IMG/VR virus record: IMGVR_UViG_2728369482_000003 | Coordinates: 56,528 to 120,527 of that record | Length of the DNA stretch: 64,000 nucleotides | Strand: one strand, 5' to 3' | Source: a virus | Lineage: Duplodnaviria; Caudoviricetes | Shown here: positions 1 through 64,000 of the stretch, in pieces | How the letters are laid out: each line of letters begins with the position of its first letter | How positions within the stretch are numbered: position 1 is the stretch's first letter | Notes under the pieces: model-generated | What the model was told of the DNA's origin: nothing | Database searches by the model: none | The model's input: only the letters and a program-made list of their open reading frames with translations | Position numbers and translations under genes: made by a program

Positions 1-2
1 TG

Positions 3-269
3 AGTCTGCTGGCCGTCCCGGCCGGGGCCCTGATTTTCGGACTCATCCAGAAACAGCGGGGTATCATCAAGACCCCGAAGGAGCTGGTGGAAACGATCTT
101 TATCGGTACGGTAACCGGCGGCTTCTGCGGGGCTCTGATTGCTCCCATGATCGGTTCGGTCACCAACCTGCCGGGCTACTGTTCCTCCTTTGTTTCGGGG
201 GCTTCGGGCCACTGGATCGCCACCACCCTGCTACCCAAAAAGCAGGATGATTACTTACACAAACCCTAA
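3..269 (+). CDS. small multi-TM membrane protein, holin-like (5' end lies outside the window)
   Basis: The frame of ORF 87..269 is open back to position 3 (SLLAVPAGALIFGLIQ...). It has 2-3 hydrophobic helices and a charged C-tail (KKQDDYLHKP). Confidence 0.4.
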   Translation, partial: SLLAVPAGALIFGLIQKQRGIIKTPKELVETIFIGTVTGGFCGALIAPMIGSVTNLPGYCSSFVSGASGHWIATTLLPKKQDDYLHKP

Positions 270-283
270 TCCGTCCATTACCG

Positions 284-1105
284 ATGATCTACGGTACTGA
301 AGAAGCCTTTATCTGGCTTACTGTCCTGCTGGGCCTTGTCAACGTATTTTTCCTCTACATCCGCTGGGACCGGACCCATGAGCTATCTACCGGTCACGAC
401 CGGGTGGGGCTTATCAGTTGTTTTGGCAGCGGGCTGTGTCTGCTGATCTGTGCCCTGACGCCCAGTCTGGCCTACCTGTTTATCTGGCTGGGACTTGGCT
501 TTCTGGGGCTGAGTCTGGGTTACGAGTACTGGTACTTTGGTAAGTACCCGGTTAAAGTCGTCAAGATCGACACTATTCCGGCTTACAAACCCCGGTTACA
601 CTGGGTAGCCGATCTGGTCGAAGCCAACCCGGATCCGATCCGACCCAAACCCTTCTGGCAGCGGCCGTTTTCGAGGGCTGAAGTCAGCTGGGGTATCTGC
701 TTTTTTCTGATCGTCTTCGGCTTCGACCGGGTCATGACGGCCCTGGCCTACAAGGATAACGAAGTGATTGCCGCTAAACGGGAAAGCTCCCAGGTCGTTA
801 AATCCGTCGTCAGTCAGCAGGGAGCCCGGACCCGTTCGGCCATTGCCCAGGCGGTGGATTCCCTCCGACAAACCGATACGGTTATTTTGAACGGAATGCT
901 CTACTACCGGATTCACCTTCAGCACCTGGACCAGCAGCAAAAGTTGGGAGACCGGCCGAAGCTGGGCAGCATAAAACCCAGACGGTCCGGAAAACTCAGC
1001 TACCCGGTTCAACCGATTGCTCCCAGCTTCGAGCAGCTGGATTCCCTGAGTAGTCCTGGTCAGTACGCCCTCTTACCCCCCGATACGCTGCGGATTCAGT
1101 TTTAG
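284..1105 (+). CDS. membrane protein (about 4 TM segments) with soluble C-terminal region
   Basis: 273 aa ORF with hydrophobic stretches in the first ~150 aa. Function not recognised. Confidence 0.55.
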   Translation: MIYGTEEAFIWLTVLLGLVNVFFLYIRWDRTHELSTGHDRVGLISCFGSGLCLLICALTPSLAYLFIWLGLGFLGLSLGYEYWYFGKYPVKVVKIDTIPAYKPRLHWVADLVEANPDPIRPKPFWQRPFSRAEVSWGICFFLIVFGFDRVMTALAYKDNEVIAAKRESSQVVKSVVSQQGARTRSAIAQAVDSLRQTDTVILNGMLYYRIHLQHLDQQQKLGDRPKLGSIKPRRSGKLSYPVQPIAPSFEQLDSLSSPGQYALLPPDTLRIQF

Positions 1106-1171
1106 AAACCGGACTGCTCAATTGATTCAGTCTATCTCACCTACTTCACCCAGGCTTTATTTTTAGCTTTT

Positions 1172-3295
1172 ATGGCTGCTTTATTCAATAACCCCAACGG
1201 CTATGGACTGGAACGGGAAATTCAGGAAACCATGCGGGAATCCGATATTCTGGGTCAAGATGGTACACAGTACCGGTTTACGGCAGAAGACCGGGCCAAA
1301 CTCAATACTGTTGTTTCTAATAGTTTGACGTGGCGGGGAGTTTGGACGGCCCATACGGTATACGCGGTGAATGATACGGTAACAAACAACGGAAACACCT
1401 ATCGACGATTGGTAGCGGGCACATCAGGAGCTAGTTTCGACCCGGCGATGTGGGAACTACTGGCCGCGAAGGGGGACACGGGTGAAATTACGAAAGCTAC
1501 TCTTGACTCCGCCATATCGGGGGTGTTTTCTCCTCCTGCAATCGACGGGTATCTCTACCGGGCAAAGAACAACAACCTGAACCTAGTACAACCCTGCTTC
1601 GCTTTCGACCTGTCTGCAATCGCCTGGTCATCAGGGGCCAGTTTCACGTTTTCCTGCAAAATTGTTTCCAAGTCGGGCAACATCGTCTCTACTCCCCAGA
1701 TTCGCACGTTCTGGAATGGTGTTTCTACAATCAACGACATTACGGGACCGTCACTTAACATATCGAAGTCCACGACATTACCAGCTAACCAGACCATCAG
1801 TTATGCAGTAAGCGGCACTAGCAATTTCTCCAAAACCAGCTACGTGCATGTGTTTCTGGACGTGTCACTAACCGACGGAACAGTGTCGAGCGACCTGTTA
1901 ATCTACGATGTAGCATTCACGGTTTCGGGTATGCCCGGCCCAAAGCTACCGGGATCGGACCTCTACCGAGCGAACGGAACCGACACGATAACGGCTGTCA
2001 CGACCCTGACCGAAGCGGCAGCTACGAAAACGTACGTGGACCAGAAAAAGGTAGAGGCACTGGCCTATACCGATGCAGTGGTTGGACCCTTGAAGTCTAA
2101 CCCTGTCGTCGGGAGTCGATACACCGGAGTGGCGAACACGGTCAATCCTACCTTAATGCAGCCGATCATCGTCTTCGATACTCAGGGGATCAACTGGGCA
2201 GTCAACGATGCTATTGCGTTCACCTGTAAGCTAATCTCCCGTAGTGGCAACATCACCAACATCGCCACTACCCGCGTGTTCGTGAATGACGTAGCCGCAC
2301 TGGACAGTACGGGTGGAAGCTCTGGCAACATGGGATCGGCTTCCGCCAGTCCGGGGACGGATACAGCATTAGTCTACACGGCAACCAGGGCAGCAGCGGT
2401 GAAGGCTCGTTACATCCACGTCTATATCGACGTGACACTAACCGCTCCGACGACTCCAACTACGTTCGACATCTACGATGCAGCCCTGACGGTTAAAGGT
2501 ATTTCAACCGTGCGGGTAGCGGGATCGGCCCTCTATATGGCTAACGCGAACGATACTGTTACTTCGTTTTCCTATTTCGATAATCAGTTAGCCAATGTCG
2601 GCTACGTAAATACGCAGCGAGATGCCGCAAAAACCTACGCGGATAGCCTGATCTCTAGCAAGCTGAAGGGGAAAAAGTGGAACGCACTGGGTGATAGTAT
2701 CACCTATGGACATGGGGTCGGTGTGAACGGGACCTACCGGGCAATACTCGCACAACGTTGGGGCATGACAGCTCGAAACTACGGAATTTCGGGTACCTGC
2801 TTGGCTGGTACGAGTAACAGCTTCGGGGCGAGTATGGCAACCCGGTATAATGATATGGACAACGACGCGGACTATATTACTGTGTTTGGCGGCACAAACG
2901 ACTGGTCGGCAGCAATTCCTATAGGAGTGAATACAGACACGCCAGTGGATACGTTTAAAGGAGCTTTAAACGTACTCTGCAAGGGGTTGATTGAGAAATA
3001 TCCGACTAAGAAAATTGGATTCATTAGCCCTTTAAACCATAGAACGACCAACAATTCAGGAGGGCTGTCTGTCTTGAATTATGTAGACGCGACCATCGAA
3101 ATATGTGGTTTGTGGGCAATCCCTGTGCTCGATCTATATCGTCGTGGTGGCGTTCTACCAATCAACTCGGTACAAAGGGGTACCGTGATGTTCGATAGTA
3201 ACAATGATGGTATAGGTGACGATGTTCAACATCCAGGCCCCGTGGGTCACGGAATGTTGGCTGACCGAATCGAAGCTTTTATGTTGATGCTCTGA
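1172..3295 (+). CDS. tail fibre/receptor-binding protein with two tandem beta-rich domains and a C-terminal SGNH/GDSL hydrolase
   Basis: SGNH blocks GDSIT, GISG, FGGTND and DVQHP. Internal duplication of ~170 aa, each copy followed by a (T/G)YV(D/N)...AxxYxD helical linker. N-terminal WRGVW...YAVND carbohydrate-binding-like repeat. Confidence 0.75.
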   Translation: MAALFNNPNGYGLEREIQETMRESDILGQDGTQYRFTAEDRAKLNTVVSNSLTWRGVWTAHTVYAVNDTVTNNGNTYRRLVAGTSGASFDPAMWELLAAKGDTGEITKATLDSAISGVFSPPAIDGYLYRAKNNNLNLVQPCFAFDLSAIAWSSGASFTFSCKIVSKSGNIVSTPQIRTFWNGVSTINDITGPSLNISKSTTLPANQTISYAVSGTSNFSKTSYVHVFLDVSLTDGTVSSDLLIYDVAFTVSGMPGPKLPGSDLYRANGTDTITAVTTLTEAAATKTYVDQKKVEALAYTDAVVGPLKSNPVVGSRYTGVANTVNPTLMQPIIVFDTQGINWAVNDAIAFTCKLISRSGNITNIATTRVFVNDVAALDSTGGSSGNMGSASASPGTDTALVYTATRAAAVKARYIHVYIDVTLTAPTTPTTFDIYDAALTVKGISTVRVAGSALYMANANDTVTSFSYFDNQLANVGYVNTQRDAAKTYADSLISSKLKGKKWNALGDSITYGHGVGVNGTYRAILAQRWGMTARNYGISGTCLAGTSNSFGASMATRYNDMDNDADYITVFGGTNDWSAAIPIGVNTDTPVDTFKGALNVLCKGLIEKYPTKKIGFISPLNHRTTNNSGGLSVLNYVDATIEICGLWAIPVLDLYRRGGVLPINSVQRGTVMFDSNNDGIGDDVQHPGPVGHGMLADRIEAFMLML

Positions 3296-3357
3296 TATTT
3301 ACTTAATCTGACTAGAATCTGTATAACCTAAACGATTCAGGTTTCCTGCTGCCCACT

Positions 3358-3400
3358 AAAACCGGCTTACCTTAACGGGTCTGCCGGTTTTCTTTATTTT
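3358..3400 (+). terminator. intrinsic terminator-like hairpin
   Basis: aaaaccggc ... gccggtttt inverted repeat followed by a T-rich tract. Confidence 0.5.
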
Positions 3401-3403
3401 TCT

Positions 3404-6031
3404 ATGGCCGTTTCGTTTATTTCCCGAACCCTTTCTTCCCCCGACTACATTGCTCCGCTGGATCAGAACCTGGTATTCCAAAGTCTGATCACCCGCCAGC
3501 AGGCCTACGATAAGGGGGTACAGCAGGTGGATAGTCTACTGGAGAATCTGTCTTCCCAGCCCATCTACAACCAGGGTCACAAAGCCTACTACGAGCAGAA
3601 GGTAGGACAGCTCACCGACCAGCTCAACCGATTGGGGGGAGCCGACTTTTCCGACCGAACCACCCTGCAGCAGATCGGACAACTCTCGGGACTAGTCAGC
3701 CGGGACGGGCGGATTTTGTCAGCCATCGAAGACGGTAAACGAATTCAGCAGGCCCGCCAGCAGATCGATACCTGGAAAGCCGACCCCAAAAAGTATCCCG
3801 GGCAGTACGCTCCCCAGAACGAGTGGCTGCTGGGCCAGCAGATTCAGGCCTACAGTACCGATTCATCCGAGGGAGCCCGTTTTCAGGGCGGGGCTACCCC
3901 CTACGTCAACCACCGGAAAATCATCGGGGACCGGGTGCTGCAGATTCAGAAACAGATTGCTCAGACGGGGGGCTACGATACACTGGTCGGTGGCAAGCAG
4001 CAGTTTATCCAGACCACCAAAGCCCTAACCCCGCTGCAGATCCAGCAGATCGTTCAGGGAGAATTGGCCGGAGATCCTGCTCTGATGAACCAGCTCCAGA
4101 TCGATGCCCAGTACGAAGCCCGGAACCTGCCGACCGATACACCCAGCTACCAGCGGGCCCGTCTGGCTCAGCTGACCTCGGCCCGGGACCGATTGGCCAA
4201 ACAGGCCGATGACTATAACTCAGAGGGATTATTGGCTCTGACGACGGGATCTCCCGCCCAGCAGGAAGCCGCCCGGACTGAGCACCAGCAGCAGCTCAAA
4301 CAGATCAGCCGGCAGATGCGGGCTTATGAAGAACAGATCCGGGCCGTTGGCTCCCAGAGTCGGGACGAAGCCGTGCTGGGGATGCACCTGGACAGCTACG
4401 TAACGGGCCTTCAAGCCGAGTACGGCTTTGAAAGTCGGAAACTTCAGGCTAACCCGATTTACGGGGTGGAGCTGGCCCACCAGGACCGGCAGGCCGCCCT
4501 TGAGCAGGCGGGTAGTCAGTTCCGAATCCGGGAGCAGAACGAAAACGACCGGTTTCTCTACGGCTGGAAAAAACAGGACGAACACCTGGACAAACAGCAG
4601 GCCTTTCAGCGGGAACAGAAACTCCTGGACCTGGAAGCTAAAACGGGTCTACAGGCTAACGGAGATGGTTCGTATTCTACCCCGGATACAGCCTTTAAAG
4701 CCGTGGACCTGGGAGCTTCCCAGGTAACGACGACCAGTCTGGAAGCCATGCAGGCCCAGAGTCAGTCGGACGCCCGGGCCCAGAACGGCCGGATTCTGGA
4801 TCTGGTGGTTAGTTACGTAGGTAACGGAGACCTGCAGAAGATGGCCGGACTCCGGGCCCAGCTAACGGTCAGTACGGATAGTGACGGCAATATCAATGGG
4901 ATCAAATACCCCAAATCGGTGGCTCCCAACGTAGCCGTTGCCGCCCGGCAGATCGTGGATGATTACCACCAGTATCTGCAGGGTAACGGTCATAACCCGG
5001 ACCTGATTCGGCAGCTCAAACCCGAGCAGCGAGCCATGCTCCAGCAGATCGAAGTCGGAGCCGCCCAAAACCGGATTGCCCAGCAGCAGTACAAAGACAT
5101 CGAACAGCAGGCCATTCGGGAATCCGGTATGACCCAGGCTGAGCTAAACCGGATGAACCAGCTCCGGCTGGAAAAAGCCCGTAACCCCCAGCTGTTTTCA
5201 ACGGCTACACCCGTACCCGGCGGGGGTGGACTGGCCATAACCAGCTCGGCTAAAGCCCAGGAACTGGCCAGTCTGGAAGCCCGCTTCAAACCCGCCCAGC
5301 AGACGGTAATCGAGCAACTGGGTAAATCAGGTATTTATAACCGGGGGTTTCTGGTGACGGGAGACGCGGCCAAAAAAGACTCCGATCTCTACCGAATCGT
5401 CAAACACCGGATCGACCAGCAGGCCGTTGACCCGGCGGGAGCCACCAACAGCCAGCTCCGGGCCATTCAGTCTCAGCTGGAAAACGGGGAGATTACCCAG
5501 ATGGTGGTACTGAAAGATTCCCAGCAGATCGAAGTATCGGGCTTTACCAAAAACGGAGAGGAGAAAGTACCCTTTAAGGCCCGGGTCGATTTCATGGGCT
5601 CCGCCGACTGGAATGCGGTACTGTCCGATAAACTCCGTACGGAACAGGGTGGCGGACAGAAAGCCCTGCTATCCGAGCTGGATAAAAAAGGGGCCCTGCT
5701 GGCTGGTAAACGGGCCGTAGCCTTTGCTCCGGTTCAGAGTCAGCTGGCCTTCTCGGTATCACCGGTTAAAACGAGTAGTGGCTACGGACTGGGTCTACTC
5801 TACCAGGGTAAACAGATTCCGATTCCACCCTACTTTAAAAACGGGGTTCCCTTTATTCCAACCGTGTTCCAGCAGAAACCCATCCAGTTCGTCTCGGGCG
5901 GTTTGGATAACTGGTCATCGACCAACATCGAACGGCAGCTTAAAGCCCGCTACGGAGCTACTGACCCGGCCTACAAACCGACCATTCACGATTTTTACCG
6001 CTTCATCACCGATCCCGAACTCTTCCCCTAA
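3404..6031 (+). CDS. virion internal/ejected (cargo) protein, 875 aa
   Basis: Gln-rich, helical and Cys-free. The N-terminal YIAPL...Q.AYD pattern resembles crAss-like cargo proteins. It is the first gene of the giant-gene cluster. Confidence 0.6.
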   Translation: MAVSFISRTLSSPDYIAPLDQNLVFQSLITRQQAYDKGVQQVDSLLENLSSQPIYNQGHKAYYEQKVGQLTDQLNRLGGADFSDRTTLQQIGQLSGLVSRDGRILSAIEDGKRIQQARQQIDTWKADPKKYPGQYAPQNEWLLGQQIQAYSTDSSEGARFQGGATPYVNHRKIIGDRVLQIQKQIAQTGGYDTLVGGKQQFIQTTKALTPLQIQQIVQGELAGDPALMNQLQIDAQYEARNLPTDTPSYQRARLAQLTSARDRLAKQADDYNSEGLLALTTGSPAQQEAARTEHQQQLKQISRQMRAYEEQIRAVGSQSRDEAVLGMHLDSYVTGLQAEYGFESRKLQANPIYGVELAHQDRQAALEQAGSQFRIREQNENDRFLYGWKKQDEHLDKQQAFQREQKLLDLEAKTGLQANGDGSYSTPDTAFKAVDLGASQVTTTSLEAMQAQSQSDARAQNGRILDLVVSYVGNGDLQKMAGLRAQLTVSTDSDGNINGIKYPKSVAPNVAVAARQIVDDYHQYLQGNGHNPDLIRQLKPEQRAMLQQIEVGAAQNRIAQQQYKDIEQQAIRESGMTQAELNRMNQLRLEKARNPQLFSTATPVPGGGGLAITSSAKAQELASLEARFKPAQQTVIEQLGKSGIYNRGFLVTGDAAKKDSDLYRIVKHRIDQQAVDPAGATNSQLRAIQSQLENGEITQMVVLKDSQQIEVSGFTKNGEEKVPFKARVDFMGSADWNAVLSDKLRTEQGGGQKALLSELDKKGALLAGKRAVAFAPVQSQLAFSVSPVKTSSGYGLGLLYQGKQIPIPPYFKNGVPFIPTVFQQKPIQFVSGGLDNWSSTNIERQLKARYGATDPAYKPTIHDFYRFITDPELFP

Positions 6032-6034
6032 GCC

Positions 6035-6505
6035 ATGATCGATTCACAAGTTGAAAAACAGGAACTAAACCTGTACCTGAACCGGACCTACTATCCAACC
6101 GGTACCAACGGATCATTAACCGACGGAATGCGGGAAATCAGTAAAACCATCGAACTACCCTGGAAGGATAACCAGCCCCGCATCAGCTGTATACCGGAAG
6201 GAACCTACCCGGTAGTGATCTATAATTCACCCAAACACGGTCCGAGCCTGCTGCTGAAGAAAGTACCCGGCCGCTCGATGATCGAAGTCCATTCGGCCAA
6301 CTGGGCCATGGGAAAAGACGGTACCGGTAAAACCCCGCAGCTGCTGGGCTGCATTGCCCCGGTGACCCAGCTGGATACCGAGACGGGTGGTCGGCCCGGC
6401 GTGGGCTGGAACTCCGGTAAAGCCCTGGAAAAAGTCGAAGCCCTGACCTTCCCTGTTATCAAGGCCGGTGGTCAGGTATTTCTCCACATCCGTAAAGCCG
6501 CTTAA
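6035..6505 (+). CDS. DUF5675-family protein, putative peptidoglycan hydrolase/endolysin
   Basis: L.R...T.G.L...TIELPW..N...SCIP.GTY...HSAN...L.GCI pattern with a His/Cys pair typical of DUF5675. Confidence 0.7.
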   Translation: MIDSQVEKQELNLYLNRTYYPTGTNGSLTDGMREISKTIELPWKDNQPRISCIPEGTYPVVIYNSPKHGPSLLLKKVPGRSMIEVHSANWAMGKDGTGKTPQLLGCIAPVTQLDTETGGRPGVGWNSGKALEKVEALTFPVIKAGGQVFLHIRKAA

Positions 6506-9500
6506 TGAATCCCCAGGCCCCAACACCACCTAACCCTGTATTTGATCCGAACAGGGTTCCATTCGAAGGAGCCGGTGAGCCAAAACCCCTGCCCCTGTCT
6601 CCCCTGGAGATTGCCAGCAGCATTTCGGCTCCGCTGATTAAGGAAGCCGCCCGGAAACCCAGTCCGGCGGATACCCTGCTGAAGCTGGGTCAGTCGGAAA
6701 TGCTCACCGGCCGGGAAGCCCAGGAAGCCAGCCGGTACACCGACGGAGGTAACACCTACCTGCGGGGCCGGGATAACGAAGCCGTGGCTGCCGCCGGGCA
6801 GGGGTTCTGGAGCCGGACCTGGAACGATACCAAAGCTCTGGTGGGTATTACCGGCTCCTCGATCCTGCAGGCTCCCCTAGCCATCCCCCAGCTGGTTAAA
6901 GCCGGGGTGAGTCTTTTGCAGGGAGAAGGAATCGACAAAGCCCTGGACTACGCTCGGGGTGAAGAAGGTTCCTGGATGCGGGGTCTATCGGACTGGCAGG
7001 ATCAGCTGAACCAGGATACGACTAACTACAGCTCCAGCTGGGCCCGGGAGAATCCCTGGAAGAATTTAATTCCCGGTTACGGCGGAGAAGGCGGTACGGA
7101 CTTTGGTAGCTTGGTTCGCTCGGGTGGGTTTGTGCTGTCAGGCATTGCTACCAGTCTGGCCGAGGGAGCCCTGGGGGCGGCTTTAGCTCCGGTAACCGGC
7201 GGAATTTCTCTGGCTGCCGTTGGTGTCGATCTGACGGGTAAACTCGTCCGGGGTTTCAAGGCTTTATCAACCATCGGAAAAAGTCTGGATAAGCTGGATG
7301 ATGCGCTACGGCTCAAACGGGAAGCCGAAGGAGTTCTCCACGGGGTAGACACCATTCAGGGGTTGGGTAAGCTCTGGAGTGGAATTGATACGCCACTGGG
7401 TAATCTCTCCACCCGATCGGCCCTGCACGGTTTCTTGCTGGCTAATTCCGAAGCCAGTCTGGAAGGCTACGGAGCCGAGAAGGAACTGGAGCGGACCCTG
7501 CTGGATCAATACTACCAGCAGACGGGGCAGGAAGCCACGGGAGAAGCCCGGAGCCGGATTCAGTCGGTGGCTCAGCAGGCCGGTAACAGTACCTACCTGT
7601 GGAATCACGCCTTACTGGGAGTGAGCAACAAGTTTCAGATCGATTCGATCCTGAAAAACTTCTCGGCCACCAAACAATTGTTTTCCGGACTGGAAGGTGA
7701 TCTGTACCGGGCCGAACGAAAGACAGGTACCAATGTATTCGAAGCCGTTCGGCAAGGTAGTAAACCACTGATCAGTTCGGCTCCCGAAGGAGCCAGCTGG
7801 TTCAGCCGGGGTTTAGGAGCCGGTAAAGCCGTGGGTACCCAGGGCCTGCTGAGTCTGTCCGAAGGTCTGGAAGAAAGCCTGCAGAAAGCCGTTACCGACG
7901 GAACCCAGAGCTACTACCAGTACAAATACAACCACGGTGGTAAAGCTGATTTGCAGAACGGACTCGATGCGGCCACCCATGGGCTGTCGGAAGCTTTCGG
8001 GACCAGCTCAGGCTGGACCGAGTTCATCGGCGGAATGCTGATTGGTTCTCTCTTTGGTGGGGGCAGTAAGGCCCTCTTCGACTGGCGGTCGGCTCCCGGC
8101 CAGCAGAAACGGGCCGAAGCCCTGGCCCAACAGTTCAACCTGTCGATGCCGGACTTTCAGCGGGTTATTCAGCAGCAGCTGACGGGTAGTCTGGCCGGAG
8201 CCGATCTGTTGACCAAAGGAGCCGAGACCAACGCGGTGTTGGGAGCCAGTTCCGTGGGAGCCCAGGCGGCCAGCCAGGGCCAGCAGCGGATTTTTCAGAA
8301 CCAGAAAAACTCGGCCGAGTTTTCGTTTCTGTATCCCTTCGTCCGGCAGGGAGCTGATTCGGTACTGAAAGAACAACTGGATTCCTTTAAACAGGACATC
8401 GAAAAACGGCCCGACGAATTCCGGCAGGCCTACGGTATTGACGGCTCGGTACCAACCGATAAACTCCGGGGAATCATCGATCACCTGGGTACCAAACTGG
8501 AAAGCCTTCAGCGGGCCCATGATCGTTACGCTCCGCTGTTTATCAACCCGTATAAGAAGGACCCCTCGTCGGAAGACTACCGTGACTTTGAAGCCTACCG
8601 GGCCGAGCTGCTCCACAACGATTACCTCCGGCAGAGCTACGGGGAGCGGATAGCCAAGCTTCAGGGTAAAACCAGCCTGCTGGGGGAAACCGACTGGACG
8701 TCCCCTGCTGGCTGGAAAGCCCGGAAGGGACAAATCAGTAACCGGCTGACCGAGCTGGACAGCTTGATCAGTCTGGCCAAGCAAAGCCTGGCTCCTACTG
8801 GTGACCGAACCAACCCGACGGATGAGGAAGTAGCCCGGGTGGACCGGCAGCTTCGTTCTCAGCAACGGGCTGAACGGGAAGAGCTGGAAGCCCGGCTGTC
8901 GGCCATCGAGCAGATTCAAACGGGTAACTTTACCGACTATGACGCCGTACTGGATACGATCAAGGCCGAGCTGACCCATCCGGACATGGGTACGGGTCTA
9001 CCGAAAACGATCACCCATACCGAACTGGCCCAGCTGCTACAGGACCGCTACGACGTCGGGGAGCTTCAGGCTTCGATCGATAAGCTGACCGAGTTATTCA
9101 ACGGATTGAGCAGCCGGAAGGGCTTCGAGGATTACCGGGTAACTACGGATCGGTACCGGGCTAAACAGGTTCAAAAGGAACTGGAAAAACTCCTGTCCAG
9201 CCGGACGGCCCTGCGGGATGAAATCGTGGGTCAGTTCGATTCAGTAGCCGATGCCGAATTGCACCTGGGTTCCCTGGATGAGCTGACGGCCCGCTACGGA
9301 TCCGACTACAACCAGAATCCGGACTCGGTTCGTACGGAGCTGGGGCAACTGATTACCGAAAAGAAAGCCGAAAAAGCGGACGAAAAAGCCCGGCGGGATG
9401 ACGAGATCCGGATTCTATCCGAACTGGTTAAAGGGGATCCCCGGGTGGCTGCCGTTCAGAGCCGGGCCGATCAGACCGGAGCCGAACTGACAAAACTTAT

Positions 9501-11943
9501 CGAGGCCCAGACGGGTAAACCGGGCGAAGATCCCTTGACCCTATCCCAGACAATTGTCCGGCAGTACGAGACAAAATTCCCGGTAACGTCAGAGACGGTT
9601 TCCGATACGGACTGGAATCAGTTCGTCGATACCGGAAAATTACCGGTTGGTTCAACCGTAGTTGACAAACTAATTCAGAAAATTAAACTGGGTCAACCGC
9701 TGGATCAGCGGGAAACCTCCCTGTACGGAGAACCGGCTATTGCCAAACAGGTAGAAGCAGCTCTAAAACAGGCGGCTGAAAAACCCAAGGCTCCATCCCT
9801 GTTTGATCTGGGTACAGCGAGTACCGAAGATGACTCAGAGAAAGTTGAATCCATTCCCAAACCGGTTGACAAAAATACGACATCAGACCTCGTCACATCC
9901 GCTGAAGCTCAACCGGTTAAGCCGATTCGTAGTCTGTTCGATCTGGGAACACCCGGAGAAGTCGAGGATGAAGCTAATCCGGTATTCGATCCGATCAAAC
10001 ACGGATTGAAGCTGGGTATCACCCCAATCGAACGGGAACGGCTGAATCCCGAGCAATTGACAGTACTGGATAAAGCTAAGACCATCAATCCGGCAATCGA
10101 GGAACTCTACACCCGGCTGGGACGTCCGGCTATGAAGCCCGGTAGTCTGGCCAACAAGTTCAACACGACCGGAATGCTGCTCTTCGACGGTAAGCCCATC
10201 TACGCCGACCCGGACAAGCTGGAAACGGATCCGGTTCTGCGGGCTGAATGGGAAAAAGTGGTAAACAGCCGGCAGAATCTGATACGGGCTCAATCGGCAG
10301 GTACACCCCTATCGCAACTGTTGGACTGGTCAGTACTGGACCGGCAGCAGGCGGGACTATCGGACGAAGCTACGACGCTGTCGATGGATCCAGGCCTGCA
10401 GCGAAGTTCGGTTCCCTACTACCTGGTGGGCCGGGACAAGCAGTCCGGGGTCGGCAGTCTGGTGATTCCCTTATCGGAGAGTTTACGGGTTAATTCGTTT
10501 GTCCTGCCGATGCTACTGGAACAGCCTGGCTTCTCGCCGGCCCAGCTAAGTCAGCTACGGGAACTGGGACCGGAAAATCCGCTATTGACCCAGGTTCTAT
10601 CGATTACGGGAGAGCCAGGTTACCGATTCTTACAGAAGGCCCGGCTAGTCAATGCCGTGGAAAGCTTCGGGGAGTACATGGCCGCTGCCGAACGATTCAA
10701 CCGGGATACCGGGCAATTGACGGGTTTGCTGGATAATGGACAGGTTAGTCCGGAGCTGGTTCATCAGCTGGACCGGCTGCAGCTGGAACTGGCCGCCAGT
10801 AAACCCTTTACCGATCAGGGCCTGGTACCGGTAACGGAGATGGGTTTTGGAATCGATGGAAAACACCTGATCGTCCGTAAGAGCCGAACCGAATCGGGAG
10901 TTGTTGAAATTAAACAGGTAGCTTCCACTTTGGATAACGATGTTACTATTGATGAAGAAGCGTTTGCCAGCTGGCAACCAGTGATCCAGCAGAGCCTGCA
11001 GAATTACCAGGCGGCCCGGGTCAATGATCTCTACGACGGGTATTACTACATCAGCAGCCCCTCATCGAGCAGTAACTACGTGTACGGCTTTCGGGTAGTA
11101 TCGCCCGACGGGATGGCTAAGCTGGAACAACTGATTCAGCGGGGTGAATCGTTTAGTCCTCAGGAGCAGTCGTTCTATCTATCAATCGGGCAAAAAGAGT
11201 ACCGGCTGGAAGTCCGGGGGGATAAACTGAATGAAGGTAAACTGAGTCTACAGCTGCAACCGGCCGATCTGGATGGGAAACTAAGTAAGACTGAAAAGCA
11301 GCAGCAGACCTGGTATTCCCCCTCGATCGACGTAGCCGGGGTTCGGTCGGGTCAGAAAAAACTGCTGGACGAGCTAAACCGGGTAGCCGGTGAACTAAAA
11401 CAGAAAGACGGGAAAGCTACGCCCATCAAACCGATAATCAGTCAGGTTCAGCTGGACGAAGCCGATCGGTATAAACGCATGGTTCAGATCAGCTCTCCGG
11501 CCGTATTCCGCCGGGCCGATCTTCGGTGGAACCTGTTGCAGCCGGCCGGGGACGAAATCGTGTTGAATCTGCCGGTAAAGCCGGTTGTTCAGACGGGTAT
11601 GGAACAGCTACCTGCCGTATCAGGGTCTTCTCCGGAGAACTCGTTTATTCATTCAAGTCTACAATCATTATTGGATCAGGGTGTAAGTCTCGATCTATTG
11701 AAAGCAGTATCGGAATGGATAAATGAGAATCCAACGGATATTGTTAATCTTTCGGGAATGACATTTACGGTAGACGATTTATTGGAGCTTGATCCAACAG
11801 ACGAAGATCAAGTAGCTGCTGTATATAACGATATGACCAGTGTACAAACAGGTAGCTGGCACCCAACTCCGACAACCCGGCTGCAACAGAGTCCGGACAA
11901 CCTGGATCAGATCGTTGACCGTTTAATAAAGCAGTGCCACTGA
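6505..11943 (+). CDS. giant virion ejected protein with Gly/Ala-rich membrane-inserting segments, 1812 aa
   Basis: Gly/Ala hydrophobic segments (aa ~205-245 and ~505-520), EGLEESLQ motif and long coiled coils. Its only Cys is the penultimate residue. TAATG overlap with the upstream gene. Confidence 0.65.
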   Translation: MNPQAPTPPNPVFDPNRVPFEGAGEPKPLPLSPLEIASSISAPLIKEAARKPSPADTLLKLGQSEMLTGREAQEASRYTDGGNTYLRGRDNEAVAAAGQGFWSRTWNDTKALVGITGSSILQAPLAIPQLVKAGVSLLQGEGIDKALDYARGEEGSWMRGLSDWQDQLNQDTTNYSSSWARENPWKNLIPGYGGEGGTDFGSLVRSGGFVLSGIATSLAEGALGAALAPVTGGISLAAVGVDLTGKLVRGFKALSTIGKSLDKLDDALRLKREAEGVLHGVDTIQGLGKLWSGIDTPLGNLSTRSALHGFLLANSEASLEGYGAEKELERTLLDQYYQQTGQEATGEARSRIQSVAQQAGNSTYLWNHALLGVSNKFQIDSILKNFSATKQLFSGLEGDLYRAERKTGTNVFEAVRQGSKPLISSAPEGASWFSRGLGAGKAVGTQGLLSLSEGLEESLQKAVTDGTQSYYQYKYNHGGKADLQNGLDAATHGLSEAFGTSSGWTEFIGGMLIGSLFGGGSKALFDWRSAPGQQKRAEALAQQFNLSMPDFQRVIQQQLTGSLAGADLLTKGAETNAVLGASSVGAQAASQGQQRIFQNQKNSAEFSFLYPFVRQGADSVLKEQLDSFKQDIEKRPDEFRQAYGIDGSVPTDKLRGIIDHLGTKLESLQRAHDRYAPLFINPYKKDPSSEDYRDFEAYRAELLHNDYLRQSYGERIAKLQGKTSLLGETDWTSPAGWKARKGQISNRLTELDSLISLAKQSLAPTGDRTNPTDEEVARVDRQLRSQQRAEREELEARLSAIEQIQTGNFTDYDAVLDTIKAELTHPDMGTGLPKTITHTELAQLLQDRYDVGELQASIDKLTELFNGLSSRKGFEDYRVTTDRYRAKQVQKELEKLLSSRTALRDEIVGQFDSVADAELHLGSLDELTARYGSDYNQNPDSVRTELGQLITEKKAEKADEKARRDDEIRILSELVKGDPRVAAVQSRADQTGAELTKLIEAQTGKPGEDPLTLSQTIVRQYETKFPVTSETVSDTDWNQFVDTGKLPVGSTVVDKLIQKIKLGQPLDQRETSLYGEPAIAKQVEAALKQAAEKPKAPSLFDLGTASTEDDSEKVESIPKPVDKNTTSDLVTSAEAQPVKPIRSLFDLGTPGEVEDEANPVFDPIKHGLKLGITPIERERLNPEQLTVLDKAKTINPAIEELYTRLGRPAMKPGSLANKFNTTGMLLFDGKPIYADPDKLETDPVLRAEWEKVVNSRQNLIRAQSAGTPLSQLLDWSVLDRQQAGLSDEATTLSMDPGLQRSSVPYYLVGRDKQSGVGSLVIPLSESLRVNSFVLPMLLEQPGFSPAQLSQLRELGPENPLLTQVLSITGEPGYRFLQKARLVNAVESFGEYMAAAERFNRDTGQLTGLLDNGQVSPELVHQLDRLQLELAASKPFTDQGLVPVTEMGFGIDGKHLIVRKSRTESGVVEIKQVASTLDNDVTIDEEAFASWQPVIQQSLQNYQAARVNDLYDGYYYISSPSSSSNYVYGFRVVSPDGMAKLEQLIQRGESFSPQEQSFYLSIGQKEYRLEVRGDKLNEGKLSLQLQPADLDGKLSKTEKQQQTWYSPSIDVAGVRSGQKKLLDELNRVAGELKQKDGKATPIKPIISQVQLDEADRYKRMVQISSPAVFRRADLRWNLLQPAGDEIVLNLPVKPVVQTGMEQLPAVSGSSPENSFIHSSLQSLLDQGVSLDLLKAVSEWINENPTDIVNLSGMTFTVDDLLELDPTDEDQVAAVYNDMTSVQTGSWHPTPTTRLQQSPDNLDQIVDRLIKQCH

Positions 11944-11973
11944 GTCTGTTGATTTTTTACCGTTCGATAAAAG

Positions 11974-12008
11974 AGCCTACCGATGTAACTATCTGGTAGG
12001 CTTATTTT
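11974..12008 (+). terminator. intrinsic terminator
   Basis: agcctacc...ggtaggct stem followed by tattttt, just after the stop of the 1812 aa gene. Confidence 0.6.
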
Positions 12009-12041
12009 TAAGCAATACATACTAGAATAAATACGACTGTT

Positions 12042-13112
12042 ATGGGCACATATCCTTTGATTGTAATTCCTTCAGTAATCAACAAAATCATTCTAGGTGA
12101 TATACCAATTAACCCTCCTCCACGACTTCCTACTAAACCAACTATACCAACCGAACCGAAGAAACCGGATTTAAAGCCTATAGCTGATTTTCCATTATTG
12201 GTTTTGATGAAGTATGGATCCTTCATTACAGGATTTGCTTCATTCATTATTTTTGTCATCAATTTATTAAATTTAGAAAGAACTGGACGCTTTACTTTAC
12301 TACCTACCCTATTATTTATATTCTTTGGCTGGAGATTATCTCGCTATATAACCAACAAGAAATTAGATGTCATTATAGACAACCAATACTTAGAAAGTAA
12401 TTACGAATCAGACGTTGAGAATTATAAAACCTTTGAATTACCCCAATATCAAAAAAACGTTCAACACTATCGTACGTTATACGATTCATACAAAATTACC
12501 AAAAAGAGATGGGAAGAAGAGTTAACAAAAAGAGAAGATGAAAAATATAAAGCAAGTTTGAAAACTGAATTAATTACAATTCTACTAAAAGGTTCAAAAA
12601 CACTTATTAAAAATAAAAAGAGAATAATTAAAGGAACTTCTGAGGAATTATTTTTATATTCATTAAATACACATTTTCCAGGAAAAATATTAACCGGTTT
12701 TAGTATACCTGTGGCGGGGGAAGATTATTTATATACACCCGACTTTATTCTATTTGAAAAAGAACTTAATCTGTATATCGACATAGAAATAGATGAGCCC
12801 TACGTTGGCCGTACCGGAGAGCCCATCCATTTTATAGAATCTTCTGATCAAGTACGGGATGCCTGTTTTATAGAAAACAATTGGATTGTCGTTCGTTTTA
12901 CCGAAAAACAGGTTTACGGGTCACCAACGGCTTGTTGCCATGAAATAGCTCGTGTAGTTAATCAGATCAAACCTATCTATGATTGGGCTGACCCGAGTAT
13001 TACTGTAACCGTAGAACCACAGTGGACACTACAAGAAGCCATTCAAATGGCTAAGGATAATAGCCGAAATAAATATTTACCTTTTTTCAACTGGTTTTCA
13101 CCAGTTAAATAA
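12042..13112 (+). CDS. membrane-anchored DUF559/Vsr-like PD-(D/E)XK endonuclease
   Basis: Pro-rich N-terminus, two TM helices and a coiled coil, then YTPDF...IDIEIDEPY...PIH...D..RD..F..NNWIVVRFTE. Strongly AT-rich. Confidence 0.7.
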   Translation: MGTYPLIVIPSVINKIILGDIPINPPPRLPTKPTIPTEPKKPDLKPIADFPLLVLMKYGSFITGFASFIIFVINLLNLERTGRFTLLPTLLFIFFGWRLSRYITNKKLDVIIDNQYLESNYESDVENYKTFELPQYQKNVQHYRTLYDSYKITKKRWEEELTKREDEKYKASLKTELITILLKGSKTLIKNKKRIIKGTSEELFLYSLNTHFPGKILTGFSIPVAGEDYLYTPDFILFEKELNLYIDIEIDEPYVGRTGEPIHFIESSDQVRDACFIENNWIVVRFTEKQVYGSPTACCHEIARVVNQIKPIYDWADPSITVTVEPQWTLQEAIQMAKDNSRNKYLPFFNWFSPVK

Positions 13113-13114
13113 CG

Positions 13115-13513
13115 TTATTGTTTATTTCCTGTGACAGTCGTTGTTGTATACGCTTTATCACTATCTGTATTAGCTATACTACCAGTAACGGCTGTGTAGC
13201 TAAAACCATTTTCGGTAAATTCTCCTGTCAATTTTTGATTGGTATAACTGGGATCTCCAGTAAATGTTTTACCATTCATAATAAGTTCTTGTCCACCCAG
13301 TTGTGAACTAGTTAATAAAAGACGATCCTGAGAAGAGCCTTTCTTTATATCAACCGAACTAACCCCTTGTTGGGTGTTATAAATAGTACTATTGATTGAT
13401 ACAACCTGTTGATAACGTATGGAATACGTACCCGTATAATCCGGCGTAGCTTCAGTGGATTTACAGCTACTACCCAGCACAACGGGTAATAGCAGATAAT
13501 ACAGCTTTTTCAT
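13115..13513 (-). CDS. lipoprotein (beta-rich)
   Basis: MKK, hydrophobic stretch and LGSS-C lipobox. Confidence 0.75.
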   Translation of the reverse strand: MKKLYYLLLPVVLGSSCKSTEATPDYTGTYSIRYQQVVSINSTIYNTQQGVSSVDIKKGSSQDRLLLTSSQLGGQELIMNGKTFTGDPSYTNQKLTGEFTENGFSYTAVTGSIANTDSDKAYTTTTVTGNKQ

Positions 13514-13515
13514 AG

Positions 13516-13866
13516 TTAAGTGGTTTGTTTGTAACCTATATATTCATATTGGGATTCGGGAATGTTTTTCTGGTTTTGATCTATAAGACTGATTACACTT
13601 GTAAATCGTAAACCTTCATCGGTAAAGGTTCCAACAATACTCGGATTAGGAATTTCAGGATCGTGTACAAATTCATTACCTGTTAATACAACCTCAAATA
13701 GTTCTTCATTATCAGGAATCATGAGTAATCTGTTTTTAGATGATCCCCGTTTGATAGTTAACTGTGAGACCGATCGTGTAACATAATTGATATTTACCGG
13801 AAATAAGGTCTTTTTTGAACACCTGACGGTATACGTACCCAGGTATTGGTTGATATCTTCGTTCAT
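13516..13866 (-). CDS. signal-less paralogue of the adjacent lipoprotein
   Basis: YLGTYTVR...VSQLTIKRGSSKNRLLM...GTFTDEGLRFTSV aligns with YTGTYSIR...VSSVDIKKGSSQDRLLL...GEFTENGFSYTAV. Confidence 0.65.
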   Translation of the reverse strand: MNEDINQYLGTYTVRCSKKTLFPVNINYVTRSVSQLTIKRGSSKNRLLMIPDNEELFEVVLTGNEFVHDPEIPNPSIVGTFTDEGLRFTSVISLIDQNQKNIPESQYEYIGYKQTT

Positions 13867-13950
13867 TGGGTTGATAAGTAAGTAACCATTGTTCTCCTGA
13901 TCTCAGGATCAATGGTAGTACTACTTACTCACGAAGTCAACTCCTATTGA

Positions 13951-14388
13951 TTAAGCGGCAATCTGATAAGTTACAAATGTATGTTTTTCGGGAGTATACA
14001 AACCTACCTTTTCACACTCAGCCCGGGTAAAAAACTCGATGGTAAAATCCATGGTGTTCTTTTTCCGGGCTGCTTTTTCCAAAGCATACCGTTTGTCGGT
14101 TACACCGGTTACGTCCTGTAACCAGCCTTCTTTTTTGATCTGGTAAGCCCAGTGCTCACAGGCTTTGAACGTCCGGTTCAGCTTGCAACAGGCTTCCTTG
14201 ACCAAGCAAGTGTCTACTTTACTAGTGTCACCATTTGGAAACACCGTGTCTACTAAAAAATACAGTTCTTCATCTGACCAGATAGCGGGGTTAGCCGAAT
14301 GCCCGTTAATCGTATAATTACGGGGAGATTGTAAACCATTGATTCGTTTCATAACTTTAACTATCAAATCACCATGAGCCTGGCTCAT
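13951..14388 (-). CDS. putative Myb/SANT-like HTH DNA-binding protein
   Basis: WSDEELYFL...ACCKLNRTFKACE resembles the W.xEE..L...L.RT..A pattern. Confidence 0.4.
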   Translation of the reverse strand: MSQAHGDLIVKVMKRINGLQSPRNYTINGHSANPAIWSDEELYFLVDTVFPNGDTSKVDTCLVKEACCKLNRTFKACEHWAYQIKKEGWLQDVTGVTDKRYALEKAARKKNTMDFTIEFFTRAECEKVGLYTPEKHTFVTYQIAA

Positions 14389-14417
14389 GGCTTGTTTTGG
14401 ATTAAATGTTTGGAAAT

Positions 14418-14451
14418 AAAAAAGCCCTCCGGACCTTCCGGAGGGCTTTTT
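14418..14451. terminator. bidirectional intrinsic terminator
   Basis: aaaaaa-gccctccgga-cct-tccggagggc-ttttt, a perfect 10-bp stem. Confidence 0.85.
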
Positions 14452-14508
14452 CGGTAAAATGGATTACCGAACGGCTAATACTATACGTACGTTTTACGGA
14501 TTGACTAT

Positions 14509-14934
14509 TTACAGTCGAACGTGTCCTTCTTTGATGGTGAATTTGTAAGCCGGATTTTCCGGGTCGTCTTCGAACTGAAACAGCTCGACCATGTACTGGT
14601 ACTGTTTATCCAGAAAATCAGCAATGTTCAATTGCTGCAGAATACCTGGGATTTTAAAACCATACCCTTTACCTACTCGTTGAAGCTTCAAAATTTGGTC
14701 GTCTTCTTCGTTAGCTTCAACAGGCATTACGATCAGTTCTTTGGCCCGACCTTTTCCCGGTGCTTTACCGACTTTGAAGTAGCCATCCAATGGCGTATCC
14801 AGTTCTTCAATTACTTTAGTGTGCAGTACGATCTCACCCCGTTTGGTTACGTTGCCTTCTAAAACGGGGGACGTTTGGGGACGCTTTAACTGAAAATCTT
14901 TTCGGTGAAAGAATTCGACATCAACCTTTTTCAT
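14509..14934 (-). CDS. hypothetical protein, possibly AbrB-like swapped-hairpin regulator
   Basis: 141 aa. VTKRGEIVLHTKVIEEL resembles the AbrB/SpoVT hairpin-helix. Confidence 0.35.
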   Translation of the reverse strand: MKKVDVEFFHRKDFQLKRPQTSPVLEGNVTKRGEIVLHTKVIEELDTPLDGYFKVGKAPGKGRAKELIVMPVEANEEDDQILKLQRVGKGYGFKIPGILQQLNIADFLDKQYQYMVELFQFEDDPENPAYKFTIKEGHVRL

Positions 14935-14983
14935 GTTAGGGATTTGTTTGGCGTAATTTGGACACGATTAACAATCGATACCA

Positions 14984-14991
14984 CAAAGGTA
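14984..14991 (-). promoter_or_regulatory. Bacteroidota sigma-A -7 box (TAnnTTTG)
   Basis: TACCTTTG on the minus strand ~50 nt upstream of the 14934 start. No clear -33 TTTG. Confidence 0.55.
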
Positions 14992-15073
14992 AGTATCCGT
15001 TCGTATAAATGGTTCGACATTTGTACAACCCAAATAGGATTATACTATAACTCAAATATACAAAAATTACTTA

Positions 15074-15098
15074 TTGGTATACGTCTCAAGTATACCAA
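15074..15098. repeat. 9-7-9 inverted repeat, operator-like
   Basis: ttggtatac-gtctcaa-gtataccaa in the AT-rich intergenic region, flanked by direct aaattact copies. Confidence 0.5.
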
Positions 15099-15148
15099 AT
15101 TACTAGACAAATTCCTATATTGATTTGATTTTACCGGTTGATCAGCTC

Positions 15149-15583
15149 TTAATGAAGGACGTGGACCCGGCGGTAATCCGCCAGGATTGACTTGACTTCC
15201 TCATTTTCCTGTCCGTTAATCCAATGGAGTTGAATGGTGTATCCCTGCTCCCGTTTGAGCGCGTACCTAAGTTCCAGTGTTTCATTGCTATACCGTTGGT
15301 ATAATTTTTCTACTTGTTCGGTATAACCCCATTCCAAATACTTTCGAATGAACTGTTGATCAGTGAAGACCTGAATCTTTTTGTCGGCAGGTTGATGATC
15401 TGATAACCACTGTAAACCGTCTTTGACAGCCAGAAAACCACCAATAATGTTTGTTGAATCAGCTATATCGATCAGGTTTACCTTAGAATCAACCAGAAGG
15501 TTATTCTCCCGAACGGTATACGCCGTATGAATTGGTCCGCCTGGATTCGGGTAGCAATGAGCGGTGGTGAAAATTTGAATCAT
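15149..15583 (-). CDS. RNase HI-like protein with degenerate active site
   Basis: IQIFTTAHCYPNPG / STNIIGGFLAV..GL / IQVFTDQQ / LHWINGQENEEV follow the RNase HI motif order, but only the second Asp is retained. Confidence 0.65.
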   Translation of the reverse strand: MIQIFTTAHCYPNPGGPIHTAYTVRENNLLVDSKVNLIDIADSTNIIGGFLAVKDGLQWLSDHQPADKKIQVFTDQQFIRKYLEWGYTEQVEKLYQRYSNETLELRYALKREQGYTIQLHWINGQENEEVKSILADYRRVHVLH

Positions 15584-15585
15584 CG

Positions 15586-16125
15586 TTAGAGTGAATCGAA
15601 ACTGAATTTAGGTTGAACTTCAACTATGGGTGATTTGGGAGGCTGGGTAGCACCACGCTTCTGGTGAGCCACAATCTGTAAAGCAGCCGGGTTATGTTTT
15701 TTGAAATATTCTATCCGGTTACCGTTAAACAGGTAATGGGGATTGATCCAGTATTCATTCATACACCGCCGAGCCAAGAATCCATTTTTGATTAACTGCT
15801 CAATCGAAGCATAAAAAGTGGGGCGGCTGAATCGTACGGCTTTACAGACGTCAACCGCTCGTAGTTTGACAATATCCTGGTTCTTCTTCAGGGTATACGT
15901 TATGTGTAAGAGTAGATCCCGGGAGGATGGACTCAGTACCCCAAATACCAGGTCTTCGGTTGTCTTATCATAGTAGAGCTTACAGCTTAATCGTTGATCA
16001 CTGTAATACCCTTTCCGTAGTTCTTCATAATCGAGGGTTACATCTTCTTCAAAAACAGTTTTAATGGTTGACGACTGAATGACTCGTATTACCGGCAGTC
16101 GGTACGAGTAGATAAAAGGATTCAT
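15586..16125 (-). CDS. repL: RepL-like replication/maintenance HTH protein
   Basis: HTH (VCKAVRFSRPTFYASIEQL...GFL) followed by the YWINPHYLFNGNR signature. Start placed at MNPF (16125). Confidence 0.65.
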   Translation of the reverse strand: MNPFIYSYRLPVIRVIQSSTIKTVFEEDVTLDYEELRKGYYSDQRLSCKLYYDKTTEDLVFGVLSPSSRDLLLHITYTLKKNQDIVKLRAVDVCKAVRFSRPTFYASIEQLIKNGFLARRCMNEYWINPHYLFNGNRIEYFKKHNPAALQIVAHQKRGATQPPKSPIVEVQPKFSFDSL

Positions 16126-16139
16126 AAAAGTCTGATTGA

Positions 16140-16370
16140 TCCGCAAGTAGTAAAGATTTCTAACACATTTTTGGTTCGATTTGGTTAACATTTTTGATAC
16201 TCTTAAAAGTTAATATTCTTTACCATACCCCTATTTTTCTACCGTAAAACATATAACCCTTCATTGATCCAGTATAACTATAACAGGTTAAGTTAGAAAC
16301 ACCCTATGCTATTTAATTGGTAATCAATAATCTATAACACATTTTTATGTTAACTTTATACTAACACGGG
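16140..16370. other. AT-rich origin-like region with short direct repeats
   Basis: taacacattttt at 16161-16172 and 16335-16346, each followed by gttaac. Several tataac copies. Lies directly upstream of repL. Confidence 0.35.
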
Positions 16371-16487
16371 AACCCACGGAAAAACGGGAAGCTTGGATTC
16401 TTTTCCGGATTAAACCTGAATAAATCCGAATTGAATTACGGACCAAACTCGTCCATTCAGGCTCCTGACCCGGTGAAGCAGTTCGGT

Positions 16488-16495
16488 TACCTTTG
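16488..16495 (+). promoter_or_regulatory. Bacteroidota sigma-A -7 box upstream of the RNAP gene
   Basis: TACCTTTG 6 nt before ATG 16502. The track's TTG start lies inside this box. Confidence 0.5.
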
Positions 16496-16501
16496 CTCAT
16501 T

Positions 16502-19500
16502 ATGCCCTACCAGCCTCTTTGTCTGAATCCCCAGGACCCAACCGTCAAGCAGTTTATCAACCAGTACGGTATGCGGGAAACGTACCGGATCTACACCCAG
16601 CACCAGTACTGGTTGCCGGACTTCACGGCGTATCAGAACCGGACCCAGGCGGACGTCCTGCCTACTCAGGGAGCTATGGATTACCTGCAGTCGATGGTCA
16701 GTCTGGATCAGTTCAACACGGACAACCTGGCAAACATCGGAGTCGAACTGCCCCAGGGTACTGAAGCGGCTTTCTGGCGGGATACGTTTTATTTCGGAGA
16801 CAGTATCAGCCGGGGAGCCCTTTCGGAAGAAGCCTTTCACGCCGTCTTTCAACGAGTAATTCCAGGTACTGAACAACAGGACCTGCTGGACACGGGTAAA
16901 CAGCTGCTACAAGCGGATCTGAAAGTACTGGGTCATACCAGTCTGAACGGCTACTACCAGACCATGCTCCAATCGGCTCCCCAGACCTACGAAAATCTCT
17001 CGAAGGAAGCGGGACTAAACCGGCTCTACGAGGAGAAACTGGCTACTGAGTTTGTCCGCTGGAACACCTACGGTAAACAGGCAGCCTGGGAAGCTGACTG
17101 GACGAAACGATTGGCTCCGTACCTTGGAGCTAAATCGGCCAGCCGGATCAGTGGTCTAATCAGCCGGCTGTTTACCCGGTTGAAAGCCGTTATGGGGTTA
17201 TACGACAAAAACCGGCTTAAAGCCGATCTGTTCTTTTCCCGTCTTCGCTCAGGTGTCTACCAGACGGCTAAGGTAACCGAAGCGGGAAACCTTAATACCG
17301 TCCCCACGACCCGGCTCATCCGACTGGGTAACGGACAGACCGTATCGGTTCGGGAATCCACCCAGCTGCTGCGAAATCTGGGAGCCCTGGTGCTCCAGTT
17401 AGGGGATCACGATTTATTCAGTTACCTATCCGAACCCGAACGAATCGAGAAAGCCCTGGAATTAATGAGCAGCCAGTATGGAAGGACACCTGGTGGAAAA
17501 CAAGTGTCACTGGTTTTAAAACCTACCTATTTTGATAAGGTATCAAAGCAGAAAGAAGTCAACCCAGAGTACCAGTTGATCAAAGCGGATCTGGAAGCTT
17601 ACCTGGGTGAGCTGCGGAGCGTATCGACCCTGCTGGATGAATCGGAAGAAGACGAGATTGGGGGCGGCATAAACGAGTTTGCCGGCTACGACAAGGAAGC
17701 CAACGAGATCGGCGGGTTTGCCGGGCTGTCTACCTGGGTCAAGCAGTTCATTGCCCGGACGGGTATTCCCCGCCTGGATAGTAACGGCCTTCCCCAGGTT
17801 CATACGGTAGATACGGGCAATGGAGTCATCGAACTTCCGATCCTGGATGTAGTCGATCCCCAGCAGGTGTATACCGGTCTGGCCCGGAGTTTATCAAATA
17901 CTACCGGGGTCAACGACCGATTGGAAAAACTGCTGGTCCTGACCCAGTTCGACGGTAACCCGGCTACCCGGGCCGTGACCGATCAGCTCCTTCGGGATAT
18001 GGCCCCGGTTCGCTACCAGGCTACCCCGGCCCTGCAAGCCATCCAGGAACGCTTCACGCTGACGGATGGTATCCGAACACCCCAGCAGCTGGATCGGGCT
18101 TTACAAATAGCGGATGCCCGGTTGACGGCCAGGGATCGTTCCGCTATTACCCAGCAGGCCTTTACCCGTTTGCAGGAAACCAGTCCTCGGGTGTTACGAG
18201 AAGAACTGCTGGCGGCTATCCGGACGGATACGCTGGATAGTTATCTGTCTTCGGCCGGTAAAAACGTACTGATCCGAATTCTAAAAGGATTCGATCTCTG
18301 GAAACGGGACATGCTGAATATGCGGGTAGATCCATCCAACGGACTCTCGGTAATCAGTGAAGCCAACGTGGAACGGGCCAGCAAACAGCTCCTGGCCCGC
18401 TGGGAGAGTAACTGGAACCGACGGACTACTGAAACACCAGATCAGCTACCCACTGGACCGGATGTTGTCAACAGTCGAGTAACCTTGGAAACAAAGGATT
18501 TTCCGCTGGTTCAGCTGGAAGCCCTAGCTTTACCCGAACAAACGGCTTACATCGAATCCGTATTTGATCGGGAAGTTGATAAACAGCTTCGCTTTTTAAA
18601 CCGGTTCGGCATTCAGGTACCGTCGGCTTATCTATACTACCGGCTTCAATGGTTTGCCGAACAACGGTATCCTGCATTACCCGGCATTAACCAGACTCGT
18701 TCAGCCCGGTTAAAGGATTTATACCCGATACCGGATAGTTTGTTGTTGACCCCGGATGATCTGGGTTTACTGGATAAATACGTCCAGAACCCAGCCGTGT
18801 CTCCCTACCAGGCAACCGGCTCCAAAGGACTCGAAGCCGGGATGCGGACACGGCTGCAGAAACTGGCCGAGGGAGCCGCCCGTTTCGACGAGTCGGCCGT
18901 GGACAGCTCCTACCAGAACGCAGAAGGCAAAACCATCTACAGCTACCAGCAGAAAACCTACAGCCTGGAATTTTTCAACTGGTTTGGGCAGACCGGTTTG
19001 ACTAAACTGGAAGACCTGTACCGGACCGGTAACCGGACCCGGCTCCGGGATGATCCGTCCGGTAATCCGGTTTACCTTCAGCTCGATAGCTGGGCTTTGC
19101 AGAAAAACCGGCTGCTCAAAGCCATCCTGACCGATCCGGCCGTACGGGCCCAGCAGGGTAAACTCACGGCCTTTACCGTGGACGGTACGACCCAGACCCA
19201 GCTGGAAGGAACCCCGGACAACGCCCGTTCAAGACCCGATGCCCAGGCCGGGGAAGGGGTTACCTACGGAGGGATGTCCCCCCGGGAGTTCGACCAGTTC
19301 AACCTCAACAGCCTGGTGTCTCGTTCGACCACGGTGGGCAGTCTGACCATCAGCCCGGTGTTCCTGGGCAACCGGGAAACCAGTAAGACGGGGGAGTACA
19401 TGAATCTTCCGTTACTTACGGGTCTTATCGAAAACGATCAGCTGACCGATAAGGGAGCCAATCTGCTACTGGACGAGATCCAGAAAGAATACGAACGAAT

Positions 19501-22500
19501 TCAGCAAACCTACAAAGAAATAAACCCGGACGAGAACGGGAAGCCTAGGTATTCAGCTGAACTTGAAAAGGCCCAGAACTACCACACCGGGAAATCCCTG
19601 AAACCCGTGGTGGTCAAGGATCCGACCCGCTTATCGGTGACGGTTCACGTACCGAGCGCCGGTAAAGATTTTCGGGGGCTGCAGTTCACCGACGGACTCC
19701 GGGGCTTACTCCCCGGTAACTGGCAAACACTACCCCAGCCGGGTGATACCGAAGCCGGTAACCTGATACTATCGGCCCTGGCTGGTTATGACTTTCCCCG
19801 CCAGAAACTACTGGCTCCGATCAAGCAGCAGATCCGGGCTAACCTGGACGAGCACCTGGACCGTTTTGCCCAGGAAGGACTCTGGAAAGCCGATCTTTCA
19901 GGTCCCACGACCCTGCTGAATCTCCGGCTGAGCAAAGCCCGGGTGGAAAACAAGCTGGTATCGGACCTGCTGAATAACATCGCCATGGGGCAGCTGGCCT
20001 ACGGGGATGCGGCTCTGCTCTACAAAAACGACGGGGTAGACGTCTTCAAACGACTCAAGGGGCTCAACGCGGCTATCATTAACTTTAAAATACCCTTCAG
20101 CTCCCCGGCCCAGGGAATTGATGAACCGGCTACGTATCTGAAAGCTTTGACCATCGGAGAACCGACGGCTGTCAGTGACGTCTCCGGGGGCTCGATCGAT
20201 CTGGCCGATGCTCAGGGCTACCAGAGTGTTCAGGCCCGTCGAAAACACCTCTACGGAGCGGGCCGGCTGGACAGTCTGCAGGTCGAAGTGCTCGACGCCA
20301 TACAGGAAGGCAAACCTGTCCGGGGCAAACTGCTGGCCCGGTTGCGGGAATCAGGGATTATGTACAACTCGGAGAAGACCGTGGGAGCCGACGGGCAGCA
20401 GTACAAAAAGCTCTCGGAGACGATTCTCTCCAAAGAACTTACGGCCGATCCCTACCCGATCACCAAAGAACAGTTTGATCAGTGGGCCAGTCTGGACAGC
20501 TACAACCGGACCCGGCTGAATCCCGGATCTCCCGAAGTAAGCTCCTATATCGACGACAAATCTGGTCAGCGGGTCTACCGGCAGTGGGTCCCCAAGCCCG
20601 GCCGCCGGAGTCTGAACGAGCTTCGGTTGAAAATGGACGGCTTTGAGCGGGTCGGGGACAACTGGCAGTTTCGGGGTTATGAACACCGTATCGATCTGGT
20701 AACACCCCTCTCGGCCAGTAAAACCCTGAACGTGAATGTTCACGAAACGAGAACTGACGCTGGTCAGCCCGACTGGGGGCAGGTCGATGACCGGAGCATT
20801 CACCAGCTGGATTTCAGCTTTTACGGGCTGCAGACGGAAAACCCTTCGGGTAAAACCAAGATTGTCGATCCGACCCAGATGCTGGAGATCATTGCCAACG
20901 AGTTGGGAGACGATGCTAGGGTCTGGTTCGAACAGGAATTTATCGGCAAGAACCAGATCGAAACCCTCTGGCAAAGCTACCTTCAGCAGCGGGATTCGAC
21001 CAACTACCAGCTGGCAGAGAAAGTCTTCCAGGACGAATCGGGTAATCTGACGCTCCACCGGTTCCGTCAGCAGGCCTTCGAAGCGGTTATTCGCTCGGGT
21101 AAAGACAAACAGACAGTTGATCTGTTCGATCCCCAGCATAACCTGAATCTGAACCTGCCCCTGACCAGGGATCAGTTCATCAGCCAGTTCTTTTCCCATT
21201 TCTCCAAAGGAGTACTATCCCACAAACGGGCGGGGGATTCACTGGCCCACGTGTCTTCGTTTGGTCACCAGGTCATTAAAAAGCTCCGCCGGGTCAAGCT
21301 CGACGACGGTTCGACCAATATCACCTGGGACGTTATCCGGGACGGCTCCCGGGAATACCAGCTGGCCCTTGGGCAGGGTCTCTCGGGTAGTTTGGCCCCA
21401 TTCCGCTACAAGCACGAGTTCGACGGTAAAAGGCGGATCGAGCCAACTGGTTACACCGATTCAAAAGGGAATACCAACTCCAGCTGGTTTAGTCAGGCTA
21501 CTACGCTACTGGGTGATCAGGACTCGGTCTACGTACTGGACAGTCTTCGGCACCTTAAACCCCGGCTGGAAGAAACCGCTCCCGGCTCCAATGTGTACCG
21601 GCAGACGGGGTATTTCTCCGAAGCCCTGATGCCGGTACACGACGATCAGATTCGGGAGCTGACGCCGGACCTGCGGTATAGCTTTGGGGTCCGGATTCCT
21701 TCCCAGGACAAGCACTCGGCCATGAATGTGGAGTGGGTGGATACGCTGCCGGTTTTCATGGGTTCCAGTGTGATTCTGCCCAAGGAAGTCGTCGAGCTGT
21801 CGGGTTCCGATTTTGACATCGACAAACTCTATTTGACCCGCTTTGATGGATACTGGAAGAAAGATCGGAACAACCGGAATCAGTTCGTAGCTTACGGATC
21901 GGAGCAAACCGACGAAGCCCGGTGGGAAAGTTACGTCCATTACCTGCTGGATCATTACCCGGCCATCAAACGGGAGCTTCGTCAGAAACTCCAGGATCCG
22001 ACTTATCAGGATTTAGCTGTAGTAGTCCGGGCTCTGCAGGCCGATCAATCGGAACAGTTACTGGATGACGAACAGTTGTCGGACTGGACGGCCGCCAGTC
22101 TCCAGCTATACTTTGCCGGCGATCTAGCTGGTTTGAAAGCCGGGCTGGACAGCCAGTACCAGCAGGCCCTGTCAGAAGTCCTCTCTCAGTTCGGCCTGCC
22201 GGCCAGTCAGAACACCTATACCAGTCTGCCCAGGGCGGAACAGGAAGCCCTGCACGTGGGGATCATCCAGAACCGGATGCTCTCGCTCCAACAGGGACTC
22301 CTGGCCAACGATACGACCATCAATGACAGTAATCCGACGGGTGGTCAGTACAACCAGCCGGCGGCTCTGGATAAACTGAACGAGCTGAAGGGAGAAACCC
22401 AGGACGGCACCCGGCTGTTTGGTGAATCGGTGGCTCCGATTTCGACCCACTGGCAGCTGACCCACAGCAGGGTTCATCAGAAAAACGGAGTGGGTAAAGC

Positions 22501-25500
22501 CCTGATCGGTATCGGGGTGAATACCAACTTGTTTCTAATCAATGCCGTCCGGCTGGGCTTTCAAGTCCATCCCGACTACCTGCCTAAACTGGACGACAAC
22601 CGTTCCCATGACGGGATCTACCGGGCCCAGACGGTGGGGAAAAACGGCGAGGCAGTTCGGAGCTTTGATATCAACTCGACGATCATTACGGCCGATACCG
22701 ACGAAGCCAAGGAAGCCCTGAACGCCTACTACCAGCTCAACAGCGATACCCAGGCTGTGGTACTCCACCTGACGGGGATTGGCTACAGTCTGCTCGACGG
22801 ACTGACACTGGTCAACCAGCCGGTGATTCAACGCTACGTGGCCCTGACCGAACAGGCCCGCCGGGTCAAACGAGGTATTGGGGTTATCAGCAAGGAAGAA
22901 GAAGGACTTCGGTTTGCCAGCAAGGATAAACTGGTCCGGCAGGCGCTGGGCTTATCGGATACCGACAAACTGGACCTATCCGGAAGCTACACCGTCGAAG
23001 CCCTGCGGAACCAGTTGGCTGGTTACCGCAAAACCGGAACGTATCAACGGTCCTCAATTGATGGACAACTGCTGACCGATTTTCAGAACCTGGTCGAATT
23101 GAACGAGTACGCCAGTAACTTCGTCCGGTTCATCAAGCTCAAAAAAGGGTTTGGTCGGGAGCTGCCCGCCTTCGATCAGCTGGTCAAAGCCGGTGAACGA
23201 CTGGGGTTTGGAGCCGTAGAACCCGAAGCCGCTCCGATCGATATCAAAGCCAAGCTGGAAGCCAAACCCAGACTGGCCGCCCAGTATTTGAACCTGATCA
23301 ACCAGATCGTCCCCCGCTCCCAGGCCCTGCAACAGCAGGTGATTCTCCGCCGGCACCCCCTGTTTACCGGACTCCAGCAACAGGTCAGTAATCAGCTAAA
23401 CATGGTCTCGGCGGCCGATCAGGAGATTCTGGCCCGGGCGGTGGAAACCTTTTTGTTAACCAAACTCTACCAGCAGCAGGGCTTCCAGCTGGATCCGGCC
23501 AGTGTATACCAGGACGGCGGGGACGAACGAATCACCCGGCAACTTCAGGCCTTTCAGCGGGATTACGCGTTTGTCCGAAAAGATGAGAACGGACTGATCC
23601 TGGAAAAAAGTATCTTTGCCGATAACCCGATCTTCGAGCTGCTTCAGCCGGTAACGGGTACTGATGGAACCAGTACCCTCCGACTCGGCGGAGCTCTCAA
23701 GCTCAGTCCATCCCAGCAGGAGAATCTGCTGGATGCGTTCCAGGATCTCTACACCCGGCCGAACCAGCCAGTGATCGACGGACAAACGGTTGGACAACTG
23801 ATGGCTACCCGGCTGGTGAATTACCACCTGGTCAAGGAAGGGTTTCAGTTTACGGTCAACAGCATCAGCCGGCTGTTTCCCCCGGCCGTCTTTGCCCAGC
23901 TCAGCCAGCAACTCGATCAAATCCAGGCTAATCCGGACGTATCCGGAAATACGGTAAATCAGTGGTCCGCTGACCTACTGACCAGTCTGGGTCGGGACGT
24001 GAACTACCAGACGTATGTTAAGCCCTTACGCAGACCAACTGGTAAAAACTCATTAGCCAGTCTGGTTAAACAATCCGGATTCTGGCAGTACCAGACGGCC
24101 GACGAGCAAGTGAGTAAACAAGCCCTGACTACCGACCTGGTACTAGATAGCACCCGGATTCCCGCTGATAAATCCCAGGAGCTGTATCCCAGTATGGGTC
24201 TGGGGTATTCACCCAAAACCGGATCGGTTGATTTCCCCCGCTTTATTCGGGTTGAAGAATGGATGAACGGGGGTACGGGTGAGTACGGCGAGGAACTACC
24301 CAGCTACAAACAGGCTAAAACCTACGAGCTGGTGAGTGTTATCGGTACCGATGGAAAGGTGATTCCCCTGTCACAAATCGAAGCCAGTCCGGAAGTATCC
24401 GGAAGTAAAGCCCGCTACGTCGAAGTCATTCCATCGGGAGCCAAAGGAATCTCGGGGGCTACCGGCTTACCGGCCCACTACAGCCCGGCAGCCAAGACCA
24501 AACGGGATGCCTTGAGTAGTCAGGTTAAGCCCGGTTCGGCTACGGCTAACTACTATGGATTAGCGGGGAATCCAATGCTACCTGCTCTAGTAACGGGTGT
24601 AAGTCAGTCACCGATAACTATTGTCGAAAAACCTGTCGTTACCAACAAAGAATTGGTCATTTCTGTTTTACCGGAAACGACCGAAAAGGGTAAGCGGGCA
24701 GAAACCACTACGAAGTTTGGGGTTGAGAAGCCGCTGAGCTACGAGCAGCTGGGAACCGAGCAGAAGCAGTTTGTGGATAAGCTCCAGTCATTTGTGCTGA
24801 CTGATTCGTTTAATCCCCGGGATGCCGAGTCGGTACTGGTACTGGAAGGGTCGGCGGGTACTGGTAAAACAACGTCGGTAAAAGTAGCCCTGCAGCAGCT
24901 ACTGGAATCCGGCCGAGTTTACCCTGAACAGATTATGCTGTCAGCTCCTACGCACACGGCTCTGAAGACCTTGTTCCGGTCCGTTCGGGGAGTAAGGCAT
25001 CGAAACCGAAATCCGATGAATACGGCCCGTTTTTACAAAAACAACGTAAAAACAGTTCAATCCCTGCTGGGAGCCGTTCGTCGGGTCAATCAGAACGGGG
25101 AACTTCAGTTTTCTATCAGCAAGACCACCAAGGAAAAACTGCTGGATATCCGGTTGCTGATTATCGACGAAGCGTCCATGATTTCCAATGTTCGGGAAAA
25201 GGGAGCAACGGTTAGTATGTTGGAAGGGCTTCAGGGTTTACAGGACGAACTACCGAACCTGAAAATTCTGTACATCGGGGATCCGAACCAGATACCTCCG
25301 GTGAATGGAAAAGAAAGTGTTGTTTTTAGTCTGTACCGGAATAACCTTCATCGGCTGACGCAGGTATTCAGGCAGTCGATGCAGAATCCGGTCATTCGAA
25401 CGCTGACCCGGATCCGGGAGAAGATTGATCAACCGACGGATCCGCTGGATTACAAATCAGCCATCCATAACGGGGAAGGGATTGTATATACCGGGTCTTC

Positions 25501-26572
25501 CGCTGCCTTTATGGAACAGGTACGGGATCAGTTTACCTCGGACGGTTACGCAGCCAACAAAGATTTTACCAAGGTTATTTCCTACACCAACCAGGCCGTA
25601 CAGCGGTTTAACCAGCTAGTCCGTCGGTACCGGTTCGGAGACCTGCCGAAATTTCTGGAAATTGGGGATGTCGTGATGGGCTACGCCAATACCGATATTA
25701 TCAACGGACAGGAGTATGAGGTCCGCTCTATCACTGAGAATCATCCGATCCAGCTGGACGAACTACTCAACAGCAGTACGGCTACGGGTCAACGGCAGCT
25801 CCAGTTACTAACCGATGAATTTCCCCGGCAGGTTCAGCAGCTACGGGCTAATCCGCCCATTGGCTACAAGGTAGAACTCGAAGAAGTTAACTCGATCAAG
25901 GCTGAATTCGACGAATCACCCCGGCAGACTAGTTATCTGCTGGACGTCAAGAACGAGTCCGATATCGATTACATCCGGGAGCATCTGAATCTGGTAGGAG
26001 CCGTACGAACAAAGATCAACGCTACCTGGTCGGAGTACAACCGAACCAAAAACCGGAGTTTATTCGGCCTGATTCAGGAGCTGGAAGGCGTTCGACAAAG
26101 TCTGGAAATGATTAACTTTAACCAGCCAATCATTCAGTACCAGAACCAGTTCTACCCCCAGAAGCAGCTGGTGTTGATTCTCCAGACTGCTGGACAAAGC
26201 CCGGACCAGATTGAACAGATTCTTAGCCGGGGTAATATCGTGGACAAGACCTACGATTATGGCTATGCGATTACAGCCCATAAAGCTCAGGGAAAAACCT
26301 ACGTCAACACGCTGATTAACCTGGAAGACATTGACGGTAATAACGACCGGAGACGGCTAGCCAATCCCAAAGAAGTAAACCGGATTCGGTACGTAGCCTT
26401 GTCCCGGGCTACTGGCATCGATTACGTACTGACCCCCAAAGCTGAATCCGTTTCCCAGCCCATTACCGTTAAACCTTCCCTATTTGACATCGGTACCCCG
26501 GGAGAATCCCTGGATGAGCAGACCGATACTGATTTACGGCTCGACCAACCCTGCGCCAAACCCACCGCCTGA
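16502..26572 (+). CDS. virion-associated single-chain two-barrel DNA-dependent RNA polymerase (crAss-like) with N-terminal zincin-like domain and C-terminal SF1B (Dda/RecD-like) helicase
   Basis: RIPSQDKHS (21692) and catalytic GSDFDIDKLY (DFDID 21809-21823), plus ADAQGY and K.S motifs. EEAFH...EEKLA zincin-like region. Helicase motifs GSAGTGKT, SAPTH, IIDEASM, GDPNQIPPV, LTQVFRQ, YAITAHKAQG and YVALSRA. Confidence 0.88.
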   Translation: MPYQPLCLNPQDPTVKQFINQYGMRETYRIYTQHQYWLPDFTAYQNRTQADVLPTQGAMDYLQSMVSLDQFNTDNLANIGVELPQGTEAAFWRDTFYFGDSISRGALSEEAFHAVFQRVIPGTEQQDLLDTGKQLLQADLKVLGHTSLNGYYQTMLQSAPQTYENLSKEAGLNRLYEEKLATEFVRWNTYGKQAAWEADWTKRLAPYLGAKSASRISGLISRLFTRLKAVMGLYDKNRLKADLFFSRLRSGVYQTAKVTEAGNLNTVPTTRLIRLGNGQTVSVRESTQLLRNLGALVLQLGDHDLFSYLSEPERIEKALELMSSQYGRTPGGKQVSLVLKPTYFDKVSKQKEVNPEYQLIKADLEAYLGELRSVSTLLDESEEDEIGGGINEFAGYDKEANEIGGFAGLSTWVKQFIARTGIPRLDSNGLPQVHTVDTGNGVIELPILDVVDPQQVYTGLARSLSNTTGVNDRLEKLLVLTQFDGNPATRAVTDQLLRDMAPVRYQATPALQAIQERFTLTDGIRTPQQLDRALQIADARLTARDRSAITQQAFTRLQETSPRVLREELLAAIRTDTLDSYLSSAGKNVLIRILKGFDLWKRDMLNMRVDPSNGLSVISEANVERASKQLLARWESNWNRRTTETPDQLPTGPDVVNSRVTLETKDFPLVQLEALALPEQTAYIESVFDREVDKQLRFLNRFGIQVPSAYLYYRLQWFAEQRYPALPGINQTRSARLKDLYPIPDSLLLTPDDLGLLDKYVQNPAVSPYQATGSKGLEAGMRTRLQKLAEGAARFDESAVDSSYQNAEGKTIYSYQQKTYSLEFFNWFGQTGLTKLEDLYRTGNRTRLRDDPSGNPVYLQLDSWALQKNRLLKAILTDPAVRAQQGKLTAFTVDGTTQTQLEGTPDNARSRPDAQAGEGVTYGGMSPREFDQFNLNSLVSRSTTVGSLTISPVFLGNRETSKTGEYMNLPLLTGLIENDQLTDKGANLLLDEIQKEYERIQQTYKEINPDENGKPRYSAELEKAQNYHTGKSLKPVVVKDPTRLSVTVHVPSAGKDFRGLQFTDGLRGLLPGNWQTLPQPGDTEAGNLILSALAGYDFPRQKLLAPIKQQIRANLDEHLDRFAQEGLWKADLSGPTTLLNLRLSKARVENKLVSDLLNNIAMGQLAYGDAALLYKNDGVDVFKRLKGLNAAIINFKIPFSSPAQGIDEPATYLKALTIGEPTAVSDVSGGSIDLADAQGYQSVQARRKHLYGAGRLDSLQVEVLDAIQEGKPVRGKLLARLRESGIMYNSEKTVGADGQQYKKLSETILSKELTADPYPITKEQFDQWASLDSYNRTRLNPGSPEVSSYIDDKSGQRVYRQWVPKPGRRSLNELRLKMDGFERVGDNWQFRGYEHRIDLVTPLSASKTLNVNVHETRTDAGQPDWGQVDDRSIHQLDFSFYGLQTENPSGKTKIVDPTQMLEIIANELGDDARVWFEQEFIGKNQIETLWQSYLQQRDSTNYQLAEKVFQDESGNLTLHRFRQQAFEAVIRSGKDKQTVDLFDPQHNLNLNLPLTRDQFISQFFSHFSKGVLSHKRAGDSLAHVSSFGHQVIKKLRRVKLDDGSTNITWDVIRDGSREYQLALGQGLSGSLAPFRYKHEFDGKRRIEPTGYTDSKGNTNSSWFSQATTLLGDQDSVYVLDSLRHLKPRLEETAPGSNVYRQTGYFSEALMPVHDDQIRELTPDLRYSFGVRIPSQDKHSAMNVEWVDTLPVFMGSSVILPKEVVELSGSDFDIDKLYLTRFDGYWKKDRNNRNQFVAYGSEQTDEARWESYVHYLLDHYPAIKRELRQKLQDPTYQDLAVVVRALQADQSEQLLDDEQLSDWTAASLQLYFAGDLAGLKAGLDSQYQQALSEVLSQFGLPASQNTYTSLPRAEQEALHVGIIQNRMLSLQQGLLANDTTINDSNPTGGQYNQPAALDKLNELKGETQDGTRLFGESVAPISTHWQLTHSRVHQKNGVGKALIGIGVNTNLFLINAVRLGFQVHPDYLPKLDDNRSHDGIYRAQTVGKNGEAVRSFDINSTIITADTDEAKEALNAYYQLNSDTQAVVLHLTGIGYSLLDGLTLVNQPVIQRYVALTEQARRVKRGIGVISKEEEGLRFASKDKLVRQALGLSDTDKLDLSGSYTVEALRNQLAGYRKTGTYQRSSIDGQLLTDFQNLVELNEYASNFVRFIKLKKGFGRELPAFDQLVKAGERLGFGAVEPEAAPIDIKAKLEAKPRLAAQYLNLINQIVPRSQALQQQVILRRHPLFTGLQQQVSNQLNMVSAADQEILARAVETFLLTKLYQQQGFQLDPASVYQDGGDERITRQLQAFQRDYAFVRKDENGLILEKSIFADNPIFELLQPVTGTDGTSTLRLGGALKLSPSQQENLLDAFQDLYTRPNQPVIDGQTVGQLMATRLVNYHLVKEGFQFTVNSISRLFPPAVFAQLSQQLDQIQANPDVSGNTVNQWSADLLTSLGRDVNYQTYVKPLRRPTGKNSLASLVKQSGFWQYQTADEQVSKQALTTDLVLDSTRIPADKSQELYPSMGLGYSPKTGSVDFPRFIRVEEWMNGGTGEYGEELPSYKQAKTYELVSVIGTDGKVIPLSQIEASPEVSGSKARYVEVIPSGAKGISGATGLPAHYSPAAKTKRDALSSQVKPGSATANYYGLAGNPMLPALVTGVSQSPITIVEKPVVTNKELVISVLPETTEKGKRAETTTKFGVEKPLSYEQLGTEQKQFVDKLQSFVLTDSFNPRDAESVLVLEGSAGTGKTTSVKVALQQLLESGRVYPEQIMLSAPTHTALKTLFRSVRGVRHRNRNPMNTARFYKNNVKTVQSLLGAVRRVNQNGELQFSISKTTKEKLLDIRLLIIDEASMISNVREKGATVSMLEGLQGLQDELPNLKILYIGDPNQIPPVNGKESVVFSLYRNNLHRLTQVFRQSMQNPVIRTLTRIREKIDQPTDPLDYKSAIHNGEGIVYTGSSAAFMEQVRDQFTSDGYAANKDFTKVISYTNQAVQRFNQLVRRYRFGDLPKFLEIGDVVMGYANTDIINGQEYEVRSITENHPIQLDELLNSSTATGQRQLQLLTDEFPRQVQQLRANPPIGYKVELEEVNSIKAEFDESPRQTSYLLDVKNESDIDYIREHLNLVGAVRTKINATWSEYNRTKNRSLFGLIQELEGVRQSLEMINFNQPIIQYQNQFYPQKQLVLILQTAGQSPDQIEQILSRGNIVDKTYDYGYAITAHKAQGKTYVNTLINLEDIDGNNDRRRLANPKEVNRIRYVALSRATGIDYVLTPKAESVSQPITVKPSLFDIGTPGESLDEQTDTDLRLDQPCAKPTA

Positions 26573-29500
26573 TGGCCTGTACCCTTCCCTACATCCAGAA
26601 ACTCTCCGTTCCGTCTTCCGAGAAAACTCGGCTGGAAGACCTACACTTTCAGATCGGTCAGCAGCTGCGGGCCCATCAGTCGGCCGACGGCTCTACGTTT
26701 ATCCTGAAAGGTGGCTATCTCCGGCTCAACTCCCCGGGTTCTGCCGCCCGGACTGAGCAGGAAGCTTTGCTGGACTCGATCAACAGCCAGTACCCCGAAC
26801 CTGTGGTGCGAATCGAGACCATTCAGGAAGCCTACGATCCGGGAGACGGTGAACTGACCTACCGACCCATTTCGGTTGTGGGCGTTGACGTTCGGCCCCT
26901 GCTGAACCCCAGCTACCGGGACCAGATTGGAGAACTGACCAGCCCCGAAGAATCGACCCTGACGGGGATCGGTGGGAATCCAGCGGAGACTGTAGTTCAG
27001 GCTGATCTGGCCCGGGGTCTCAAGGATTTTGTACTGGATCCCATCCAGGATCCCGACGGGTCGGGCGATCTCCGGTTTGTGACCGAAGCCCACCACGAGC
27101 TGTTTCAAAAGACGGCCGAGCAGGTGACCAAAAAGCTCCGGAATTACCTGGATCTGCTGGAAGGAGGATCGGTCGAACGGCCTGGCCAGCAGGTGACTAT
27201 CCAGCAACTTCGGGAGCAGCTACAAGCCTTGGAGAATCCGGATAGTCTGGCCCAGATCGAAGCCGTCTCCGATTTTATCGTCCAGGCTTCGGGTTGGCTG
27301 GACGGGCTTTACAACACGTTTTTTCTCGACGAAGACTCGGTCCGCTCCACCCAGCGGGAGCTGCAGACGGGTATCAACCGAAAGACCGGACAACTACTCA
27401 CGCCAGCCGAACGGGATACCAGAATCAACTGGGTTGCCCGGCAACTAGCCAAGCAGAAACACTACCTGTACCTGTTCGACGAGCTGGGCCGCTTCAAACA
27501 GCAGCTTCAGGAGCTCGGCTACGTCTCTGCTACCCAGCCCGTTTACGACCGGGGTGAACGTTTACAATCTGAAACCCGGGATATTCTGGGCCAACTCGGC
27601 GTGAGTCCGGGTAATACCGAATCGGTACTGGACGTCTTACGTTCCGAACAGTTTACCGAAGGAGCTCTACGGGCCGAGCTGTTCCGGGTACTGTCCGTTA
27701 CCCATTCTGACCAGCCGGGGCTTACTATCCACCGGACCGTAGAAGACTACCTGGAGCAGGTGTTGAAAAGCTATCCGGGCAAGACCGTGGAATCGGTTCT
27801 GGACGAAGCCCTGTCTAAAGCCGTTCGACTCAAGCAAAGCCTGGTCGAGCACCACTACGAACTGGTGACCAGCTGGCTCTGGCCACATATCCAGGCCAAG
27901 CAGCAACGCTACACCGGCCCGGACAAGCTCGACCGGGATCAGCTGAAGAGTTTGCTAAAGACGGCAAAAGAGGACGAAGGTATCTTTCAGTATGGGCTGG
28001 ATGCTCCCATTCAGTCATCCGATCCCGTGACGGCTATTGTCGCCAGTCTGACCTCGGATGCCCTGTACCGCTCGGCCGAGGAAAGCCGGCTGAATTTGAG
28101 TAGGCTTCTTTCGGTTCGGGAACCACTGGGGCTGGAAAAAACCATGTCGCCGGCCCAGATCGAAGCCTACCACCGGGCGATGACCCATGATACCATCCTG
28201 CCCCTGGAAGGCCCTGACTCTGGGGAAGCCGGTGAAGACTGGGATGGACCGGTACTGACCGTTTCCGTCTTCGGACAAACCAAACGAATCAAAGGGTATA
28301 CCAAACGGGCCTTTCTGACCGAGTACAACACGGCCCTGCAACAGGCCCACCAGAAAGAATTCTTCGGTCAGCTACCGGGTAAACTCGATGAGCTGATGAG
28401 TCTGGTTACGGTTCAGGACGGTTACCTGGATGTATCGGACCTGAAGGCCCTGCTTCAGACCAGCTCCCAAGACGAATACCTGGGTCCGCTGCTAAGTAAG
28501 CTCTTCAGCTACGACCGATCGATGGGTAGCTGGCAACTCCGGACCAATCCGACGGGACCAACGGATCAGAACTACGTCCGGGGTAAACTCCGTTCGGGTC
28601 TGATCCAAACGTTTTTCAGTCTGCACCAGCAGCCCCTGGATCAGATGAGTAAAGCCAGCCTGTTTACCCGGTGGAACCTGCTGGATCAAACGGGCAAGCC
28701 TAACCGGGATGAACAAACCAGTATCAACTCGGACCTGCAACAGAACAGTCAGGAGTACCGGCTGACGGATCCCGAACTACAGGGTAAGCTAACGGGCAAA
28801 AAGAATGAATCCTGGCTGAATAACTTTGTCGGCTACCGGGTATCGGATACCGAACACTACCTGTACGTACGGAAGCTGGTAATCAACAAAACGACCGGTA
28901 AACCTGAATCCCGCTGGAGCTGGGTGAATATCTATCAGCCCGGTTCACTTACGAACGTTACCCGGCTCTACTACGCCAAAGGGGAACTGATCCGGCCGGC
29001 CGATCGGTACCGCACCGACCGGGGCAGCTTTGGTATCCAGGTCCAGCAGCAATGGGCTGACCTGCAAACCGGTGATTCAGTCCGGAAGACTTACTTCGAC
29101 GGACTCTGGGATGGTTACGAGCGAGCCAATCGGCAGCTGGGTACTCCTGCTTTAGCTCACGGGGTACTACCCCAGGTCGAACGGCTTCAGTCCTTAACCG
29201 AAGGACCCAAGGGTCACTGGGAACGGCTCTGGGACTGGATCAAACAGCACACCCTACTCAGCTGGGTACGCGACAGCTACCACTGGCTGACGGGGGAAGC
29301 GACGGAAGATCAGCAGGTAGGCCGAAAACCAATTTACCTGGATAATTCACCGGTTCACCAGATCCGGGCTCGCTATACCAGCTTTATTCCGGATGGACAG
29401 CTGGAAGGCGATCTGTTTCGATCGGTCCTTATGTACCAGTCGATGGCCAGTAGTTACCGGGAGCTGACTCGACTCGATCCCCAGGTTCAGGCCCTAAGAA

Positions 29501-31110
29501 CCCTGATTACCGGAGATACCAGCCTGTCTCTGGATCCCCGGGAAGCCCTGGATAAACCGGTCTGGGAGAAAAAAGCCGGGGAACTCCTGGAACGCCAGCA
29601 GAGTAAGGTAGCCAGCCGGCTGAACAAAAAGCTGACCAGCTTTCTGGATGACGTCGTCTACGGGGAATCCGATTACGGCCAGGTATATACCCTATTCAAC
29701 AAACCCGTCGATCCCCAGGTACTGGCCAAAAAGATGTCGGGTTTTACCGCCTTTTCCAACCTGGCCTGGAACGTTTCCTCGATGATGGGAAACATCGGGG
29801 TCGGCTTTTTATCGAACTACTCCGAAGCGGTCAAAGGGAAATACTACCGACCCGAAGATTGGCTGTCGGCGGGGAAAGACTACTGGCTAAGCATGGGTCA
29901 GGGGGAGTTCATCCGGGACCTCTCGGAGATCAATCCCGAGAAACGAAGCAAGTGGACCCAGGTAGCTTCCCAGCTCGACGCCATTCAGGGAGAAATTCTG
30001 GATGAATCGGGCAGCTACAGCCGGGTTCAGACGGTTGACAAACTAATGAACCGGGCTCTGTTCTGGACCCAGTCGGGAGCCGAGCACATGATTCAGATGA
30101 AATCGATGATTGCCCAGATCCGGGGTTTTAAACTAGAATCCGGTAAGACCTTCTACGAAGCCATCGAGCAACTACCGAATGGTAAAGTAGAAATCCGGGC
30201 CAGTCCCCAGGAAATCCGCAAGTTCCAGCAGCAGCTTCACTCGGTCAACAAGCAGCTTCATGGCCACTACAGCCAGTTTGACAAATCAATGCTCCAGCGG
30301 CATTGGCTGGGTCAGATGCTGATGATGTTCAAAAAGTACATCTACTCCTCCATTCGTTACCGGTTCGGGGACAGCCGTTTCGACTGGGAAGCCGGGGATG
30401 AAACCGAGGGACACCTGCGGGCTTACTGGAAACAGATCGTCTCGGAACTGGGGGATCAAAAAGGAGCGTTTCGGAAAGCGGCCGTTCTGGGTAACGGGAT
30501 GCTGCTCCGGCCCAGTCTGTCCGCCGTCGATCAACTGGTCGGGGGACAACTGGGTAAGCTGAGTCCGGGCCTGGGTAACTACCTGTACGGAGATGAGAGC
30601 CAGCTCCGGAATAGTGCGGCCCGGCAAACAGGATTCGACGTGTTGTGGTATTCCCTGATGATTCTGATGGCGGGCTTTATCCACGGGCTGGATGAGGACG
30701 ATGATCCCAACGGAGTAGCCCTGCAGAACATGGAAGCCTTTGCCCGGCGGATGGAAGGGGACCTGGGAATGTACCTGCCGTTTTACCTGGGTACCGGGGG
30801 TAAAACCCTGTTCTCGTCTTACGACAAAGCCTGGCAGCTGGTCAAGTCTCCACTGGCTCAACTGCGGGCCTACGATGGTACGGTCAACCTGCTTTCCCAG
30901 CTGACGGGCGTGGAACATACCGAGGATGGCTGGGACATGAGCTGGAACGATACCTACAGCCGGGATGGAGCAGGTTATGAGAAGGGAGAAAGCAAGCTGT
31001 ACCACAAAGTGGAAAAAAGTTTGCTGGGTCCCCTGGCTCAGCTGAACCGGTTGATGAACCCCGAAGCCCAGCTGCAGTACCTGAACCTGAGTCGGCGGAA
31101 CAGCCAGTAA
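26572..31110 (+). CDS. giant virion ejected protein, 1512 aa
   Basis: TGATG-coupled to the RNAP gene. MAC start with a single Cys. Helical, with a C-terminal hydrophobic segment (VLWYSLMILMAGFI) like crAss-like cargo proteins. Confidence 0.65.
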   Translation: MACTLPYIQKLSVPSSEKTRLEDLHFQIGQQLRAHQSADGSTFILKGGYLRLNSPGSAARTEQEALLDSINSQYPEPVVRIETIQEAYDPGDGELTYRPISVVGVDVRPLLNPSYRDQIGELTSPEESTLTGIGGNPAETVVQADLARGLKDFVLDPIQDPDGSGDLRFVTEAHHELFQKTAEQVTKKLRNYLDLLEGGSVERPGQQVTIQQLREQLQALENPDSLAQIEAVSDFIVQASGWLDGLYNTFFLDEDSVRSTQRELQTGINRKTGQLLTPAERDTRINWVARQLAKQKHYLYLFDELGRFKQQLQELGYVSATQPVYDRGERLQSETRDILGQLGVSPGNTESVLDVLRSEQFTEGALRAELFRVLSVTHSDQPGLTIHRTVEDYLEQVLKSYPGKTVESVLDEALSKAVRLKQSLVEHHYELVTSWLWPHIQAKQQRYTGPDKLDRDQLKSLLKTAKEDEGIFQYGLDAPIQSSDPVTAIVASLTSDALYRSAEESRLNLSRLLSVREPLGLEKTMSPAQIEAYHRAMTHDTILPLEGPDSGEAGEDWDGPVLTVSVFGQTKRIKGYTKRAFLTEYNTALQQAHQKEFFGQLPGKLDELMSLVTVQDGYLDVSDLKALLQTSSQDEYLGPLLSKLFSYDRSMGSWQLRTNPTGPTDQNYVRGKLRSGLIQTFFSLHQQPLDQMSKASLFTRWNLLDQTGKPNRDEQTSINSDLQQNSQEYRLTDPELQGKLTGKKNESWLNNFVGYRVSDTEHYLYVRKLVINKTTGKPESRWSWVNIYQPGSLTNVTRLYYAKGELIRPADRYRTDRGSFGIQVQQQWADLQTGDSVRKTYFDGLWDGYERANRQLGTPALAHGVLPQVERLQSLTEGPKGHWERLWDWIKQHTLLSWVRDSYHWLTGEATEDQQVGRKPIYLDNSPVHQIRARYTSFIPDGQLEGDLFRSVLMYQSMASSYRELTRLDPQVQALRTLITGDTSLSLDPREALDKPVWEKKAGELLERQQSKVASRLNKKLTSFLDDVVYGESDYGQVYTLFNKPVDPQVLAKKMSGFTAFSNLAWNVSSMMGNIGVGFLSNYSEAVKGKYYRPEDWLSAGKDYWLSMGQGEFIRDLSEINPEKRSKWTQVASQLDAIQGEILDESGSYSRVQTVDKLMNRALFWTQSGAEHMIQMKSMIAQIRGFKLESGKTFYEAIEQLPNGKVEIRASPQEIRKFQQQLHSVNKQLHGHYSQFDKSMLQRHWLGQMLMMFKKYIYSSIRYRFGDSRFDWEAGDETEGHLRAYWKQIVSELGDQKGAFRKAAVLGNGMLLRPSLSAVDQLVGGQLGKLSPGLGNYLYGDESQLRNSAARQTGFDVLWYSLMILMAGFIHGLDEDDDPNGVALQNMEAFARRMEGDLGMYLPFYLGTGGKTLFSSYDKAWQLVKSPLAQLRAYDGTVNLLSQLTGVEHTEDGWDMSWNDTYSRDGAGYEKGESKLYHKVEKSLLGPLAQLNRLMNPEAQLQYLNLSRRNSQ

Positions 31111-31146
31111 AAAAGCCCCCGACCTGGTAACAGCATCGGGGGCTTG
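31109..31146. terminator. terminator between convergent genes
   Basis: aaaa-gcccccga...tcgggggc-tt. Confidence 0.7.
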
Positions 31147-31153
31147 TTATTCA

Positions 31154-31591
31154 TTAATCTACATCCCAGTCGGCTTCGTTGTACTCATATTTTCGCCAGT
31201 ACATAGGTAAATTCAGTTCAGCAGCCATTTGGCCACGATCTTCGTCTGATAGGAACACACCACAGTCCGGAACAAAGTCAACCAAAATTACCATTTGTTT
31301 AACCTTACCATCCCAATAACCAAGTCGGAAATCACCTGATTTCATCTTCTGTGGTTTTAACTCGTTAGTTTGTCCAGGTTCCTGAGCTTTGGGTTGATAC
31401 ATACCTTCGAAAAAATACATCCATTTACGGGTCGGGTAAAACTGAAGAGTAGATTCCTCACTTCGACTAAGGTAGTCCAACCGTTTTATAGTATATCCCT
31501 TGTATTCGTATTCCTGATAGTCACAGACCTTTATTACTCGGTCTATGGTATCCACGAATTCGGTTAATACGGGTTGCCTCAGCTTTTTCAT
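31154..31591 (-). CDS. hypothetical protein
   Basis: 145 aa ORF in a tightly packed minus-strand cluster. Confidence 0.6.
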   Translation of the reverse strand: MKKLRQPVLTEFVDTIDRVIKVCDYQEYEYKGYTIKRLDYLSRSEESTLQFYPTRKWMYFFEGMYQPKAQEPGQTNELKPQKMKSGDFRLGYWDGKVKQMVILVDFVPDCGVFLSDEDRGQMAAELNLPMYWRKYEYNEADWDVD

Positions 31592-31599
31592 TAACCTAA

Positions 31600-31869
31600 T
31601 TATTTTTTAGCTAATACCAACATGGGATCATCAAACAAATAAGAACCGGTAATTTGACCGTTTCTATACTGCTCGACAGCAACAACATCTCCCTGCTTAA
31701 AACCGGTTACGTTACCCATGATTTTGGCAGATACTTCCAAAGCACCAGCTTCGGTACCGTCAAGTGGGCCAGCCCAGCCTTTGAGCATAATACAACCAAT
31801 CCCATTTTTTACACAGTCAGGTTTGGTACTCTTAGCAGCTTTAACGAAGATGGTTTGTAGTACAGCCAT
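31600..31869 (-). CDS. hypothetical protein
   Basis: 89 aa ORF, tightly packed. Confidence 0.55.
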   Translation of the reverse strand: MAVLQTIFVKAAKSTKPDCVKNGIGCIMLKGWAGPLDGTEAGALEVSAKIMGNVTGFKQGDVVAVEQYRNGQITGSYLFDDPMLVLAKK

Positions 31870-31881
31870 TTTTTGAATTAG

Positions 31882-32304
31882 TTAATAGTGAAAACGATAT
31901 TGATCAATTAATGCTTTATTACTACCCCATCCAGCCGGACCTGGTTTTTCCATTAGTTTACTGGATAGTAAATGAGCCTGTTGGTAGCGGATAACAAACG
32001 AGGTTAATCCGAATTGACCGTTACCTTGCAAGGGTTCCAACCGGGTTGAGAACTGACTGGCTAATTCGTTGAACCGACTGGTAAAACAAGCCAGATCATC
32101 CAGGTCCGTATCGTTGGTAATGTTGTAGGGAACCAGGATTCGAATTTTATCCTGGGCGTCCGGTTCTCCCCGACGAACTTTTTGAGGGCCTTCGGGTACA
32201 GCCATTCCTTCCCCGATATGATCACCGGTACTAATGTAGTGGTTGATAGCCAGGAATAACCGGTTGATGGGAGTATTCTCTAACGGTTCAATGGGTGTAG
32301 CCAT
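31882..32304 (-). CDS. hypothetical protein
   Basis: 140 aa ORF, tightly packed. Confidence 0.6.
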   Translation of the reverse strand: MATPIEPLENTPINRLFLAINHYISTGDHIGEGMAVPEGPQKVRRGEPDAQDKIRILVPYNITNDTDLDDLACFTSRFNELASQFSTRLEPLQGNGQFGLTSFVIRYQQAHLLSSKLMEKPGPAGWGSNKALIDQYRFHY

Positions 32305-32317
32305 TGGGAGATTAGTG

Positions 32318-32722
32318 TTAGTATTGGTTACCTACCCAGATTTCAGTTTTAGCTAGCTTAACCAGATCGACGGGTTGGGTATAATACGCAAATTCGTTAA
32401 ACCGAAGCACAAATTCAGGTTTGGGCAACCGGGCATCATACGGTTCATCCCCTTCCCCGTGAATCCAATCCAGATAATCCGAAATGGATTCAACGTGTCC
32501 ATCGGCAAAAACAAGTCCTTCTCCGTAGTTGCTGGCTACGGTTTGATGGGAACAGGGTATCAAATTAGACCGGTGATCCGAGTCGTTCCAGATTTTTTCT
32601 TGGTTATCTAGTAAAGCCTGCTCACTGGTGAATACCCGTAATGAACGTACCGGATACCCATCCCGGGTGGAAAACGCATTATCGGTCGCTAATCCCTGGG
32701 TGGCAAAAAACAGAGTCTTCAT
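32318..32722 (-). CDS. hypothetical protein
   Basis: 134 aa ORF, first of the cluster. Confidence 0.6.
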   Translation of the reverse strand: MKTLFFATQGLATDNAFSTRDGYPVRSLRVFTSEQALLDNQEKIWNDSDHRSNLIPCSHQTVASNYGEGLVFADGHVESISDYLDWIHGEGDEPYDARLPKPEFVLRFNEFAYYTQPVDLVKLAKTEIWVGNQY

Positions 32723-32923
32723 TATGTCAGTTGTTTGTGTGGTTACTAGTTACTAACTCACTCCGCCAGAAGTTGACGGTAAGATCGGATAAATCGGGGA
32801 ATTCTCCGAAAGATTGTGTAATTGGTTAATCGACTACGGGGCTATAGTACTGCCCTAAACGGGTCAGGGTCTGAGGGGCCGGGATAGAGCGGATGTATCT
32901 TGCTTTATCTCGGCCTTCCCTGT

Positions 32924-33619
32924 ATGTACCTCCACGATACTCCCTGTCCGGGTGATCCCTGCTGCGGGGGGAAATCACCGGTTTTAATCGATACCACCCC
33001 GGTCTGGAAAACCGAAACCATCTGTGCGTCCTGTCAGTCGATGAGCCGGGTAGCTTCCTATGATCGGCTGACGGGGGCTCCTACGGGACTGGCTTACTAC
33101 TACAACTTGGCGGGTGGTCAATTATCGGCTCCCCTGATCTGGACGCCCGGCCCCTGCCAGCATCCTACCCTGAGTCGTTCCTACAAAGGATTGACCAGTA
33201 CTCCTTCCGTAACGGCCGGGGATATCCTGCGACAGATTCAGGTTCTGTGTCAGCAAACGGGTCAGGTACTCAGCGAGAGCTGGTACAACGACACCCGGTT
33301 GGGTGTTCAGATCAGTAAACCGCCGGGTTCTACCGTTCAGTATATCGTACCCGACTGCTCGGGAGCCGCTCCGATTGTCATTACGGACGGAAGCCTGCAA
33401 GTCGATTACCTGGCCGGAACCATTGACGGAATCACGGGGAACAACCAGTCCTTTAGTACTAGTAAGGCATTCAAAGCAGATAGTCTTAAAGTCTACCTGA
33501 ACGGTCAGCGGCTGTTTCCGGGTATCGACTTTTCGGAAGTGGGAACTACCGGCTTTCAGCTTATCGACGCTCCCGAACTAAACTCCGAACTGATTGCCGA
33601 GTACACCCTGCTGGTTTAA
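32924..33619 (+). CDS. Cys-rich structural/tail-associated protein
   Basis: Start placed at MYLHD. The C-terminal G..N..F...V.LNG...D.....AP....L.A.Y domain is shared with the next gene. Near-consensus TATCTTG box at 32896. Confidence 0.55.
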   Translation: MYLHDTPCPGDPCCGGKSPVLIDTTPVWKTETICASCQSMSRVASYDRLTGAPTGLAYYYNLAGGQLSAPLIWTPGPCQHPTLSRSYKGLTSTPSVTAGDILRQIQVLCQQTGQVLSESWYNDTRLGVQISKPPGSTVQYIVPDCSGAAPIVITDGSLQVDYLAGTIDGITGNNQSFSTSKAFKADSLKVYLNGQRLFPGIDFSEVGTTGFQLIDAPELNSELIAEYTLLV

Positions 33620-33651
33620 CCAGCCTATCTTATTTAGCCTACCGTTTTTTC

Positions 33652-34842
33652 ATGCCCCGTACCTCGATTTCCCGGGCTCAACTGGGTCCACTTTTAATCA
33701 ACGATTCCGATATTCTGGTCGGAGCTGGTATCCAAACGGCTAAACTGGCCGAGGGACTGAGTTTTCTCAAACGGGACGGTTCGGTTGCCCTGACGGGGAA
33801 CCTGTCAGCCGGGGGGTTTACGATCACCGGTCTGGCGGATCCGACGGCCGCCCAGCAGCCCGCCACTAAAAACTACGTGGACCTGGCCCTGCAGGTGGGT
33901 ACCAACAAGGGAACCGCCCGACTGGCAGCTACCGGTAACGTATCGATCAGCAATCCGGCAACCAGCAGCTTCGACGGAGTTACGGCCAATCCGGGGGATG
34001 TACTCCTGCTGGCTTTTCAGACCGACGCAACCCAGAACGGACTCTACGTCTTCAACGGGTCGGGAGCCCCGCTAACCCGGGCTACCAACGAGGATACCTC
34101 GGCTAAAATGCAGCCGGGAGCTTTCGTCTTTATCTCGGAAGGTACCCAGTACGACAATACCGGCTGGAGTCTGGTGACCAACGGACCGATTACGCTCGGT
34201 ACGACCAGTCTGACCTTTACACAAACGTCAGGAGCCGGCCAGATTCAGGCGGGTAACGGACTGAGTAAATCGGGTAATACGCTCTCGGTCCTGACGGCCA
34301 GCTCAGCCCGGATCACGACGACCGCATCGGGAATCGATCTGGCGACTACGGCCGTCAGTCCGGGAACGTATACCAACACCAGTCTGACGGTTGATACCTA
34401 TGGCCGGCTGATGGCAGCCAGTTCGGGAACTCCTCCGGTAACCAGTGTTACCGGTACCAGTGGCCGGATCAGCTCGACGGGTGGTACGACTCCGGTACTG
34501 GATCTGGTTCAAACCGGGACGGCCGGTACCTATACCAAAGTTACCACGGATTCCTATGGTCGGGTTAGTTCCGGAGGTTTACTGACCACCGCTGACCTGC
34601 CTACAGGTACCCTGCTACTGGCTAACTACGTCGTCCGGCAAACCCTGACAGGAACTACGAACGGATCCAACACGGCCTTTGCCCTGGGGTCGGTTCCCCA
34701 GACGGGTACGGAGATGATTTTTCTCAACGGCCAGCTCATGGCCCAGGGCAGTTCCCTGGACTACACCATCTCCGGGGCCAACGTTACCTTCACCTTCGCT
34801 CCGCTGGCTGGTGACAGTCTGGTGGCTACCTACTTCAAGTAA
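33652..34842 (+). CDS. Gly/Thr-rich tail fibre/decoration protein
   Basis: ATKNYVD motif, QTDATQNGLYV...LTRA domain, repeated GTYT(K/N)...D.YGR units and a C-terminal LNG domain. Confidence 0.7.
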   Translation: MPRTSISRAQLGPLLINDSDILVGAGIQTAKLAEGLSFLKRDGSVALTGNLSAGGFTITGLADPTAAQQPATKNYVDLALQVGTNKGTARLAATGNVSISNPATSSFDGVTANPGDVLLLAFQTDATQNGLYVFNGSGAPLTRATNEDTSAKMQPGAFVFISEGTQYDNTGWSLVTNGPITLGTTSLTFTQTSGAGQIQAGNGLSKSGNTLSVLTASSARITTTASGIDLATTAVSPGTYTNTSLTVDTYGRLMAASSGTPPVTSVTGTSGRISSTGGTTPVLDLVQTGTAGTYTKVTTDSYGRVSSGGLLTTADLPTGTLLLANYVVRQTLTGTTNGSNTAFALGSVPQTGTEMIFLNGQLMAQGSSLDYTISGANVTFTFAPLAGDSLVATYFK

Positions 34843-34856
34843 TTCCTGCCTTTTTC

Positions 34857-37097
34857 ATGGCTAAAACCCAGTTTACCGGAACCCAGCTCGGGCCCGGAAC
34901 CATTACCCGTACGCACCTGAACGTTACCCAGCCCGGATCGGCCCTACTAACCCGGCTGACAAGTAGTGCTGGGCTGAGCCAAACCTCAACGGGGATTGAT
35001 TCAGGAACAGGAGACGTCAGTCTGGTACTTATCCAGCCGACGTTTGCTACCGTTACCGAGCTGACGGCCTACACCGGAACCCAGACCCAGCTGTTACTGG
35101 CTGATGGCCGGAGTTACACCTACAATAGCAGCAGTAGCCTGACAACCGATAATTACTACGTAGTTGCCGCTACGGGAAAAGGGTCGGGGCGGTACCTGTT
35201 AAACAATACCGGAGCTAATACAGCAACCCTGACGGTAGCCACTTGCCGGGCCATGACGGCTCCGGCCGGACTGGCTCCGTCGGTAATCAGCCTGGGAGAT
35301 TCGATCATCGGGGGTTTATTCCGGTATGATTCAGCGGATACCAGCACGGCCGATGACGGAGCCATGACCCTGGTTACCAGTACGGGGCTCCGTTATAAAC
35401 GAATCGTCGACGGCTTTGTCAACGTCCGCTGGTTCAATGCCAAAGGAGACGGAACGACCGATGATGCTCCGGCCATCAACGCGGCCATCAACTACGCAGT
35501 AGCCCAGATTGGTGTTTACAAACTAAAGACGGTGTTTATCCCGGAAGGGAATTACCTCTGTAACAGTTCGATCAACTGTTCCAACCGGAGTGGTCTGACG
35601 CTGACGGGGGCAACGGGTCGGACCCAGAACACGGTATTGATTGGTAACTCCGGTACCATTGCGGTTGATTTCTCCGGTTCATCGGAATCTACCCTGGCTA
35701 ATTTGAGTCTTTCCATTTACAACGGGCTGAGCAATCCGGCCCTGGTCGGTCTTCAGTTTGCCCTCTCCAAGGACTCAACCAGTCAGGCGACGGCCGGTAA
35801 TCAGAAAGGAGGGTTGAACTGTTCGGTTAGTAACGTTTCTATTAAAGGCGGCGACTTCGTCAGTATCAACGGAGGTCTTGGGTTCATTGGTCTGATCAAC
35901 TGCCGTTCGGAAGAGTTCTGTCTGCACAACGTTACGATTCAGGCCAACACTCCGGTTCTGTTTACGACGACCAACACGATTCAGGCTACTACCGGCTATA
36001 ACTACACCATCACCTCTCCCAACGCGGGTACGTATATCCAGGACAACAACTCCGGATCGATGGGAGTCGTCAACTGGAGCGGTCAGAACAGTCTTTATAG
36101 CTGGGAATACCAGACGCCGACGCAGTTACTGAACGGGGTCAACAGCTACAATTTTCACGGCTACATGACCCGGCTAAACAATACTCAGAACGGCACCTAC
36201 CAGGCAGCTGTCCGGGTTTGTCAGCCGACCTACGGCTTAAAGCTTCAAGGTACCGTGGAAGGCTCGAGTACCCTGCTGGCTATTCAGAACACACTGGTCA
36301 ATCCGGACATCAACCTGGTATCGGCCAACGTGACATCCACCAGTTCACCCTTATTAACCATCGATAACTATGGGGGTATTCAGGGGGGCCGGATTGGAAT
36401 CAGTTTCGGTAACCCCGGAACCGAGTTGGGTACAGGTCGCTGGCTGATGACGACCCCGGTTATTAATTCGGGTAATTCACCGACCAATGCGTTCCTTTCC
36501 AACGTCACGTTCGACGTTCCCCAGTGGACGGACATGGGTAAGGTAGTCATGGGAAACCTGTTGAAAAACACCCAGAACACCCGATTTAACGTGGCTACTC
36601 CGATTGAAAAAATGGGGCCGGCCATTCGTTCAACCTATAACGTAAAAAAAGGACTCGGGGTAACGCCCGGGGGTAACGGTACGGTAACCGGCGTTATTGC
36701 TCAGTTTACCAGCGCAGCCAAGACCGATACTACGACAGGAAACGGCGGTTACTACTCATTTTACGTCAACGGAACGGTTAGCCTCGGTGACTACAACACC
36801 AATAACGGGATCGCCATGTACCGGGTTGAAGGGTATCTGTCGGTAGCCCAGAACGTAAATGGGGCCATGGTACCGGTCAGTTCAGAAATCAGTGTTCATA
36901 CGGCTAGCAGTTTAAACGGTAACTACCTGCAGATTGCCAGTGTGAGTATCTCCCTGGACATGAGTGCGACTCCCTACCCGGTATTGAAAATGAGTGTAAA
37001 TACCTCGGGCAGCGGAACCGGGGAAGCTGTCAATTTTTACGGACGCGTCGAAATTATGAATGATCACCTGGTTAACCAGGCTCTTCTGTTAAGTTAG
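34857..37097 (+). CDS. tailspike with pectate-lyase-like right-handed beta-helix (putative depolymerase)
   Basis: VNVRWFNAKGDGTTDDAPAINAAI...VFIPEGNY motif followed by Asn/Gly/Ser-rich beta-helix sequence. Confidence 0.8.
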   Translation: MAKTQFTGTQLGPGTITRTHLNVTQPGSALLTRLTSSAGLSQTSTGIDSGTGDVSLVLIQPTFATVTELTAYTGTQTQLLLADGRSYTYNSSSSLTTDNYYVVAATGKGSGRYLLNNTGANTATLTVATCRAMTAPAGLAPSVISLGDSIIGGLFRYDSADTSTADDGAMTLVTSTGLRYKRIVDGFVNVRWFNAKGDGTTDDAPAINAAINYAVAQIGVYKLKTVFIPEGNYLCNSSINCSNRSGLTLTGATGRTQNTVLIGNSGTIAVDFSGSSESTLANLSLSIYNGLSNPALVGLQFALSKDSTSQATAGNQKGGLNCSVSNVSIKGGDFVSINGGLGFIGLINCRSEEFCLHNVTIQANTPVLFTTTNTIQATTGYNYTITSPNAGTYIQDNNSGSMGVVNWSGQNSLYSWEYQTPTQLLNGVNSYNFHGYMTRLNNTQNGTYQAAVRVCQPTYGLKLQGTVEGSSTLLAIQNTLVNPDINLVSANVTSTSSPLLTIDNYGGIQGGRIGISFGNPGTELGTGRWLMTTPVINSGNSPTNAFLSNVTFDVPQWTDMGKVVMGNLLKNTQNTRFNVATPIEKMGPAIRSTYNVKKGLGVTPGGNGTVTGVIAQFTSAAKTDTTTGNGGYYSFYVNGTVSLGDYNTNNGIAMYRVEGYLSVAQNVNGAMVPVSSEISVHTASSLNGNYLQIASVSISLDMSATPYPVLKMSVNTSGSGTGEAVNFYGRVEIMNDHLVNQALLLS

Positions 37098-37099
37098 GT

Positions 37100-37447
37100 A
37101 TGACCTACAACATTCCTCCTTACCTCTACCGAATGGAGGGTGGTACGGTGACTATCTCCCTGCTAAGTAGCCCTTCGATCAACATTTTTGATTCGAGTCT
37201 GTTTGCCCCCGCCAGTTTCGTCAGCGGAACCAATATCCAGTCGGGCACGGGAAGTACTAGTTTTTCGATTCCGCACGGCCTGACGGGCACACCCAGTTTC
37301 TTTCAGGTGATGGCCAGTTCGGACGACGCCGATAACACCAACATTCGAAAGGTGACCGCAACGGCAACCAGTTTGATTATCAATTATAAAGTAGCACCAG
37401 CGATTGGTACTAACAACCTATCCTGGAGCTGGATGGCCCGCCTATGA
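37100..37447 (+). CDS. small tail fibre/lectin-like domain protein
   Basis: F.I.HGL..TP...ATATS..INY..AP..GTNN..W domain shared with the next ORF. Confidence 0.55.
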   Translation: MTYNIPPYLYRMEGGTVTISLLSSPSINIFDSSLFAPASFVSGTNIQSGTGSTSFSIPHGLTGTPSFFQVMASSDDADNTNIRKVTATATSLIINYKVAPAIGTNNLSWSWMARL

Positions 37448-37893
37448 TTACTGTTAACCTGGTTACCGATTTACGTACCCGAACGGGAACCCCGGCCAGC
37501 AATATTCTGACGCTGGGCAAAACCACCGCCGGAGACGGAATGGGTGGGATCTTTTACTGGGATAGTACGGATAGTACGACCAGTGACGATGCTATGAATA
37601 CCATCCAGGTAACGGGGCAATCCACCGGCCGCTGGAAACGGGTGCTGATTCCAGGATCCATCCAGAAAACCGGTTCGGTGCTGATGTCAGGGGGAGCCCT
37701 GCAGACCACATTTGGTATTACCCACAACCTGGGGGTTGTACCGTCCACTGTATTCCTCTCGGCTACCACGGCAGCCGCTTCCGGAGCCCGGTTTGTCACC
37801 AACAAAACGGCTACCCAGTTCATCGTCAACTACACGGCAGCTCCCGGAGCCGGTACCAACAACGTCGGTCTGGACTGGTTGGTAATTGCCTAA
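37444..37893 (+). CDS. tail fibre adaptor/lectin-like protein
   Basis: N-terminal GDGMGGIFYWD...DD...GRWKR tailspike-head module. The C-domain is paralogous to the preceding ORF. ATGA overlap. Confidence 0.6.
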   Translation: MITVNLVTDLRTRTGTPASNILTLGKTTAGDGMGGIFYWDSTDSTTSDDAMNTIQVTGQSTGRWKRVLIPGSIQKTGSVLMSGGALQTTFGITHNLGVVPSTVFLSATTAAASGARFVTNKTATQFIVNYTAAPGAGTNNVGLDWLVIA

Positions 37894-37905
37894 CTAACGG
37901 ATTAT

Positions 37906-37943
37906 AAAAAAAAGGCCAGCGAGGATTGTCCCCCGCTGGCTTT
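37906..37943. terminator. terminator between the convergent late and early arms
   Basis: A-tract, then gccagcg...cgctggc, then ttt. The U-tract is stronger on the minus strand. Confidence 0.65.
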
Positions 37944-37965
37944 CGGCATTCCTAGCAAACCAAAA

Positions 37966-38127
37966 CTAGATTAGAAATGGAATCCTGTACCGTTCGTACA
38001 GGTTTTTCAACTGATTCAGATATAATTGGTAGTCGGGATCCTGTTGTAGCTGGACCAGTCGTTTAGCTTCGTCGAGAATGTATTCGGTCCAGTCTCCGTC
38101 GTCAAAATCTGCTGCTTCTGTATTCAT
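37966..38127 (-). CDS. hypothetical 53 aa protein (not in ORF track)
   Basis: MNTEAADFDDGDWTEY...RIPFLI*, ATGA-coupled to the upstream ORF. Confidence 0.5.
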   Translation of the reverse strand: MNTEAADFDDGDWTEYILDEAKRLVQLQQDPDYQLYLNQLKNLYERYRIPFLI

Positions 38128-38414
38128 CCGACAAGGAGTAAATGGGATAAAGAGTTGAACTGTTTTGCCTGAAGCTGTTCCCGTAAATCGGCTCGTTCGG
38201 CTTTCAGGCTGATGATCTTTGCCGTGTGAGTGTTTACCAGCGTCCGTAGTTCGGCCAGTTTCATCTCCAGTCGGTGCTGATTCTGGAGCTGTTCTTTCAG
38301 GCCGGCTACCTGATGAAGCAAATACCGGTTGTGGCGGATATAGAACAGGTTCTGGTCGGTCAGCGAGAGCTGGTTAATGCTCAGCTCCCGGTTGTTGCAG
38401 GGTTGTTCCTCCAT
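38124..38414 (-). CDS. hypothetical coiled-coil protein
   Basis: 96 aa ORF in operon. Confidence 0.55.
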   Translation of the reverse strand: MEEQPCNNRELSINQLSLTDQNLFYIRHNRYLLHQVAGLKEQLQNQHRLEMKLAELRTLVNTHTAKIISLKAERADLREQLQAKQFNSLSHLLLVG

Positions 38415-38417
38415 TGA

Positions 38418-38723
38418 TCATGATTGAATAGGAAAGCTTTTCAAGGCTTCGATTTCTGATTCGTAATAACGCCCGGTCCAGGAATTGCTGTTGGTTTTCG
38501 GGTTATAGTTCCAGCTACCCAGGTGAAGATTATCGATGTATGAGAGAGGTTTACCTTCTTCCATCATCTGAATCAGGTAGTCAATCGACCGCTGGTGTTC
38601 ATAAAGAACACAGGCTATTTTAAACGAAAGAGCGTTTACCTGGGCTACCTTTTCGGGCTTCGTCGGTGGATCATACCCTTGTCCCAGGTGGTAGTATCCG
38701 ATCCAGATTTCGTAGTCATTCAT
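38418..38723 (-). CDS. hypothetical protein
   Basis: 101 aa ORF in operon. Confidence 0.6.
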   Translation of the reverse strand: MNDYEIWIGYYHLGQGYDPPTKPEKVAQVNALSFKIACVLYEHQRSIDYLIQMMEEGKPLSYIDNLHLGSWNYNPKTNSNSWTGRYYESEIEALKSFPIQS

Positions 38724-38735
38724 TGATGAGAACAG

Positions 38736-38888
38736 TTAATAATCGGTTTCAGCCTGATCTATTTCACACTCTTCGTATCCCTTTTTCCAGCTATTGAAGT
38801 GAAAATCTCGGATTAGTTTAAGTAACTGGTCAGGATCGGTTGTATTCAGAAAGGCCAGTAACCATTTTTGTTCTTCTTCTGCAGTCAT
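38736..38888 (-). CDS. hypothetical 50 aa protein (not in ORF track)
   Basis: MTAEEEQKWLLAFL...AETDY* fills the gap between neighbours. Confidence 0.45.
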   Translation of the reverse strand: MTAEEEQKWLLAFLNTTDPDQLLKLIRDFHFNSWKKGYEECEIDQAETDY

Positions 38889-39096
38889 CGACTAAATGAT
38901 ATTTAGGTGGTTTCGGTACGAAATAATCCCGGAGAGGATTAAGGTAGAATCGGACTACGGGTTCATGTTCAGGTCCTAATCGGAACTCACAGCCATACCA
39001 GAACATTAATCCTAAGCTTAGTAGTATCCCAATAAACAAGGCTTCCTGGTAAAGACAGGCAAATCGGTAGGCTACAGCCGTTAAAAAAGCTTTCAT
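38830..39096 (-). CDS. small membrane protein
   Basis: 88 aa with an N-terminal TM helix. Confidence 0.5.
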   Translation of the reverse strand: MKAFLTAVAYRFACLYQEALFIGILLSLGLMFWYGCEFRLGPEHEPVVRFYLNPLRDYFVPKPPKYHLVDDCRRRTKMVTGLSEYNRS

Positions 39097-39170
39097 GGGT
39101 TAAATCCAGTGTGAATAAGTATCTTTGTTATAACCGGTACAGTAAGTTCCGGGTGGATAAATTACGGGAC

Positions 39171-39205
39171 GAAGCCTGGTCGATTGAACCAGGCTTCACT
39201 TTTTT
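39171..39205 (+). terminator. plus-strand intrinsic terminator inside the minus-strand arm
   Basis: gaagcctggt-7nt-accaggcttc-ac-T6. No U-tract on the minus strand. Confidence 0.65.
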
Positions 39206-40110
39206 CAGATACCCAACAGCGTCAGTCCCTTCTGTAGAATAGTTTGGTAATCACTCCCCTCCGGACCCGTTACCTTGATCGTTATCCCACAGCTCTGCCC
39301 GTCGATAGTCCAGTCCAGATCGACCGACTTGAGCAATTCTACATCGGCTTGGGGTTCAACGGTTCCCATATTCATTCCATTGGGAGTTGGACCGTTCGGA
39401 ACAAACTTAACGTAGGAACCCATATTCGGATCAGCTGGAGCTAATTCAGTGGTTGTCGTCGGAACTGTAAACGAAGACCAATCAGTCCTGGCATAGTTAG
39501 ACGATGTTGTTTGTTCAGTTACCACTATATCCCGAAGTTTATCCAGTTGATCTTTTGTGTCCTGGATACCCAAAGCAAGTTCAAACTCTTCTGGTGTTGG
39601 TTTGCTTTCTAGGCCCAGCTTTTGCCGGATTTCGGGTAGATGGGTATTGGTTACAAACGGTTCAACGTTTGCAGCCGGTTGTTCAGCAATAATATCCCCC
39701 TTTTTCTTACAACCACTCCCCCCGGAATACCCCAACCGGATATACCGTTCTTCCAGCATTTCAGTATACAACCGTTTGATTCGTTCCTGGGTCAGGTGTC
39801 CGGCCAGCGTAGTCAGCCGATATTCCCGGTTACGGGTACTGGTTCCGTGTACCTCGATAAACTTTTTGTTAACCAATAACTTAAAAAACGACCCGTCCAT
39901 CGAACAGGATTTAAGTAGCTCACTGACCACTAGTGGCTTATAGGTAAACTCGTTGAGTTCGGTTCGAATCGTCTTCATAAACCGCTCGTAGTTTACCGAT
40001 CCCCGTTTCTGACGAGAATTCGATTCCCCGGAAACCGGCAGAGCAGTTACTTTGGCCGTCAGGGTATTGTTGAGCAGGGCTCCGGGATTGATAGAAGCAG
40101 TAGGAATCAT
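39205..40110 (-). CDS. hypothetical protein, possible winged-helix N-terminal region
   Basis: 301 aa. LVNKKFIEV...YRLT resembles a wing motif. Confidence 0.55.
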   Translation of the reverse strand: MIPTASINPGALLNNTLTAKVTALPVSGESNSRQKRGSVNYERFMKTIRTELNEFTYKPLVVSELLKSCSMDGSFFKLLVNKKFIEVHGTSTRNREYRLTTLAGHLTQERIKRLYTEMLEERYIRLGYSGGSGCKKKGDIIAEQPAANVEPFVTNTHLPEIRQKLGLESKPTPEEFELALGIQDTKDQLDKLRDIVVTEQTTSSNYARTDWSSFTVPTTTTELAPADPNMGSYVKFVPNGPTPNGMNMGTVEPQADVELLKSVDLDWTIDGQSCGITIKVTGPEGSDYQTILQKGLTLLGI

Positions 40111-40574
40111 AGGGGTTCAGGTAAAATAGTGGCTAAGTCAGGAGCTGAATACGTATAAGGTTTAAGGACTTTACCGTCAGAAGACCGTCGCAGTACCCAG
40201 CGGTTACCAACCGGAAGCAACTCACTGGTAATCCCTTTCAGATAATATCCGTTCTGGCTGATAACTCCCTCGGCTTCACTGGTAACCGTCTTACTCATAT
40301 TCGACCGCTGTACTTCGTTCCAGCCCGTTTGAGCCAGCTCACCCAGTCCCAGGTCTAGAATGGTTCCGCAGGCCACGTAAATCAGATCCAGCAGGCCATC
40401 GAAGGTTTCTACCAGATCATTGCTTTGGGCCGCCTGATTCAACTCGTCCAGCTCTTCCTGGAGTAAGCCCACGTGTAAACGGTGATCGATCTGATGGGGT
40501 AAACGGGGCTTATCACCAATAGGTAAGCCCATAGCCGCCCGGAAAGCGGCTACGTCAGCTAGTAATTGTTCCAT
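40107..40574 (-). CDS. MazG-like nucleoside triphosphate pyrophosphohydrolase
   Basis: LLQEELDEL...ETFDGLLDLIYV...EVQRSNMSK...DGKVLKP. Confidence 0.85.
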   Translation of the reverse strand: MEQLLADVAAFRAAMGLPIGDKPRLPHQIDHRLHVGLLQEELDELNQAAQSNDLVETFDGLLDLIYVACGTILDLGLGELAQTGWNEVQRSNMSKTVTSEAEGVISQNGYYLKGITSELLPVGNRWVLRRSSDGKVLKPYTYSAPDLATILPEPL

Positions 40575-40939
40575 TAATCTAAAACAGGTAAGTGGATACG
40601 GGCCTGTTGCTCAGCTAAAAACTGGAGCAGCTCGTGGGTAAATTCACCCTTGTCCTGGGTGGACGGAATAATCAGGTAGACAGCTTCCAGTTGGTCGAGC
40701 AACTGACGAACTTGACCCTGATGGACCGAATACGGCTGGGTACTGACTTCCCAATAGTCGGTATTGACCCGAATGGTCATGTTGGGTTGCAACGGTAGGG
40801 GAATCCGGATTTTGTGTTTATTCCGCCAGGCCAGGCAGTACTCAGAGCTAACCGTACCTACCAGATAGGTTCGGTACTGAATCGGCTGACCGGGGATTCG
40901 TTTCCGCAAATAAAGCGGCTGTTCAGGCAGCAGGGACAT
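40574..40939 (-). CDS. hypothetical protein
   Basis: Start placed at MSLLPEQ (40939) to avoid a long overlap. Confidence 0.55.
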   Translation of the reverse strand: MSLLPEQPLYLRKRIPGQPIQYRTYLVGTVSSEYCLAWRNKHKIRIPLPLQPNMTIRVNTDYWEVSTQPYSVHQGQVRQLLDQLEAVYLIIPSTQDKGEFTHELLQFLAEQQARIHLPVLD

Positions 40940-41270
40940 ACTGCGTTTGGTTATGAACCGTGAGTTGCCGGGCCAGTTCGGGATTCTGGGCTTTAAGGGT
41001 TTCCAGCTGCTCGGCTCCCCGGCGGGCATTCCGGATGACTTCCTGCCAGCGACCATCTTCCTGACCCAGCCGGTAGACGACCTGTAGCAGAAACTCCAGG
41101 GGATCGGCCTGGGGACTACTCAACGTAGTTCGGATCGAATCAGCAAATTGCAGATCAGTATATTGCAGTTCAGGCCCCCGGTAGTGGTAAGTCTCTTTGA
41201 CAGGCGTTAGCTGATACATGGACCGGATTGCCCGGCGGATATGGGTAACGGGATGAACCGTAGTGGCCAT
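40923..41270 (-). CDS. hypothetical protein
   Basis: 115 aa ORF in operon. Confidence 0.55.
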   Translation of the reverse strand: MATTVHPVTHIRRAIRSMYQLTPVKETYHYRGPELQYTDLQFADSIRTTLSSPQADPLEFLLQVVYRLGQEDGRWQEVIRNARRGAEQLETLKAQNPELARQLTVHNQTQYVPAA

Positions 41271-41299
41271 AGTGTGAGTGGAGTGAACCAGTGGAAGAA

Positions 41300-41815
41300 T
41301 CAGGCCGCTGAATCAGGGCTGGAAGCTGCTTGAGCAAGCAGGGAATCAACCTCGTCCTGGGTATAGACTTTTTTACCCTGTAGCAGGTTGTTCAGAATAA
41401 TCCACAGATCAGTTAGCTCCACGGGAGATGACTGCAGGTAGATCTGACTAAAGTTACGAAAAATTTCGAATTCCGTATCAATTTCTTCCGTTACGGCATC
41501 CGTATTGGCCCGGTTATCATCCGCCAGATCAACCAGTTTAGGATGGGTCAGGGTACGAATCTGTTCCGCCTGGGCCAGAATTGGTTTATTGGCTTCGACC
41601 AGTTCCCGGATCAGAAATCGGTTCCGTTTGGTATAGAACTGGTTATCCGTCTTAAACATCCGGCTGACGTAATCCAGCAAATACGAGCAGAGTACAGCAA
41701 CTCCGTATGCTTTGATCACAGCCGGGGAGTAATTGACCTTGCTCAGGGCTTTACGGGGATTAATTGTTACCAGAGGTTTACCCGTTCCTCCCGTTGTTGG
41801 TGGTATCCGGTTCAT
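41300..41815 (-). CDS. hypothetical protein
   Basis: 171 aa helical ORF with coupled overlap. Confidence 0.6.
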   Translation of the reverse strand: MNRIPPTTGGTGKPLVTINPRKALSKVNYSPAVIKAYGVAVLCSYLLDYVSRMFKTDNQFYTKRNRFLIRELVEANKPILAQAEQIRTLTHPKLVDLADDNRANTDAVTEEIDTEFEIFRNFSQIYLQSSPVELTDLWIILNNLLQGKKVYTQDEVDSLLAQAASSPDSAA

Positions 41816-42474
41816 AATTCGACTATTATTGGTTTGTGAACGGGTCGATACTGCTCGTTAATCAGACTGGCATTGACGAATCGTTTCCAAACAGTGTTCC
41901 CAATTTCCCAGCATCCTTCACCCCGGGCTTCGTGGATATGACCGCAGACATGGAGCTTGAGTTGATTCATATCGGCTATTCGTTCGTGAAGGGCTTCACA
42001 ACCAGCCCGAATTCCATCAACCGTTTCGTCCAGTATGTCGTGCACCGGCCCGTGAGTAACCAGTATGTTTGTTTCTTCGGGAATCATGTCCCAGAGAATT
42101 CTGGACGGTTCTCCTCGCCTAACCATCCAGAACCAGTTCCAGAAAGCCGGGCTGTAATTTGATCCCCAGAACTTTACCCCATCGATCGTTACCTGCCGGT
42201 GGTGTAGATAAGTTACTTCGGGAAACTCGGCTACCAGGTTATCGAACAGAACCGGATATTTCTCGGGGAATTCATCGTGGTTACCGCAGATAAACAGCTT
42301 ATTGGGAATATGAGTAAACCCGGCATACCAGTTTAAAAAGGAGCTACAGTCCTGAACGGTTCCATGCCGAGTAAAGTCACCGGCATGAATCAGTACGTCG
42401 GCTTCTAGTTCATTGATAACCTGAGTAAACTGGTTATGAAATCCGTGGGTATCGGAAATACAAACGATCTTCAT
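41812..42474 (-). CDS. calcineurin-like metallophosphoesterase
   Basis: ISDTH, HAGD, GNHD, THGP and GHIHE motifs. Confidence 0.9.
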   Translation of the reverse strand: MKIVCISDTHGFHNQFTQVINELEADVLIHAGDFTRHGTVQDCSSFLNWYAGFTHIPNKLFICGNHDEFPEKYPVLFDNLVAEFPEVTYLHHRQVTIDGVKFWGSNYSPAFWNWFWMVRRGEPSRILWDMIPEETNILVTHGPVHDILDETVDGIRAGCEALHERIADMNQLKLHVCGHIHEARGEGCWEIGNTVWKRFVNASLINEQYRPVHKPIIVEL

Positions 42475-43373
42475 CAGGCAGCCTGTTTAAAACCGGTGTG
42501 TTCCTGAATCGTCCGGAACATCAGGGCTTCCAGTAGTAGAAAGTAATTAACCAGGTCCTTACTCCGTTCCTGTAGCAGATCAACTGGTGGTAATACCCCG
42601 TTCTCCAGATCGACGATCATATCCTTCATCGAGGTAATCTGCTTGCTGACCATACCCCACAGAGCCCGTTCGGGTAACTGATCATTCATCCGGCCCGTCG
42701 AATCGAAGTTGTGGAACACATTCCCACCCTTCCGGTACTCGACCCCTTTCTGAACCATGCTCAATCGAACCCGCTCAAAGCGGTTTTCCAGGAACCGGCC
42801 AAAACCTTCAGCAGTCGATAGATCCAGTCCTTCCATCGAGATGGGTTCGGGAGCCAGTGAGTTTAGTACCACTATCGGAGTTTCCGGTTCTTCGTTGAAG
42901 ATCTGAGGATACTCATCTTCAGTAACGGGTATCAAACTAACATCGTCCGGGTCCTGCAGACGGGTTTCATCAGATAACCAGTCGGGTAAACCAGAAACAA
43001 CCGTGTGAGCCTGGCTTACCGGTACTGTAGTCATGGGATTGCTCCATAGTTTATCCTGCTGATCCTGAGGTAAACTGTTCAGACCGGTAAATGGGGTGAA
43101 GTTCTCGGGCTCAAACTTGTATTTGACGCAGGGTGAGAAATTCTGAATGACTTTAAAGTCGGATTTGACGGGTCGATGATTCAGCCGGTATACTGTTTCC
43201 TGAATACAGACAAACGTGTTTTCCGGTTGGTATTCTTTCTCGAAGATAGTGACTACCTGATGAGTCTTGGAAAAGCTTTTCCGGTTGTCGATAAGTTTAA
43301 ACGGAATCTGACTTCGGGTGAATAACGGAGCAAACTGCTGGGTAAACTGCTGGGGTGTAACTAGCGTGGCCAT
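42474..43373 (-). CDS. protein with C-terminal DUF1599-like (all-alpha NTP-PPase-like) domain
   Basis: KGVEY...N.FHNF...LWGMVSKQ...DLVNY.LLL in the C-terminal ~110 aa. Confidence 0.55.
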   Translation of the reverse strand: MATLVTPQQFTQQFAPLFTRSQIPFKLIDNRKSFSKTHQVVTIFEKEYQPENTFVCIQETVYRLNHRPVKSDFKVIQNFSPCVKYKFEPENFTPFTGLNSLPQDQQDKLWSNPMTTVPVSQAHTVVSGLPDWLSDETRLQDPDDVSLIPVTEDEYPQIFNEEPETPIVVLNSLAPEPISMEGLDLSTAEGFGRFLENRFERVRLSMVQKGVEYRKGGNVFHNFDSTGRMNDQLPERALWGMVSKQITSMKDMIVDLENGVLPPVDLLQERSKDLVNYFLLLEALMFRTIQEHTGFKQAA

Positions 43374-43383
43374 GAACTAAAAA

Positions 43384-44298
43384 TCAGGCAAATTGAATGG
43401 ATTGCTCGGCCTGTAGCCGGGAGAAGACATTGGTAACCAGCGGTGTATTGTTCTGGCTAAACCAGGAGGAATGATTCAGGCAGTGAATCGTATGAGCTGG
43501 GTTGATCTGAGTAGCCAGCTTACCAGCTACCGGACCCCAGAGTACCCAACTGAGCTGAACCTGCCGGTTGAGCACGGGGATTACCTGGGCTATAAACGAA
43601 GACCACAACAGTACGTGGCCGTTGGGATCGGAATCCGGACTGGTAAGGGCCGCCGAGAGCAGCATGACCCCGGATTTCCGCAGTGAAACTAACGATTTTT
43701 CCAGACTAAACCCAGTCTCCAGCCCCAGATCATCCCGGATTCCCTGTTGCAGGACCAGTAACTCCTCGGGTAAACTACCCTGCTCGACGGCAAAGGATAA
43801 CCCACAGGCCTGAGAAGATGGGTACGGAGCCGTGTTGATCCAGATGGAACGGAGACTGGACAGGGGTTGAAGAAAAGCTCGGAACAATTGAGGACTTTCG
43901 GGATAAATGGTCTGGGTAGCCCGTTGCCGTTTGACCTGGGAAAGAATGAGCTTGAAGGAGTCTGAGTAGAGATACTCTCCCAGTTCGTTGAGCCAGCTGT
44001 AATGAAACCGTTTGAGAATTTCCCGCTGGTAGGGAGAGATTTCCCAGTTGGGATTTTCTTTTTCGGCCTGGATACTGACAAACAGGTAATCCGGGTCATT
44101 CACCTGTTTTACGTAACCTTCCAGCACGAATGGAGCCACTAGCTCATACCGATGACCGGTGGGATCGAACAACAGCAGATTCTTTTCCAGCTCGATGGCT
44201 TTCAGTAATTCGGGTACCGGCAACCGGTTCCAGCGGCTATCGAAGCAATCAGCTCCCAGTAAATAGCTCTCAGTCAGTTTGATTTGACCGGAACTCAT
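43384..44298 (-). CDS. uracil-DNA glycosylase (UNG family 1)-like protein with degenerate catalytic motifs and an N-terminal extension
   Basis: IYP...FRAF, NTAPY (for GQDPY), GLSF, GVMLLSAALT, H..LW..F, VLWG..A and HSSW (for HPSP). Confidence 0.75.
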   Translation of the reverse strand: MSSGQIKLTESYLLGADCFDSRWNRLPVPELLKAIELEKNLLLFDPTGHRYELVAPFVLEGYVKQVNDPDYLFVSIQAEKENPNWEISPYQREILKRFHYSWLNELGEYLYSDSFKLILSQVKRQRATQTIYPESPQLFRAFLQPLSSLRSIWINTAPYPSSQACGLSFAVEQGSLPEELLVLQQGIRDDLGLETGFSLEKSLVSLRKSGVMLLSAALTSPDSDPNGHVLLWSSFIAQVIPVLNRQVQLSWVLWGPVAGKLATQINPAHTIHCLNHSSWFSQNNTPLVTNVFSRLQAEQSIQFA

Positions 44299-44678
44299 TT
44301 GTGAAATGATTGTAGGTACGTTCTCATTCGGTCGTAGTCCGATAAAGACATGGTTTGCTTGAACGGTTTTATTGCCGATTGATCTAGTTCTAGTTCATCG
44401 AAGTCGAATACAGGCAGTAAACCTTCTAATACCAGGTAGGTATCGTATTGGATTACTTCGACGTATTCTCCATCACAATCAAATTGACCACAGGTACAAT
44501 TGATTAATGGTAACCAGCTTCGGTCAAATCGGTGTTCAACCTTTGTCAAATCAAAGACCTCCAGGAAATGGTCCGGGTTGAACTGAGTCTTTAGCTTTTG
44601 TTCCCCGAAAACCAGTACAACGTAATCCTGTTCTTCGTAGCTGGTATAGTTCTCCCGTTCAATCTGTACTTCCATCAA
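44295..44678 (-). CDS. hypothetical protein with CxCGxxxC motif
   Basis: 127 aa, CTCGQFDC. Confidence 0.55.
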   Translation of the reverse strand: MMEVQIERENYTSYEEQDYVVLVFGEQKLKTQFNPDHFLEVFDLTKVEHRFDRSWLPLINCTCGQFDCDGEYVEVIQYDTYLVLEGLLPVFDFDELELDQSAIKPFKQTMSLSDYDRMRTYLQSFHK

Positions 44679-45043
44679 ACTTCAGTTAGTTGTTCTTCGG
44701 TGTACCGTTCAGCAGCCCGTTTACAGGAAGCCATTCGATGGTTTTTCAGGTCATCGGCAAAGTTCTGATTCATCTGATCCACTCGGTAAGCCTTTCGACC
44801 ACCAAAGTATACCACGGCTTGTTGTTTACAAACAATAACTGTGGTGTAAGCCTGTGTAATTGCTGATCCACCCATACCACCAAAGCCAAGGGCTGTAGAA
44901 CCCCAGGTTTGTTGGAAATGGTAACAGTTGATGTCTCCCTGGTACGGACGACGTCCCTGGTCATTGGGTAATAGGTCAACAGCCAGGGCGGTATACACTG
45001 CCTGAGCTAAACTTTCAACGGGATTATCAGCGGTTAGAGCCAT
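44675..45043 (-). CDS. conserved-looking hypothetical protein
   Basis: 122 aa with a QTWGSTALGFGGMGG.A.T.AYT glycine motif. Confidence 0.65.
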   Translation of the reverse strand: MALTADNPVESLAQAVYTALAVDLLPNDQGRRPYQGDINCYHFQQTWGSTALGFGGMGGSAITQAYTTVIVCKQQAVVYFGGRKAYRVDQMNQNFADDLKNHRMASCKRAAERYTEEQLTEV

Positions 45044-45284
45044 TGGTTGATTGGGCTAATAAGGTGGGGAAACGATCGGGTCGTTTGGTTGGATCGACGG
45101 TAACTTCAAATTTCAGGGTAGTCAGGTCATATCCCCGCTCTTCCAGTTCTTTCCTAAGGTCATCATTGATTACCTTCCAGAAGAGATAATGTAAATCAGA
45201 TTTGGTCGAAATACCCAAGGGGTAATAGCCCATGAAGTCTTTCTCCCGTTTACTCCATTTAACCCGGAGTTTGTTATCAGTCAT
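45027..45284 (-). CDS. hypothetical protein
   Basis: 85 aa, ELEERGYDLTTLKF. Confidence 0.6.
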   Translation of the reverse strand: MTDNKLRVKWSKREKDFMGYYPLGISTKSDLHYLFWKVINDDLRKELEERGYDLTTLKFEVTVDPTKRPDRFPTLLAQSTNGSNR

Positions 45285-45517
45285 TGCGGTTTGATAAAAG
45301 CCGTGAGCCGGTCGATAAAGCCCGGAAGGTCCTCGGTAGGAATTTCCAGTTTACAATCCTTGACCGGCCCGTTTGGATTCACTGGAATCAGCATAACCCG
45401 GCTACGGGGAGAATCCGGGTGGGATTCGATCAGATCAACGGCGGAAATGGTTCCGTAACCATCCCGGCCATTATATCCCGCTGTCAGCTTGCGGGACAGA
45501 TTCAGTCTGTTTAGCAT
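45281..45517 (-). CDS. hypothetical protein
   Basis: 78 aa with ATGA coupling. Confidence 0.55.
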   Translation of the reverse strand: MLNRLNLSRKLTAGYNGRDGYGTISAVDLIESHPDSPRSRVMLIPVNPNGPVKDCKLEIPTEDLPGFIDRLTAFIKPQ

Positions 45518-45752
45518 GGTAGTGTGCTGAGAAGACTTTGAACAGGAATTGAAGGGAATCTAAATCAGGGAGAGTTCCTTCAGAGTATTGACTATTGATC
45601 TGTTCCTCAAATAAATGCCCTAGTTCTTTGGTTGTGGTAGCTATTAACCTAGTAGGATCATACAGTAAATCTCCTGGCTTTCTTGGAGAGCCAGAAAGAC
45701 ACCGCACCCATTTATAATGCCGGTATAGATACCACTGTCTCGGGTACTGCAT
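45471..45752 (-). CDS. small paralogue family member 1 (LxFLxKVF)
   Basis: Start placed at MQYPRQ. C-terminal LDSLQFLFKVFSA. Confidence 0.55.
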   Translation of the reverse strand: MQYPRQWYLYRHYKWVRCLSGSPRKPGDLLYDPTRLIATTTKELGHLFEEQINSQYSEGTLPDLDSLQFLFKVFSAHYHAKQTESVPQADSGI

Positions 45753-46014
45753 TGCTCCAGAGTTCATCCTCATTTTCATTTGTTATTTCAATTGTACCGA
45801 AAGGACTCCCCGGAATCGGCTCTAGTACTACTGATGTATCAAAGAGTGTTTCAGCAGCAGCCGTATCTATCCCGTCCTGACAGTCCCAATTATCAGGATT
45901 GTCCGAGCTGCTTAACTTGGCTACAGCCTCTTCTTCGGTTTCAGCTTCAACGGCTACTCGGTATCGGAGCCAGACTTCTACTTTTTCGTCTCTAATCAGA
46001 TTAAACGTTGGCAT
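45712..46014 (-). CDS. acidic hypothetical protein
   Basis: 100 aa, VEAETEEEA motif common in small phage proteins. Confidence 0.55.
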   Translation of the reverse strand: MPTFNLIRDEKVEVWLRYRVAVEAETEEEAVAKLSSSDNPDNWDCQDGIDTAAAETLFDTSVVLEPIPGSPFGTIEITNENEDELWSNAVPETVVSIPAL

Positions 46015-46390
46015 TACTCAGTGAACGTTGGGTTAATAAATCAGCCAGATCCATTAATTCAGTATCATCCATACGACCTCGAAGTTCATAATCACCGAAC
46101 TTTTCATTTTCCGGATTATAGGCTGTACAATAAATGATTCCCTGATTTTTGACTTTCTTCAATCGTAAAGCCACGATATTCATGTATTGGGTATTGCCCA
46201 GGTTACCATGTACTTCAATCGTTGGTTGATCCAGTCGTTCGTCTTCAAAAAGAGTCTCGTCTCCTTTCTTGTACAACTCCTGAGCCTCTTCTGAAATTAA
46301 TTCGATCGGACCATTTTGTAGGGAATCTTCAATAGATGCCCAAGCCCGACTTCGTAAGGTGGATAAACTGGTGGAATAATAATCTTTCAT
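46001..46390 (-). CDS. hypothetical protein
   Basis: 129 aa in operon. Confidence 0.55.
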   Translation of the reverse strand: MKDYYSTSLSTLRSRAWASIEDSLQNGPIELISEEAQELYKKGDETLFEDERLDQPTIEVHGNLGNTQYMNIVALRLKKVKNQGIIYCTAYNPENEKFGDYELRGRMDDTELMDLADLLTQRSLSNANV

Positions 46391-46620
46391 GGTAGTACTT
46401 CTTTACCCCGGGCAATTAGATCGATGGTTAAATGAACCATTCCCTGTACCATTTCCCGACCAAACGGTGTGTTGTTTTCGATCTCGTTTAGAATGTCATT
46501 CAGTGTGTAAGATCGATTGTCTTTCCCTTTGATAGTTAAATAGGGTCTTCCCCGAGCTTCTGGACTATTCTTTTTGATCCAGTCCTGTAAAGCTGTTTTG
46601 ACCAGTTCCGTATCGTTCAT
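46387..46620 (-). CDS. hypothetical protein
   Basis: 77 aa with ATGA coupling. Confidence 0.55.
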   Translation of the reverse strand: MNDTELVKTALQDWIKKNSPEARGRPYLTIKGKDNRSYTLNDILNEIENNTPFGREMVQGMVHLTIDLIARGKEVLP

Positions 46621-46864
46621 CGGTTAATTTCTGTTTTGCTTCAAATACTTTCCAGAGGAATCGTAATGATTCAATACACGGTTTATCCTCAGAAAAACGT
46701 CCGTACTTTTCATCTATCATAGTTTCAAAGGCCACACAAATCGATTCTATTCCAGATCCGACCAGTCTTTTTGGGGCATATTGTTCAGTTTCATCACCGG
46801 GTTCTATCTCATTAACTGTGATAAATGTATCAAATCGGTAGATGTATGACCGTTGATCCATCAC
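46565..46864 (-). CDS. small paralogue family member 2 (LxFLxKVF)
   Basis: IESLRFLWKVFEAKQKL. Confidence 0.55.
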   Translation of the reverse strand: MMDQRSYIYRFDTFITVNEIEPGDETEQYAPKRLVGSGIESICVAFETMIDEKYGRFSEDKPCIESLRFLWKVFEAKQKLTDERYGTGQNSFTGLDQKE

Positions 46865-47337
46865 AAATAATCCGGTCGGTTATTCGGTGTGTGAACCACT
46901 GTGGTAAACTTGATCGGTTTCCGTTTGTACCGGTCTTCCACTGGTTTAGCCAGCTCCCGTTTGCAGAACCGGTAGATCAGATCAAAGACCATCTCTTTTT
47001 TGGTCTGGTGGGTAGCATTCCCTTCCAGGTATAGATCGTCGATGTGAACGTAGTCCGAACCGATTACTGTCTGAACCAGCTTGTTGTGGCTGTCCAAATG
47101 ATTTTCGATCCGGCTGATAATCCACATAATCCGAAGCCAGTTATCATGGAATCCCAGCTCATAGACGTTTCGACCCAGGTACTCATTGGTCTTGCCGTGA
47201 CAGCCGTAACAACCCCGTTTCCACCAGCCGGGCTGCGGTTTCTTACCCGGTGGATGGAGATCGTTATGACCGTAGTACTGGTAGCCCATCCAGTCAGCAA
47301 TTACCTTGGCTTTTTCAATTATTTCTCGTGGCTTCAT
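46861..47337 (-). CDS. hypothetical phage protein
   Basis: 158 aa with an IADWMG...FHDNW..IM.II..IE pattern. Confidence 0.6.
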   Translation of the reverse strand: MKPREIIEKAKVIADWMGYQYYGHNDLHPPGKKPQPGWWKRGCYGCHGKTNEYLGRNVYELGFHDNWLRIMWIISRIENHLDSHNKLVQTVIGSDYVHIDDLYLEGNATHQTKKEMVFDLIYRFCKRELAKPVEDRYKRKPIKFTTVVHTPNNRPDYL

Positions 47338-47375
47338 AAGTTAACGGGTATACCCATAGGTGTACCCCGATATGT

Positions 47376-47576
47376 TTAGTATAAAAGTGAATACGGATGA
47401 TCCTGATCAATCCGGGTTAAATCGTATTTTTCTTCCAACCAGGTTAGCTCGGCTTCCACGGCTTCAATACTGGTAAAACTAAGCTCGTATTCATCTCGAC
47501 CAATATCACTCAGATCCAGCCCGTAGCGACTACCGAGCAGGCTGATAAATAAATAGTTATAGTCCTGATAGCTCAT
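47376..47576 (-). CDS. hypothetical protein
   Basis: 66 aa, EKYDLTRID. Confidence 0.55.
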   Translation of the reverse strand: MSYQDYNYLFISLLGSRYGLDLSDIGRDEYELSFTSIEAVEAELTWLEEKYDLTRIDQDHPYSLLY

Positions 47577-47592
47577 AACTCATTGATTTAGT

Positions 47593-47600
47593 CAAAGTTA
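47593..47600 (-). promoter_or_regulatory. Bacteroidota -7 box
   Basis: TAACTTTG on the minus strand just after a terminator and 16 nt before ATG 47576. Confidence 0.5.
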
Positions 47601-47630
47601 AAAAGATCCCGCCGGATTACCAGCGGGATC
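47600..47630 (-). terminator. intrinsic terminator
   Basis: gatcccgc...gcgggatc stem with a U-tract on the minus strand. Confidence 0.65.
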
Positions 47631-47640
47631 AATTCGGTTT

Positions 47641-48393
47641 TTATACCTTAACTACAAACGGATTAGTTAGGGGATCATCCCCCGGAACCTTTTTGTAGAT
47701 CAGACCAATGATATAGCCCGGTGGATCAAGCCAACGTTCATCTGAAAAACTCCCGTCGTGTACGGGAAACCCCTGCCAGGTTTTAGGTACTTTCGGGTAA
47801 AACACAACTGCTGTATTACCCCCTTGCTCAAGAACCCACCTTGCCTGCAACCAGTTGATTTCCGATCGGGAAAATGTGAGGTGGTACGGAGTTCCCCGGT
47901 ACTTCTCCCACTTTTTGTAGTCTTTTGTGTAATCGTAGGCTACTAAACCGGTGTACTCTTTCAGGACGTCTACTCCCGTCTGATTCAGGATAAGCTGGTA
48001 AAAGTCAATATCGGAAGTACCATTTGTTCGGACGGCTATTACAGAACCTTCCTGGGTAGCTTTCAGGTGAAGTCCCCAGAGTTCCTGATGGAGTAGTTGG
48101 ATAAACGTTTCCCGGTGGTGGATGAATACCTCGGTATTTAATCGACGGGTTCTCTCAACGGCCGGCATCTTTCCGTGACCGGCTTTAAACAGGCAGGCTT
48201 TGATGCAGGATGGGGAAGCATGACCGCAGAGTGATTTCCCTTTACTGTTCTGGGTATGCGGGGCCAGGTTGAGAATCCAGGTTTCCGTATCGTTGGAAGC
48301 CAACTTTTTGTTATTCGATCCTGGCTGAAGCAATCGTTTTTTACCCAGCAACAGTTCCATGAGCCGCTGCTGGGTATCTGCTTGTGTAATCAA
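47641..48393 (-). CDS. GP88 (gene 88)-family protein
   Basis: LAP...LC..AS..C...CL..AG.G, RTNGTSDI, YDYTK, YHLTFSRSE.N, G.N.AVVF, DG...D.R.LDP...IGL. Confidence 0.8.
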   Translation of the reverse strand: MITQADTQQRLMELLLGKKRLLQPGSNNKKLASNDTETWILNLAPHTQNSKGKSLCGHASPSCIKACLFKAGHGKMPAVERTRRLNTEVFIHHRETFIQLLHQELWGLHLKATQEGSVIAVRTNGTSDIDFYQLILNQTGVDVLKEYTGLVAYDYTKDYKKWEKYRGTPYHLTFSRSEINWLQARWVLEQGGNTAVVFYPKVPKTWQGFPVHDGSFSDERWLDPPGYIIGLIYKKVPGDDPLTNPFVVKV

Positions 48394-48590
48394 AGTATCC
48401 GCATAAATTGCTGATTATCCGGCCCGTCCAGATACAGCTTGTTTACATAACTGGTACTCATCTTCGGCGTCAAACCGGCTCCGTTCGTCCAGTTTTCCAG
48501 CCCGTCGAGGACGTTCATCATCACATCAGGTATCTCGTACTTATCCAATTTATCCGACAGTACCAGAGTCAGGGTGAATGTTAGTTCCAT
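48390..48590 (-). CDS. hypothetical protein
   Basis: 66 aa with ATGA coupling. Confidence 0.5.
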   Translation of the reverse strand: MELTFTLTLVLSDKLDKYEIPDVMMNVLDGLENWTNGAGLTPKMSTSYVNKLYLDGPDNQQFMRIL

Positions 48591-48912
48591 GGTATTTGGT
48601 TAAATCAATTTCACACAGACTAACCAACTCTTTTGAGTTATCTGATGCTACTCCTTTTTCCCAGTAAATAACACTTATGTGTCTATCCCATTGAACCGTC
48701 TGTAAGTCGTAGCATTTTAGTAGTGATTCCAGTTGCTCTTTGGTAAAACCTAAGTCCTGGGGAAAAACGATTGGTAACTGACAATTTTCAGTAGCAGCCG
48801 TTGCCAGTAACAGAAGCATTCGGGTTTTCAGCAGTTCATATTTCAACGATTCGTTTTCCTGCTGCTGGAATTCCAACGCTTTACCTAGTTCGATAAAATC
48901 AGGTATCGTCAT
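48550..48912 (-). CDS. hypothetical protein
   Basis: 120 aa in operon. Confidence 0.5.
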   Translation of the reverse strand: MTIPDFIELGKALEFQQQENESLKYELLKTRMLLLLATAATENCQLPIVFPQDLGFTKEQLESLLKCYDLQTVQWDRHISVIYWEKGVASDNSKELVSLCEIDLTKYHGTNIHPDSGTVG

Positions 48913-48939
48913 AACTAACGGTTAGATATATACGTTGAT

Positions 48940-49776
48940 TTAAAAATAGGCTCCGAAGCTCTTTTCAATCTGTTCCAGTTCCTTGGCTTTCTGGCTCCGC
49001 AGGGTATCCGATTTACGGATGCTGTCAGCCGGTACCAAAATACCCGACAAAGCTTCACAGGCCTGATTCAGGGCTACGTCTTCAGCCAGGTTAAGCTTGG
49101 GGATGGTGGTGATCAATTCTTCCAGCGAGGTAAACAGGGAGCCTTTCACCGGAGCCTGTTCGTTTTTGAAGATGTAGCTCATCCGGTCGATCTGAGCCTT
49201 GATCCGGTGCCAGTTCTCCTGCTGGGCCGCCTGAATCCGATTGGTCAGATCAGCTTCGGCATCTCGTTTGAGTTGCTCCTGGTGCTGGATTCCCACCGGA
49301 ATGGCAAACGTGGTGGTCGGGACATTGTCAAATTTGATCTTGACCGAGAACTTGTCCTTCAGCTGATCGGGTTTGGGATACTCGGATTCCCGAAACAGTC
49401 CGTTGAGCCGAATCCGGGCATTATCCATTAGCCGGGGATAATCCCGGATGAAACGGTCTACTTCGGTTTCGTACTCGTTACGGAGCCGGCCCAGCTCACC
49501 CACGTAGGTAAAGTAGTTACTGGCCGGTAGCAGCCGGGCTCCCCCATCTTCCCAGGGGAGGGTATTCTTGAGATGAAAATCCCGGATTTTGTCCTTGGCC
49601 TGCCGAACGGCTTTTAGTTCTTCCGAGGTGATGAGCTGCTTGTTGAAGTTACCGGCTTCCTTGACTTCGTGTTTGGTTTCAATCTCGGCCGTAACGGTCC
49701 GGTCATATTTGTAACCCCGCCACTGGGAAATAATCAGGTTAGCCAGCAGGGCCTGTTCGGTGAGTTTACGTTCCAT
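48940..49776 (-). CDS. DUF3150-like helical protein associated with AAA/vWA genes
   Basis: IS.W.G.K.D...NKQL...TLPW...G.RLLP...FI..YP...L..LF..SEYP. Confidence 0.6.
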   Translation of the reverse strand: MERKLTEQALLANLIISQWRGYKYDRTVTAEIETKHEVKEAGNFNKQLITSEELKAVRQAKDKIRDFHLKNTLPWEDGGARLLPASNYFTYVGELGRLRNEYETEVDRFIRDYPRLMDNARIRLNGLFRESEYPKPDQLKDKFSVKIKFDNVPTTTFAIPVGIQHQEQLKRDAEADLTNRIQAAQQENWHRIKAQIDRMSYIFKNEQAPVKGSLFTSLEELITTIPKLNLAEDVALNQACEALSGILVPADSIRKSDTLRSQKAKELEQIEKSFGAYF

Positions 49777-49844
49777 GGTGTTTATTGTTGGAAAGTGTTC
49801 AAGAAAAATGAACAGGATGGTTCGGCTGAACAGTCCTGATTGGG

Positions 49845-50222
49845 TTATGCTAAGTCGGGAATAGAATTGTCTTCGGGGGTATTCGTGTTGTAGGAAACTA
49901 CAGCTTTCATCAGTTCATTGAATCGTTGCCATTCCAGATCCTGGAATAAATCAAGTAAGCCGTAACACAAAAAATCCAGTGATCCTGAAGCCGTTTTGAA
50001 TACATCGACCTGACGAAATCCCTTGTGAAAGTAATTTATCTGTTCTTCTCCCTGAACACTACTCCAAAGGGTATGGAACGCTTCCGGATCGGTAGCCCGG
50101 GCTATCCGCATGGCATTCAAAAAAAGCAGTCCCAGTGTAGTAGCATAAGGAGCTTCCCTTTTATTACCAAAGTGTTTCTGGACTAGTTGTATATACTGGT
50201 CGTTTTCTTTTGAAAAGCTCAT
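49845..50222 (-). CDS. hypothetical protein
   Basis: 125 aa, overlap-coupled. Confidence 0.55.
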   Translation of the reverse strand: MSFSKENDQYIQLVQKHFGNKREAPYATTLGLLFLNAMRIARATDPEAFHTLWSSVQGEEQINYFHKGFRQVDVFKTASGSLDFLCYGLLDLFQDLEWQRFNELMKAVVSYNTNTPEDNSIPDLA

Positions 50223-51367
50223 AGTTCAGCAATGTGTAATACCCGGCCAAATGGCGGGCTGAAGTTTTTATTATCCCCCAGAATTACCCAGAGAACCGGG
50301 TACTGCTCGGTCGGGTCAAAGTCCGGGTAATCGTCACATATTCCGTCTGTAAAGTATACAGCACAGGCCGGTTGGATTCCTTCGTCACGTAAGTAAGAAA
50401 ATGGTGGTTCGAAGGAGGTACCCCCACCGCCGACGGGGACTAAATCAGCTGTTTCGTCGGGTTCAACCGTTTGCATACCTGCCAGGTGATGGTCTACATA
50501 GAGTACCTCAATCGGCTTACCGAACTGACCGGCTATACCCCGCAGCTCAGCTCCGAATACGTTTAACTCCCGGGCTCCGATCGAACCCGACGTATCCACG
50601 AACAAATAGATCTGACCAATGGTCTGACTGTAAAGACTGGGCATGACTACCGATCCCCCACTATACCGACGGGATGGCCGGGTAAAACAGTAGTCGGCTT
50701 TATCGGCAATAGAGACGAAAGCAGCTAGCTCATTTCGCCAGTCTACCTGGGGCTCCAGGGTCTCGTCGATCAACCGGGCCAGACTACCCGGCAATTTCCC
50801 GGCTTTCTTGGCCGATACGGCGGCTTGCCGAATAATTTCCTTGATCTCGTTTTCCTGCTCGGAAACGGATTTTCCATCCACTTCCTGGGTAGCCTGCTCA
50901 ACGTCCCCGATTCCCCCGGCCAGCTGGATTTCCATGTACTTCGGCATATTCGGGTCATCCCTGAGTAGATCGTAGATTTTTTCCGACGACATTCCCTTGT
51001 ACTGTTCGTCGTGGTAGCCCCCTTCGGGTAATTTGAACCCGGCATCAAGTAACCATAGATTGATAAAATGGTCACAGGCTATATTCCAGCGATGGTGTTC
51101 CCGACCCTGCTTCCGAAACTGATGGAGTAGGATAACGTGTCCAACTTCGTGTAAAATTAATCCTTGAGCGGCTTCTTTGGTCATCCCGTTGATCCAGGTC
51201 GGGTTGTACTTAATGTATTTTCCATTCGTACAGGCTGTAGGTATAGCTGGATCTTCGATCAGAGTCAGGTACATACAGACTTGGGCAAAAAACGGCTGAT
51301 GGAAGAGCAGCTGTATCCGCTGGCCTATCAGTTTGTCATAAGCTTTTTTATCAGTGTATTTGATCAT
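50219..51367 (-). CDS. DUF2201-type metallopeptidase plus vWA domain protein
   Basis: TACTNG..I.YNP, HEVGH (HExxH), WNIACD..IN; MIDAS DTSGS, GGGGT.F, YFTDG. Start placed at MIKY (ATGA overlap). Confidence 0.85.
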   Translation of the reverse strand: MIKYTDKKAYDKLIGQRIQLLFHQPFFAQVCMYLTLIEDPAIPTACTNGKYIKYNPTWINGMTKEAAQGLILHEVGHVILLHQFRKQGREHHRWNIACDHFINLWLLDAGFKLPEGGYHDEQYKGMSSEKIYDLLRDDPNMPKYMEIQLAGGIGDVEQATQEVDGKSVSEQENEIKEIIRQAAVSAKKAGKLPGSLARLIDETLEPQVDWRNELAAFVSIADKADYCFTRPSRRYSGGSVVMPSLYSQTIGQIYLFVDTSGSIGARELNVFGAELRGIAGQFGKPIEVLYVDHHLAGMQTVEPDETADLVPVGGGGTSFEPPFSYLRDEGIQPACAVYFTDGICDDYPDFDPTEQYPVLWVILGDNKNFSPPFGRVLHIAEL

Positions 51368-51711
51368 CGTTTGTGAACGTAGTTGTAGGTAAGTAATCCC
51401 AGAGAGCCGTTGAAGACTTCGTAGGGAATCGGCTGATTTCCGAGCCGCCGTTTGACCCAGTGAGCCTGAGCCCGAATCCACAGATGTTCGGGAACCGGCC
51501 GGGTCTGTTCGATACGGTCCAGATGACCGTGGTCGTCACCCCACCGGACACCTTCTGATCGAATCACCCAGAGATGCCGATCCTGTCTATACGTTAATTC
51601 CGTGTTGGAAGCCCAGTCCGGCAGGTTAATGGGAATCAGCTCATTCGACGATTCTTCAGTTCTGGTTAATTCACCAGTTACCGGGTTCAGGTAAACGGTT
51701 CGGTTTGCCAT
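51364..51711 (-). CDS. hypothetical protein
   Basis: 115 aa between the AAA and vWA genes. Confidence 0.55.
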   Translation of the reverse strand: MANRTVYLNPVTGELTRTEESSNELIPINLPDWASNTELTYRQDRHLWVIRSEGVRWGDDHGHLDRIEQTRPVPEHLWIRAQAHWVKRRLGNQPIPYEVFNGSLGLLTYNYVHKR

Positions 51712-51756
51712 ACAGAAAGAGTCCGGCTAGTATAGACCAGCCGGACCCGGATTAGC

Positions 51757-52803
51757 TTAGTTCAGGACCATATCGCCCAGGGTTACCTCAGCGTTTTCCA
51801 GCACCCACTTCAGAAAAGCTGGAGATTCCGTACTCAATAGCTCAGGTTTCCGCTCGTCGAGTAGTTTCATAGTCATTACTTCAATATCCTTGGGCAACCG
51901 GCCGATAAACCGAAGGATATTGTCAATGGTATCCTTAGTAGCCCGGTCGATCAAAGCCCCTGACAGGGCAAACTGGGTCATGGCTTCATCAGGTACAGCT
52001 ACTTCATCGGGATGGGTCATGATCCGGTCCACGTCAGGCAGAGTACGGTAGATTCGCAGGAACCCACCGTACTCACTGGCAAAGGCTTCTCCGGCCGCCC
52101 CCTTGAAGGATTCGTGTTCGAGGTGATGGGGCAGGTTATCGTTCTGCAGTATACCCACGGCGGCCAGGGTACGGGGGTTGACCACGTTGGTCATATCCCG
52201 GGTAGCCCGGTTTTTCTCCTCGTCTTCCAGCACGGCCGGACGGAACCGGATAAACTGAATCAGCGTCGTCGGCATACCGGCTCCGATGGCCCATTTGGTC
52301 CAGTCTTCGGCATTGACTTCCAGATCGGCTACCACCTTGAAGCGGGACATCACCGGAGCCAGAATACCCGATACCCCGGCATTATCCGATTTCCGGTTGG
52401 TAGCGGCCATGAAAATGACATGATTGGATACTTTATGTTCACCAATCGATCTAGCTAGTAACAACTGCATCAATGACGCCTGAACGGCCGGAGCCGCCTG
52501 ACCGATATCGTCTATGAAGCAAAGCAGGGGCCGGTCGGCATTGATGAGCCGAAGCAGATCTCCATAGGGCTCGAACCGGGCTTTACCATCCTGGAAAACA
52601 GGTAGTCCCTTGAAATCAGTCGGGTCACTGACAACCGGGTGCATCACCATCAGCTCGTAGGGCAGCCCGTCGGTCCACAGGGTTTCCCGGCAGACGGCTT
52701 CGATAATCGAGGTCTTTCCGATACCCGGAGCCCCTTTAACTAGTAGGTTATGGTTATTAAGCAGACAGAATTTAACCAGGTCGGCAAATGCAGCAGGACG
52801 CAT
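51757..52803 (-). CDS. MoxR/dynein-related AAA+ ATPase
   Basis: GAPGIGKT, DFKGLP, FIDDIG, AATNR, SRF and NPRT. Confidence 0.85.
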   Translation of the reverse strand: MRPAAFADLVKFCLLNNHNLLVKGAPGIGKTSIIEAVCRETLWTDGLPYELMVMHPVVSDPTDFKGLPVFQDGKARFEPYGDLLRLINADRPLLCFIDDIGQAAPAVQASLMQLLLARSIGEHKVSNHVIFMAATNRKSDNAGVSGILAPVMSRFKVVADLEVNAEDWTKWAIGAGMPTTLIQFIRFRPAVLEDEEKNRATRDMTNVVNPRTLAAVGILQNDNLPHHLEHESFKGAAGEAFASEYGGFLRIYRTLPDVDRIMTHPDEVAVPDEAMTQFALSGALIDRATKDTIDNILRFIGRLPKDIEVMTMKLLDERKPELLSTESPAFLKWVLENAEVTLGDMVLN

Positions 52804-52921
52804 ATAGATATAGTATACCCTTACCCAGCAGGACTGGATCGGGACTTGGAGTTAAAAGTGAGAAAATGGAAAAGAAAAAGGCGGACCTGGAATCAGGTTG
52901 GCCGGTAGGGATAAATAAAAA

Positions 52922-53200
52922 CTAGGAAAGCATTACCCAGCCCATCTGATTGACTGAGTCTTGGTAGTCGGGTAAATCCTGATCGAATCGTTCTCCGGTA
53001 AAATGCATTTTAGCCCGGTCCAGGGTTTCCATAATTGACTGATTGTGGTGAGCCAGGTAATGAAAGACGTCGGCCAGCAGATCACCCGGAGCCTGGGTCA
53101 AATCTTCGGGTTCAAAATCGTAGAACTCCTGCAAGATGGCTTCGATCTTTTCAGCCCGTTGGTCAATGGTTTTATTGTGAAATTTCAGGTCTGGATTCAT
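52922..53200 (-). CDS. hypothetical protein
   Basis: DLLADVFH...A.MHF..E motif. Start placed at MNPDL. Confidence 0.55.
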   Translation of the reverse strand: MNPDLKFHNKTIDQRAEKIEAILQEFYDFEPEDLTQAPGDLLADVFHYLAHHNQSIMETLDRAKMHFTGERFDQDLPDYQDSVNQMGWVMLS

Positions 53201-53447
53201 ACTTGGGTTTACAATCGTCACAAAGCTTACAGATACCCGTAGGGCTTACCTGGCTTCGGTTACTGGTCGGACTTAGATCGGTCAACGTCCAGCAGCCGTA
53301 GATACCAGATAAAGCATCCTGATAAACACACCAGTCGGGTTGAGCGTACCGATCCATTACCATTTCCCAGGTCGTTTTTTCCTGAATAAGCTGGTCAACC
53401 TCGGTCTGGCTTAACTCGTGGAAATACGGCTTTGGCTCAATGGTCAT
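53172..53447 (-). CDS. hypothetical Cys-containing protein
   Basis: QPDWC...GCW...CKLC. Confidence 0.55.
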   Translation of the reverse strand: MTIEPKPYFHELSQTEVDQLIQEKTTWEMVMDRYAQPDWCVYQDALSGIYGCWTLTDLSPTSNRSQVSPTGICKLCDDCKPKYESRPEISQ

Positions 53448-53808
53448 ACTGGGGTAGTTCTTCGTGAATCAGTCCGTCGGGATCGAGTTTGATCCAGTTA
53501 CAGCCCAAACTTTTAGCAAATTCCATAACCCGGTGCAGATTCTCGGAGATACCCATTTCCTGGGGAGTTTCTCCATCGGTATCCGAGTACAGAAAATATC
53601 CGTAGCCAAAATTGTATTCTCGGGTTGACGGAGCCAGTAAGAGTACCGGCGGATCAGGGTTTTCATCCCACATGATCGACTTGATCAGTTCAATGTCTTC
53701 CGGGGTCAAATGGCTATCCGAGCAGTCCAGGTAAGTATATATTCCCCGGGCTGAAGGCAGTGTTTCAGTCATCAAAAATGTCTTCGAGTAAATCGGTGAT
53801 AAACTCAA
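53437..53808 (-). CDS. hypothetical phage protein
   Basis: LDCS.SHLT...A...GCNWIKLDPDG...LP.Y pattern. Confidence 0.6.
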   Translation of the reverse strand: MSLSPIYSKTFLMTETLPSARGIYTYLDCSDSHLTPEDIELIKSIMWDENPDPPVLLLAPSTREYNFGYGYFLYSDTDGETPQEMGISENLHRVMEFAKSLGCNWIKLDPDGLIHEELPQYDH

Positions 53809-53853
53809 TCAGTTGCTTCCACCAAGGTTCTTTCTTACCAGATTTTTCCTTGC

Positions 53854-54264
53854 TCATAACCGGGATCCGAGTAGTATCCCTACCCCACCCGCAAAACCCG
53901 TCAACACCCAGCTGTACCAGGGTACTTTGGGTTTAACAACGGGTGGAGACGGGCAGGGTTGGATGATAATCGGTCGTCCCGATAGGGTATACTGTTGTTC
54001 GTCCAGTCCCCGTTGAATCGTGTAGCTGGTTTGCCGGACAATCTGATTCATCTGAACCCGGTTGGTCTCACAATCAGCCAGTTGCTTCTGGTAATCAGCC
54101 AGGATACCGGCGGCCTGATCGGCTAACTGATCCCGTTGGACCAGTCGGTTGTATTCCCGAACGGGTATAGTGACCTGAGCCCCCGGATACACCAGGGTAT
54201 CCCCCGTTTCGTGGGGAACCTGTAGCGTATCTATTTGATAGTGGACTGGTATTGCCGGAGCCAT
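53854..54264 (-). CDS. coiled-coil protein with C-terminal TM helix (spanin-like?)
   Basis: Coiled coil plus PWYSWVLTGFAGGVGILLG. Confidence 0.5.
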   Translation of the reverse strand: MAPAIPVHYQIDTLQVPHETGDTLVYPGAQVTIPVREYNRLVQRDQLADQAAGILADYQKQLADCETNRVQMNQIVRQTSYTIQRGLDEQQYTLSGRPIIIQPCPSPPVVKPKVPWYSWVLTGFAGGVGILLGSRL

Positions 54265-54566
54265 TGGTCGTAACGGGTTTGAAGAGCCTGGGTCTTTTTG
54301 GTATCATACTGGCCTATAATAACCAGCAGGGCGGAATCACCCCGGGCCTGATCGGTTTTGAGCCGCTGATTGGTTCGGTCGAGCCGATTGGTCCAGTCAT
54401 TGATCTGATGACGGTTCAGACTGTCTACGTATTCTCGAAGACTGCTGAGTTGTTGATCTTTTTCCCGGGTACCCAGGTTAAACCGGACGTTCAGATAGAT
54501 CAGATACACAAAAAGCCCAAGCAAAAAACCGGGTATAAACCAGCTCTTCCAGGTGGAGTTTTCCAT
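54231..54566 (-). CDS. N-terminal TM plus coiled-coil protein (i-spanin-like?)
   Basis: FIPGFLLGLFVYLIYL followed by a helical region. Confidence 0.5.
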   Translation of the reverse strand: MENSTWKSWFIPGFLLGLFVYLIYLNVRFNLGTREKDQQLSSLREYVDSLNRHQINDWTNRLDRTNQRLKTDQARGDSALLVIIGQYDTKKTQALQTRYDQWLRQYQSTIK

Positions 54567-54598
54567 GAAGTAAAAGGGAATAAACGAGCAGGCTCCGT

Positions 54599-54916
54599 CT
54601 ATTTCTGGTAGGAAGCCAAAGTGAGTTCTGCCTTTAGCTTACCCAGGATAGATTGGTGAGCCAGCAGTGATTTACCGAGTCCGGCGTTGAGCCGTTCGGC
54701 CAGGGTATAAAGGGCTTTGGTGGTAGGCGAAGGTCCCGATAACTTCAGGTATTCGCAGGAAGCCAGTAGTTTGGCCGAGTAGCCCTGTACGCCGGCTAAG
54801 TTAGCAATATGTTTCGATATGGCATCAGGGTCCTCGTCATTTACCTGGGTAGCCAGCAGGATATCCAGCTCGTTGAGCCCAAGTTCACAGGCTGGTTGGG
54901 GCAGAAACAGATTCAT
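54599..54916 (-). CDS. hypothetical protein
   Basis: 105 aa, helical. Confidence 0.55.
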   Translation of the reverse strand: MNLFLPQPACELGLNELDILLATQVNDEDPDAISKHIANLAGVQGYSAKLLASCEYLKLSGPSPTTKALYTLAERLNAGLGKSLLAHQSILGKLKAELTLASYQK

Positions 54917-55188
54917 TCGTTTGGAATGTAAATATCAGCCATATCCAGAATCTGCTGTACCGCTTGGTTAAGGGGTCGGCTAACCGAAGCCCGGCCAATC
55001 TGATAGGCCTGTTTGATCCAGGTTCGGTAGGGTTCAGGAGCGGCAATTGTTTCGGTACTGGTTCCCTGCGGATTATCCTGACAAAGACGAATGTTGGGTC
55101 CTAAAGCAGGATTGCTCTGTTCCATCCACCGGGTATCCAGATAGATGGTTGAACTGGTTTTTCCGATTTTATCGGCTAGTGGTTTCAT
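54913..55188 (-). CDS. hypothetical protein
   Basis: 91 aa, coupled. Confidence 0.55.
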   Translation of the reverse strand: MKPLADKIGKTSSTIYLDTRWMEQSNPALGPNIRLCQDNPQGTSTETIAAPEPYRTWIKQAYQIGRASVSRPLNQAVQQILDMADIYIPNE

Positions 55189-55484
55189 CAGTCAGCTCCT
55201 TCTACGGGTTCATCGAGTACCATCGATTCGACCAGGCTCTGAATGGTCCTGTCCGGGTTACCGAACAGATCGGAGAACAACTCACTTAACATTTCAACGG
55301 GTCCATGACCGTAGTTCAACTGATAAATTTCTTCCCCACAAACAGTATCCTCCAACTTCCCGTGGATTTTGGTTTGCTCCCAGAGGTAATCCAGTAACTG
55401 ATCGTGAACGGTAAATCCCAGCTCAAATCCATTGGTCTGTTCCCAGTCGTAAAGCCAGCTACGGAGATAGGATTTTGAGATCAT
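55188..55484 (-). CDS. hypothetical acidic protein
   Basis: 98 aa, coupled. Confidence 0.55.
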   Translation of the reverse strand: MISKSYLRSWLYDWEQTNGFELGFTVHDQLLDYLWEQTKIHGKLEDTVCGEEIYQLNYGHGPVEMLSELFSDLFGNPDRTIQSLVESMVLDEPVEGAD

Positions 55485-55924
55485 AGCAGACTAACCGATA
55501 AAATGTCGTCTCCCTGTTTGATGATCGGTGGACAAATTCGGGTTGTTTCCCCCGTTTCTTCATCGACCAAAGTCTGAGGTGTTTTCAGGGCTTTCAGATA
55601 CGTTTCCCGCTGCTTTTTGGCTTCGTCCAACTGGACCCATTCAGGATCGTTGGAAAAATCATACGTCTTGCGGCCCGGACTGAAGCGGAGCTGAATCCCG
55701 CCGTAGCTACCTCCCTGATTCCGGTACTCGGTCCGAACCGTTTCCCGAACCCGGGCTTTCATCACGTTCAGGGCAATCTCGGCCCGCTCGATCTGCTCCA
55801 GCAAACCCAGGGTCGGTTCGGAAGCAATCCGGGCGGCAATGTAGTTACCGGCTACCTGTTCGATTTCGGCTTTGGATAAAGCCTGGCTGGTAAATAGACT
55901 AAGTGTTTGACTTGCTTGATTCAT
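55481..55924 (-). CDS. hypothetical phage replication-region protein
   Basis: 147 aa, YDFS.DP.W..L...K.RE..LK...DEETGE pattern. Confidence 0.6.
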   Translation of the reverse strand: MNQASQTLSLFTSQALSKAEIEQVAGNYIAARIASEPTLGLLEQIERAEIALNVMKARVRETVRTEYRNQGGSYGGIQLRFSPGRKTYDFSNDPEWVQLDEAKKQRETYLKALKTPQTLVDEETGETTRICPPIIKQGDDILSVSLL

Positions 55925-56054
55925 ACGTTTGAATAGCCTTGGTGATAAGCTGGATTTCAGTCTGGTACTTCATGGGTTGCCGCTGGTACTCGGCTAGTTT
56001 TTCCTTGTACTGGTGATACGTATCAATTTCCACCGTGAGTTGATTGGTTTCCAT
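55899..56054 (-). CDS. hypothetical 51 aa protein (not in ORF track)
   Basis: METNQLTVEIDTYHQY...SKSNT* fills the gap. Confidence 0.45.
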   Translation of the reverse strand: METNQLTVEIDTYHQYKEKLAEYQRQPMKYQTEIQLITKAIQTYESSKSNT

Positions 56055-56304
56055 CTAGTTTTAGTTTAGCTGAGTATACCTTGAACAAAAACTGAAGTGT
56101 CTGACGATCTGAAACGTGACTACCGTACTGTTTTCGTAACCCCCGTTTGAACCCCCGTAACTGTTCCTGGGTAGCTGATCCGATGTAGTGGTTCGGGTTG
56201 AAATTCTTCAAACCGGACTTGGGAGCGTTTTTGACTACCCAGATCTCACAGAACTCGTTATAGGAGTGGGACAGATGGTACAGATAGTACGGTGGATTGT
56301 CCAT
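56023..56304 (-). CDS. small paralogue family member 3 (LxFLxKVF)
   Basis: RQTLQFLFKVYSAKLKL. Confidence 0.55.
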   Translation of the reverse strand: MDNPPYYLYHLSHSYNEFCEIWVVKNAPKSGLKNFNPNHYIGSATQEQLRGFKRGLRKQYGSHVSDRQTLQFLFKVYSAKLKLDGNQSTHGGN

Positions 56305-56551
56305 CGAGGTGTTGTTTAGTTATGAAGATTTTCCAGAGGAATCGAAGGGTGCTCAAGGTTGTTTCGTCTTTCATCTGCTGAGAAAAGAGTACACACTGGT
56401 CGAATGATCCGAAGCCTATGTAATTATCTGGACTAAAAAAGTCAGCGGATAAGTCTGGTTCTTCCGGTGTTATGTACAGGTAATTCGGGAAAACTAAATA
56501 CAAATGTCCTCTAGCTTCTACCTTTGATTTATCTGTGTATTCAAGTGTCAT
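56258..56551 (-). CDS. small paralogue family member 4 (LxFLxKVF)
   Basis: LSTLRFLWKIFITKQHL. Confidence 0.55.
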   Translation of the reverse strand: MTLEYTDKSKVEARGHLYLVFPNYLYITPEEPDLSADFFSPDNYIGFGSFDQCVLFSQQMKDETTLSTLRFLWKIFITKQHLDGQSTVLSVPSVPLL

Positions 56552-57020
56552 TGAGTAAGGGAAAAAGCTTGGATCGGAAATGCCGGCCGGCTACGTTATC
56601 ATTCAGATACACCGGATTTTCCAGAACGTTTTCCTGGTGGAGATACTTGTCTTCCAGATAGGATAGCTCCCGGCTCGAATAGGCCCACTGCAGGATCACC
56701 CGGGTAAAGCAACTGGCCGGATAATTTTTAGCCAGCTCAATCAGGGTTTTGTTGGAACCCATGTAGGTTTCCCAGTCCGAAGCCTTGGTTCCCCGGATCT
56801 TGACCACGTTCTTCCTGGGAGTTCCGTCGATCTTGAGCTGCTGAGCTTTGGGAGCCCGTTTACACGTTTTAAAAAATAAAGTTTTTCGACCTATATAATG
56901 TCTGATTCCTTCTTCGGAATTAGAATTAGGCTTAAACGTTATTTTATAACAAAATCCTACTGATCCTTCAGGAGGATTTTTAACGGTTTGGTTATCGTAT
57001 AGCCAAGGATTCACAGTCAA
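56541..57020 (-). CDS. GIY-YIG-superfamily (Seg-like) nuclease
   Basis: GFCYKIT...YIGRK...W..Y.GS...F.R.IL...E...YLN.N. Confidence 0.7.
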   Translation of the reverse strand: MTVNPWLYDNQTVKNPPEGSVGFCYKITFKPNSNSEEGIRHYIGRKTLFFKTCKRAPKAQQLKIDGTPRKNVVKIRGTKASDWETYMGSNKTLIELAKNYPASCFTRVILQWAYSSRELSYLEDKYLHQENVLENPVYLNDNVAGRHFRSKLFPLLNDT

Positions 57021-57865
57021 ACTTTTTGTTTATACTTCCAGATAAAACCAAAGGCTTGTCTTTGAAGACCTTTACAACACCGTGAAATAGCACTTGGATT
57101 TAAGCCTAGTTCAGACTTCACTTCTACTAACCCGTTAAAAGTATTTAATAATGTCCCATCTAAAGAATACTGATAAACTACTTTACGTGTTTTCAGTCCT
57201 TTTCTTAGGTTACCATCAATAATGGCTTGTGTAACTACCTTTTTTTCACCTTTAATTTTAGAAAGAATCTCTCTTCTACTCAAACCCAACTGTAATGACT
57301 TATGAGGAGTAACCAGAGCTAAATCATTTATTCCTTCTGAAACATTACCCAAAAAACTGTTTTTATTTTCAGGAATTACACAAAAAGGGTATCCCAACCG
57401 AATTGCTCTTTTTTCTAAATACTTTCCTTCAAAATGACTTTTCCTGAGTTTTTCGGCAATCTTTTTTCTTGTTTCTTCTGATTTCGGCACACCTTCAAAA
57501 ATAGGCGGAACATTACCTCCGTCTTGTAAATTCAACCCTCTATTTTGTGGATACTTACGGAAGTTACTTTTGAAATATTCAATCCAGTAACGTTCTCTAT
57601 TATTTAACTCGGAAGCATCACAGAATTCCAAAACCTCAAACTTGTGTTTTTTATACCCGTATTTTTCAAAGGAGTGATACAAAATTAAGCTTCGATCCTT
57701 TTTATAATAATACCGGTAAGCAACCCACCTAGATGGTATATTAATACTCTGTCCGATGTAGACTCGACCTGAAGGACTGGTAATTTTGTAAATCCCAGGT
57801 GTGTTTTCTGGAATTTTTGGGAAAGGATTGTCCGAAGAGGTATTAGTATTAACGGTAGCTCTCAT
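57017..57865 (-). CDS. GIY-YIG homing endonuclease with NUMOD3/NUMOD1 DNA-binding modules
   Basis: GIYKIT...YIGQS...R...E..WI...GLN; SEETRKKI; VYQYSLDG...ISRCC.G...A.GFIW. AT-rich. Confidence 0.88.
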   Translation of the reverse strand: MRATVNTNTSSDNPFPKIPENTPGIYKITSPSGRVYIGQSINIPSRWVAYRYYYKKDRSLILYHSFEKYGYKKHKFEVLEFCDASELNNRERYWIEYFKSNFRKYPQNRGLNLQDGGNVPPIFEGVPKSEETRKKIAEKLRKSHFEGKYLEKRAIRLGYPFCVIPENKNSFLGNVSEGINDLALVTPHKSLQLGLSRREILSKIKGEKKVVTQAIIDGNLRKGLKTRKVVYQYSLDGTLLNTFNGLVEVKSELGLNPSAISRCCKGLQRQAFGFIWKYKQKV

Positions 57866-57886
57866 AAGATCACAGGTAAGGTTTTA

Positions 57887-58897
57887 TTAATGATCGAGGG
57901 TTTCATCCAGAAAATCCCGTACGGCAGCCGTTCCCCGGGCTTTTGCCACGTCCCAGGAATCCTTACCCCAGTCAACCGGATAAGTCATGTACGACCAGTC
58001 CCAAGCTTCGGCTCGTTCCTGGGCAGCTACCAGCCCCGGCTGATCGTTGTCAAACAGTAGAATCGGTTTACCAAACCCTTCCACCTGGTTGATCTGCTGG
58101 GGAGTCAGCCAGATGGTTTCCGACAGGACGCAGCAGGCATTATAGCCCAGTTCTTTCAGCAAGACCAAATCCTTCTTCGACTTTGTCATCAGAACGTAGT
58201 CTTCTTTCCGTAACTCCGAGGTACCGATTACCCAGCTAGACGACGACTGTCGGAACTTGTACCGTTTGTTTTTGACGTACGGCCGGTAGATCTGCCATTT
58301 ATCAACGGGCCCCAGCTGATAGCCGTAACTCCGGGTAAGCCCACTCTGGGCCAGCCAGCCATCCTGCCAGTAAGCATCGATGGGAAATACCCGGTGGGAT
58401 TCCAGTTTGTCCGGGGTAAATTGGAGATCCGGTAGCTGCCAAAAGGCCAGGTTACTGTCTTTCCAGTGAGTCCGGTGGACCTGAATCGGCGTGTAACCTT
58501 CCCGGGGTTTCTGGTCCCGGTGGGTAATCTGCTGATCGTAAATAGCCGGTACCGATGTATTGGTGGTTCCGTCGATCAGACCAAAGTCTTTGGCAATCCC
58601 GTCCAGGGCGGCCTGATAACCACAACCCATATACTGCCGGGCCACGGCAAAGCAGTCCCAGGCTCGGGATAAACTATCCGGTGGGGTCCAGGCCCAGTCC
58701 TTGAAAACCAGCCGGCCGTCACTTCGTTCGAAATAGGAACAACCCGGTGATCGGTCCAGTTTGGGCCGGCCGGGCAACGTATTGGTGTATTTCTCCCCCA
58801 ACCGGGGATAATGACCCAGGTACCGCTCGAAGATCTGCTCTTCGGTGATACGACTGAGAATAAACTCCTTGGAAACGATCAGATCGAAACTGAACAT
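57887..58897 (-). CDS. DNA primase (crAss-like, TOPRIM)
   Basis: D..P.CS...FKD...DCF N-terminal domain; MTKSKKD, LFDNDQPG and KD.WD. Confidence 0.8.
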   Translation of the reverse strand: MFSFDLIVSKEFILSRITEEQIFERYLGHYPRLGEKYTNTLPGRPKLDRSPGCSYFERSDGRLVFKDWAWTPPDSLSRAWDCFAVARQYMGCGYQAALDGIAKDFGLIDGTTNTSVPAIYDQQITHRDQKPREGYTPIQVHRTHWKDSNLAFWQLPDLQFTPDKLESHRVFPIDAYWQDGWLAQSGLTRSYGYQLGPVDKWQIYRPYVKNKRYKFRQSSSSWVIGTSELRKEDYVLMTKSKKDLVLLKELGYNACCVLSETIWLTPQQINQVEGFGKPILLFDNDQPGLVAAQERAEAWDWSYMTYPVDWGKDSWDVAKARGTAAVRDFLDETLDH

Positions 58898-58932
58898 GCC
58901 GGATCAGGCTAGGAAGCGAGTGGGTAGGGAAG

Positions 58933-58967
58933 AAAAACCCGGACCAATCAGACGATCGATCCGGGTT
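58933..58967 (-). terminator. terminator-like hairpin
   Basis: aacccgga...tccgggtt with a U-tract on the minus strand. Confidence 0.5.
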
Positions 58968-58990
58968 ACTATCAGCGAAAACGGATTAGC

Positions 58991-59590
58991 CTAGAACGGT
59001 AGATCGTCAGGAGCTTCTACCGGAGCTTCACCGGAGAATTCATGAGCTGGAGTTGGTTTGATATCCTGTTTCTGGGGAACCATAAAGTCGTACTTCGGAT
59101 CCATCTTGAAGGACTTGCCGTTGCCCATCCGAACTACCGTCCAGTTCGAAGGAATTTCCAGAATGTCCTGACCTTTCCGGTATCGTAGATACCAGGTGGT
59201 TGCCAGCTGGTCATAATTAGGAGGTAACAGTGATTTCACCTTTTCACAAACGGCTTCCCAGGTAGTTAATCCCCGAAGATAATCCTTCAACTGTTCGTCG
59301 GTCAGATCTGATCGATAGGTTGAAAAGATATTCATCATCCGACGAGGCTCGTCTTCGGGCTGATTGGGATACAGCGGAGTTTCCCGCAGGGTCCAGTCAC
59401 CCAACCAGAATGTACTTTTTTCTACCTTTTTACCGGGTTCCCGGCGTTCCAGCTTGATTTCCAGCCGGGGATCTTTACCAGCGGGCTTCTCGTAGCTGAA
59501 ACCGGTCATATAGATGTGATCGGTACCACCAAACACCGGGGTAATACCAATGGGAGCTGATTCAATGCCGTCAAACGAAAACTGTAGCAT
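58991..59590 (-). CDS. putative single-stranded DNA-binding protein
   Basis: Acidic DDLPF tail, located between the Sak4-like gene and primase. Confidence 0.55.
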   Translation of the reverse strand: MLQFSFDGIESAPIGITPVFGGTDHIYMTGFSYEKPAGKDPRLEIKLERREPGKKVEKSTFWLGDWTLRETPLYPNQPEDEPRRMMNIFSTYRSDLTDEQLKDYLRGLTTWEAVCEKVKSLLPPNYDQLATTWYLRYRKGQDILEIPSNWTVVRMGNGKSFKMDPKYDFMVPQKQDIKPTPAHEFSGEAPVEAPDDLPF

Positions 59591-59703
59591 ACTAAGGGGT
59601 AAGTAAGAAAAGAAGAAAAAAGGGTGTCCCGCCGTGGCGACGGCCGGAGCTGGATTCAGCTACTAGGAATGGGATACCCGAAGAAGGGAAATTCAGAAGG
59701 GTA

Positions 59704-60582
59704 CTAGGCGGTTGCCGGAGCGGGAACCTGATTTTTCTTGTCTTTCAGCAGGGCAACAAAGTCGTCCGACTGCTGCAGGGCCGGGAATTTAAGCCAGATA
59801 GCATTCAGCTCACCAGCCGAAGACGCGTTGCTCACTTCAATGGTGGCAATCTGGAGCAGGGCTTCGGTATCAGATTCACCCGAAGTAGCCCAGTTTTTCA
59901 TGTCCTGGCCGGTTTCTTCGGTTAACATGAACGGGTCCCGGCTGACAAACAGACTGGTTCGGTCTTTAGCAGCTTTAGCCAAATGGTTTTGCTCAATCTC
60001 AAAGTTCAGGGTCAGTTCGTACTCCCAACCCTCGACGTTAATCTCCTTGAGTCCCAGCTTTTGAACTGTATTCCGACCGTTGCCGTCTTTAGTCATCTCG
60101 TAATCCTGCTTCCGGCGGGACGTCGTAAATACGTGGGCGGTGGATTTGAGGATTTTGTTTCGGAGTTTCTCGTGCCGGGGTTTAACGATCCCCCAGTTAG
60201 TGTACGAGTTCCCCGTCATCTGGGCCTGAACGTTCAGGATAAATTCCCAGGCATGGGTCATCGAATCAATGATGATGACTTCCATCCCGGCCTTTTCACA
60301 GGCAACAATGGCTTCAATGTATTTCTCGGGAGCCGGGTTGGTTAGGTTTATGTAATTGAACGTTCCGATGTAGAACTCACTACCGTTACCATCTGAGAAG
60401 GTTTGGTCACAATAGAGTTCCGCCGATCCACTTTCTGTATCAATAACAGCAATTTTATCCCAGTCATTGACCAGTCCATAAGCGACTCTGAGTGCGGATA
60501 AAGTCTTTCCGGCTCCGGAAACCCCGGAGAAGCCGACCCGTAGTTTTACGGCTTGCCGGCTGGCTTTTCGTAGTTGCATCAA
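59704..60582 (-). CDS. Sak4-like/AAA_24 ATPase (single-strand annealing)
   Basis: GVSGAGKT, IDTESGS, IIDSMTHAW, EYE.T and KDRT. Confidence 0.8.
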   Translation of the reverse strand: MMQLRKASRQAVKLRVGFSGVSGAGKTLSALRVAYGLVNDWDKIAVIDTESGSAELYCDQTFSDGNGSEFYIGTFNYINLTNPAPEKYIEAIVACEKAGMEVIIIDSMTHAWEFILNVQAQMTGNSYTNWGIVKPRHEKLRNKILKSTAHVFTTSRRKQDYEMTKDGNGRNTVQKLGLKEINVEGWEYELTLNFEIEQNHLAKAAKDRTSLFVSRDPFMLTEETGQDMKNWATSGESDTEALLQIATIEVSNASSAGELNAIWLKFPALQQSDDFVALLKDKKNQVPAPATA

Positions 60583-60614
60583 ATATAGGTGAAAAAAGGT
60601 AATTACTTACCGGA

Positions 60615-61784
60615 TCAACCGGCATTTTTCAAATCAACTAAATCAAACAGATTCGGGGGTATAGGTCTGGGACCCGTATGACGTCCACCCTGGGGACCGT
60701 TTGTTGGACCAAACACATTTCGTTTCCGGGAAATGAACTGCTGAATTTCGGTGATCTCGTCAGCCCGGGGAAACTCCTCAAAGTTCTTGCTCACCGGCTC
60801 GACCCAGAGCCCACCCCCGACTTTCTTGGGTCCCCGGCGGTTCTTGAGGATCTCCAGGTACAAGAAGTTATCCTTCAGTTCCTGCAGACCCGCGTACTTC
60901 CGGTATTTACCCAGCTCGTAGGTAGCCGGGTTGAACAGAGAAATCACATGGGTAGCCCGCCGGGCCGTTCCTTTGTTTTCAGCCAGTTCGGCCAGGGACG
61001 GGGACAGCTTGGCATCCATGGTCTCCCCTTTCAGGTTGAGCTGGATACTATCACCGATGTTGGTCTGGTGCTGAACCAGGATCGGAATGGCCCGGTACTT
61101 GTTTTTCAGGCTCATGCAGTACTTCACCGCCAGATCCTCGATAGCCTGAAACAGGCTTTTCTGCTTACCGGTACCTTTCTCGGTTTCGGGCTGCAGGTCC
61201 AGTACGTGATCCACTACGAACAGGCAGTACTGATTCGGATTGTTGGGGACGTAGGTTTCGTGCCCCTTGCTATCTTTAACCAGTTTACCTTGGGTCAATA
61301 ACCATTCTCCGGTGTGAAGATACATGCCGTACGGATAACGGATCGTGTCGATGATCTCGATTTTAGTCAGCAGTCGATCGATCAGCACCTGAATCCCTGG
61401 TAGTTTAGCCCGTTCCTCGTCGGAAAGCTTGTTTTCTCCCCGGCCGTGAAGCTTGTCTTCCGAAACGGTCATACCATATTCCCGCTGGAACAGGTACGAT
61501 GTAATCCGAATCAACAGGTCCTGAACCGATTCTTCCAGCAGGTAATAGAACACTTTGATGTCCAGCCCATCGGCCAGGTGATCGAGTACCCATTCTACCG
61601 CCGGAATCACCATGGCACCCATTAGAAAACTGGACTTGAAGGTTCCCGTGGGTCCGGTGATAATCCAGAAGTCTCCCTTGTCCATCCCGTTTATCAGCTT
61701 ATTCAGCCGTTCCAGGGGCAGGGGAATCCCGACAAACTTTTTGTCCTGCTGAGCCAGGATGTACTCCGAAATTGATTGAGCCAT
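60615..61784 (-). CDS. DnaB-like replicative helicase
   Basis: GIP..L..L, GPTGTFKSS, LEES, VVDH, VQHQ and ILKNRRG. Start placed at MAQS. Confidence 0.8.
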   Translation of the reverse strand: MAQSISEYILAQQDKKFVGIPLPLERLNKLINGMDKGDFWIITGPTGTFKSSFLMGAMVIPAVEWVLDHLADGLDIKVFYYLLEESVQDLLIRITSYLFQREYGMTVSEDKLHGRGENKLSDEERAKLPGIQVLIDRLLTKIEIIDTIRYPYGMYLHTGEWLLTQGKLVKDSKGHETYVPNNPNQYCLFVVDHVLDLQPETEKGTGKQKSLFQAIEDLAVKYCMSLKNKYRAIPILVQHQTNIGDSIQLNLKGETMDAKLSPSLAELAENKGTARRATHVISLFNPATYELGKYRKYAGLQELKDNFLYLEILKNRRGPKKVGGGLWVEPVSKNFEEFPRADEITEIQQFISRKRNVFGPTNGPQGGRHTGPRPIPPNLFDLVDLKNAG

Positions 61785-61814
61785 ACAGCTGAACAAAAAA
61801 ACTACAGGGATAAA

Positions 61815-61982
61815 CTACAGGTCAAGTATTACCTCTGTAGCCTCGGAATTTGGCATATCTTCTTCTACCGAAAAACAAATGGTTGAATTGTCGTGGAAAT
61901 AAGACAGAGCTTGTTCAGCCGCTTCCTGGGGAGTTTCCCCTTCTTCCACAATTTGCCAGGTAATCACATATCGTTTTTCCAT
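61815..61982 (-). CDS. hypothetical 55 aa acidic protein
   Basis: MEKRYVITWQI... start placed just after the upstream stop. Confidence 0.5.
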   Translation of the reverse strand: MEKRYVITWQIVEEGETPQEAAEQALSYFHDNSTICFSVEEDMPNSEATEVILDL

Positions 61983-61983
61983 A

Positions 61984-62637
61984 TTAGTAACTGCCCGTCC
62001 AGGACTTATCTGCTTCGGATTCCTTTTGAAGCACGGCCATTTTAATGGCGTCAAAGCTTTCCAGATACCGATTAATTTTGATGTTCTTGGGAAAGTATTC
62101 CAGCCACTTGTCGGTAATCTCCATGAGTTCTCCGATCTTGTACATACTACCTTGCCCGCAGACATTCCAGAACAACTCTTTAACGTCATCCAGGGTCTGA
62201 CCCTTTTCAGGTAAGGTTGTCATAATCGATTGACCATTGATGATCATGTCGTATCCATAGAGTTTGACAAAGTAATCCCACCATTTTTCCCGGTCGGAAT
62301 CCAGAATCGTACTCTTAAACTTCTCCGTAACATCCAGGCATTCCAGGTGAAGTTTGAAGTTGCCCGTTGGTCCCGGTCGGTTATAGCCCGGATACGTAAT
62401 CAAGTATCCTTCATCCGCTAGTTTATGGATAATCCGGCTCCAGGGAATGCCGATTGGCTGACCCTTCTGGTCATAATACATGAATCGGCCGTAGTACTGG
62501 GTAAGCTGCTTGATCAGGGCCGGATCGGGCGATTCCTTCTGGATGTAAATGGTATAGAGCAGCATGGCTTCCTCGACTGTCAGTTCGGTTTTCAGGAGGT
62601 AGCCAATCAGGTGACTTATTTCATTTGATTGAATCAT
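61984..62637 (-). CDS. hypothetical protein with winged-helix-like N-terminus, upstream of DnaB
   Basis: 217 aa, I..L...GYL pattern. Confidence 0.6.
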   Translation of the reverse strand: MIQSNEISHLIGYLLKTELTVEEAMLLYTIYIQKESPDPALIKQLTQYYGRFMYYDQKGQPIGIPWSRIIHKLADEGYLITYPGYNRPGPTGNFKLHLECLDVTEKFKSTILDSDREKWWDYFVKLYGYDMIINGQSIMTTLPEKGQTLDDVKELFWNVCGQGSMYKIGELMEITDKWLEYFPKNIKINRYLESFDAIKMAVLQKESEADKSWTGSY

Positions 62638-62662
62638 TGAGACGCGTTGATACTAACTAGGA

Positions 62663-64000
62663 TTATACAGGTTCGTTGAGCAGAACGTACTCGGAGAGTT
62701 CATCGACCGAGTCCAGGTAATGAATAAACAGCTGCCTTTTCTGGGCTGAGCGGAGCCACTTGGCTTCTTGAGAGACATAGGAACGTCCCTGATACACCCC
62801 ATCCTGGACATACAGATTAATTTTGGTTGCCGATTTGGCCGGGTTATCCAGATCTAGTCCTAATATTCGCCCAATACGCTGGTTATCCATTAATTCTGTG
62901 GATTTGACTCCGATGTTAATAGCTATCGAACAGTTATTGACTGTAAAGCCCTCATTGAGATTTATACAACCATAGAGGTAGGGTTTCTGTCCCCCGTAGA
63001 AATTAGCTAGCAACTGAGTCGTCTGAACCCGGTCCTGTTTGGTTTTACCAGTTCGGTATACCTGTAGTTTCGGGTTCAGTTTAGCCATTCGATCCCCTAC
63101 TGCCAACCGGGAGCCAAAGACGATGATGGGTTGCTCGGGCAGCCGGTCCAGCAGCTCCAGAGCCAGGATTTCCTTATTTCGGGCTGTGTACAGGATATCC
63201 GCTCGTTTCCCGATGGCCTTCCGGTAGTTAATGGCTGAGCCGGTTACCTGGCCCGGAGTGATTCCACCCATTCGACGGGCTGTGTCAGCAGCTACTTCGG
63301 AGTTATTGGCACAGATAAAGGCCAGCCCGTGGGCTTTTTCGGGAGATACCTGCTGAAAGAACCGGACGTACTGATCGATTTTATCCTGCTGGACAAGGTA
63401 CTCCCGGGCTTCTGTTGGAGTCAGATCGACCGGAATATTCAGGGACTGATAAGCCGGAACGATACCCAGCCGAACACCGGTTTTTAAGGGTACCGAAAAC
63501 TGGTGATGGATACCAAGTTCATCCAGATAGGATAACTTATCTTCATCCAGTGTAGCCGATAAGCCAAGTATCCGATTGGTTCGTGTTTTGGGAATGACCT
63601 GGGAATACTTGGTAGCTGCCTTATTCAGGGCATGTTGAACTTCGTCAACGATCAGAATGTCACAATCATAGACCTCGTCAGGCAGATTTGATCCGGCATA
63701 CGAAGCTAACAGGTAAAAGTGAATATTGGAAATCCCGGCCAGATAAGTTTCAAACTCGTTCCGGATTGGATTGGTCGGTAAGAGAATATTGACCTTACCA
63801 GAACTTACCCGTCTATACCGGTTGAGCAGGCTTTTTATACCGAATAACTTGCCCCAGCGGGTATGACAGGCCCAGATTACCTTTTTATTCTCGGCAAAGT
63901 AATCAATAGCTAACGTCTGGGTGTAGCTCTTCCGGTCATTGGGTTCGGGCAGACTCAGGGCATACCGGATTTCGTCTTCCGATAGCTCACGGGTTTTCAT
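62663..64000 (-). CDS. superfamily 2 helicase (may extend beyond the window)
   Basis: TRWGK, IVDEVQ, GLSAT, LNEGF and QRIGRIL. Confidence 0.75.
   Translation of the reverse strand: MKTRELSEDEIRYALSLPEPNDRKSYTQTLAIDYFAENKKVIWACHTRWGKLFGIKSLLNRYRRVSSGKVNILLPTNPIRNEFETYLAGISNIHFYLLASYAGSNLPDEVYDCDILIVDEVQHALNKAATKYSQVIPKTRTNRILGLSATLDEDKLSYLDELGIHHQFSVPLKTGVRLGIVPAYQSLNIPVDLTPTEAREYLVQQDKIDQYVRFFQQVSPEKAHGLAFICANNSEVAADTARRMGGITPGQVTGSAINYRKAIGKRADILYTARNKEILALELLDRLPEQPIIVFGSRLAVGDRMAKLNPKLQVYRTGKTKQDRVQTTQLLANFYGGQKPYLYGCINLNEGFTVNNCSIAINIGVKSTELMDNQRIGRILGLDLDNPAKSATKINLYVQDGVYQGRSYVSQEAKWLRSAQKRQLFIHYLDSVDELSEYVLLNEPV

Follow-up and report, generated by a model that had tools for sequence, protein, structure and literature searches.

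Facing terminal cysteines at the breaks between giant crassvirus cargo proteins suggest an end-to-end linked chain

The three consecutive giant cargo proteins encoded by a crassvirus genome fragment, here designated modules A, B and C, carry cysteines exclusively at those ends which face one another in gene order, and this pattern is conserved among relatives and changes in a regular manner wherever the corresponding genes are naturally fused or broken at another position. The fragment, hereafter called the window, is the whole 64,000-nucleotide stretch analyzed from IMG/VR record IMGVR_UViG_2728369482_000003. The data presented below directly demonstrate the cysteine pattern, show that it is conserved and establish how it behaves at fusions and breaks. 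We consider it likely that A, B and C are tied end to end, probably by disulfides, into one thread, yet the covalent bond, its nature as a disulfide and a role in threading are all inferred, with no biochemical or structural observation in any crassvirus. No description of such a cysteine rule in Crassvirales was found in the literature searched.

The features of the locus are listed in Table 1. Module A is related to gp47 of phage crAss001, the direct BLASTP match being weak (E 0.003, residues 412-514 against gp47 residues 397-512) and the homology being transitive through fused giant proteins that match both over their first 600-880 aa (E 1e-21 to 1e-23). Module B, for which a TTG at position 16493 represents an alternative start to the ATG at 16502, contains the catalytic motif GSDFDID (DFDxD type) at residue 1768 and matches 54 crass records in a tblastn search, including crAss001 gp50 at E 1e-8. 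The only domain recognized in it by Pfam is the helicase (AAA_19/AAA_30, residues 2779-2993 in TTG numbering), with no PolyVal-type match there, whereas its homologues possess Kinase-PolyVal or ART-PolyVal domains in the corresponding C-terminal region according to precomputed Pfam assignments; PolyVal-type effector domains on large, delivered proteins with several domains mark the polyvalent proteins that phages and conjugative elements encode, reportedly treated by Iyer, Burroughs and Aravind in 2017. The start of module C overlaps the module B stop by one base (TGATG), and its residues 840-1512 match crAss001 gp49 (tblastn, E 3e-17) and phi14:2 g065 (E 4e-9).

Table 1. Positions of the cargo genes and associated elements within the window
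Feature	Positions	Strand	Description
p875	3404..6031	+	Cys-free cargo-type protein, 875 aa, upstream of the proposed chain; gp45-like by position
Small DUF5675 protein	6035..6505	+	156 aa, Pfam PF18925 (E 1.6e-19); outside the proposed chain
Module A (p1812), gp47-like giant protein	6505..11943	+	1812 aa, one Cys
AT-rich island between genes A and B	11944..16490	.	GC 0.385 vs ~0.55 around
Module B, virion two-barrel RNA polymerase fused to SF1B helicase	16502..26572	+	3356 aa from ATG
EEAFH motif of the HEAFH-motif domain	16826..16840	+	Module B residues 109-113
Module C (p1512), gp49-like giant protein	26572..31110	+	1512 aa, one Cys

The cargo block of the window has its nearest known counterparts in the gp47-gp50-gp49 block of crAss001 and the g067-g066-g065 block of phi14:2, with which it shares homologous modules in the same order, a two-barrel DFDxD polymerase and the terminal-cysteine pattern. 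It differs from both in that its module B carries a C-terminal SF1B helicase, in that the break between A and B lies approximately 100 aa before, rather than after, the HEAFH-motif domain (the motif itself reading EEAFH), and in the presence of an AT-rich island between A and B. This island contains small, mostly reverse-strand ORFs, seven of which returned no Pfam family at its cut-off, while the equivalent spot in relatives is occupied by unrelated reverse-strand genes; as the island separates the two genes, translation cannot link A to B. Proteomics has shown the cargo proteins to be packed in the virions of crAss001 (Bayfield et al. 2023, PMC10172136) and phi14:2 (Drobysheva et al., bioRxiv 10.1101/2020.03.07.982082), neither study mentioning their cysteines; as such data exist for these two phages only, virion packing and ejection of the window's A, B and C are inferred by homology. 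An N4-like (Schitoviridae) virion RNA polymerase system was also considered for the window and rejected, since the window encodes a two-barrel DFDxD polymerase with homology to crass gp50 and the N4 proteins are without terminal cysteines. The N4 polymerase is a single-subunit enzyme of the T7-like family, which is unrelated to the two-barrel type.

The cargo proteins of the window are almost devoid of cysteine. The four proteins p875, p1812, the RNA polymerase-helicase and p1512 together contain four cysteines in 7,555 aa (0.053%), as compared to 89 in 8,258 aa (1.08%) for 29 further ORFs in the window; with 81.4 cysteines expected, four or fewer would occur with a Poisson probability of 8e-30. 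Other rare residues, i.e., tryptophan, methionine and histidine, are just mildly depleted, and the cysteine depletion is therefore not a general composition effect. All four cysteines occupy inner ends: Cys1811 is the penultimate residue of module A (KQCH, codon 11935-11937), Cys7 (TGT, 16520-16522) and Cys3351 (TGC, 26552-26554) are the only two of module B as numbered from the ATG, and Cys3 is the sole cysteine of module C (MAC, TGT, 26578-26580). Four randomly placed cysteines would each fall within 10 aa of a different inner end with a probability of ~7e-11. The pattern in the window is thus real and far above chance. The original prediction, which had reported four cysteines in ~7,550 aa located at junction-facing ends, held in this respect, its ORFs and codon positions being confirmed as placed. 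It requires one correction, namely that a 156-aa DUF5675 protein, which is not a giant protein and contains two internal cysteines (residues 52 and 106), sits between p875 and module A. Protein p875 itself lies outside the cysteine-linked trio, and its gp45-like assignment rests on position; its homologues are likewise cysteine-free (e.g., 877 aa in relative L002), and an 845-aa protein of Lbo-JY46 matches it at E 6e-17.

The original prediction would have been refuted by terminal cysteines that are not conserved in homologues; these residues were in fact found to be conserved across the order. The pattern is retained in five relatives at 35-50% identity (L002, L003, L004, L007 and L009). In each of four module A homologues (P0185-P0188) the only cysteine is the penultimate residue, and a cysteine is present 0-5 aa from the C-terminus in 33 of 33 module B homologues. 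In crAss001, gp47 exhibits Cys2339 (of 2341 residues), gp50 Cys5 and Cys2404, and gp49 Cys5, while in phi14:2 the one cysteine of g067 is its last residue, g066 has solely Cys3 and Cys2179, and g065 has only Cys3. The pattern is also present in cr128_1, IAS virus and cr106_1, and in the distant lineage L019, and it recurs between lineages at ~20% identity. Across 40 aligned C-type sequences with approximately this level of identity, C3 represents the sole invariant column.

Stand-alone and fused proteins differ sharply in this regard. A cysteine within residues 1-8 is present in 104 of 113 stand-alone C-type representatives as opposed to one of 24 fused ones (Fisher 8e-18), and an N-terminal cysteine in 22 of 23 stand-alone B-type proteins as opposed to none of eight fused ones (Fisher 1e-6), although these values overstate independence since the representatives are related sequences. 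Nine of the 113 stand-alone C-type representatives lack the N-terminal cysteine; the two that were inspected (P0060 and P0159) are preceded by open frame or Ns and resemble broken fusions read from an internal start. There are always two terminal cysteines per break, and neither outer end (the N-terminus of A or the C-terminus of C) ever carries one. One exception is L018, in which a fused A+B giant ends in a cysteine and the next protein, of 1,009 aa, has none.

These data bear on the simplest rival explanation, i.e., that these are cysteine-poor proteins whose few cysteines happen to lie near their ends. In its favor, ejected proteins of unrelated phages are cysteine-free without any terminal cysteine (N4 gp50, gp51 and gp52: none in 4,294 aa; T7 gp15 and gp16: none). 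The placement probability obtained from the window alone, the recurrence of the pattern at such low identity and the invariance of C3 practically rule this explanation out.

Searches of IMG/VR returned one locus only for a scan with the C-type alignment and four relatives only for a word-indexed search with p1812, and the lineage is therefore rare. A cyanobacterial host was considered, as the best cultured relative infects Leptolyngbya, and was rejected: 46 T9SS sorting domains are encoded in the genome, which lacks any photosystem reaction-centre gene. A peptide of the form SLFD(L/I)GT(PGE), located at p1812 residues 1098 and 1143 and at RNA polymerase residue 3326, was likewise rejected as a cleavage site that would remove the C-terminal cysteine; it is absent in all homologues and therefore not part of the conserved system.

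Natural fusions provide a control, in that terminal cysteines exist solely where the chain is genetically broken. Fused crass cargo proteins contain the same modules as the split block in one chain, in the order A, then B, then C, and each fusion has lost exactly the cysteine pair of the fused junction. For example, in four Suoliviridae and in Fpv3 the A+B giants lack an N-terminal cysteine and retain the C-terminal one, the next protein bearing a cysteine at residue 3-5; the Carjivirus B+C fusion starts with MSC and lacks a C-terminal cysteine, and the preceding A protein ends with SCM. Terminal cysteines are absent from A+B+C fusions, and among the A+B+C and A..C fusions (3,280-5,391 aa) 17 of 24 have no cysteine whatsoever. 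Furthermore, the break between A and B has shifted in evolution: the HEAFH-motif domain precedes it in crAss001, where it sits at the C-terminus of gp47, and follows it in the window lineage and in L019. The corresponding regions (A2 and A3) align by hhalign over 115 columns with E 7e-5 and a probability of 62%, fused giants such as P0176 bridge both, and cysteines are found at the new ends. Together, the fusion order, the junction-specific loss and the movement of the cysteines with the break support a chain of the form A-C:N-B-C:N-C. The ordered train 1812-C:N-RNAP-C:N-1512 put forward in the original prediction is thus supported by conservation, fusions and shifted break, while the bond itself remains an inference.

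The fused 'polyprotein' forms had been noted before by Drobysheva et al., citing Yutin et al. 2018, and were read as precursors for cleavage. This suggests a second rival explanation, in which the cysteines are proteolytic or autocatalytic processing sites, acting as nucleophile or as part of a cleavage site. Apart from that supposition, zincin-like motifs in the cargo proteins speak for it. Conversely, the fused junctions are without cysteine and the fused forms mostly cysteine-free, which contradicts cysteine-based processing; the split forms are already separate genes, A and B being 4.5 kb apart in the window and on opposite strands in crAss001; and a cysteine 1-7 residues from an end leaves no space for an intein-like module. 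We therefore regard processing as highly improbable.

A third rival explanation is that each terminal cysteine acts alone, either as a tether to the portal, the inner face of the capsid or gp45/gp46-type cargo, or as a packaging or ejection mark, and is lost in fusions since the ends vanish. Any end-specific role would indeed lose its terminal feature upon fusion, the structural proteins of crAss001 use many disulfides, and the C-terminal cysteine of the L018 giant has no partner in the next protein. Against this, single A+B+C chains without any cysteine show that no cysteine tether to other parts is needed, the two-per-break rule holds with outer ends always free of cysteine, the gp45/gp46-type neighbors are almost always cysteine-free, and the fusion order is precisely that implied by the pairing. 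This explanation is accordingly considered improbable.

The closest known parallel to the proposed end-to-end link stems from cyanopodophage A4, for which cryo-EM revealed a disulfide between gp27 Cys1715 and gp26 Cys5 in the pre-ejectosome within the capsid (PNAS 2025, PMC12002296). In the sequences of A-4L, gp27 has a single cysteine (1715 of 1717 residues) and gp26 a single cysteine at residue 5. As in the window, consecutive giant ejection proteins are otherwise cysteine-free, with a C-terminal cysteine followed by an N-terminal one; unlike the window, A4 is a T7-like 42 kb phage with two such proteins rather than three and no virion polymerase, and the authors reported one bond without a general rule. 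As neither sequence nor fold comparison revealed kinship with modules A or C, A4 is a precedent by analogy only, although these comparisons do not disprove a relationship. BLASTP of A4 gp26 and gp27 against modules C and A returned nothing at E 0.01, and hhalign of the C-type profile against A4 gp26 gave a probability of 0.2%. For p1512 residues 1-700, an AF2 model (pLDDT 82) was compared with known folds: Foldseek returned no match at an E-value of 0.001 or lower, and VIA-align gave solely generic helical matches (Z <=8.4). No solved structure emerged when modules A and C were searched against the sequences in the PDB. The ejectosomes of N4 (gp50 vRNAP, gp51 and gp52) and T7 (gp14, gp15 and gp16) also consist of large internal proteins purged of cysteine and ejected through a short tail, but they lack facing terminal cysteines and their pieces are thought to assemble non-covalently.

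The facing cysteines might also join the pieces by a link other than a disulfide, such as a shared Zn, Fe or Cu ion or another thiol-based link, which would still yield an end-to-end chain. The break and fusion rule demands joined ends rather than any given chemistry, a metal link would need no oxidation in an anoxic habitat, and a histidine follows the cysteine of module A in the window phage and in L002 (QCH and RCH, respectively). However, two thiols provide few ligands for a stable site, and no other conserved ligand residue (His, Cys, Asp or Glu) stands beside the cysteine in the terminal sequences (QCE, RCNS, ACLAI, TIC, DCK, SCM and others). Moreover, the single solved case of the signature, that of A4, is a disulfide. 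A non-disulfide link thus appears the less probable option, although no crassvirus data decide between disulfide and metal, both of which had been envisaged in the original prediction.

In the preferred disulfide reading, A, B and C would correspond to segments of a single cysteine-free giant polypeptide in other phages. The separately translated pieces would dock end to end and form virion disulfides between A-Cys1811 and B-Cys7 and between B-Cys3351 and C-Cys3, the predicted product being a thread of ~6,680 residues and roughly 0.74 MDa, which would remain essentially linear because every cysteine sits only a few residues from a chain terminus. For crAss001, the equivalent linked species would amount to ~694 kDa (262.5 + 276.9 + 154.5 kDa). 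Such a thread could pass the portal and tail partly unfolded, as one ordered train, and the remaining cysteines would have been purged so that no stray cross-link knots the cargo. Disulfides between structural proteins, many of them, are present in crAss001 virions. Counting against the bond, the crAss001 maps leave the cargo unresolved (Bayfield et al. 2023, PMC10172136); virion data sets of crAss001 obtained with and without reduction are available from the same authors. Conditions in the bacterial cytoplasm are reducing and the gut habitat of these phages is anoxic, and the proposal does not explain when or where any oxidation would occur. Release of the links in the reducing cytoplasm, as also suggested in the original prediction, is hypothetical, and natural cysteine-free fusions suggest that later reduction in the host is probably not essential.

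A bolder reading, for and against which we see roughly equal grounds, is that of a general design rule, whereby nearly any linker of a giant ejection polypeptide may become a break between separate genes, as long as a disulfide between cysteines placed a few residues from the new ends restores each junction in the particle and other cysteines are purged; the crassvirus RNA polymerase would then be injected as the middle link of a ~0.7 MDa covalent thread that fixes stoichiometry and entry order.

Crassviruses include the most abundant human gut viruses, and the manner in which their ~5 MDa of cargo, including a polymerase needed at once in the cell, is packed and delivered is an open question; the order of cargo extrusion is not understood (Bayfield et al. 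2023, PMC10172136). The terminal-cysteine signature constitutes a simple sequence mark for annotating chains of ejected proteins. A covalent head-to-tail thread, if true, would explain the equal copy numbers of the three proteins, their fixed order of entry, the extreme purge of cysteine and the free evolutionary interchange of fused and split gene forms.

The cargo proteins of the window comprise p875 and three modules, namely A (p1812, gp47-like), B (the RNA polymerase-helicase, gp50-like) and C (p1512, gp49-like), whose inner ends face one another at the A|B and B|C breaks. The original prediction that this cargo possesses only four cysteines, all at inner ends, held upon recounting of the window ORFs: one cysteine is located in A (residue 1811 of 1812), two in B (residues 7 and 3351 of 3356) and one in C (residue 3), i.e., 4 in 7,555 residues, whereas the 29 other ORFs of the window contain 89 in 8,258 residues (Poisson probability of the shortage 8e-30). 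The probability that, by random placement, one cysteine lies no more than 10 residues from each of the four inner ends is about 7e-11, and chance as the origin of this pattern is all but excluded.

Cargo block of the window and features within it
Feature	Position	Strand	Remark
p875	3404-6031	+	0 Cys
Small DUF5675 protein	6035-6505	+	between p875 and p1812
Module A, p1812	6505-11943	+	corresponds to crAss001 gp47
SLFD(L/I)GT(PGE) peptide in A	9796-9816, 9931-9951
AT-rich island between A and B	11944-16490	small ORFs, mostly reverse-strand	GC 0.385
Module B, 3,356-aa protein	ATG 16502 to 26572	+	crass-type virion RNA polymerase
Zincin-like motif in B	16826-16840		EEAFH
SF1B helicase in B	24827-25471		AAA_19/AAA_30
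SLFD(L/I)GT(PGE) peptide near B C-end	26477-26506
Module C, p1512	26572-31110	+	corresponds to crAss001 gp49

The window is a section of a crAss-like phage; the contig in which this phage resides measures 228,862 bp and is part of a 6.57-Mb genome, which is assigned to the Bacteroidota because it encodes 46 T9SS sorting domains and no photosystem genes. The polymerase of module B was identified by GSDFDID at residue 1768 and by a tblastn match to crAss001 gp50 (E 1e-8), while its C-terminal part is the helicase. Among B homologues the helicase region is exchanged for Kinase-PolyVal plus 2OG-Fe(II) oxygenase, for ART-PolyVal or for nothing, and all retain the C-end cysteine. Pfam searches of seven small ORFs of the island (ORF 15586-16191 included) returned no hit at cut-off; relatives hold unrelated reverse-strand genes (HNH, HipA, ANT) at this position, which argues that the A|B gap is an insertion hot spot. 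The peptide SLFD(L/I)GT(PGE), present in both A and B, was not found in any homologue checked, and is thus private to the phage of the window and unexplained.

It had also been proposed that the terminal cysteines link A, B and C head to tail in a covalent chain, and their conservation, set beforehand as a refuting test, was passed, the cysteines being kept in relatives and reference crassviruses alike. All 33 B homologues from a search of 5.8 billion proteins possess a cysteine 0-5 residues from the C-end, and the four full-length close homologues (P0002-P0005) contain exactly two each, both terminal; P0006 was left out of this set as it appears N-terminally truncated. Four related contigs (37-48% identity) encode A-type proteins with a single penultimate cysteine, C-type proteins with a single cysteine at residue 3-4 and a cysteine-free 877-aa protein. 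An IMG/VR relative agrees with the pattern, and each of four A-type relatives from a word-indexed search has a single, penultimate cysteine. For example, crAss001 carries Cys2339 of 2341 in gp47, Cys5, Cys1334 and Cys2404 in gp50, and Cys5 in gp49, while in phi14:2 the single cysteine of g067 is its final residue, g066 has Cys3 and Cys2179 and no others, and g065 has a single Cys3. The pattern is also present in cr128_1, IAS virus, cr106_1 and the distant lineage L019. In cr113_1 and cr6_1, the late genes, those of the cargo block among them, are interrupted by numerous in-frame stops when read with table 11 (10-73 per gene) and the replication genes by none, apparently an instance of the recoded stop codons that certain crassviruses are known to use.

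Stand-alone C-type representatives possess a cysteine within residues 1-8 in 104 of 113 cases, and in 90 of these 104 it is the sole cysteine; non-terminal cysteines number 14 in 190,442 residues. C3 is the sole invariant column in a 40-sequence C-type alignment of about 20% identity. The exceptions are the nine of 113 without an N-end cysteine, two of which resemble broken fusions, and an NCBI GCA_040384025 contig (L018), in which a Cys-ended fused A+B giant (4,979 aa) is followed by a 1,009-aa C-type protein without cysteine.

Fusions were found in all module combinations, each lacking precisely the cysteine pair of its fused junction. The A+B giants (4,287-4,946 aa) of four Suoliviridae and Flavobacterium phage Fpv3 miss the N-end cysteine, retain that at the C-end, and are followed by a protein with a cysteine at residue 3-5; the A+B fusion of cr118_1 was verified. 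The B+C fusion of one member of Carjivirus (the p-crAssphage genus) begins MSC and has no C-end cysteine, and the separate A ends SCM. A module C profile yielded 2,114 matches among 1.84 billion representatives, the best 150 of which include 24 giants of at least 3,000 aa (A+B+C or A..C fused); 17 of the 24 (3,280-5,391 residues) are cysteine-free and only one has an N-end cysteine. By BLASTP, these giants hold A first, then the HEAFH-motif domain, then B and finally C, or else A..C lacking a recognisable polymerase, which is the order expected from the cysteine pairing. Within the set of 33, the N-end cysteine occurs in 22 of 23 B-type proteins without an A module and in 0 of 8 with one. Fisher tests of stand-alone versus fused proteins gave 8e-18 (C-type) and 1e-6 (B-type), values that overstate independence because the sequences are kin. 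The explanation that the cysteines are independent tethers or marks appears unlikely. The literature takes fused forms as polyproteins awaiting cleavage; that the cysteines are processing sites is, with none at the fused junctions, very unlikely.

The HEAFH-motif domain lies 184 aa before the C-end cysteine of crAss001 gp47, 102 aa after the N-end cysteine of B in the window lineage and 631 aa after it in L019. Homology of these regions is indicated by hhalign (E 7e-5, probability 62%) and by fused giants spanning both (e.g., the database protein P0176). The shifted break carries the cysteine along, which is therefore a property of existing ends and not of inherited positions. All five members of the window lineage read EE[AVG]FH; as Glu replaces the first zinc-binding His, we infer from sequence that the domain is perhaps inactive or altered. 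Some C-types (P0021; L014 25349-30352; L026 13743-21989) contain HEFMHP or EEVMHP, a second motif of zincin-like type, and in P0021 the B|C break has apparently moved into module C, the C-end still being Cys.

Cysteines are absent from gp50, gp51 and gp52 of N4 (4,294 residues) and from gp15 and gp16 of T7 (2,065 aa), T7 gp14 having one at residue 2. Unrelated podophages therefore share a cysteine purge of their ejected proteins, to which the facing terminal cysteines are an addition; the purge was not found as a stated rule in the literature searched. In cyanopodophage A4, a terminal disulfide joins the consecutive ejection proteins gp27 (Cys1715) and gp26 (Cys5) (PMC12002296), and neither gp27 (1,717 aa) nor gp26 (1,114 aa) has any other cysteine in the A-4L genome, the same signature as in the crass modules. 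No homology of the A4 proteins to A or C was detected, and no related solved fold matched p1512 residues 1-700 (AF2 model, mean pLDDT 82). Structural disulfides are present in crAss001 virions. A metal or other thiol link joining the ends is, beside the A4 disulfide, considered unlikely. Among cultured phages, module C is matched best (27% identity, E 1e-57) by Lbo-JY46 (L026, PP438436), a 125-kb Leptolyngbya cyanophage whose A-type protein has its only cysteine as end residue and whose next, 2,748-aa protein has its only cysteine at residue 4; the polymerase motif was not found in this phage, a possible convenient test system.

The head-to-tail chain is thus supported by the cysteine pattern, its conservation and the fusion and break rules, all of which were observed, while the covalent bond, its disulfide nature and any part it plays in ordering ejection are inferred. 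The accompanying proposal of release by cytoplasmic reduction is conjecture, and such release is probably not essential since Cys-free single-chain forms exist. The three-protein block, fused forms and the A4 disulfide are known in the searchable literature, in which the cysteine rule has not been described for Crassvirales. The window is distinguished by its helicase-fused polymerase lineage, its differently placed A|B break and the island separating A from B. The bond has not been directly observed in any crassvirus and the site of oxidation in phages of anaerobes is unclear; it is likely that A, B and C are joined in the particle into a single linear chain some 6,680 residues long. Two terminal disulfides would connect the A C-end to the B N-end and the B C-end to the C N-end, the product would be threadable through the tail because at most a few residues lie beyond each cysteine, and loss of every other cysteine would keep the cargo from knotting.

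Follow-up and report, generated by a model that had tools for sequence, protein, structure and literature searches.

[quoted passage not shown]

Results

The locus and its features

The window, that is, the whole 64,000-nucleotide stretch of viral DNA analysed (IMG/VR record IMGVR_UViG_2728369482_000003, positions 56,528 to 120,527), contains a very long open reading frame on the + strand. The frame is stop-free to 26572 and encodes 3359 aa from a TTG at 16493 or 3356 aa from an ATG at 16502. A database protein, P0002, is identical to the whole 3356-aa product. The features of the locus are as follows.

6505..11943, +, upstream giant virion-type gene, 1812 aa, ending in ...KQCH; no family match
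16502..26572, +, whole gene in one stop-free frame: a predicted virion RNA polymerase body is followed by a linker, an SF1B helicase and a C-terminal tail
16514..16528, +, PLCLN motif near the N-terminus ('CLN' consensus, start of alignment A1)
20240..23812, +, polymerase core as modelled, aa 1250-2440 (AF2 pLDDT 83.6, pTM 0.81)
21803..21826, +, predicted catalytic motif GSDFDIDK (DxDxD), aa 1771-1778, intact
24497..24676, +, linker, aa 2669-2728, low-complexity and predicted disordered (pLDDT ~25), past the end of homology to P0014
24677..26449, +, Dda-type SF1B helicase, aa 2729-3319 (envelope from a stand-alone helicase HMM)
24848..24874, +, helicase motif I (Walker A) GSAGTGKTT with Lys2792; this Lys is invariant in alignment A2 (K83)
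25157..25180, +, helicase motif II (Walker B) LIIDEASM; in A2, D183 and E184 are close to invariant
25277..25303, +, helicase motif III GDPNQIPPV; Q224 invariant in A2
25994..26245, +, helical insert of ~85 residues, aa 3168-3251 (pLDDT <50, model residues 459-542)
26264..26299, +, helicase motif V YAITAHKAQGKT, including ITAHKAQGKT; K555 and G558 invariant in A2
26390..26416, +, helicase motif VI YVALSRATG; in A2, Y591 is invariant and R596 nearly so
26450..26569, +, C-terminal tail containing SLFDIGTPGE and an LDQPCA end (C-termini compared: P0001, P0014, and P0015)
26572..31110, +, downstream giant gene, 1512 aa, beginning MAC...; its start overlaps the stop of the polymerase gene

The gene lies between two giant genes (1812 and 1512 aa), and TerL, portal, and capsid genes are found upstream on the contig. 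Giant genes syntenic with the 1812-aa gene occur in relatives, and orthologues of the 1512-aa gene (1506-1518 aa) come after the polymerase at the loci L005, L006, and L044. The nearest relatives of the portal protein are those of Leptolyngbya phage Lbo-JY46, on which our literature search found no paper, csAssE-Sib, Cellulophaga phages, and crassviruses. Most homologues of the polymerase-helicase protein keep a Cys among their first ~12 residues.

The window belongs to a crAss-like phage that has a tyrosine integrase and lies integrated in a bacterial genome of 6.6 Mb. The phage genome itself is near-complete (completeness estimate 100%). The prophage is cut off by the contig end, inside the replication module, and its known gene set is therefore incomplete. 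Reviews have described the crAss-like group as unable to lysogenise (PMC10136315), which makes an integrase-bearing, chromosomally integrated member noteworthy.

The body of the protein is predicted to be a crAss-type virion RNA polymerase

When the full-length protein was searched against PDB sequences by phmmer, only helicases were matched and nothing was found for the polymerase part, so structure prediction was required to identify it. PHROGs and Pfam likewise held no family for the polymerase body or for either flanking giant gene. The modelled core was compared with the PDB using Foldseek. Its sole significant match was 6vr4_A, the phi14:2 virion RNA polymerase (E 6.8e-18, probability 1.0), with a TM of 0.55 over 1247 columns; the next match had an E of 0.08. 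A tblastn search matched the polymerase to the 'putative RNA polymerase' of crAss001 and cr128_1, and 1071 related clusters were found. Across 30 homologues, the first and third Asp of the DxDxD motif are invariant and the middle one nearly so (D524, D526, and D528 in A1). Enzymes of the phi14:2 gp66 family have two double-psi beta-barrels in one chain. A global alignment to gp66 covers the polymerase region, in which the catalytic motif is flanked by beta-rich blocks. On the modelled fold and the intact motif, the gene was identified as a virion RNA polymerase of the phi14:2 gp66 family from a crAss-like phage, in agreement with the first-pass annotation, which had recognised the DFDID signature.

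The window protein resembles gp66 in the fold of its 1191-residue core, in the DFDID motif, and in its place among giant genes beside structural genes. The two differ in several respects. No sequence match is found by phmmer, and identity in the structural alignment is 15%; the window body has ~2700 aa whereas gp66 has 2180 aa and no helicase; and the giant neighbours of the window gene show no zincin motif. Judged from homology and gene order only, the window protein is expected to be packaged in the virion.

An intact SF1B helicase follows the polymerase body in the same frame

Both PHROG 325, 'Dda-like helicase' (E 2e-61), and Pfam AAA_19/AAA_30 recognise the helicase module. In Foldseek, its model matched T4 Dda (3upu, 3.7e-21), DSH9 (8jx6, to which the module can also be aligned), RecD2, and Pif1. 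The SF1B members Dda, DSH9, RecD2, Pif1, and RecD formed the top matches (E 1e-21 to 1e-13), with Rep, PcrA, and UvrD lower. With a pLDDT of 66, the model has medium quality, and a TM of 0.65 normalised to Dda suggests that it covers most of Dda, a helicase that has an accessory pin (1B) and an SH3-like 2B domain. In addition to the motifs listed above, motif Ia (SAPTHTA) and motif IV (LTQVFRQ) were located. Motifs I, Ia, II, III, IV, V, and VI are thus all intact, and their key residues are invariant or nearly invariant across 16 fused homologues. Both the family assignment and the complete motif set had been proposed at first reading, with the helicase at about 24720-26440, close to the envelope found here. 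From its SF1B membership, the module would translocate 5'-3' on single-stranded DNA and unwind duplex DNA in an ATP-dependent manner.

The module shares the SF1B fold and all motifs with T4 Dda (3UPU) and the stand-alone SF1 helicases of Intestiviridae, and crAssphage KP06_gp14 is 31% identical across half of it (5e-23). Those helicases are free replication-block proteins of ~440-490 aa, whereas the window module is fused, measures ~590 aa, and carries the ~85-residue insert. The insert is missing from the ~480-aa stand-alone relatives, which cover only ~50% of the query.

The junction between the two parts was also examined. The blastp match to the helicase-less relative P0014 stops at aa 2668. 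The region of aa ~2650-2750 is rich in V/A/T/P/S/G/K, and aa 2710-2748 are predicted to be disordered (pLDDT 25-33), which bears out the linker described in the first-pass annotation. A scan of the junction for promoter and terminator signals gave nothing that exceeds chance. The same polymerase-helicase join is present in a Spirosoma terrae isolate, a JGI 124-kb contig, Logan and ENA contigs, and a RefSeq phage. We rejected an assembly or gene-calling artefact (two misjoined genes, or a hidden frameshift or stop) as practically excluded: its sole pointer is a modest drop in GC, from 0.56 in the polymerase core to 0.46 in the linker and 0.50 in the helicase, whereas the frame is without break, the join recurs in these independent assemblies, and a tail peptide common to helicase-less relatives sits in frame 3' of the helicase. 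The earlier observation of both parts in one frame was upheld.

The helicase is an insertion ahead of a conserved tail

The LDQPCA end of the protein is common to helicase-less relatives, and the Cys at the C-terminus is close to invariant (C645 of A2). Since the tail is shared in this way, the helicase is an insertion ahead of it. The alignments place the helicase between the polymerase body and the conserved Cys-bearing tail.

Other modules were found in the same slot in relatives, namely Kinase-PolyVal in P0018 and a 2OG-Fe(II) oxygenase in P0047, while ART-PolyVal is encoded as a separate gene after P0038. Among the Pfam-scanned proteins whose extension matched Pfam, a helicase was always one of the domains, and the kinase and the oxygenase occurred only together with it.

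The fusion is frequent and optional

The first-pass annotation had left undecided how widespread the fusion is, and had allowed that it might already be common and characterised. In this study, the helicase was found in 10 of the 149 nearest polymerase clusters, about one third of the nearest 34, and in a second group consisting of polyproteins of 4.4-5.9 k residues; these counts come from multi-seed jackhmmer searches, as phmmer with the window helicase alone undercounts, which was evident from Pfam scans of longer relatives. With the reference phage cr50_1 added, the fusion is frequent. Our literature search found no paper describing or characterising a polymerase-helicase fusion, and the searchable part of the text of Yutin 2021 makes no mention of a transcription-block helicase.

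The closest relative (48% identical) is without the helicase, and complete polymerases without it were found in the closest relatives P0014, P0019, and P0024. The polymerase tree requires at least 7 gains or losses of the helicase. Within the clade, pairwise identity is 22-27% for the helicase modules and 33-48% for the polymerase bodies. The helicase-domain tree has long branches, with which one and several fusion origins fit alike. Sequence comparison thus indicates that the helicase is an optional cassette with a patchy distribution.

The fusion is already present, unremarked, in the reference crassvirus cr50_1 (Cohcovirus hiberniae, Suoliviridae; MT774375.1 / NC_055868.1), where QOR58058.1 is annotated merely as 'DNA helicase'. 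Like the window protein, it has GSDFDIDKLF and a C-terminal SF1B helicase in one chain, followed by a giant gene. It differs in being a 4774-aa protein of the polyprotein type in which an HExxH zincin module precedes the polymerase, and identity is just 27-32% over short stretches. In addition, cr50_1 is a gut crassvirus and no prophage, whereas the window phage is a prophage.

A nearer counterpart is P0017 (3581 aa) from the prophage of Spirosoma terrae KCTC 52035 (NZ_JAAFZH010000004.1). It belongs to the same clade and shows the same order of body, spacer, SF1B helicase, and Cys tail, as well as the same synteny of integrase, portal, and giant genes. The bodies are 35% identical and the helicases 27%. 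In P0017, ~350 more residues separate body and helicase, and there is no AT-rich island upstream.

Discussion

Transcription by the phi14:2 enzyme gp66 (PDB 6VR4) is efficient when the template is single-stranded or denatured and poor when it is double-stranded (Drobysheva et al., bioRxiv 10.1101/2020.03.07.982082 / Nature 2021), as had been stated at first reading. QDE-1 requires a helicase and RPA. In the window protein, the helicase would be packaged and ejected together with the polymerase, and so would meet the incoming genome ahead of any phage gene expression.

The reading that we favour, at about an even chance, is that the helicase acts in cis with the polymerase. The SF1B motor would run 5'-3' along the non-template strand while the polymerase reads the template 3'-5', so that both would travel in the same direction in a two-strand arrangement like that of RecBCD. 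The helicase would supply single-stranded template, which the phi14:2 enzyme prefers, and could clear host proteins ahead of the polymerase. A point against this reading is that loading of SF1B helicases requires a 5' single-stranded tail. The first-pass annotation had proposed a self-contained machine that melts its own template and/or pulls the genome into the cell. As a necessity, such a role is weakened, since the polymerase is complete but the helicase missing in the closest relative and in several sister lineages. A self-melting transcription machine is plausible, with the helicase as an accessory boost and no family-wide requirement. The stronger form, in which polymerase and helicase would be obligately coupled, as a two-strand motor that resembles RecB and RecD in RecBCD, is doubtful.

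As the other occupants of the slot are typical host-modifying or counter-defence domains, the fusion may merely mark a site permissive for ejected cargo. The helicase would then be an independent injected effector, uncoupled from transcription, which could for example strip the entering genome of host nucleoid or restriction proteins, or counter defence otherwise. The kinase and oxygenase in the slot of relatives, the ART-PolyVal gene, and the patchy presence of the helicase all fit this explanation. Helicases within delivered multi-domain proteins are also a theme described by Iyer, Burroughs, Anand, de Souza, and Aravind 2017 (PMC5512222). The emphasis there is on SF2/SNF2 helicase-methylase pairs and a few UvrD-like SF1 helicases, and the searched passages mention neither crAss-type polymerases nor Dda-type helicases. 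Like the polyvalent proteins treated there, which draw on a common pool of effector domains, the window protein is large, has more than one domain, and would be expected to reach the cell interior together with the DNA. It has just two recognisable enzymatic modules, and Kinase-PolyVal (PF18762) and ART-PolyVal (PF18760), found at this position in relatives, are absent from it. However, no other module fills the slot nearly as often as the helicase, the others occur only alongside the helicase in the Pfam-scanned proteins, and the helicase recurs with the polymerase in the very different polyprotein architecture. This dominance and recurrence are more than a neutral cargo site predicts, and we consider the effector explanation unlikely.

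A relocated replication or recombination helicase is rather improbable. Here the single Dda-like SF1 helicase of other crassviruses, a ~480-aa gene of the replication block, would have moved into the polymerase gene and so be delivered ready-made, and its product, perhaps cleaved free, would serve origin opening or recombination like T4 Dda. The best annotated matches are indeed Intestiviridae genes that encode a stand-alone 'SF1 helicase' (crAssphage gp14), and each listed record has exactly one matching place, stand-alone in 5 Intestiviridae and fused in cr50_1. Consistent with a move, the visible prophage part of contig C9 has no SF1 helicase besides the fused one, and the S. terrae prophage likewise has one and no second. 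However, the comparison is based on just six reference genomes, the prophage is cut within its replication module, and a late-expressed virion protein would be an odd source of a replication helicase.

A role as a genome-entry motor, in which the helicase, anchored in the envelope with other ejected proteins, would haul the genome into the cell, is very unlikely. Genome internalisation in T7 and N4-like phages is driven by ejected or early polymerases, which sets a precedent, and the window protein is expected to be ejected before or with the DNA. Against this, SF1B helicases track single-stranded DNA rather than duplex, close relatives infect without the helicase, and no membrane-anchoring feature was seen beside the helicase module.

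To our knowledge, the sole characterised crAss-type virion polymerase barely transcribes duplex DNA in vitro. A recurrent fusion to a 5'-3' helicase offers a concrete, testable hypothesis for how such polymerases gain access to their template in cells. If the coupled motor is true, it would explain the in vivo source of single-stranded template for crAss-type virion polymerases, and an ejected, factor-free enzyme could initiate and keep up transcription on the duplex genome as it enters. Helicase-less crass-like phages would then use a stand-alone SF1 helicase or a host helicase instead. The value of the window example itself is practical rather than conceptual. With a close relative in the prophage of the cultured Spirosoma terrae KCTC 52035 and a near-complete genome in hand, induction, virion proteomics, and genetics become possible, which takes the study of this fusion beyond metagenomes.

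A polymerase and an intact helicase in one chain

The gene is a single open frame on the plus strand that ends at 26572 and has 3359 codons from position 16493 or 3356 from 16502. Its polymerase part was not recognised by sequence searches of PDB, Pfam and PHROGs. In a tblastn search, aa ~1708-1799 around GSDFDIDK (aa 1771-1778) matched the 'putative RNA polymerase' of crAss001 and many Bacteroides crassviruses with 40% identity (E 9e-9), and cr128_1 was also matched over 305 residues. An exhaustive profile-free search with the core (aa 1250-2440) gave 1071 related clusters, 161 of them at E<=1e-30. Twenty-nine were taken for a core alignment, in which the first and third aspartates of the catalytic loop were invariant and the middle one nearly so. 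The core structure was predicted with pLDDT 83.6 and pTM 0.81, and its only significant PDB match was gp66, the virion RNA polymerase of Cellulophaga phage phi14:2 (6VR4; E 6.8e-18, TM 0.55, 1247 columns; runner-up E 0.08). This part can be identified with good support as a virion polymerase of the crAss type, and we infer that the window protein is packaged in the virion and active as a polymerase.

Residues 2729-3319 matched PHROG 325 'Dda-like helicase' (E 2e-61), Pfam AAA_19/AAA_30 and, by sequence, DSH9 and Dda in the PDB. The predicted structure was of medium overall quality (pLDDT 66) with a well-modelled core. It was closest to T4 Dda (E 3.7e-21), followed by DSH9, RecD2, Pif1 and RecD, with SF1A helicases ranking below. 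All seven motifs (I, Ia, II, III, IV, V and VI) were found. The Walker A Lys, Walker B Asp-Glu, motif III Gln, motif IV Arg, HKxQG and motif VI Arg were invariant or near-invariant in 16 fused homologues, which argues for selection on helicase activity. The module exceeds its stand-alone relatives (~480 aa) by ~100 residues, most of which belong to a helical insert (aa 3168-3251) modelled with low confidence. The first-pass annotation had placed a polymerase and an intact SF1B helicase in one frame, and the open frame, fold and motifs bear out all of these particulars. Two intact enzymes share one chain, and the helicase active site is conserved.

Recurrence of the fusion

It had been feared that the junction was an assembly artefact. 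This was ruled out by the same join in independent assemblies. In P0017, a homologue of 3581 aa, the parts follow in the same order, and the protein matches with 100% identity an ORF on a 574-kb contig from the isolate Spirosoma terrae KCTC 52035. P0015 (3669 aa) lies on a 124-kb JGI contig whose gene order is the same, and further fused homologues came from Logan and ENA assemblies.

A search among proteins of 1847-5879 aa with the helicase part matched eleven other proteins. Ten of them, of 4.4-5.9 k residues, combined G[SAG]D[FY]D[VI]DK, HExxH and an SF1B Walker A. P0009 (1907 aa), the remaining one, had HExxH and the helicase without the DxDxD motif. In the 149 nearest polymerase clusters, a multi-seed jackhmmer search detected the helicase in ten (P0015-P0018, P0027, P0028, P0031, P0045, P0046 and P0047). 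All ten ranked in the top 34, and Pfam agreed for each of the eight that were scanned. In the complete genome of crassvirus cr50_1 (Cohcovirus hiberniae; MT774375.1 / NC_055868.1), a 4774-aa CDS (65825-80149) contains HExxH (zincin), GSDFDIDKLF and the helicase, so the join is already in public reference data, where the annotation 'DNA helicase' alone hides it.

In the texts searched, figures apart, no paper describing or testing a polymerase-helicase fusion was found. Drobysheva et al. mention a fusion of three giant proteins and a zincin but not the helicase, Yutin et al. 2021 list an SF1 helicase among replication genes, and the two reviews or analyses searched do not mention the fusion. 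The earlier concern that the fusion was already common and characterised therefore held for the first word, by the surveys and cr50_1, and in these texts not for the second. The window gene, real and well conserved, adds a member to an architecture that is widespread though undescribed, and is not a singular machine.

The helicase as an insertion at a variable site

The match to P0014, the closest helicase-less relative (2684 aa, 48% identity across the whole body), stops at aa 2668. A disordered linker rich in V/A/T/P/S/G/K follows (aa 2669-2728), and the helicase is followed by a 40-residue tail that includes SLFDIGTPGE (26477-26506) and ends LDQPCA-KPTA. The LDQPCA ending is common to P0014, without the helicase, and P0015, with it. 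The polymerase starts MPYQPLCLN (PLCLN at 16514-16528) and ends LDQPCAKPTA (LDQPCA at 26540-26557); nearly all of ~60 polymerase homologues inspected, with or without the helicase, have a Cys within the first ~12 and last ~6 residues. Since this tail is kept in either case, the helicase is an insertion between body and conserved tail rather than a simple C-terminal addition. Terminal Cys residues also occur in the flanking giant proteins, upstream in ...KQCH (11929-11943) and downstream in MAC... (26572-26583).

Promoter and terminator signals at the junction were not above chance. GC was 0.46 in the linker and 0.50 in the helicase versus 0.56 in the core (GC3 0.59 versus 0.68), in keeping with a separate origin of the module, though no proof of one.

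On a polymerase-core tree of 57 rows, helicase presence required at least seven changes, six of them forced by well-supported branches. Sister pairs differing in the helicase were P0038/P0045, P0024/P0027, P0046/P0052 and window/P0014. On the contigs of P0014, P0024 and P0019 the polymerase gene is followed directly by the next giant gene, which shows that the helicase is missing there and not split off. After P0038, a ferritin-like gene and a gene for a 738-aa ART-PolyVal protein (L048:15504-17720, on the P0038 contig) occupy the slot that separates the polymerase body from the next giant gene. A Kinase-PolyVal domain precedes the helicase in P0018 (aa 2605-2766), and a 2OG-Fe(II) oxygenase (AlkB-like) domain precedes it in P0047 (aa 2899-3063). 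The slot is a variable cassette site. Several other relatives, e.g. P0035 and P0052, have tails of 1200-1900 residues without a recognised domain.

Within the window's clade, helicase modules share 22-27% identity versus 33-48% for the bodies, and the helicase tree did not separate a single origin from several. Among annotated proteins, the fused helicase is nearest to the stand-alone SF1 helicases of Intestiviridae (~480-490 aa), located in the replication block beside uracil-DNA glycosylase. Each listed record had one matching place, free-standing in five Intestiviridae and fused in cr50_1. The fused helicase is the only SF1 helicase on the window's contig, C9, and likewise in the S. terrae prophage. 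In this small sample, the distribution hints that fused and stand-alone SF1 helicases are either/or.

Integration into a bacterial chromosome

The window corresponds to C9:164772-228771 in a 6.57-Mb bacterial assembly (75 contigs, ~54% GC, completeness estimate 100%, contamination 0.02).

6505-11943: upstream giant gene, 1812 aa, protein ends ...KQCH
26572-31110: downstream giant gene, 1512 aa, protein begins MAC...
C9:108245-109468: tyrosine integrase, left of the terminase, portal and capsid-like genes

Upstream, C9 carries genes for a large terminase, a portal and a capsid-like protein; downstream within the window, a primase, DnaB-like helicase, ATPase and homing endonucleases lie on the opposite strand. 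Host genes for a PAS histidine kinase and a MacB/FtsX permease directly adjoin the integrase. Because phage genes and an integrase stand beside ordinary host genes on one contig, the element is a phage, at least 120 kb long, that is joined to chromosomal DNA. It spans C9:~106600-228862, with the window as its right part, and is truncated on the right where the contig stops. The syntenic element of S. terrae KCTC 52035 lies wholly within the 574-kb contig (integrase 558 kb, portal 530 kb, polymerase-helicase 474-485 kb). Reviews have called crAss-like phages incapable of lysogeny (PMC10136315); the window phage and the S. terrae element look like temperate relatives.

Immediately before the polymerase gene, the block of giant genes is interrupted by a lower-GC island (0.35-0.42; 12042-16480) whose small genes lie mostly on the minus strand. 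The JGI relative has a comparable island with an HNH gene at the same place (L044:5349-9385), and the S. terrae locus has no such low-GC island. Two island ORFs (12042-13112 and 15586-16191) had no Pfam match. The large terminase ORF (C9:130003-133167) is unusually long at 1054 aa, with two separate terminase-family stretches (aa 131-502 and 528-1009) and weak matches to DnaC-like and primase P-loop families; it may contain an insertion or intein. The closest annotated match of the portal (C9:136510-139272) was in Lbo-JY46, a phage of the cyanobacterium Leptolyngbya (37% identity, E 5e-139), and Bacteroidota phages ranked lower; the polymerase core had no match in Lbo-JY46 at E 1e-5.

Discussion

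SF1B helicases translocate 5'-3' along single-stranded DNA. Such a motor, placed on the non-template strand, would travel in the same direction as a polymerase reading the template 3'-5'. Given this shared direction on opposite strands, the pair could form a two-strand motor, opening the genome as it enters and removing proteins from it. According to Drobysheva et al., transcription by gp66 is far more efficient on single-stranded or denatured DNA than on duplex, in agreement with the first-pass annotation, and the related polymerase QDE-1 requires a helicase and RPA. The chances that the two enzymes are coupled in this way appear about even. Coupling is favoured by the repeated joining of the helicase to the polymerase, in two very different architectures; against it, close relatives dispense with the helicase and the slot also accepts unrelated effector domains. 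These last two observations fit two other explanations equally well: a permissive cargo site following the logic of polyvalent proteins, and a replication helicase that has been relocated. A DNA-entry motor is the least likely, because SF1B enzymes are not known to track duplex DNA.

The main added value lies in the setting of these genes. Both the window gene and its relative from a cultured Spirosoma strain are in integrated prophages, which makes the question of mechanism accessible to experiment.
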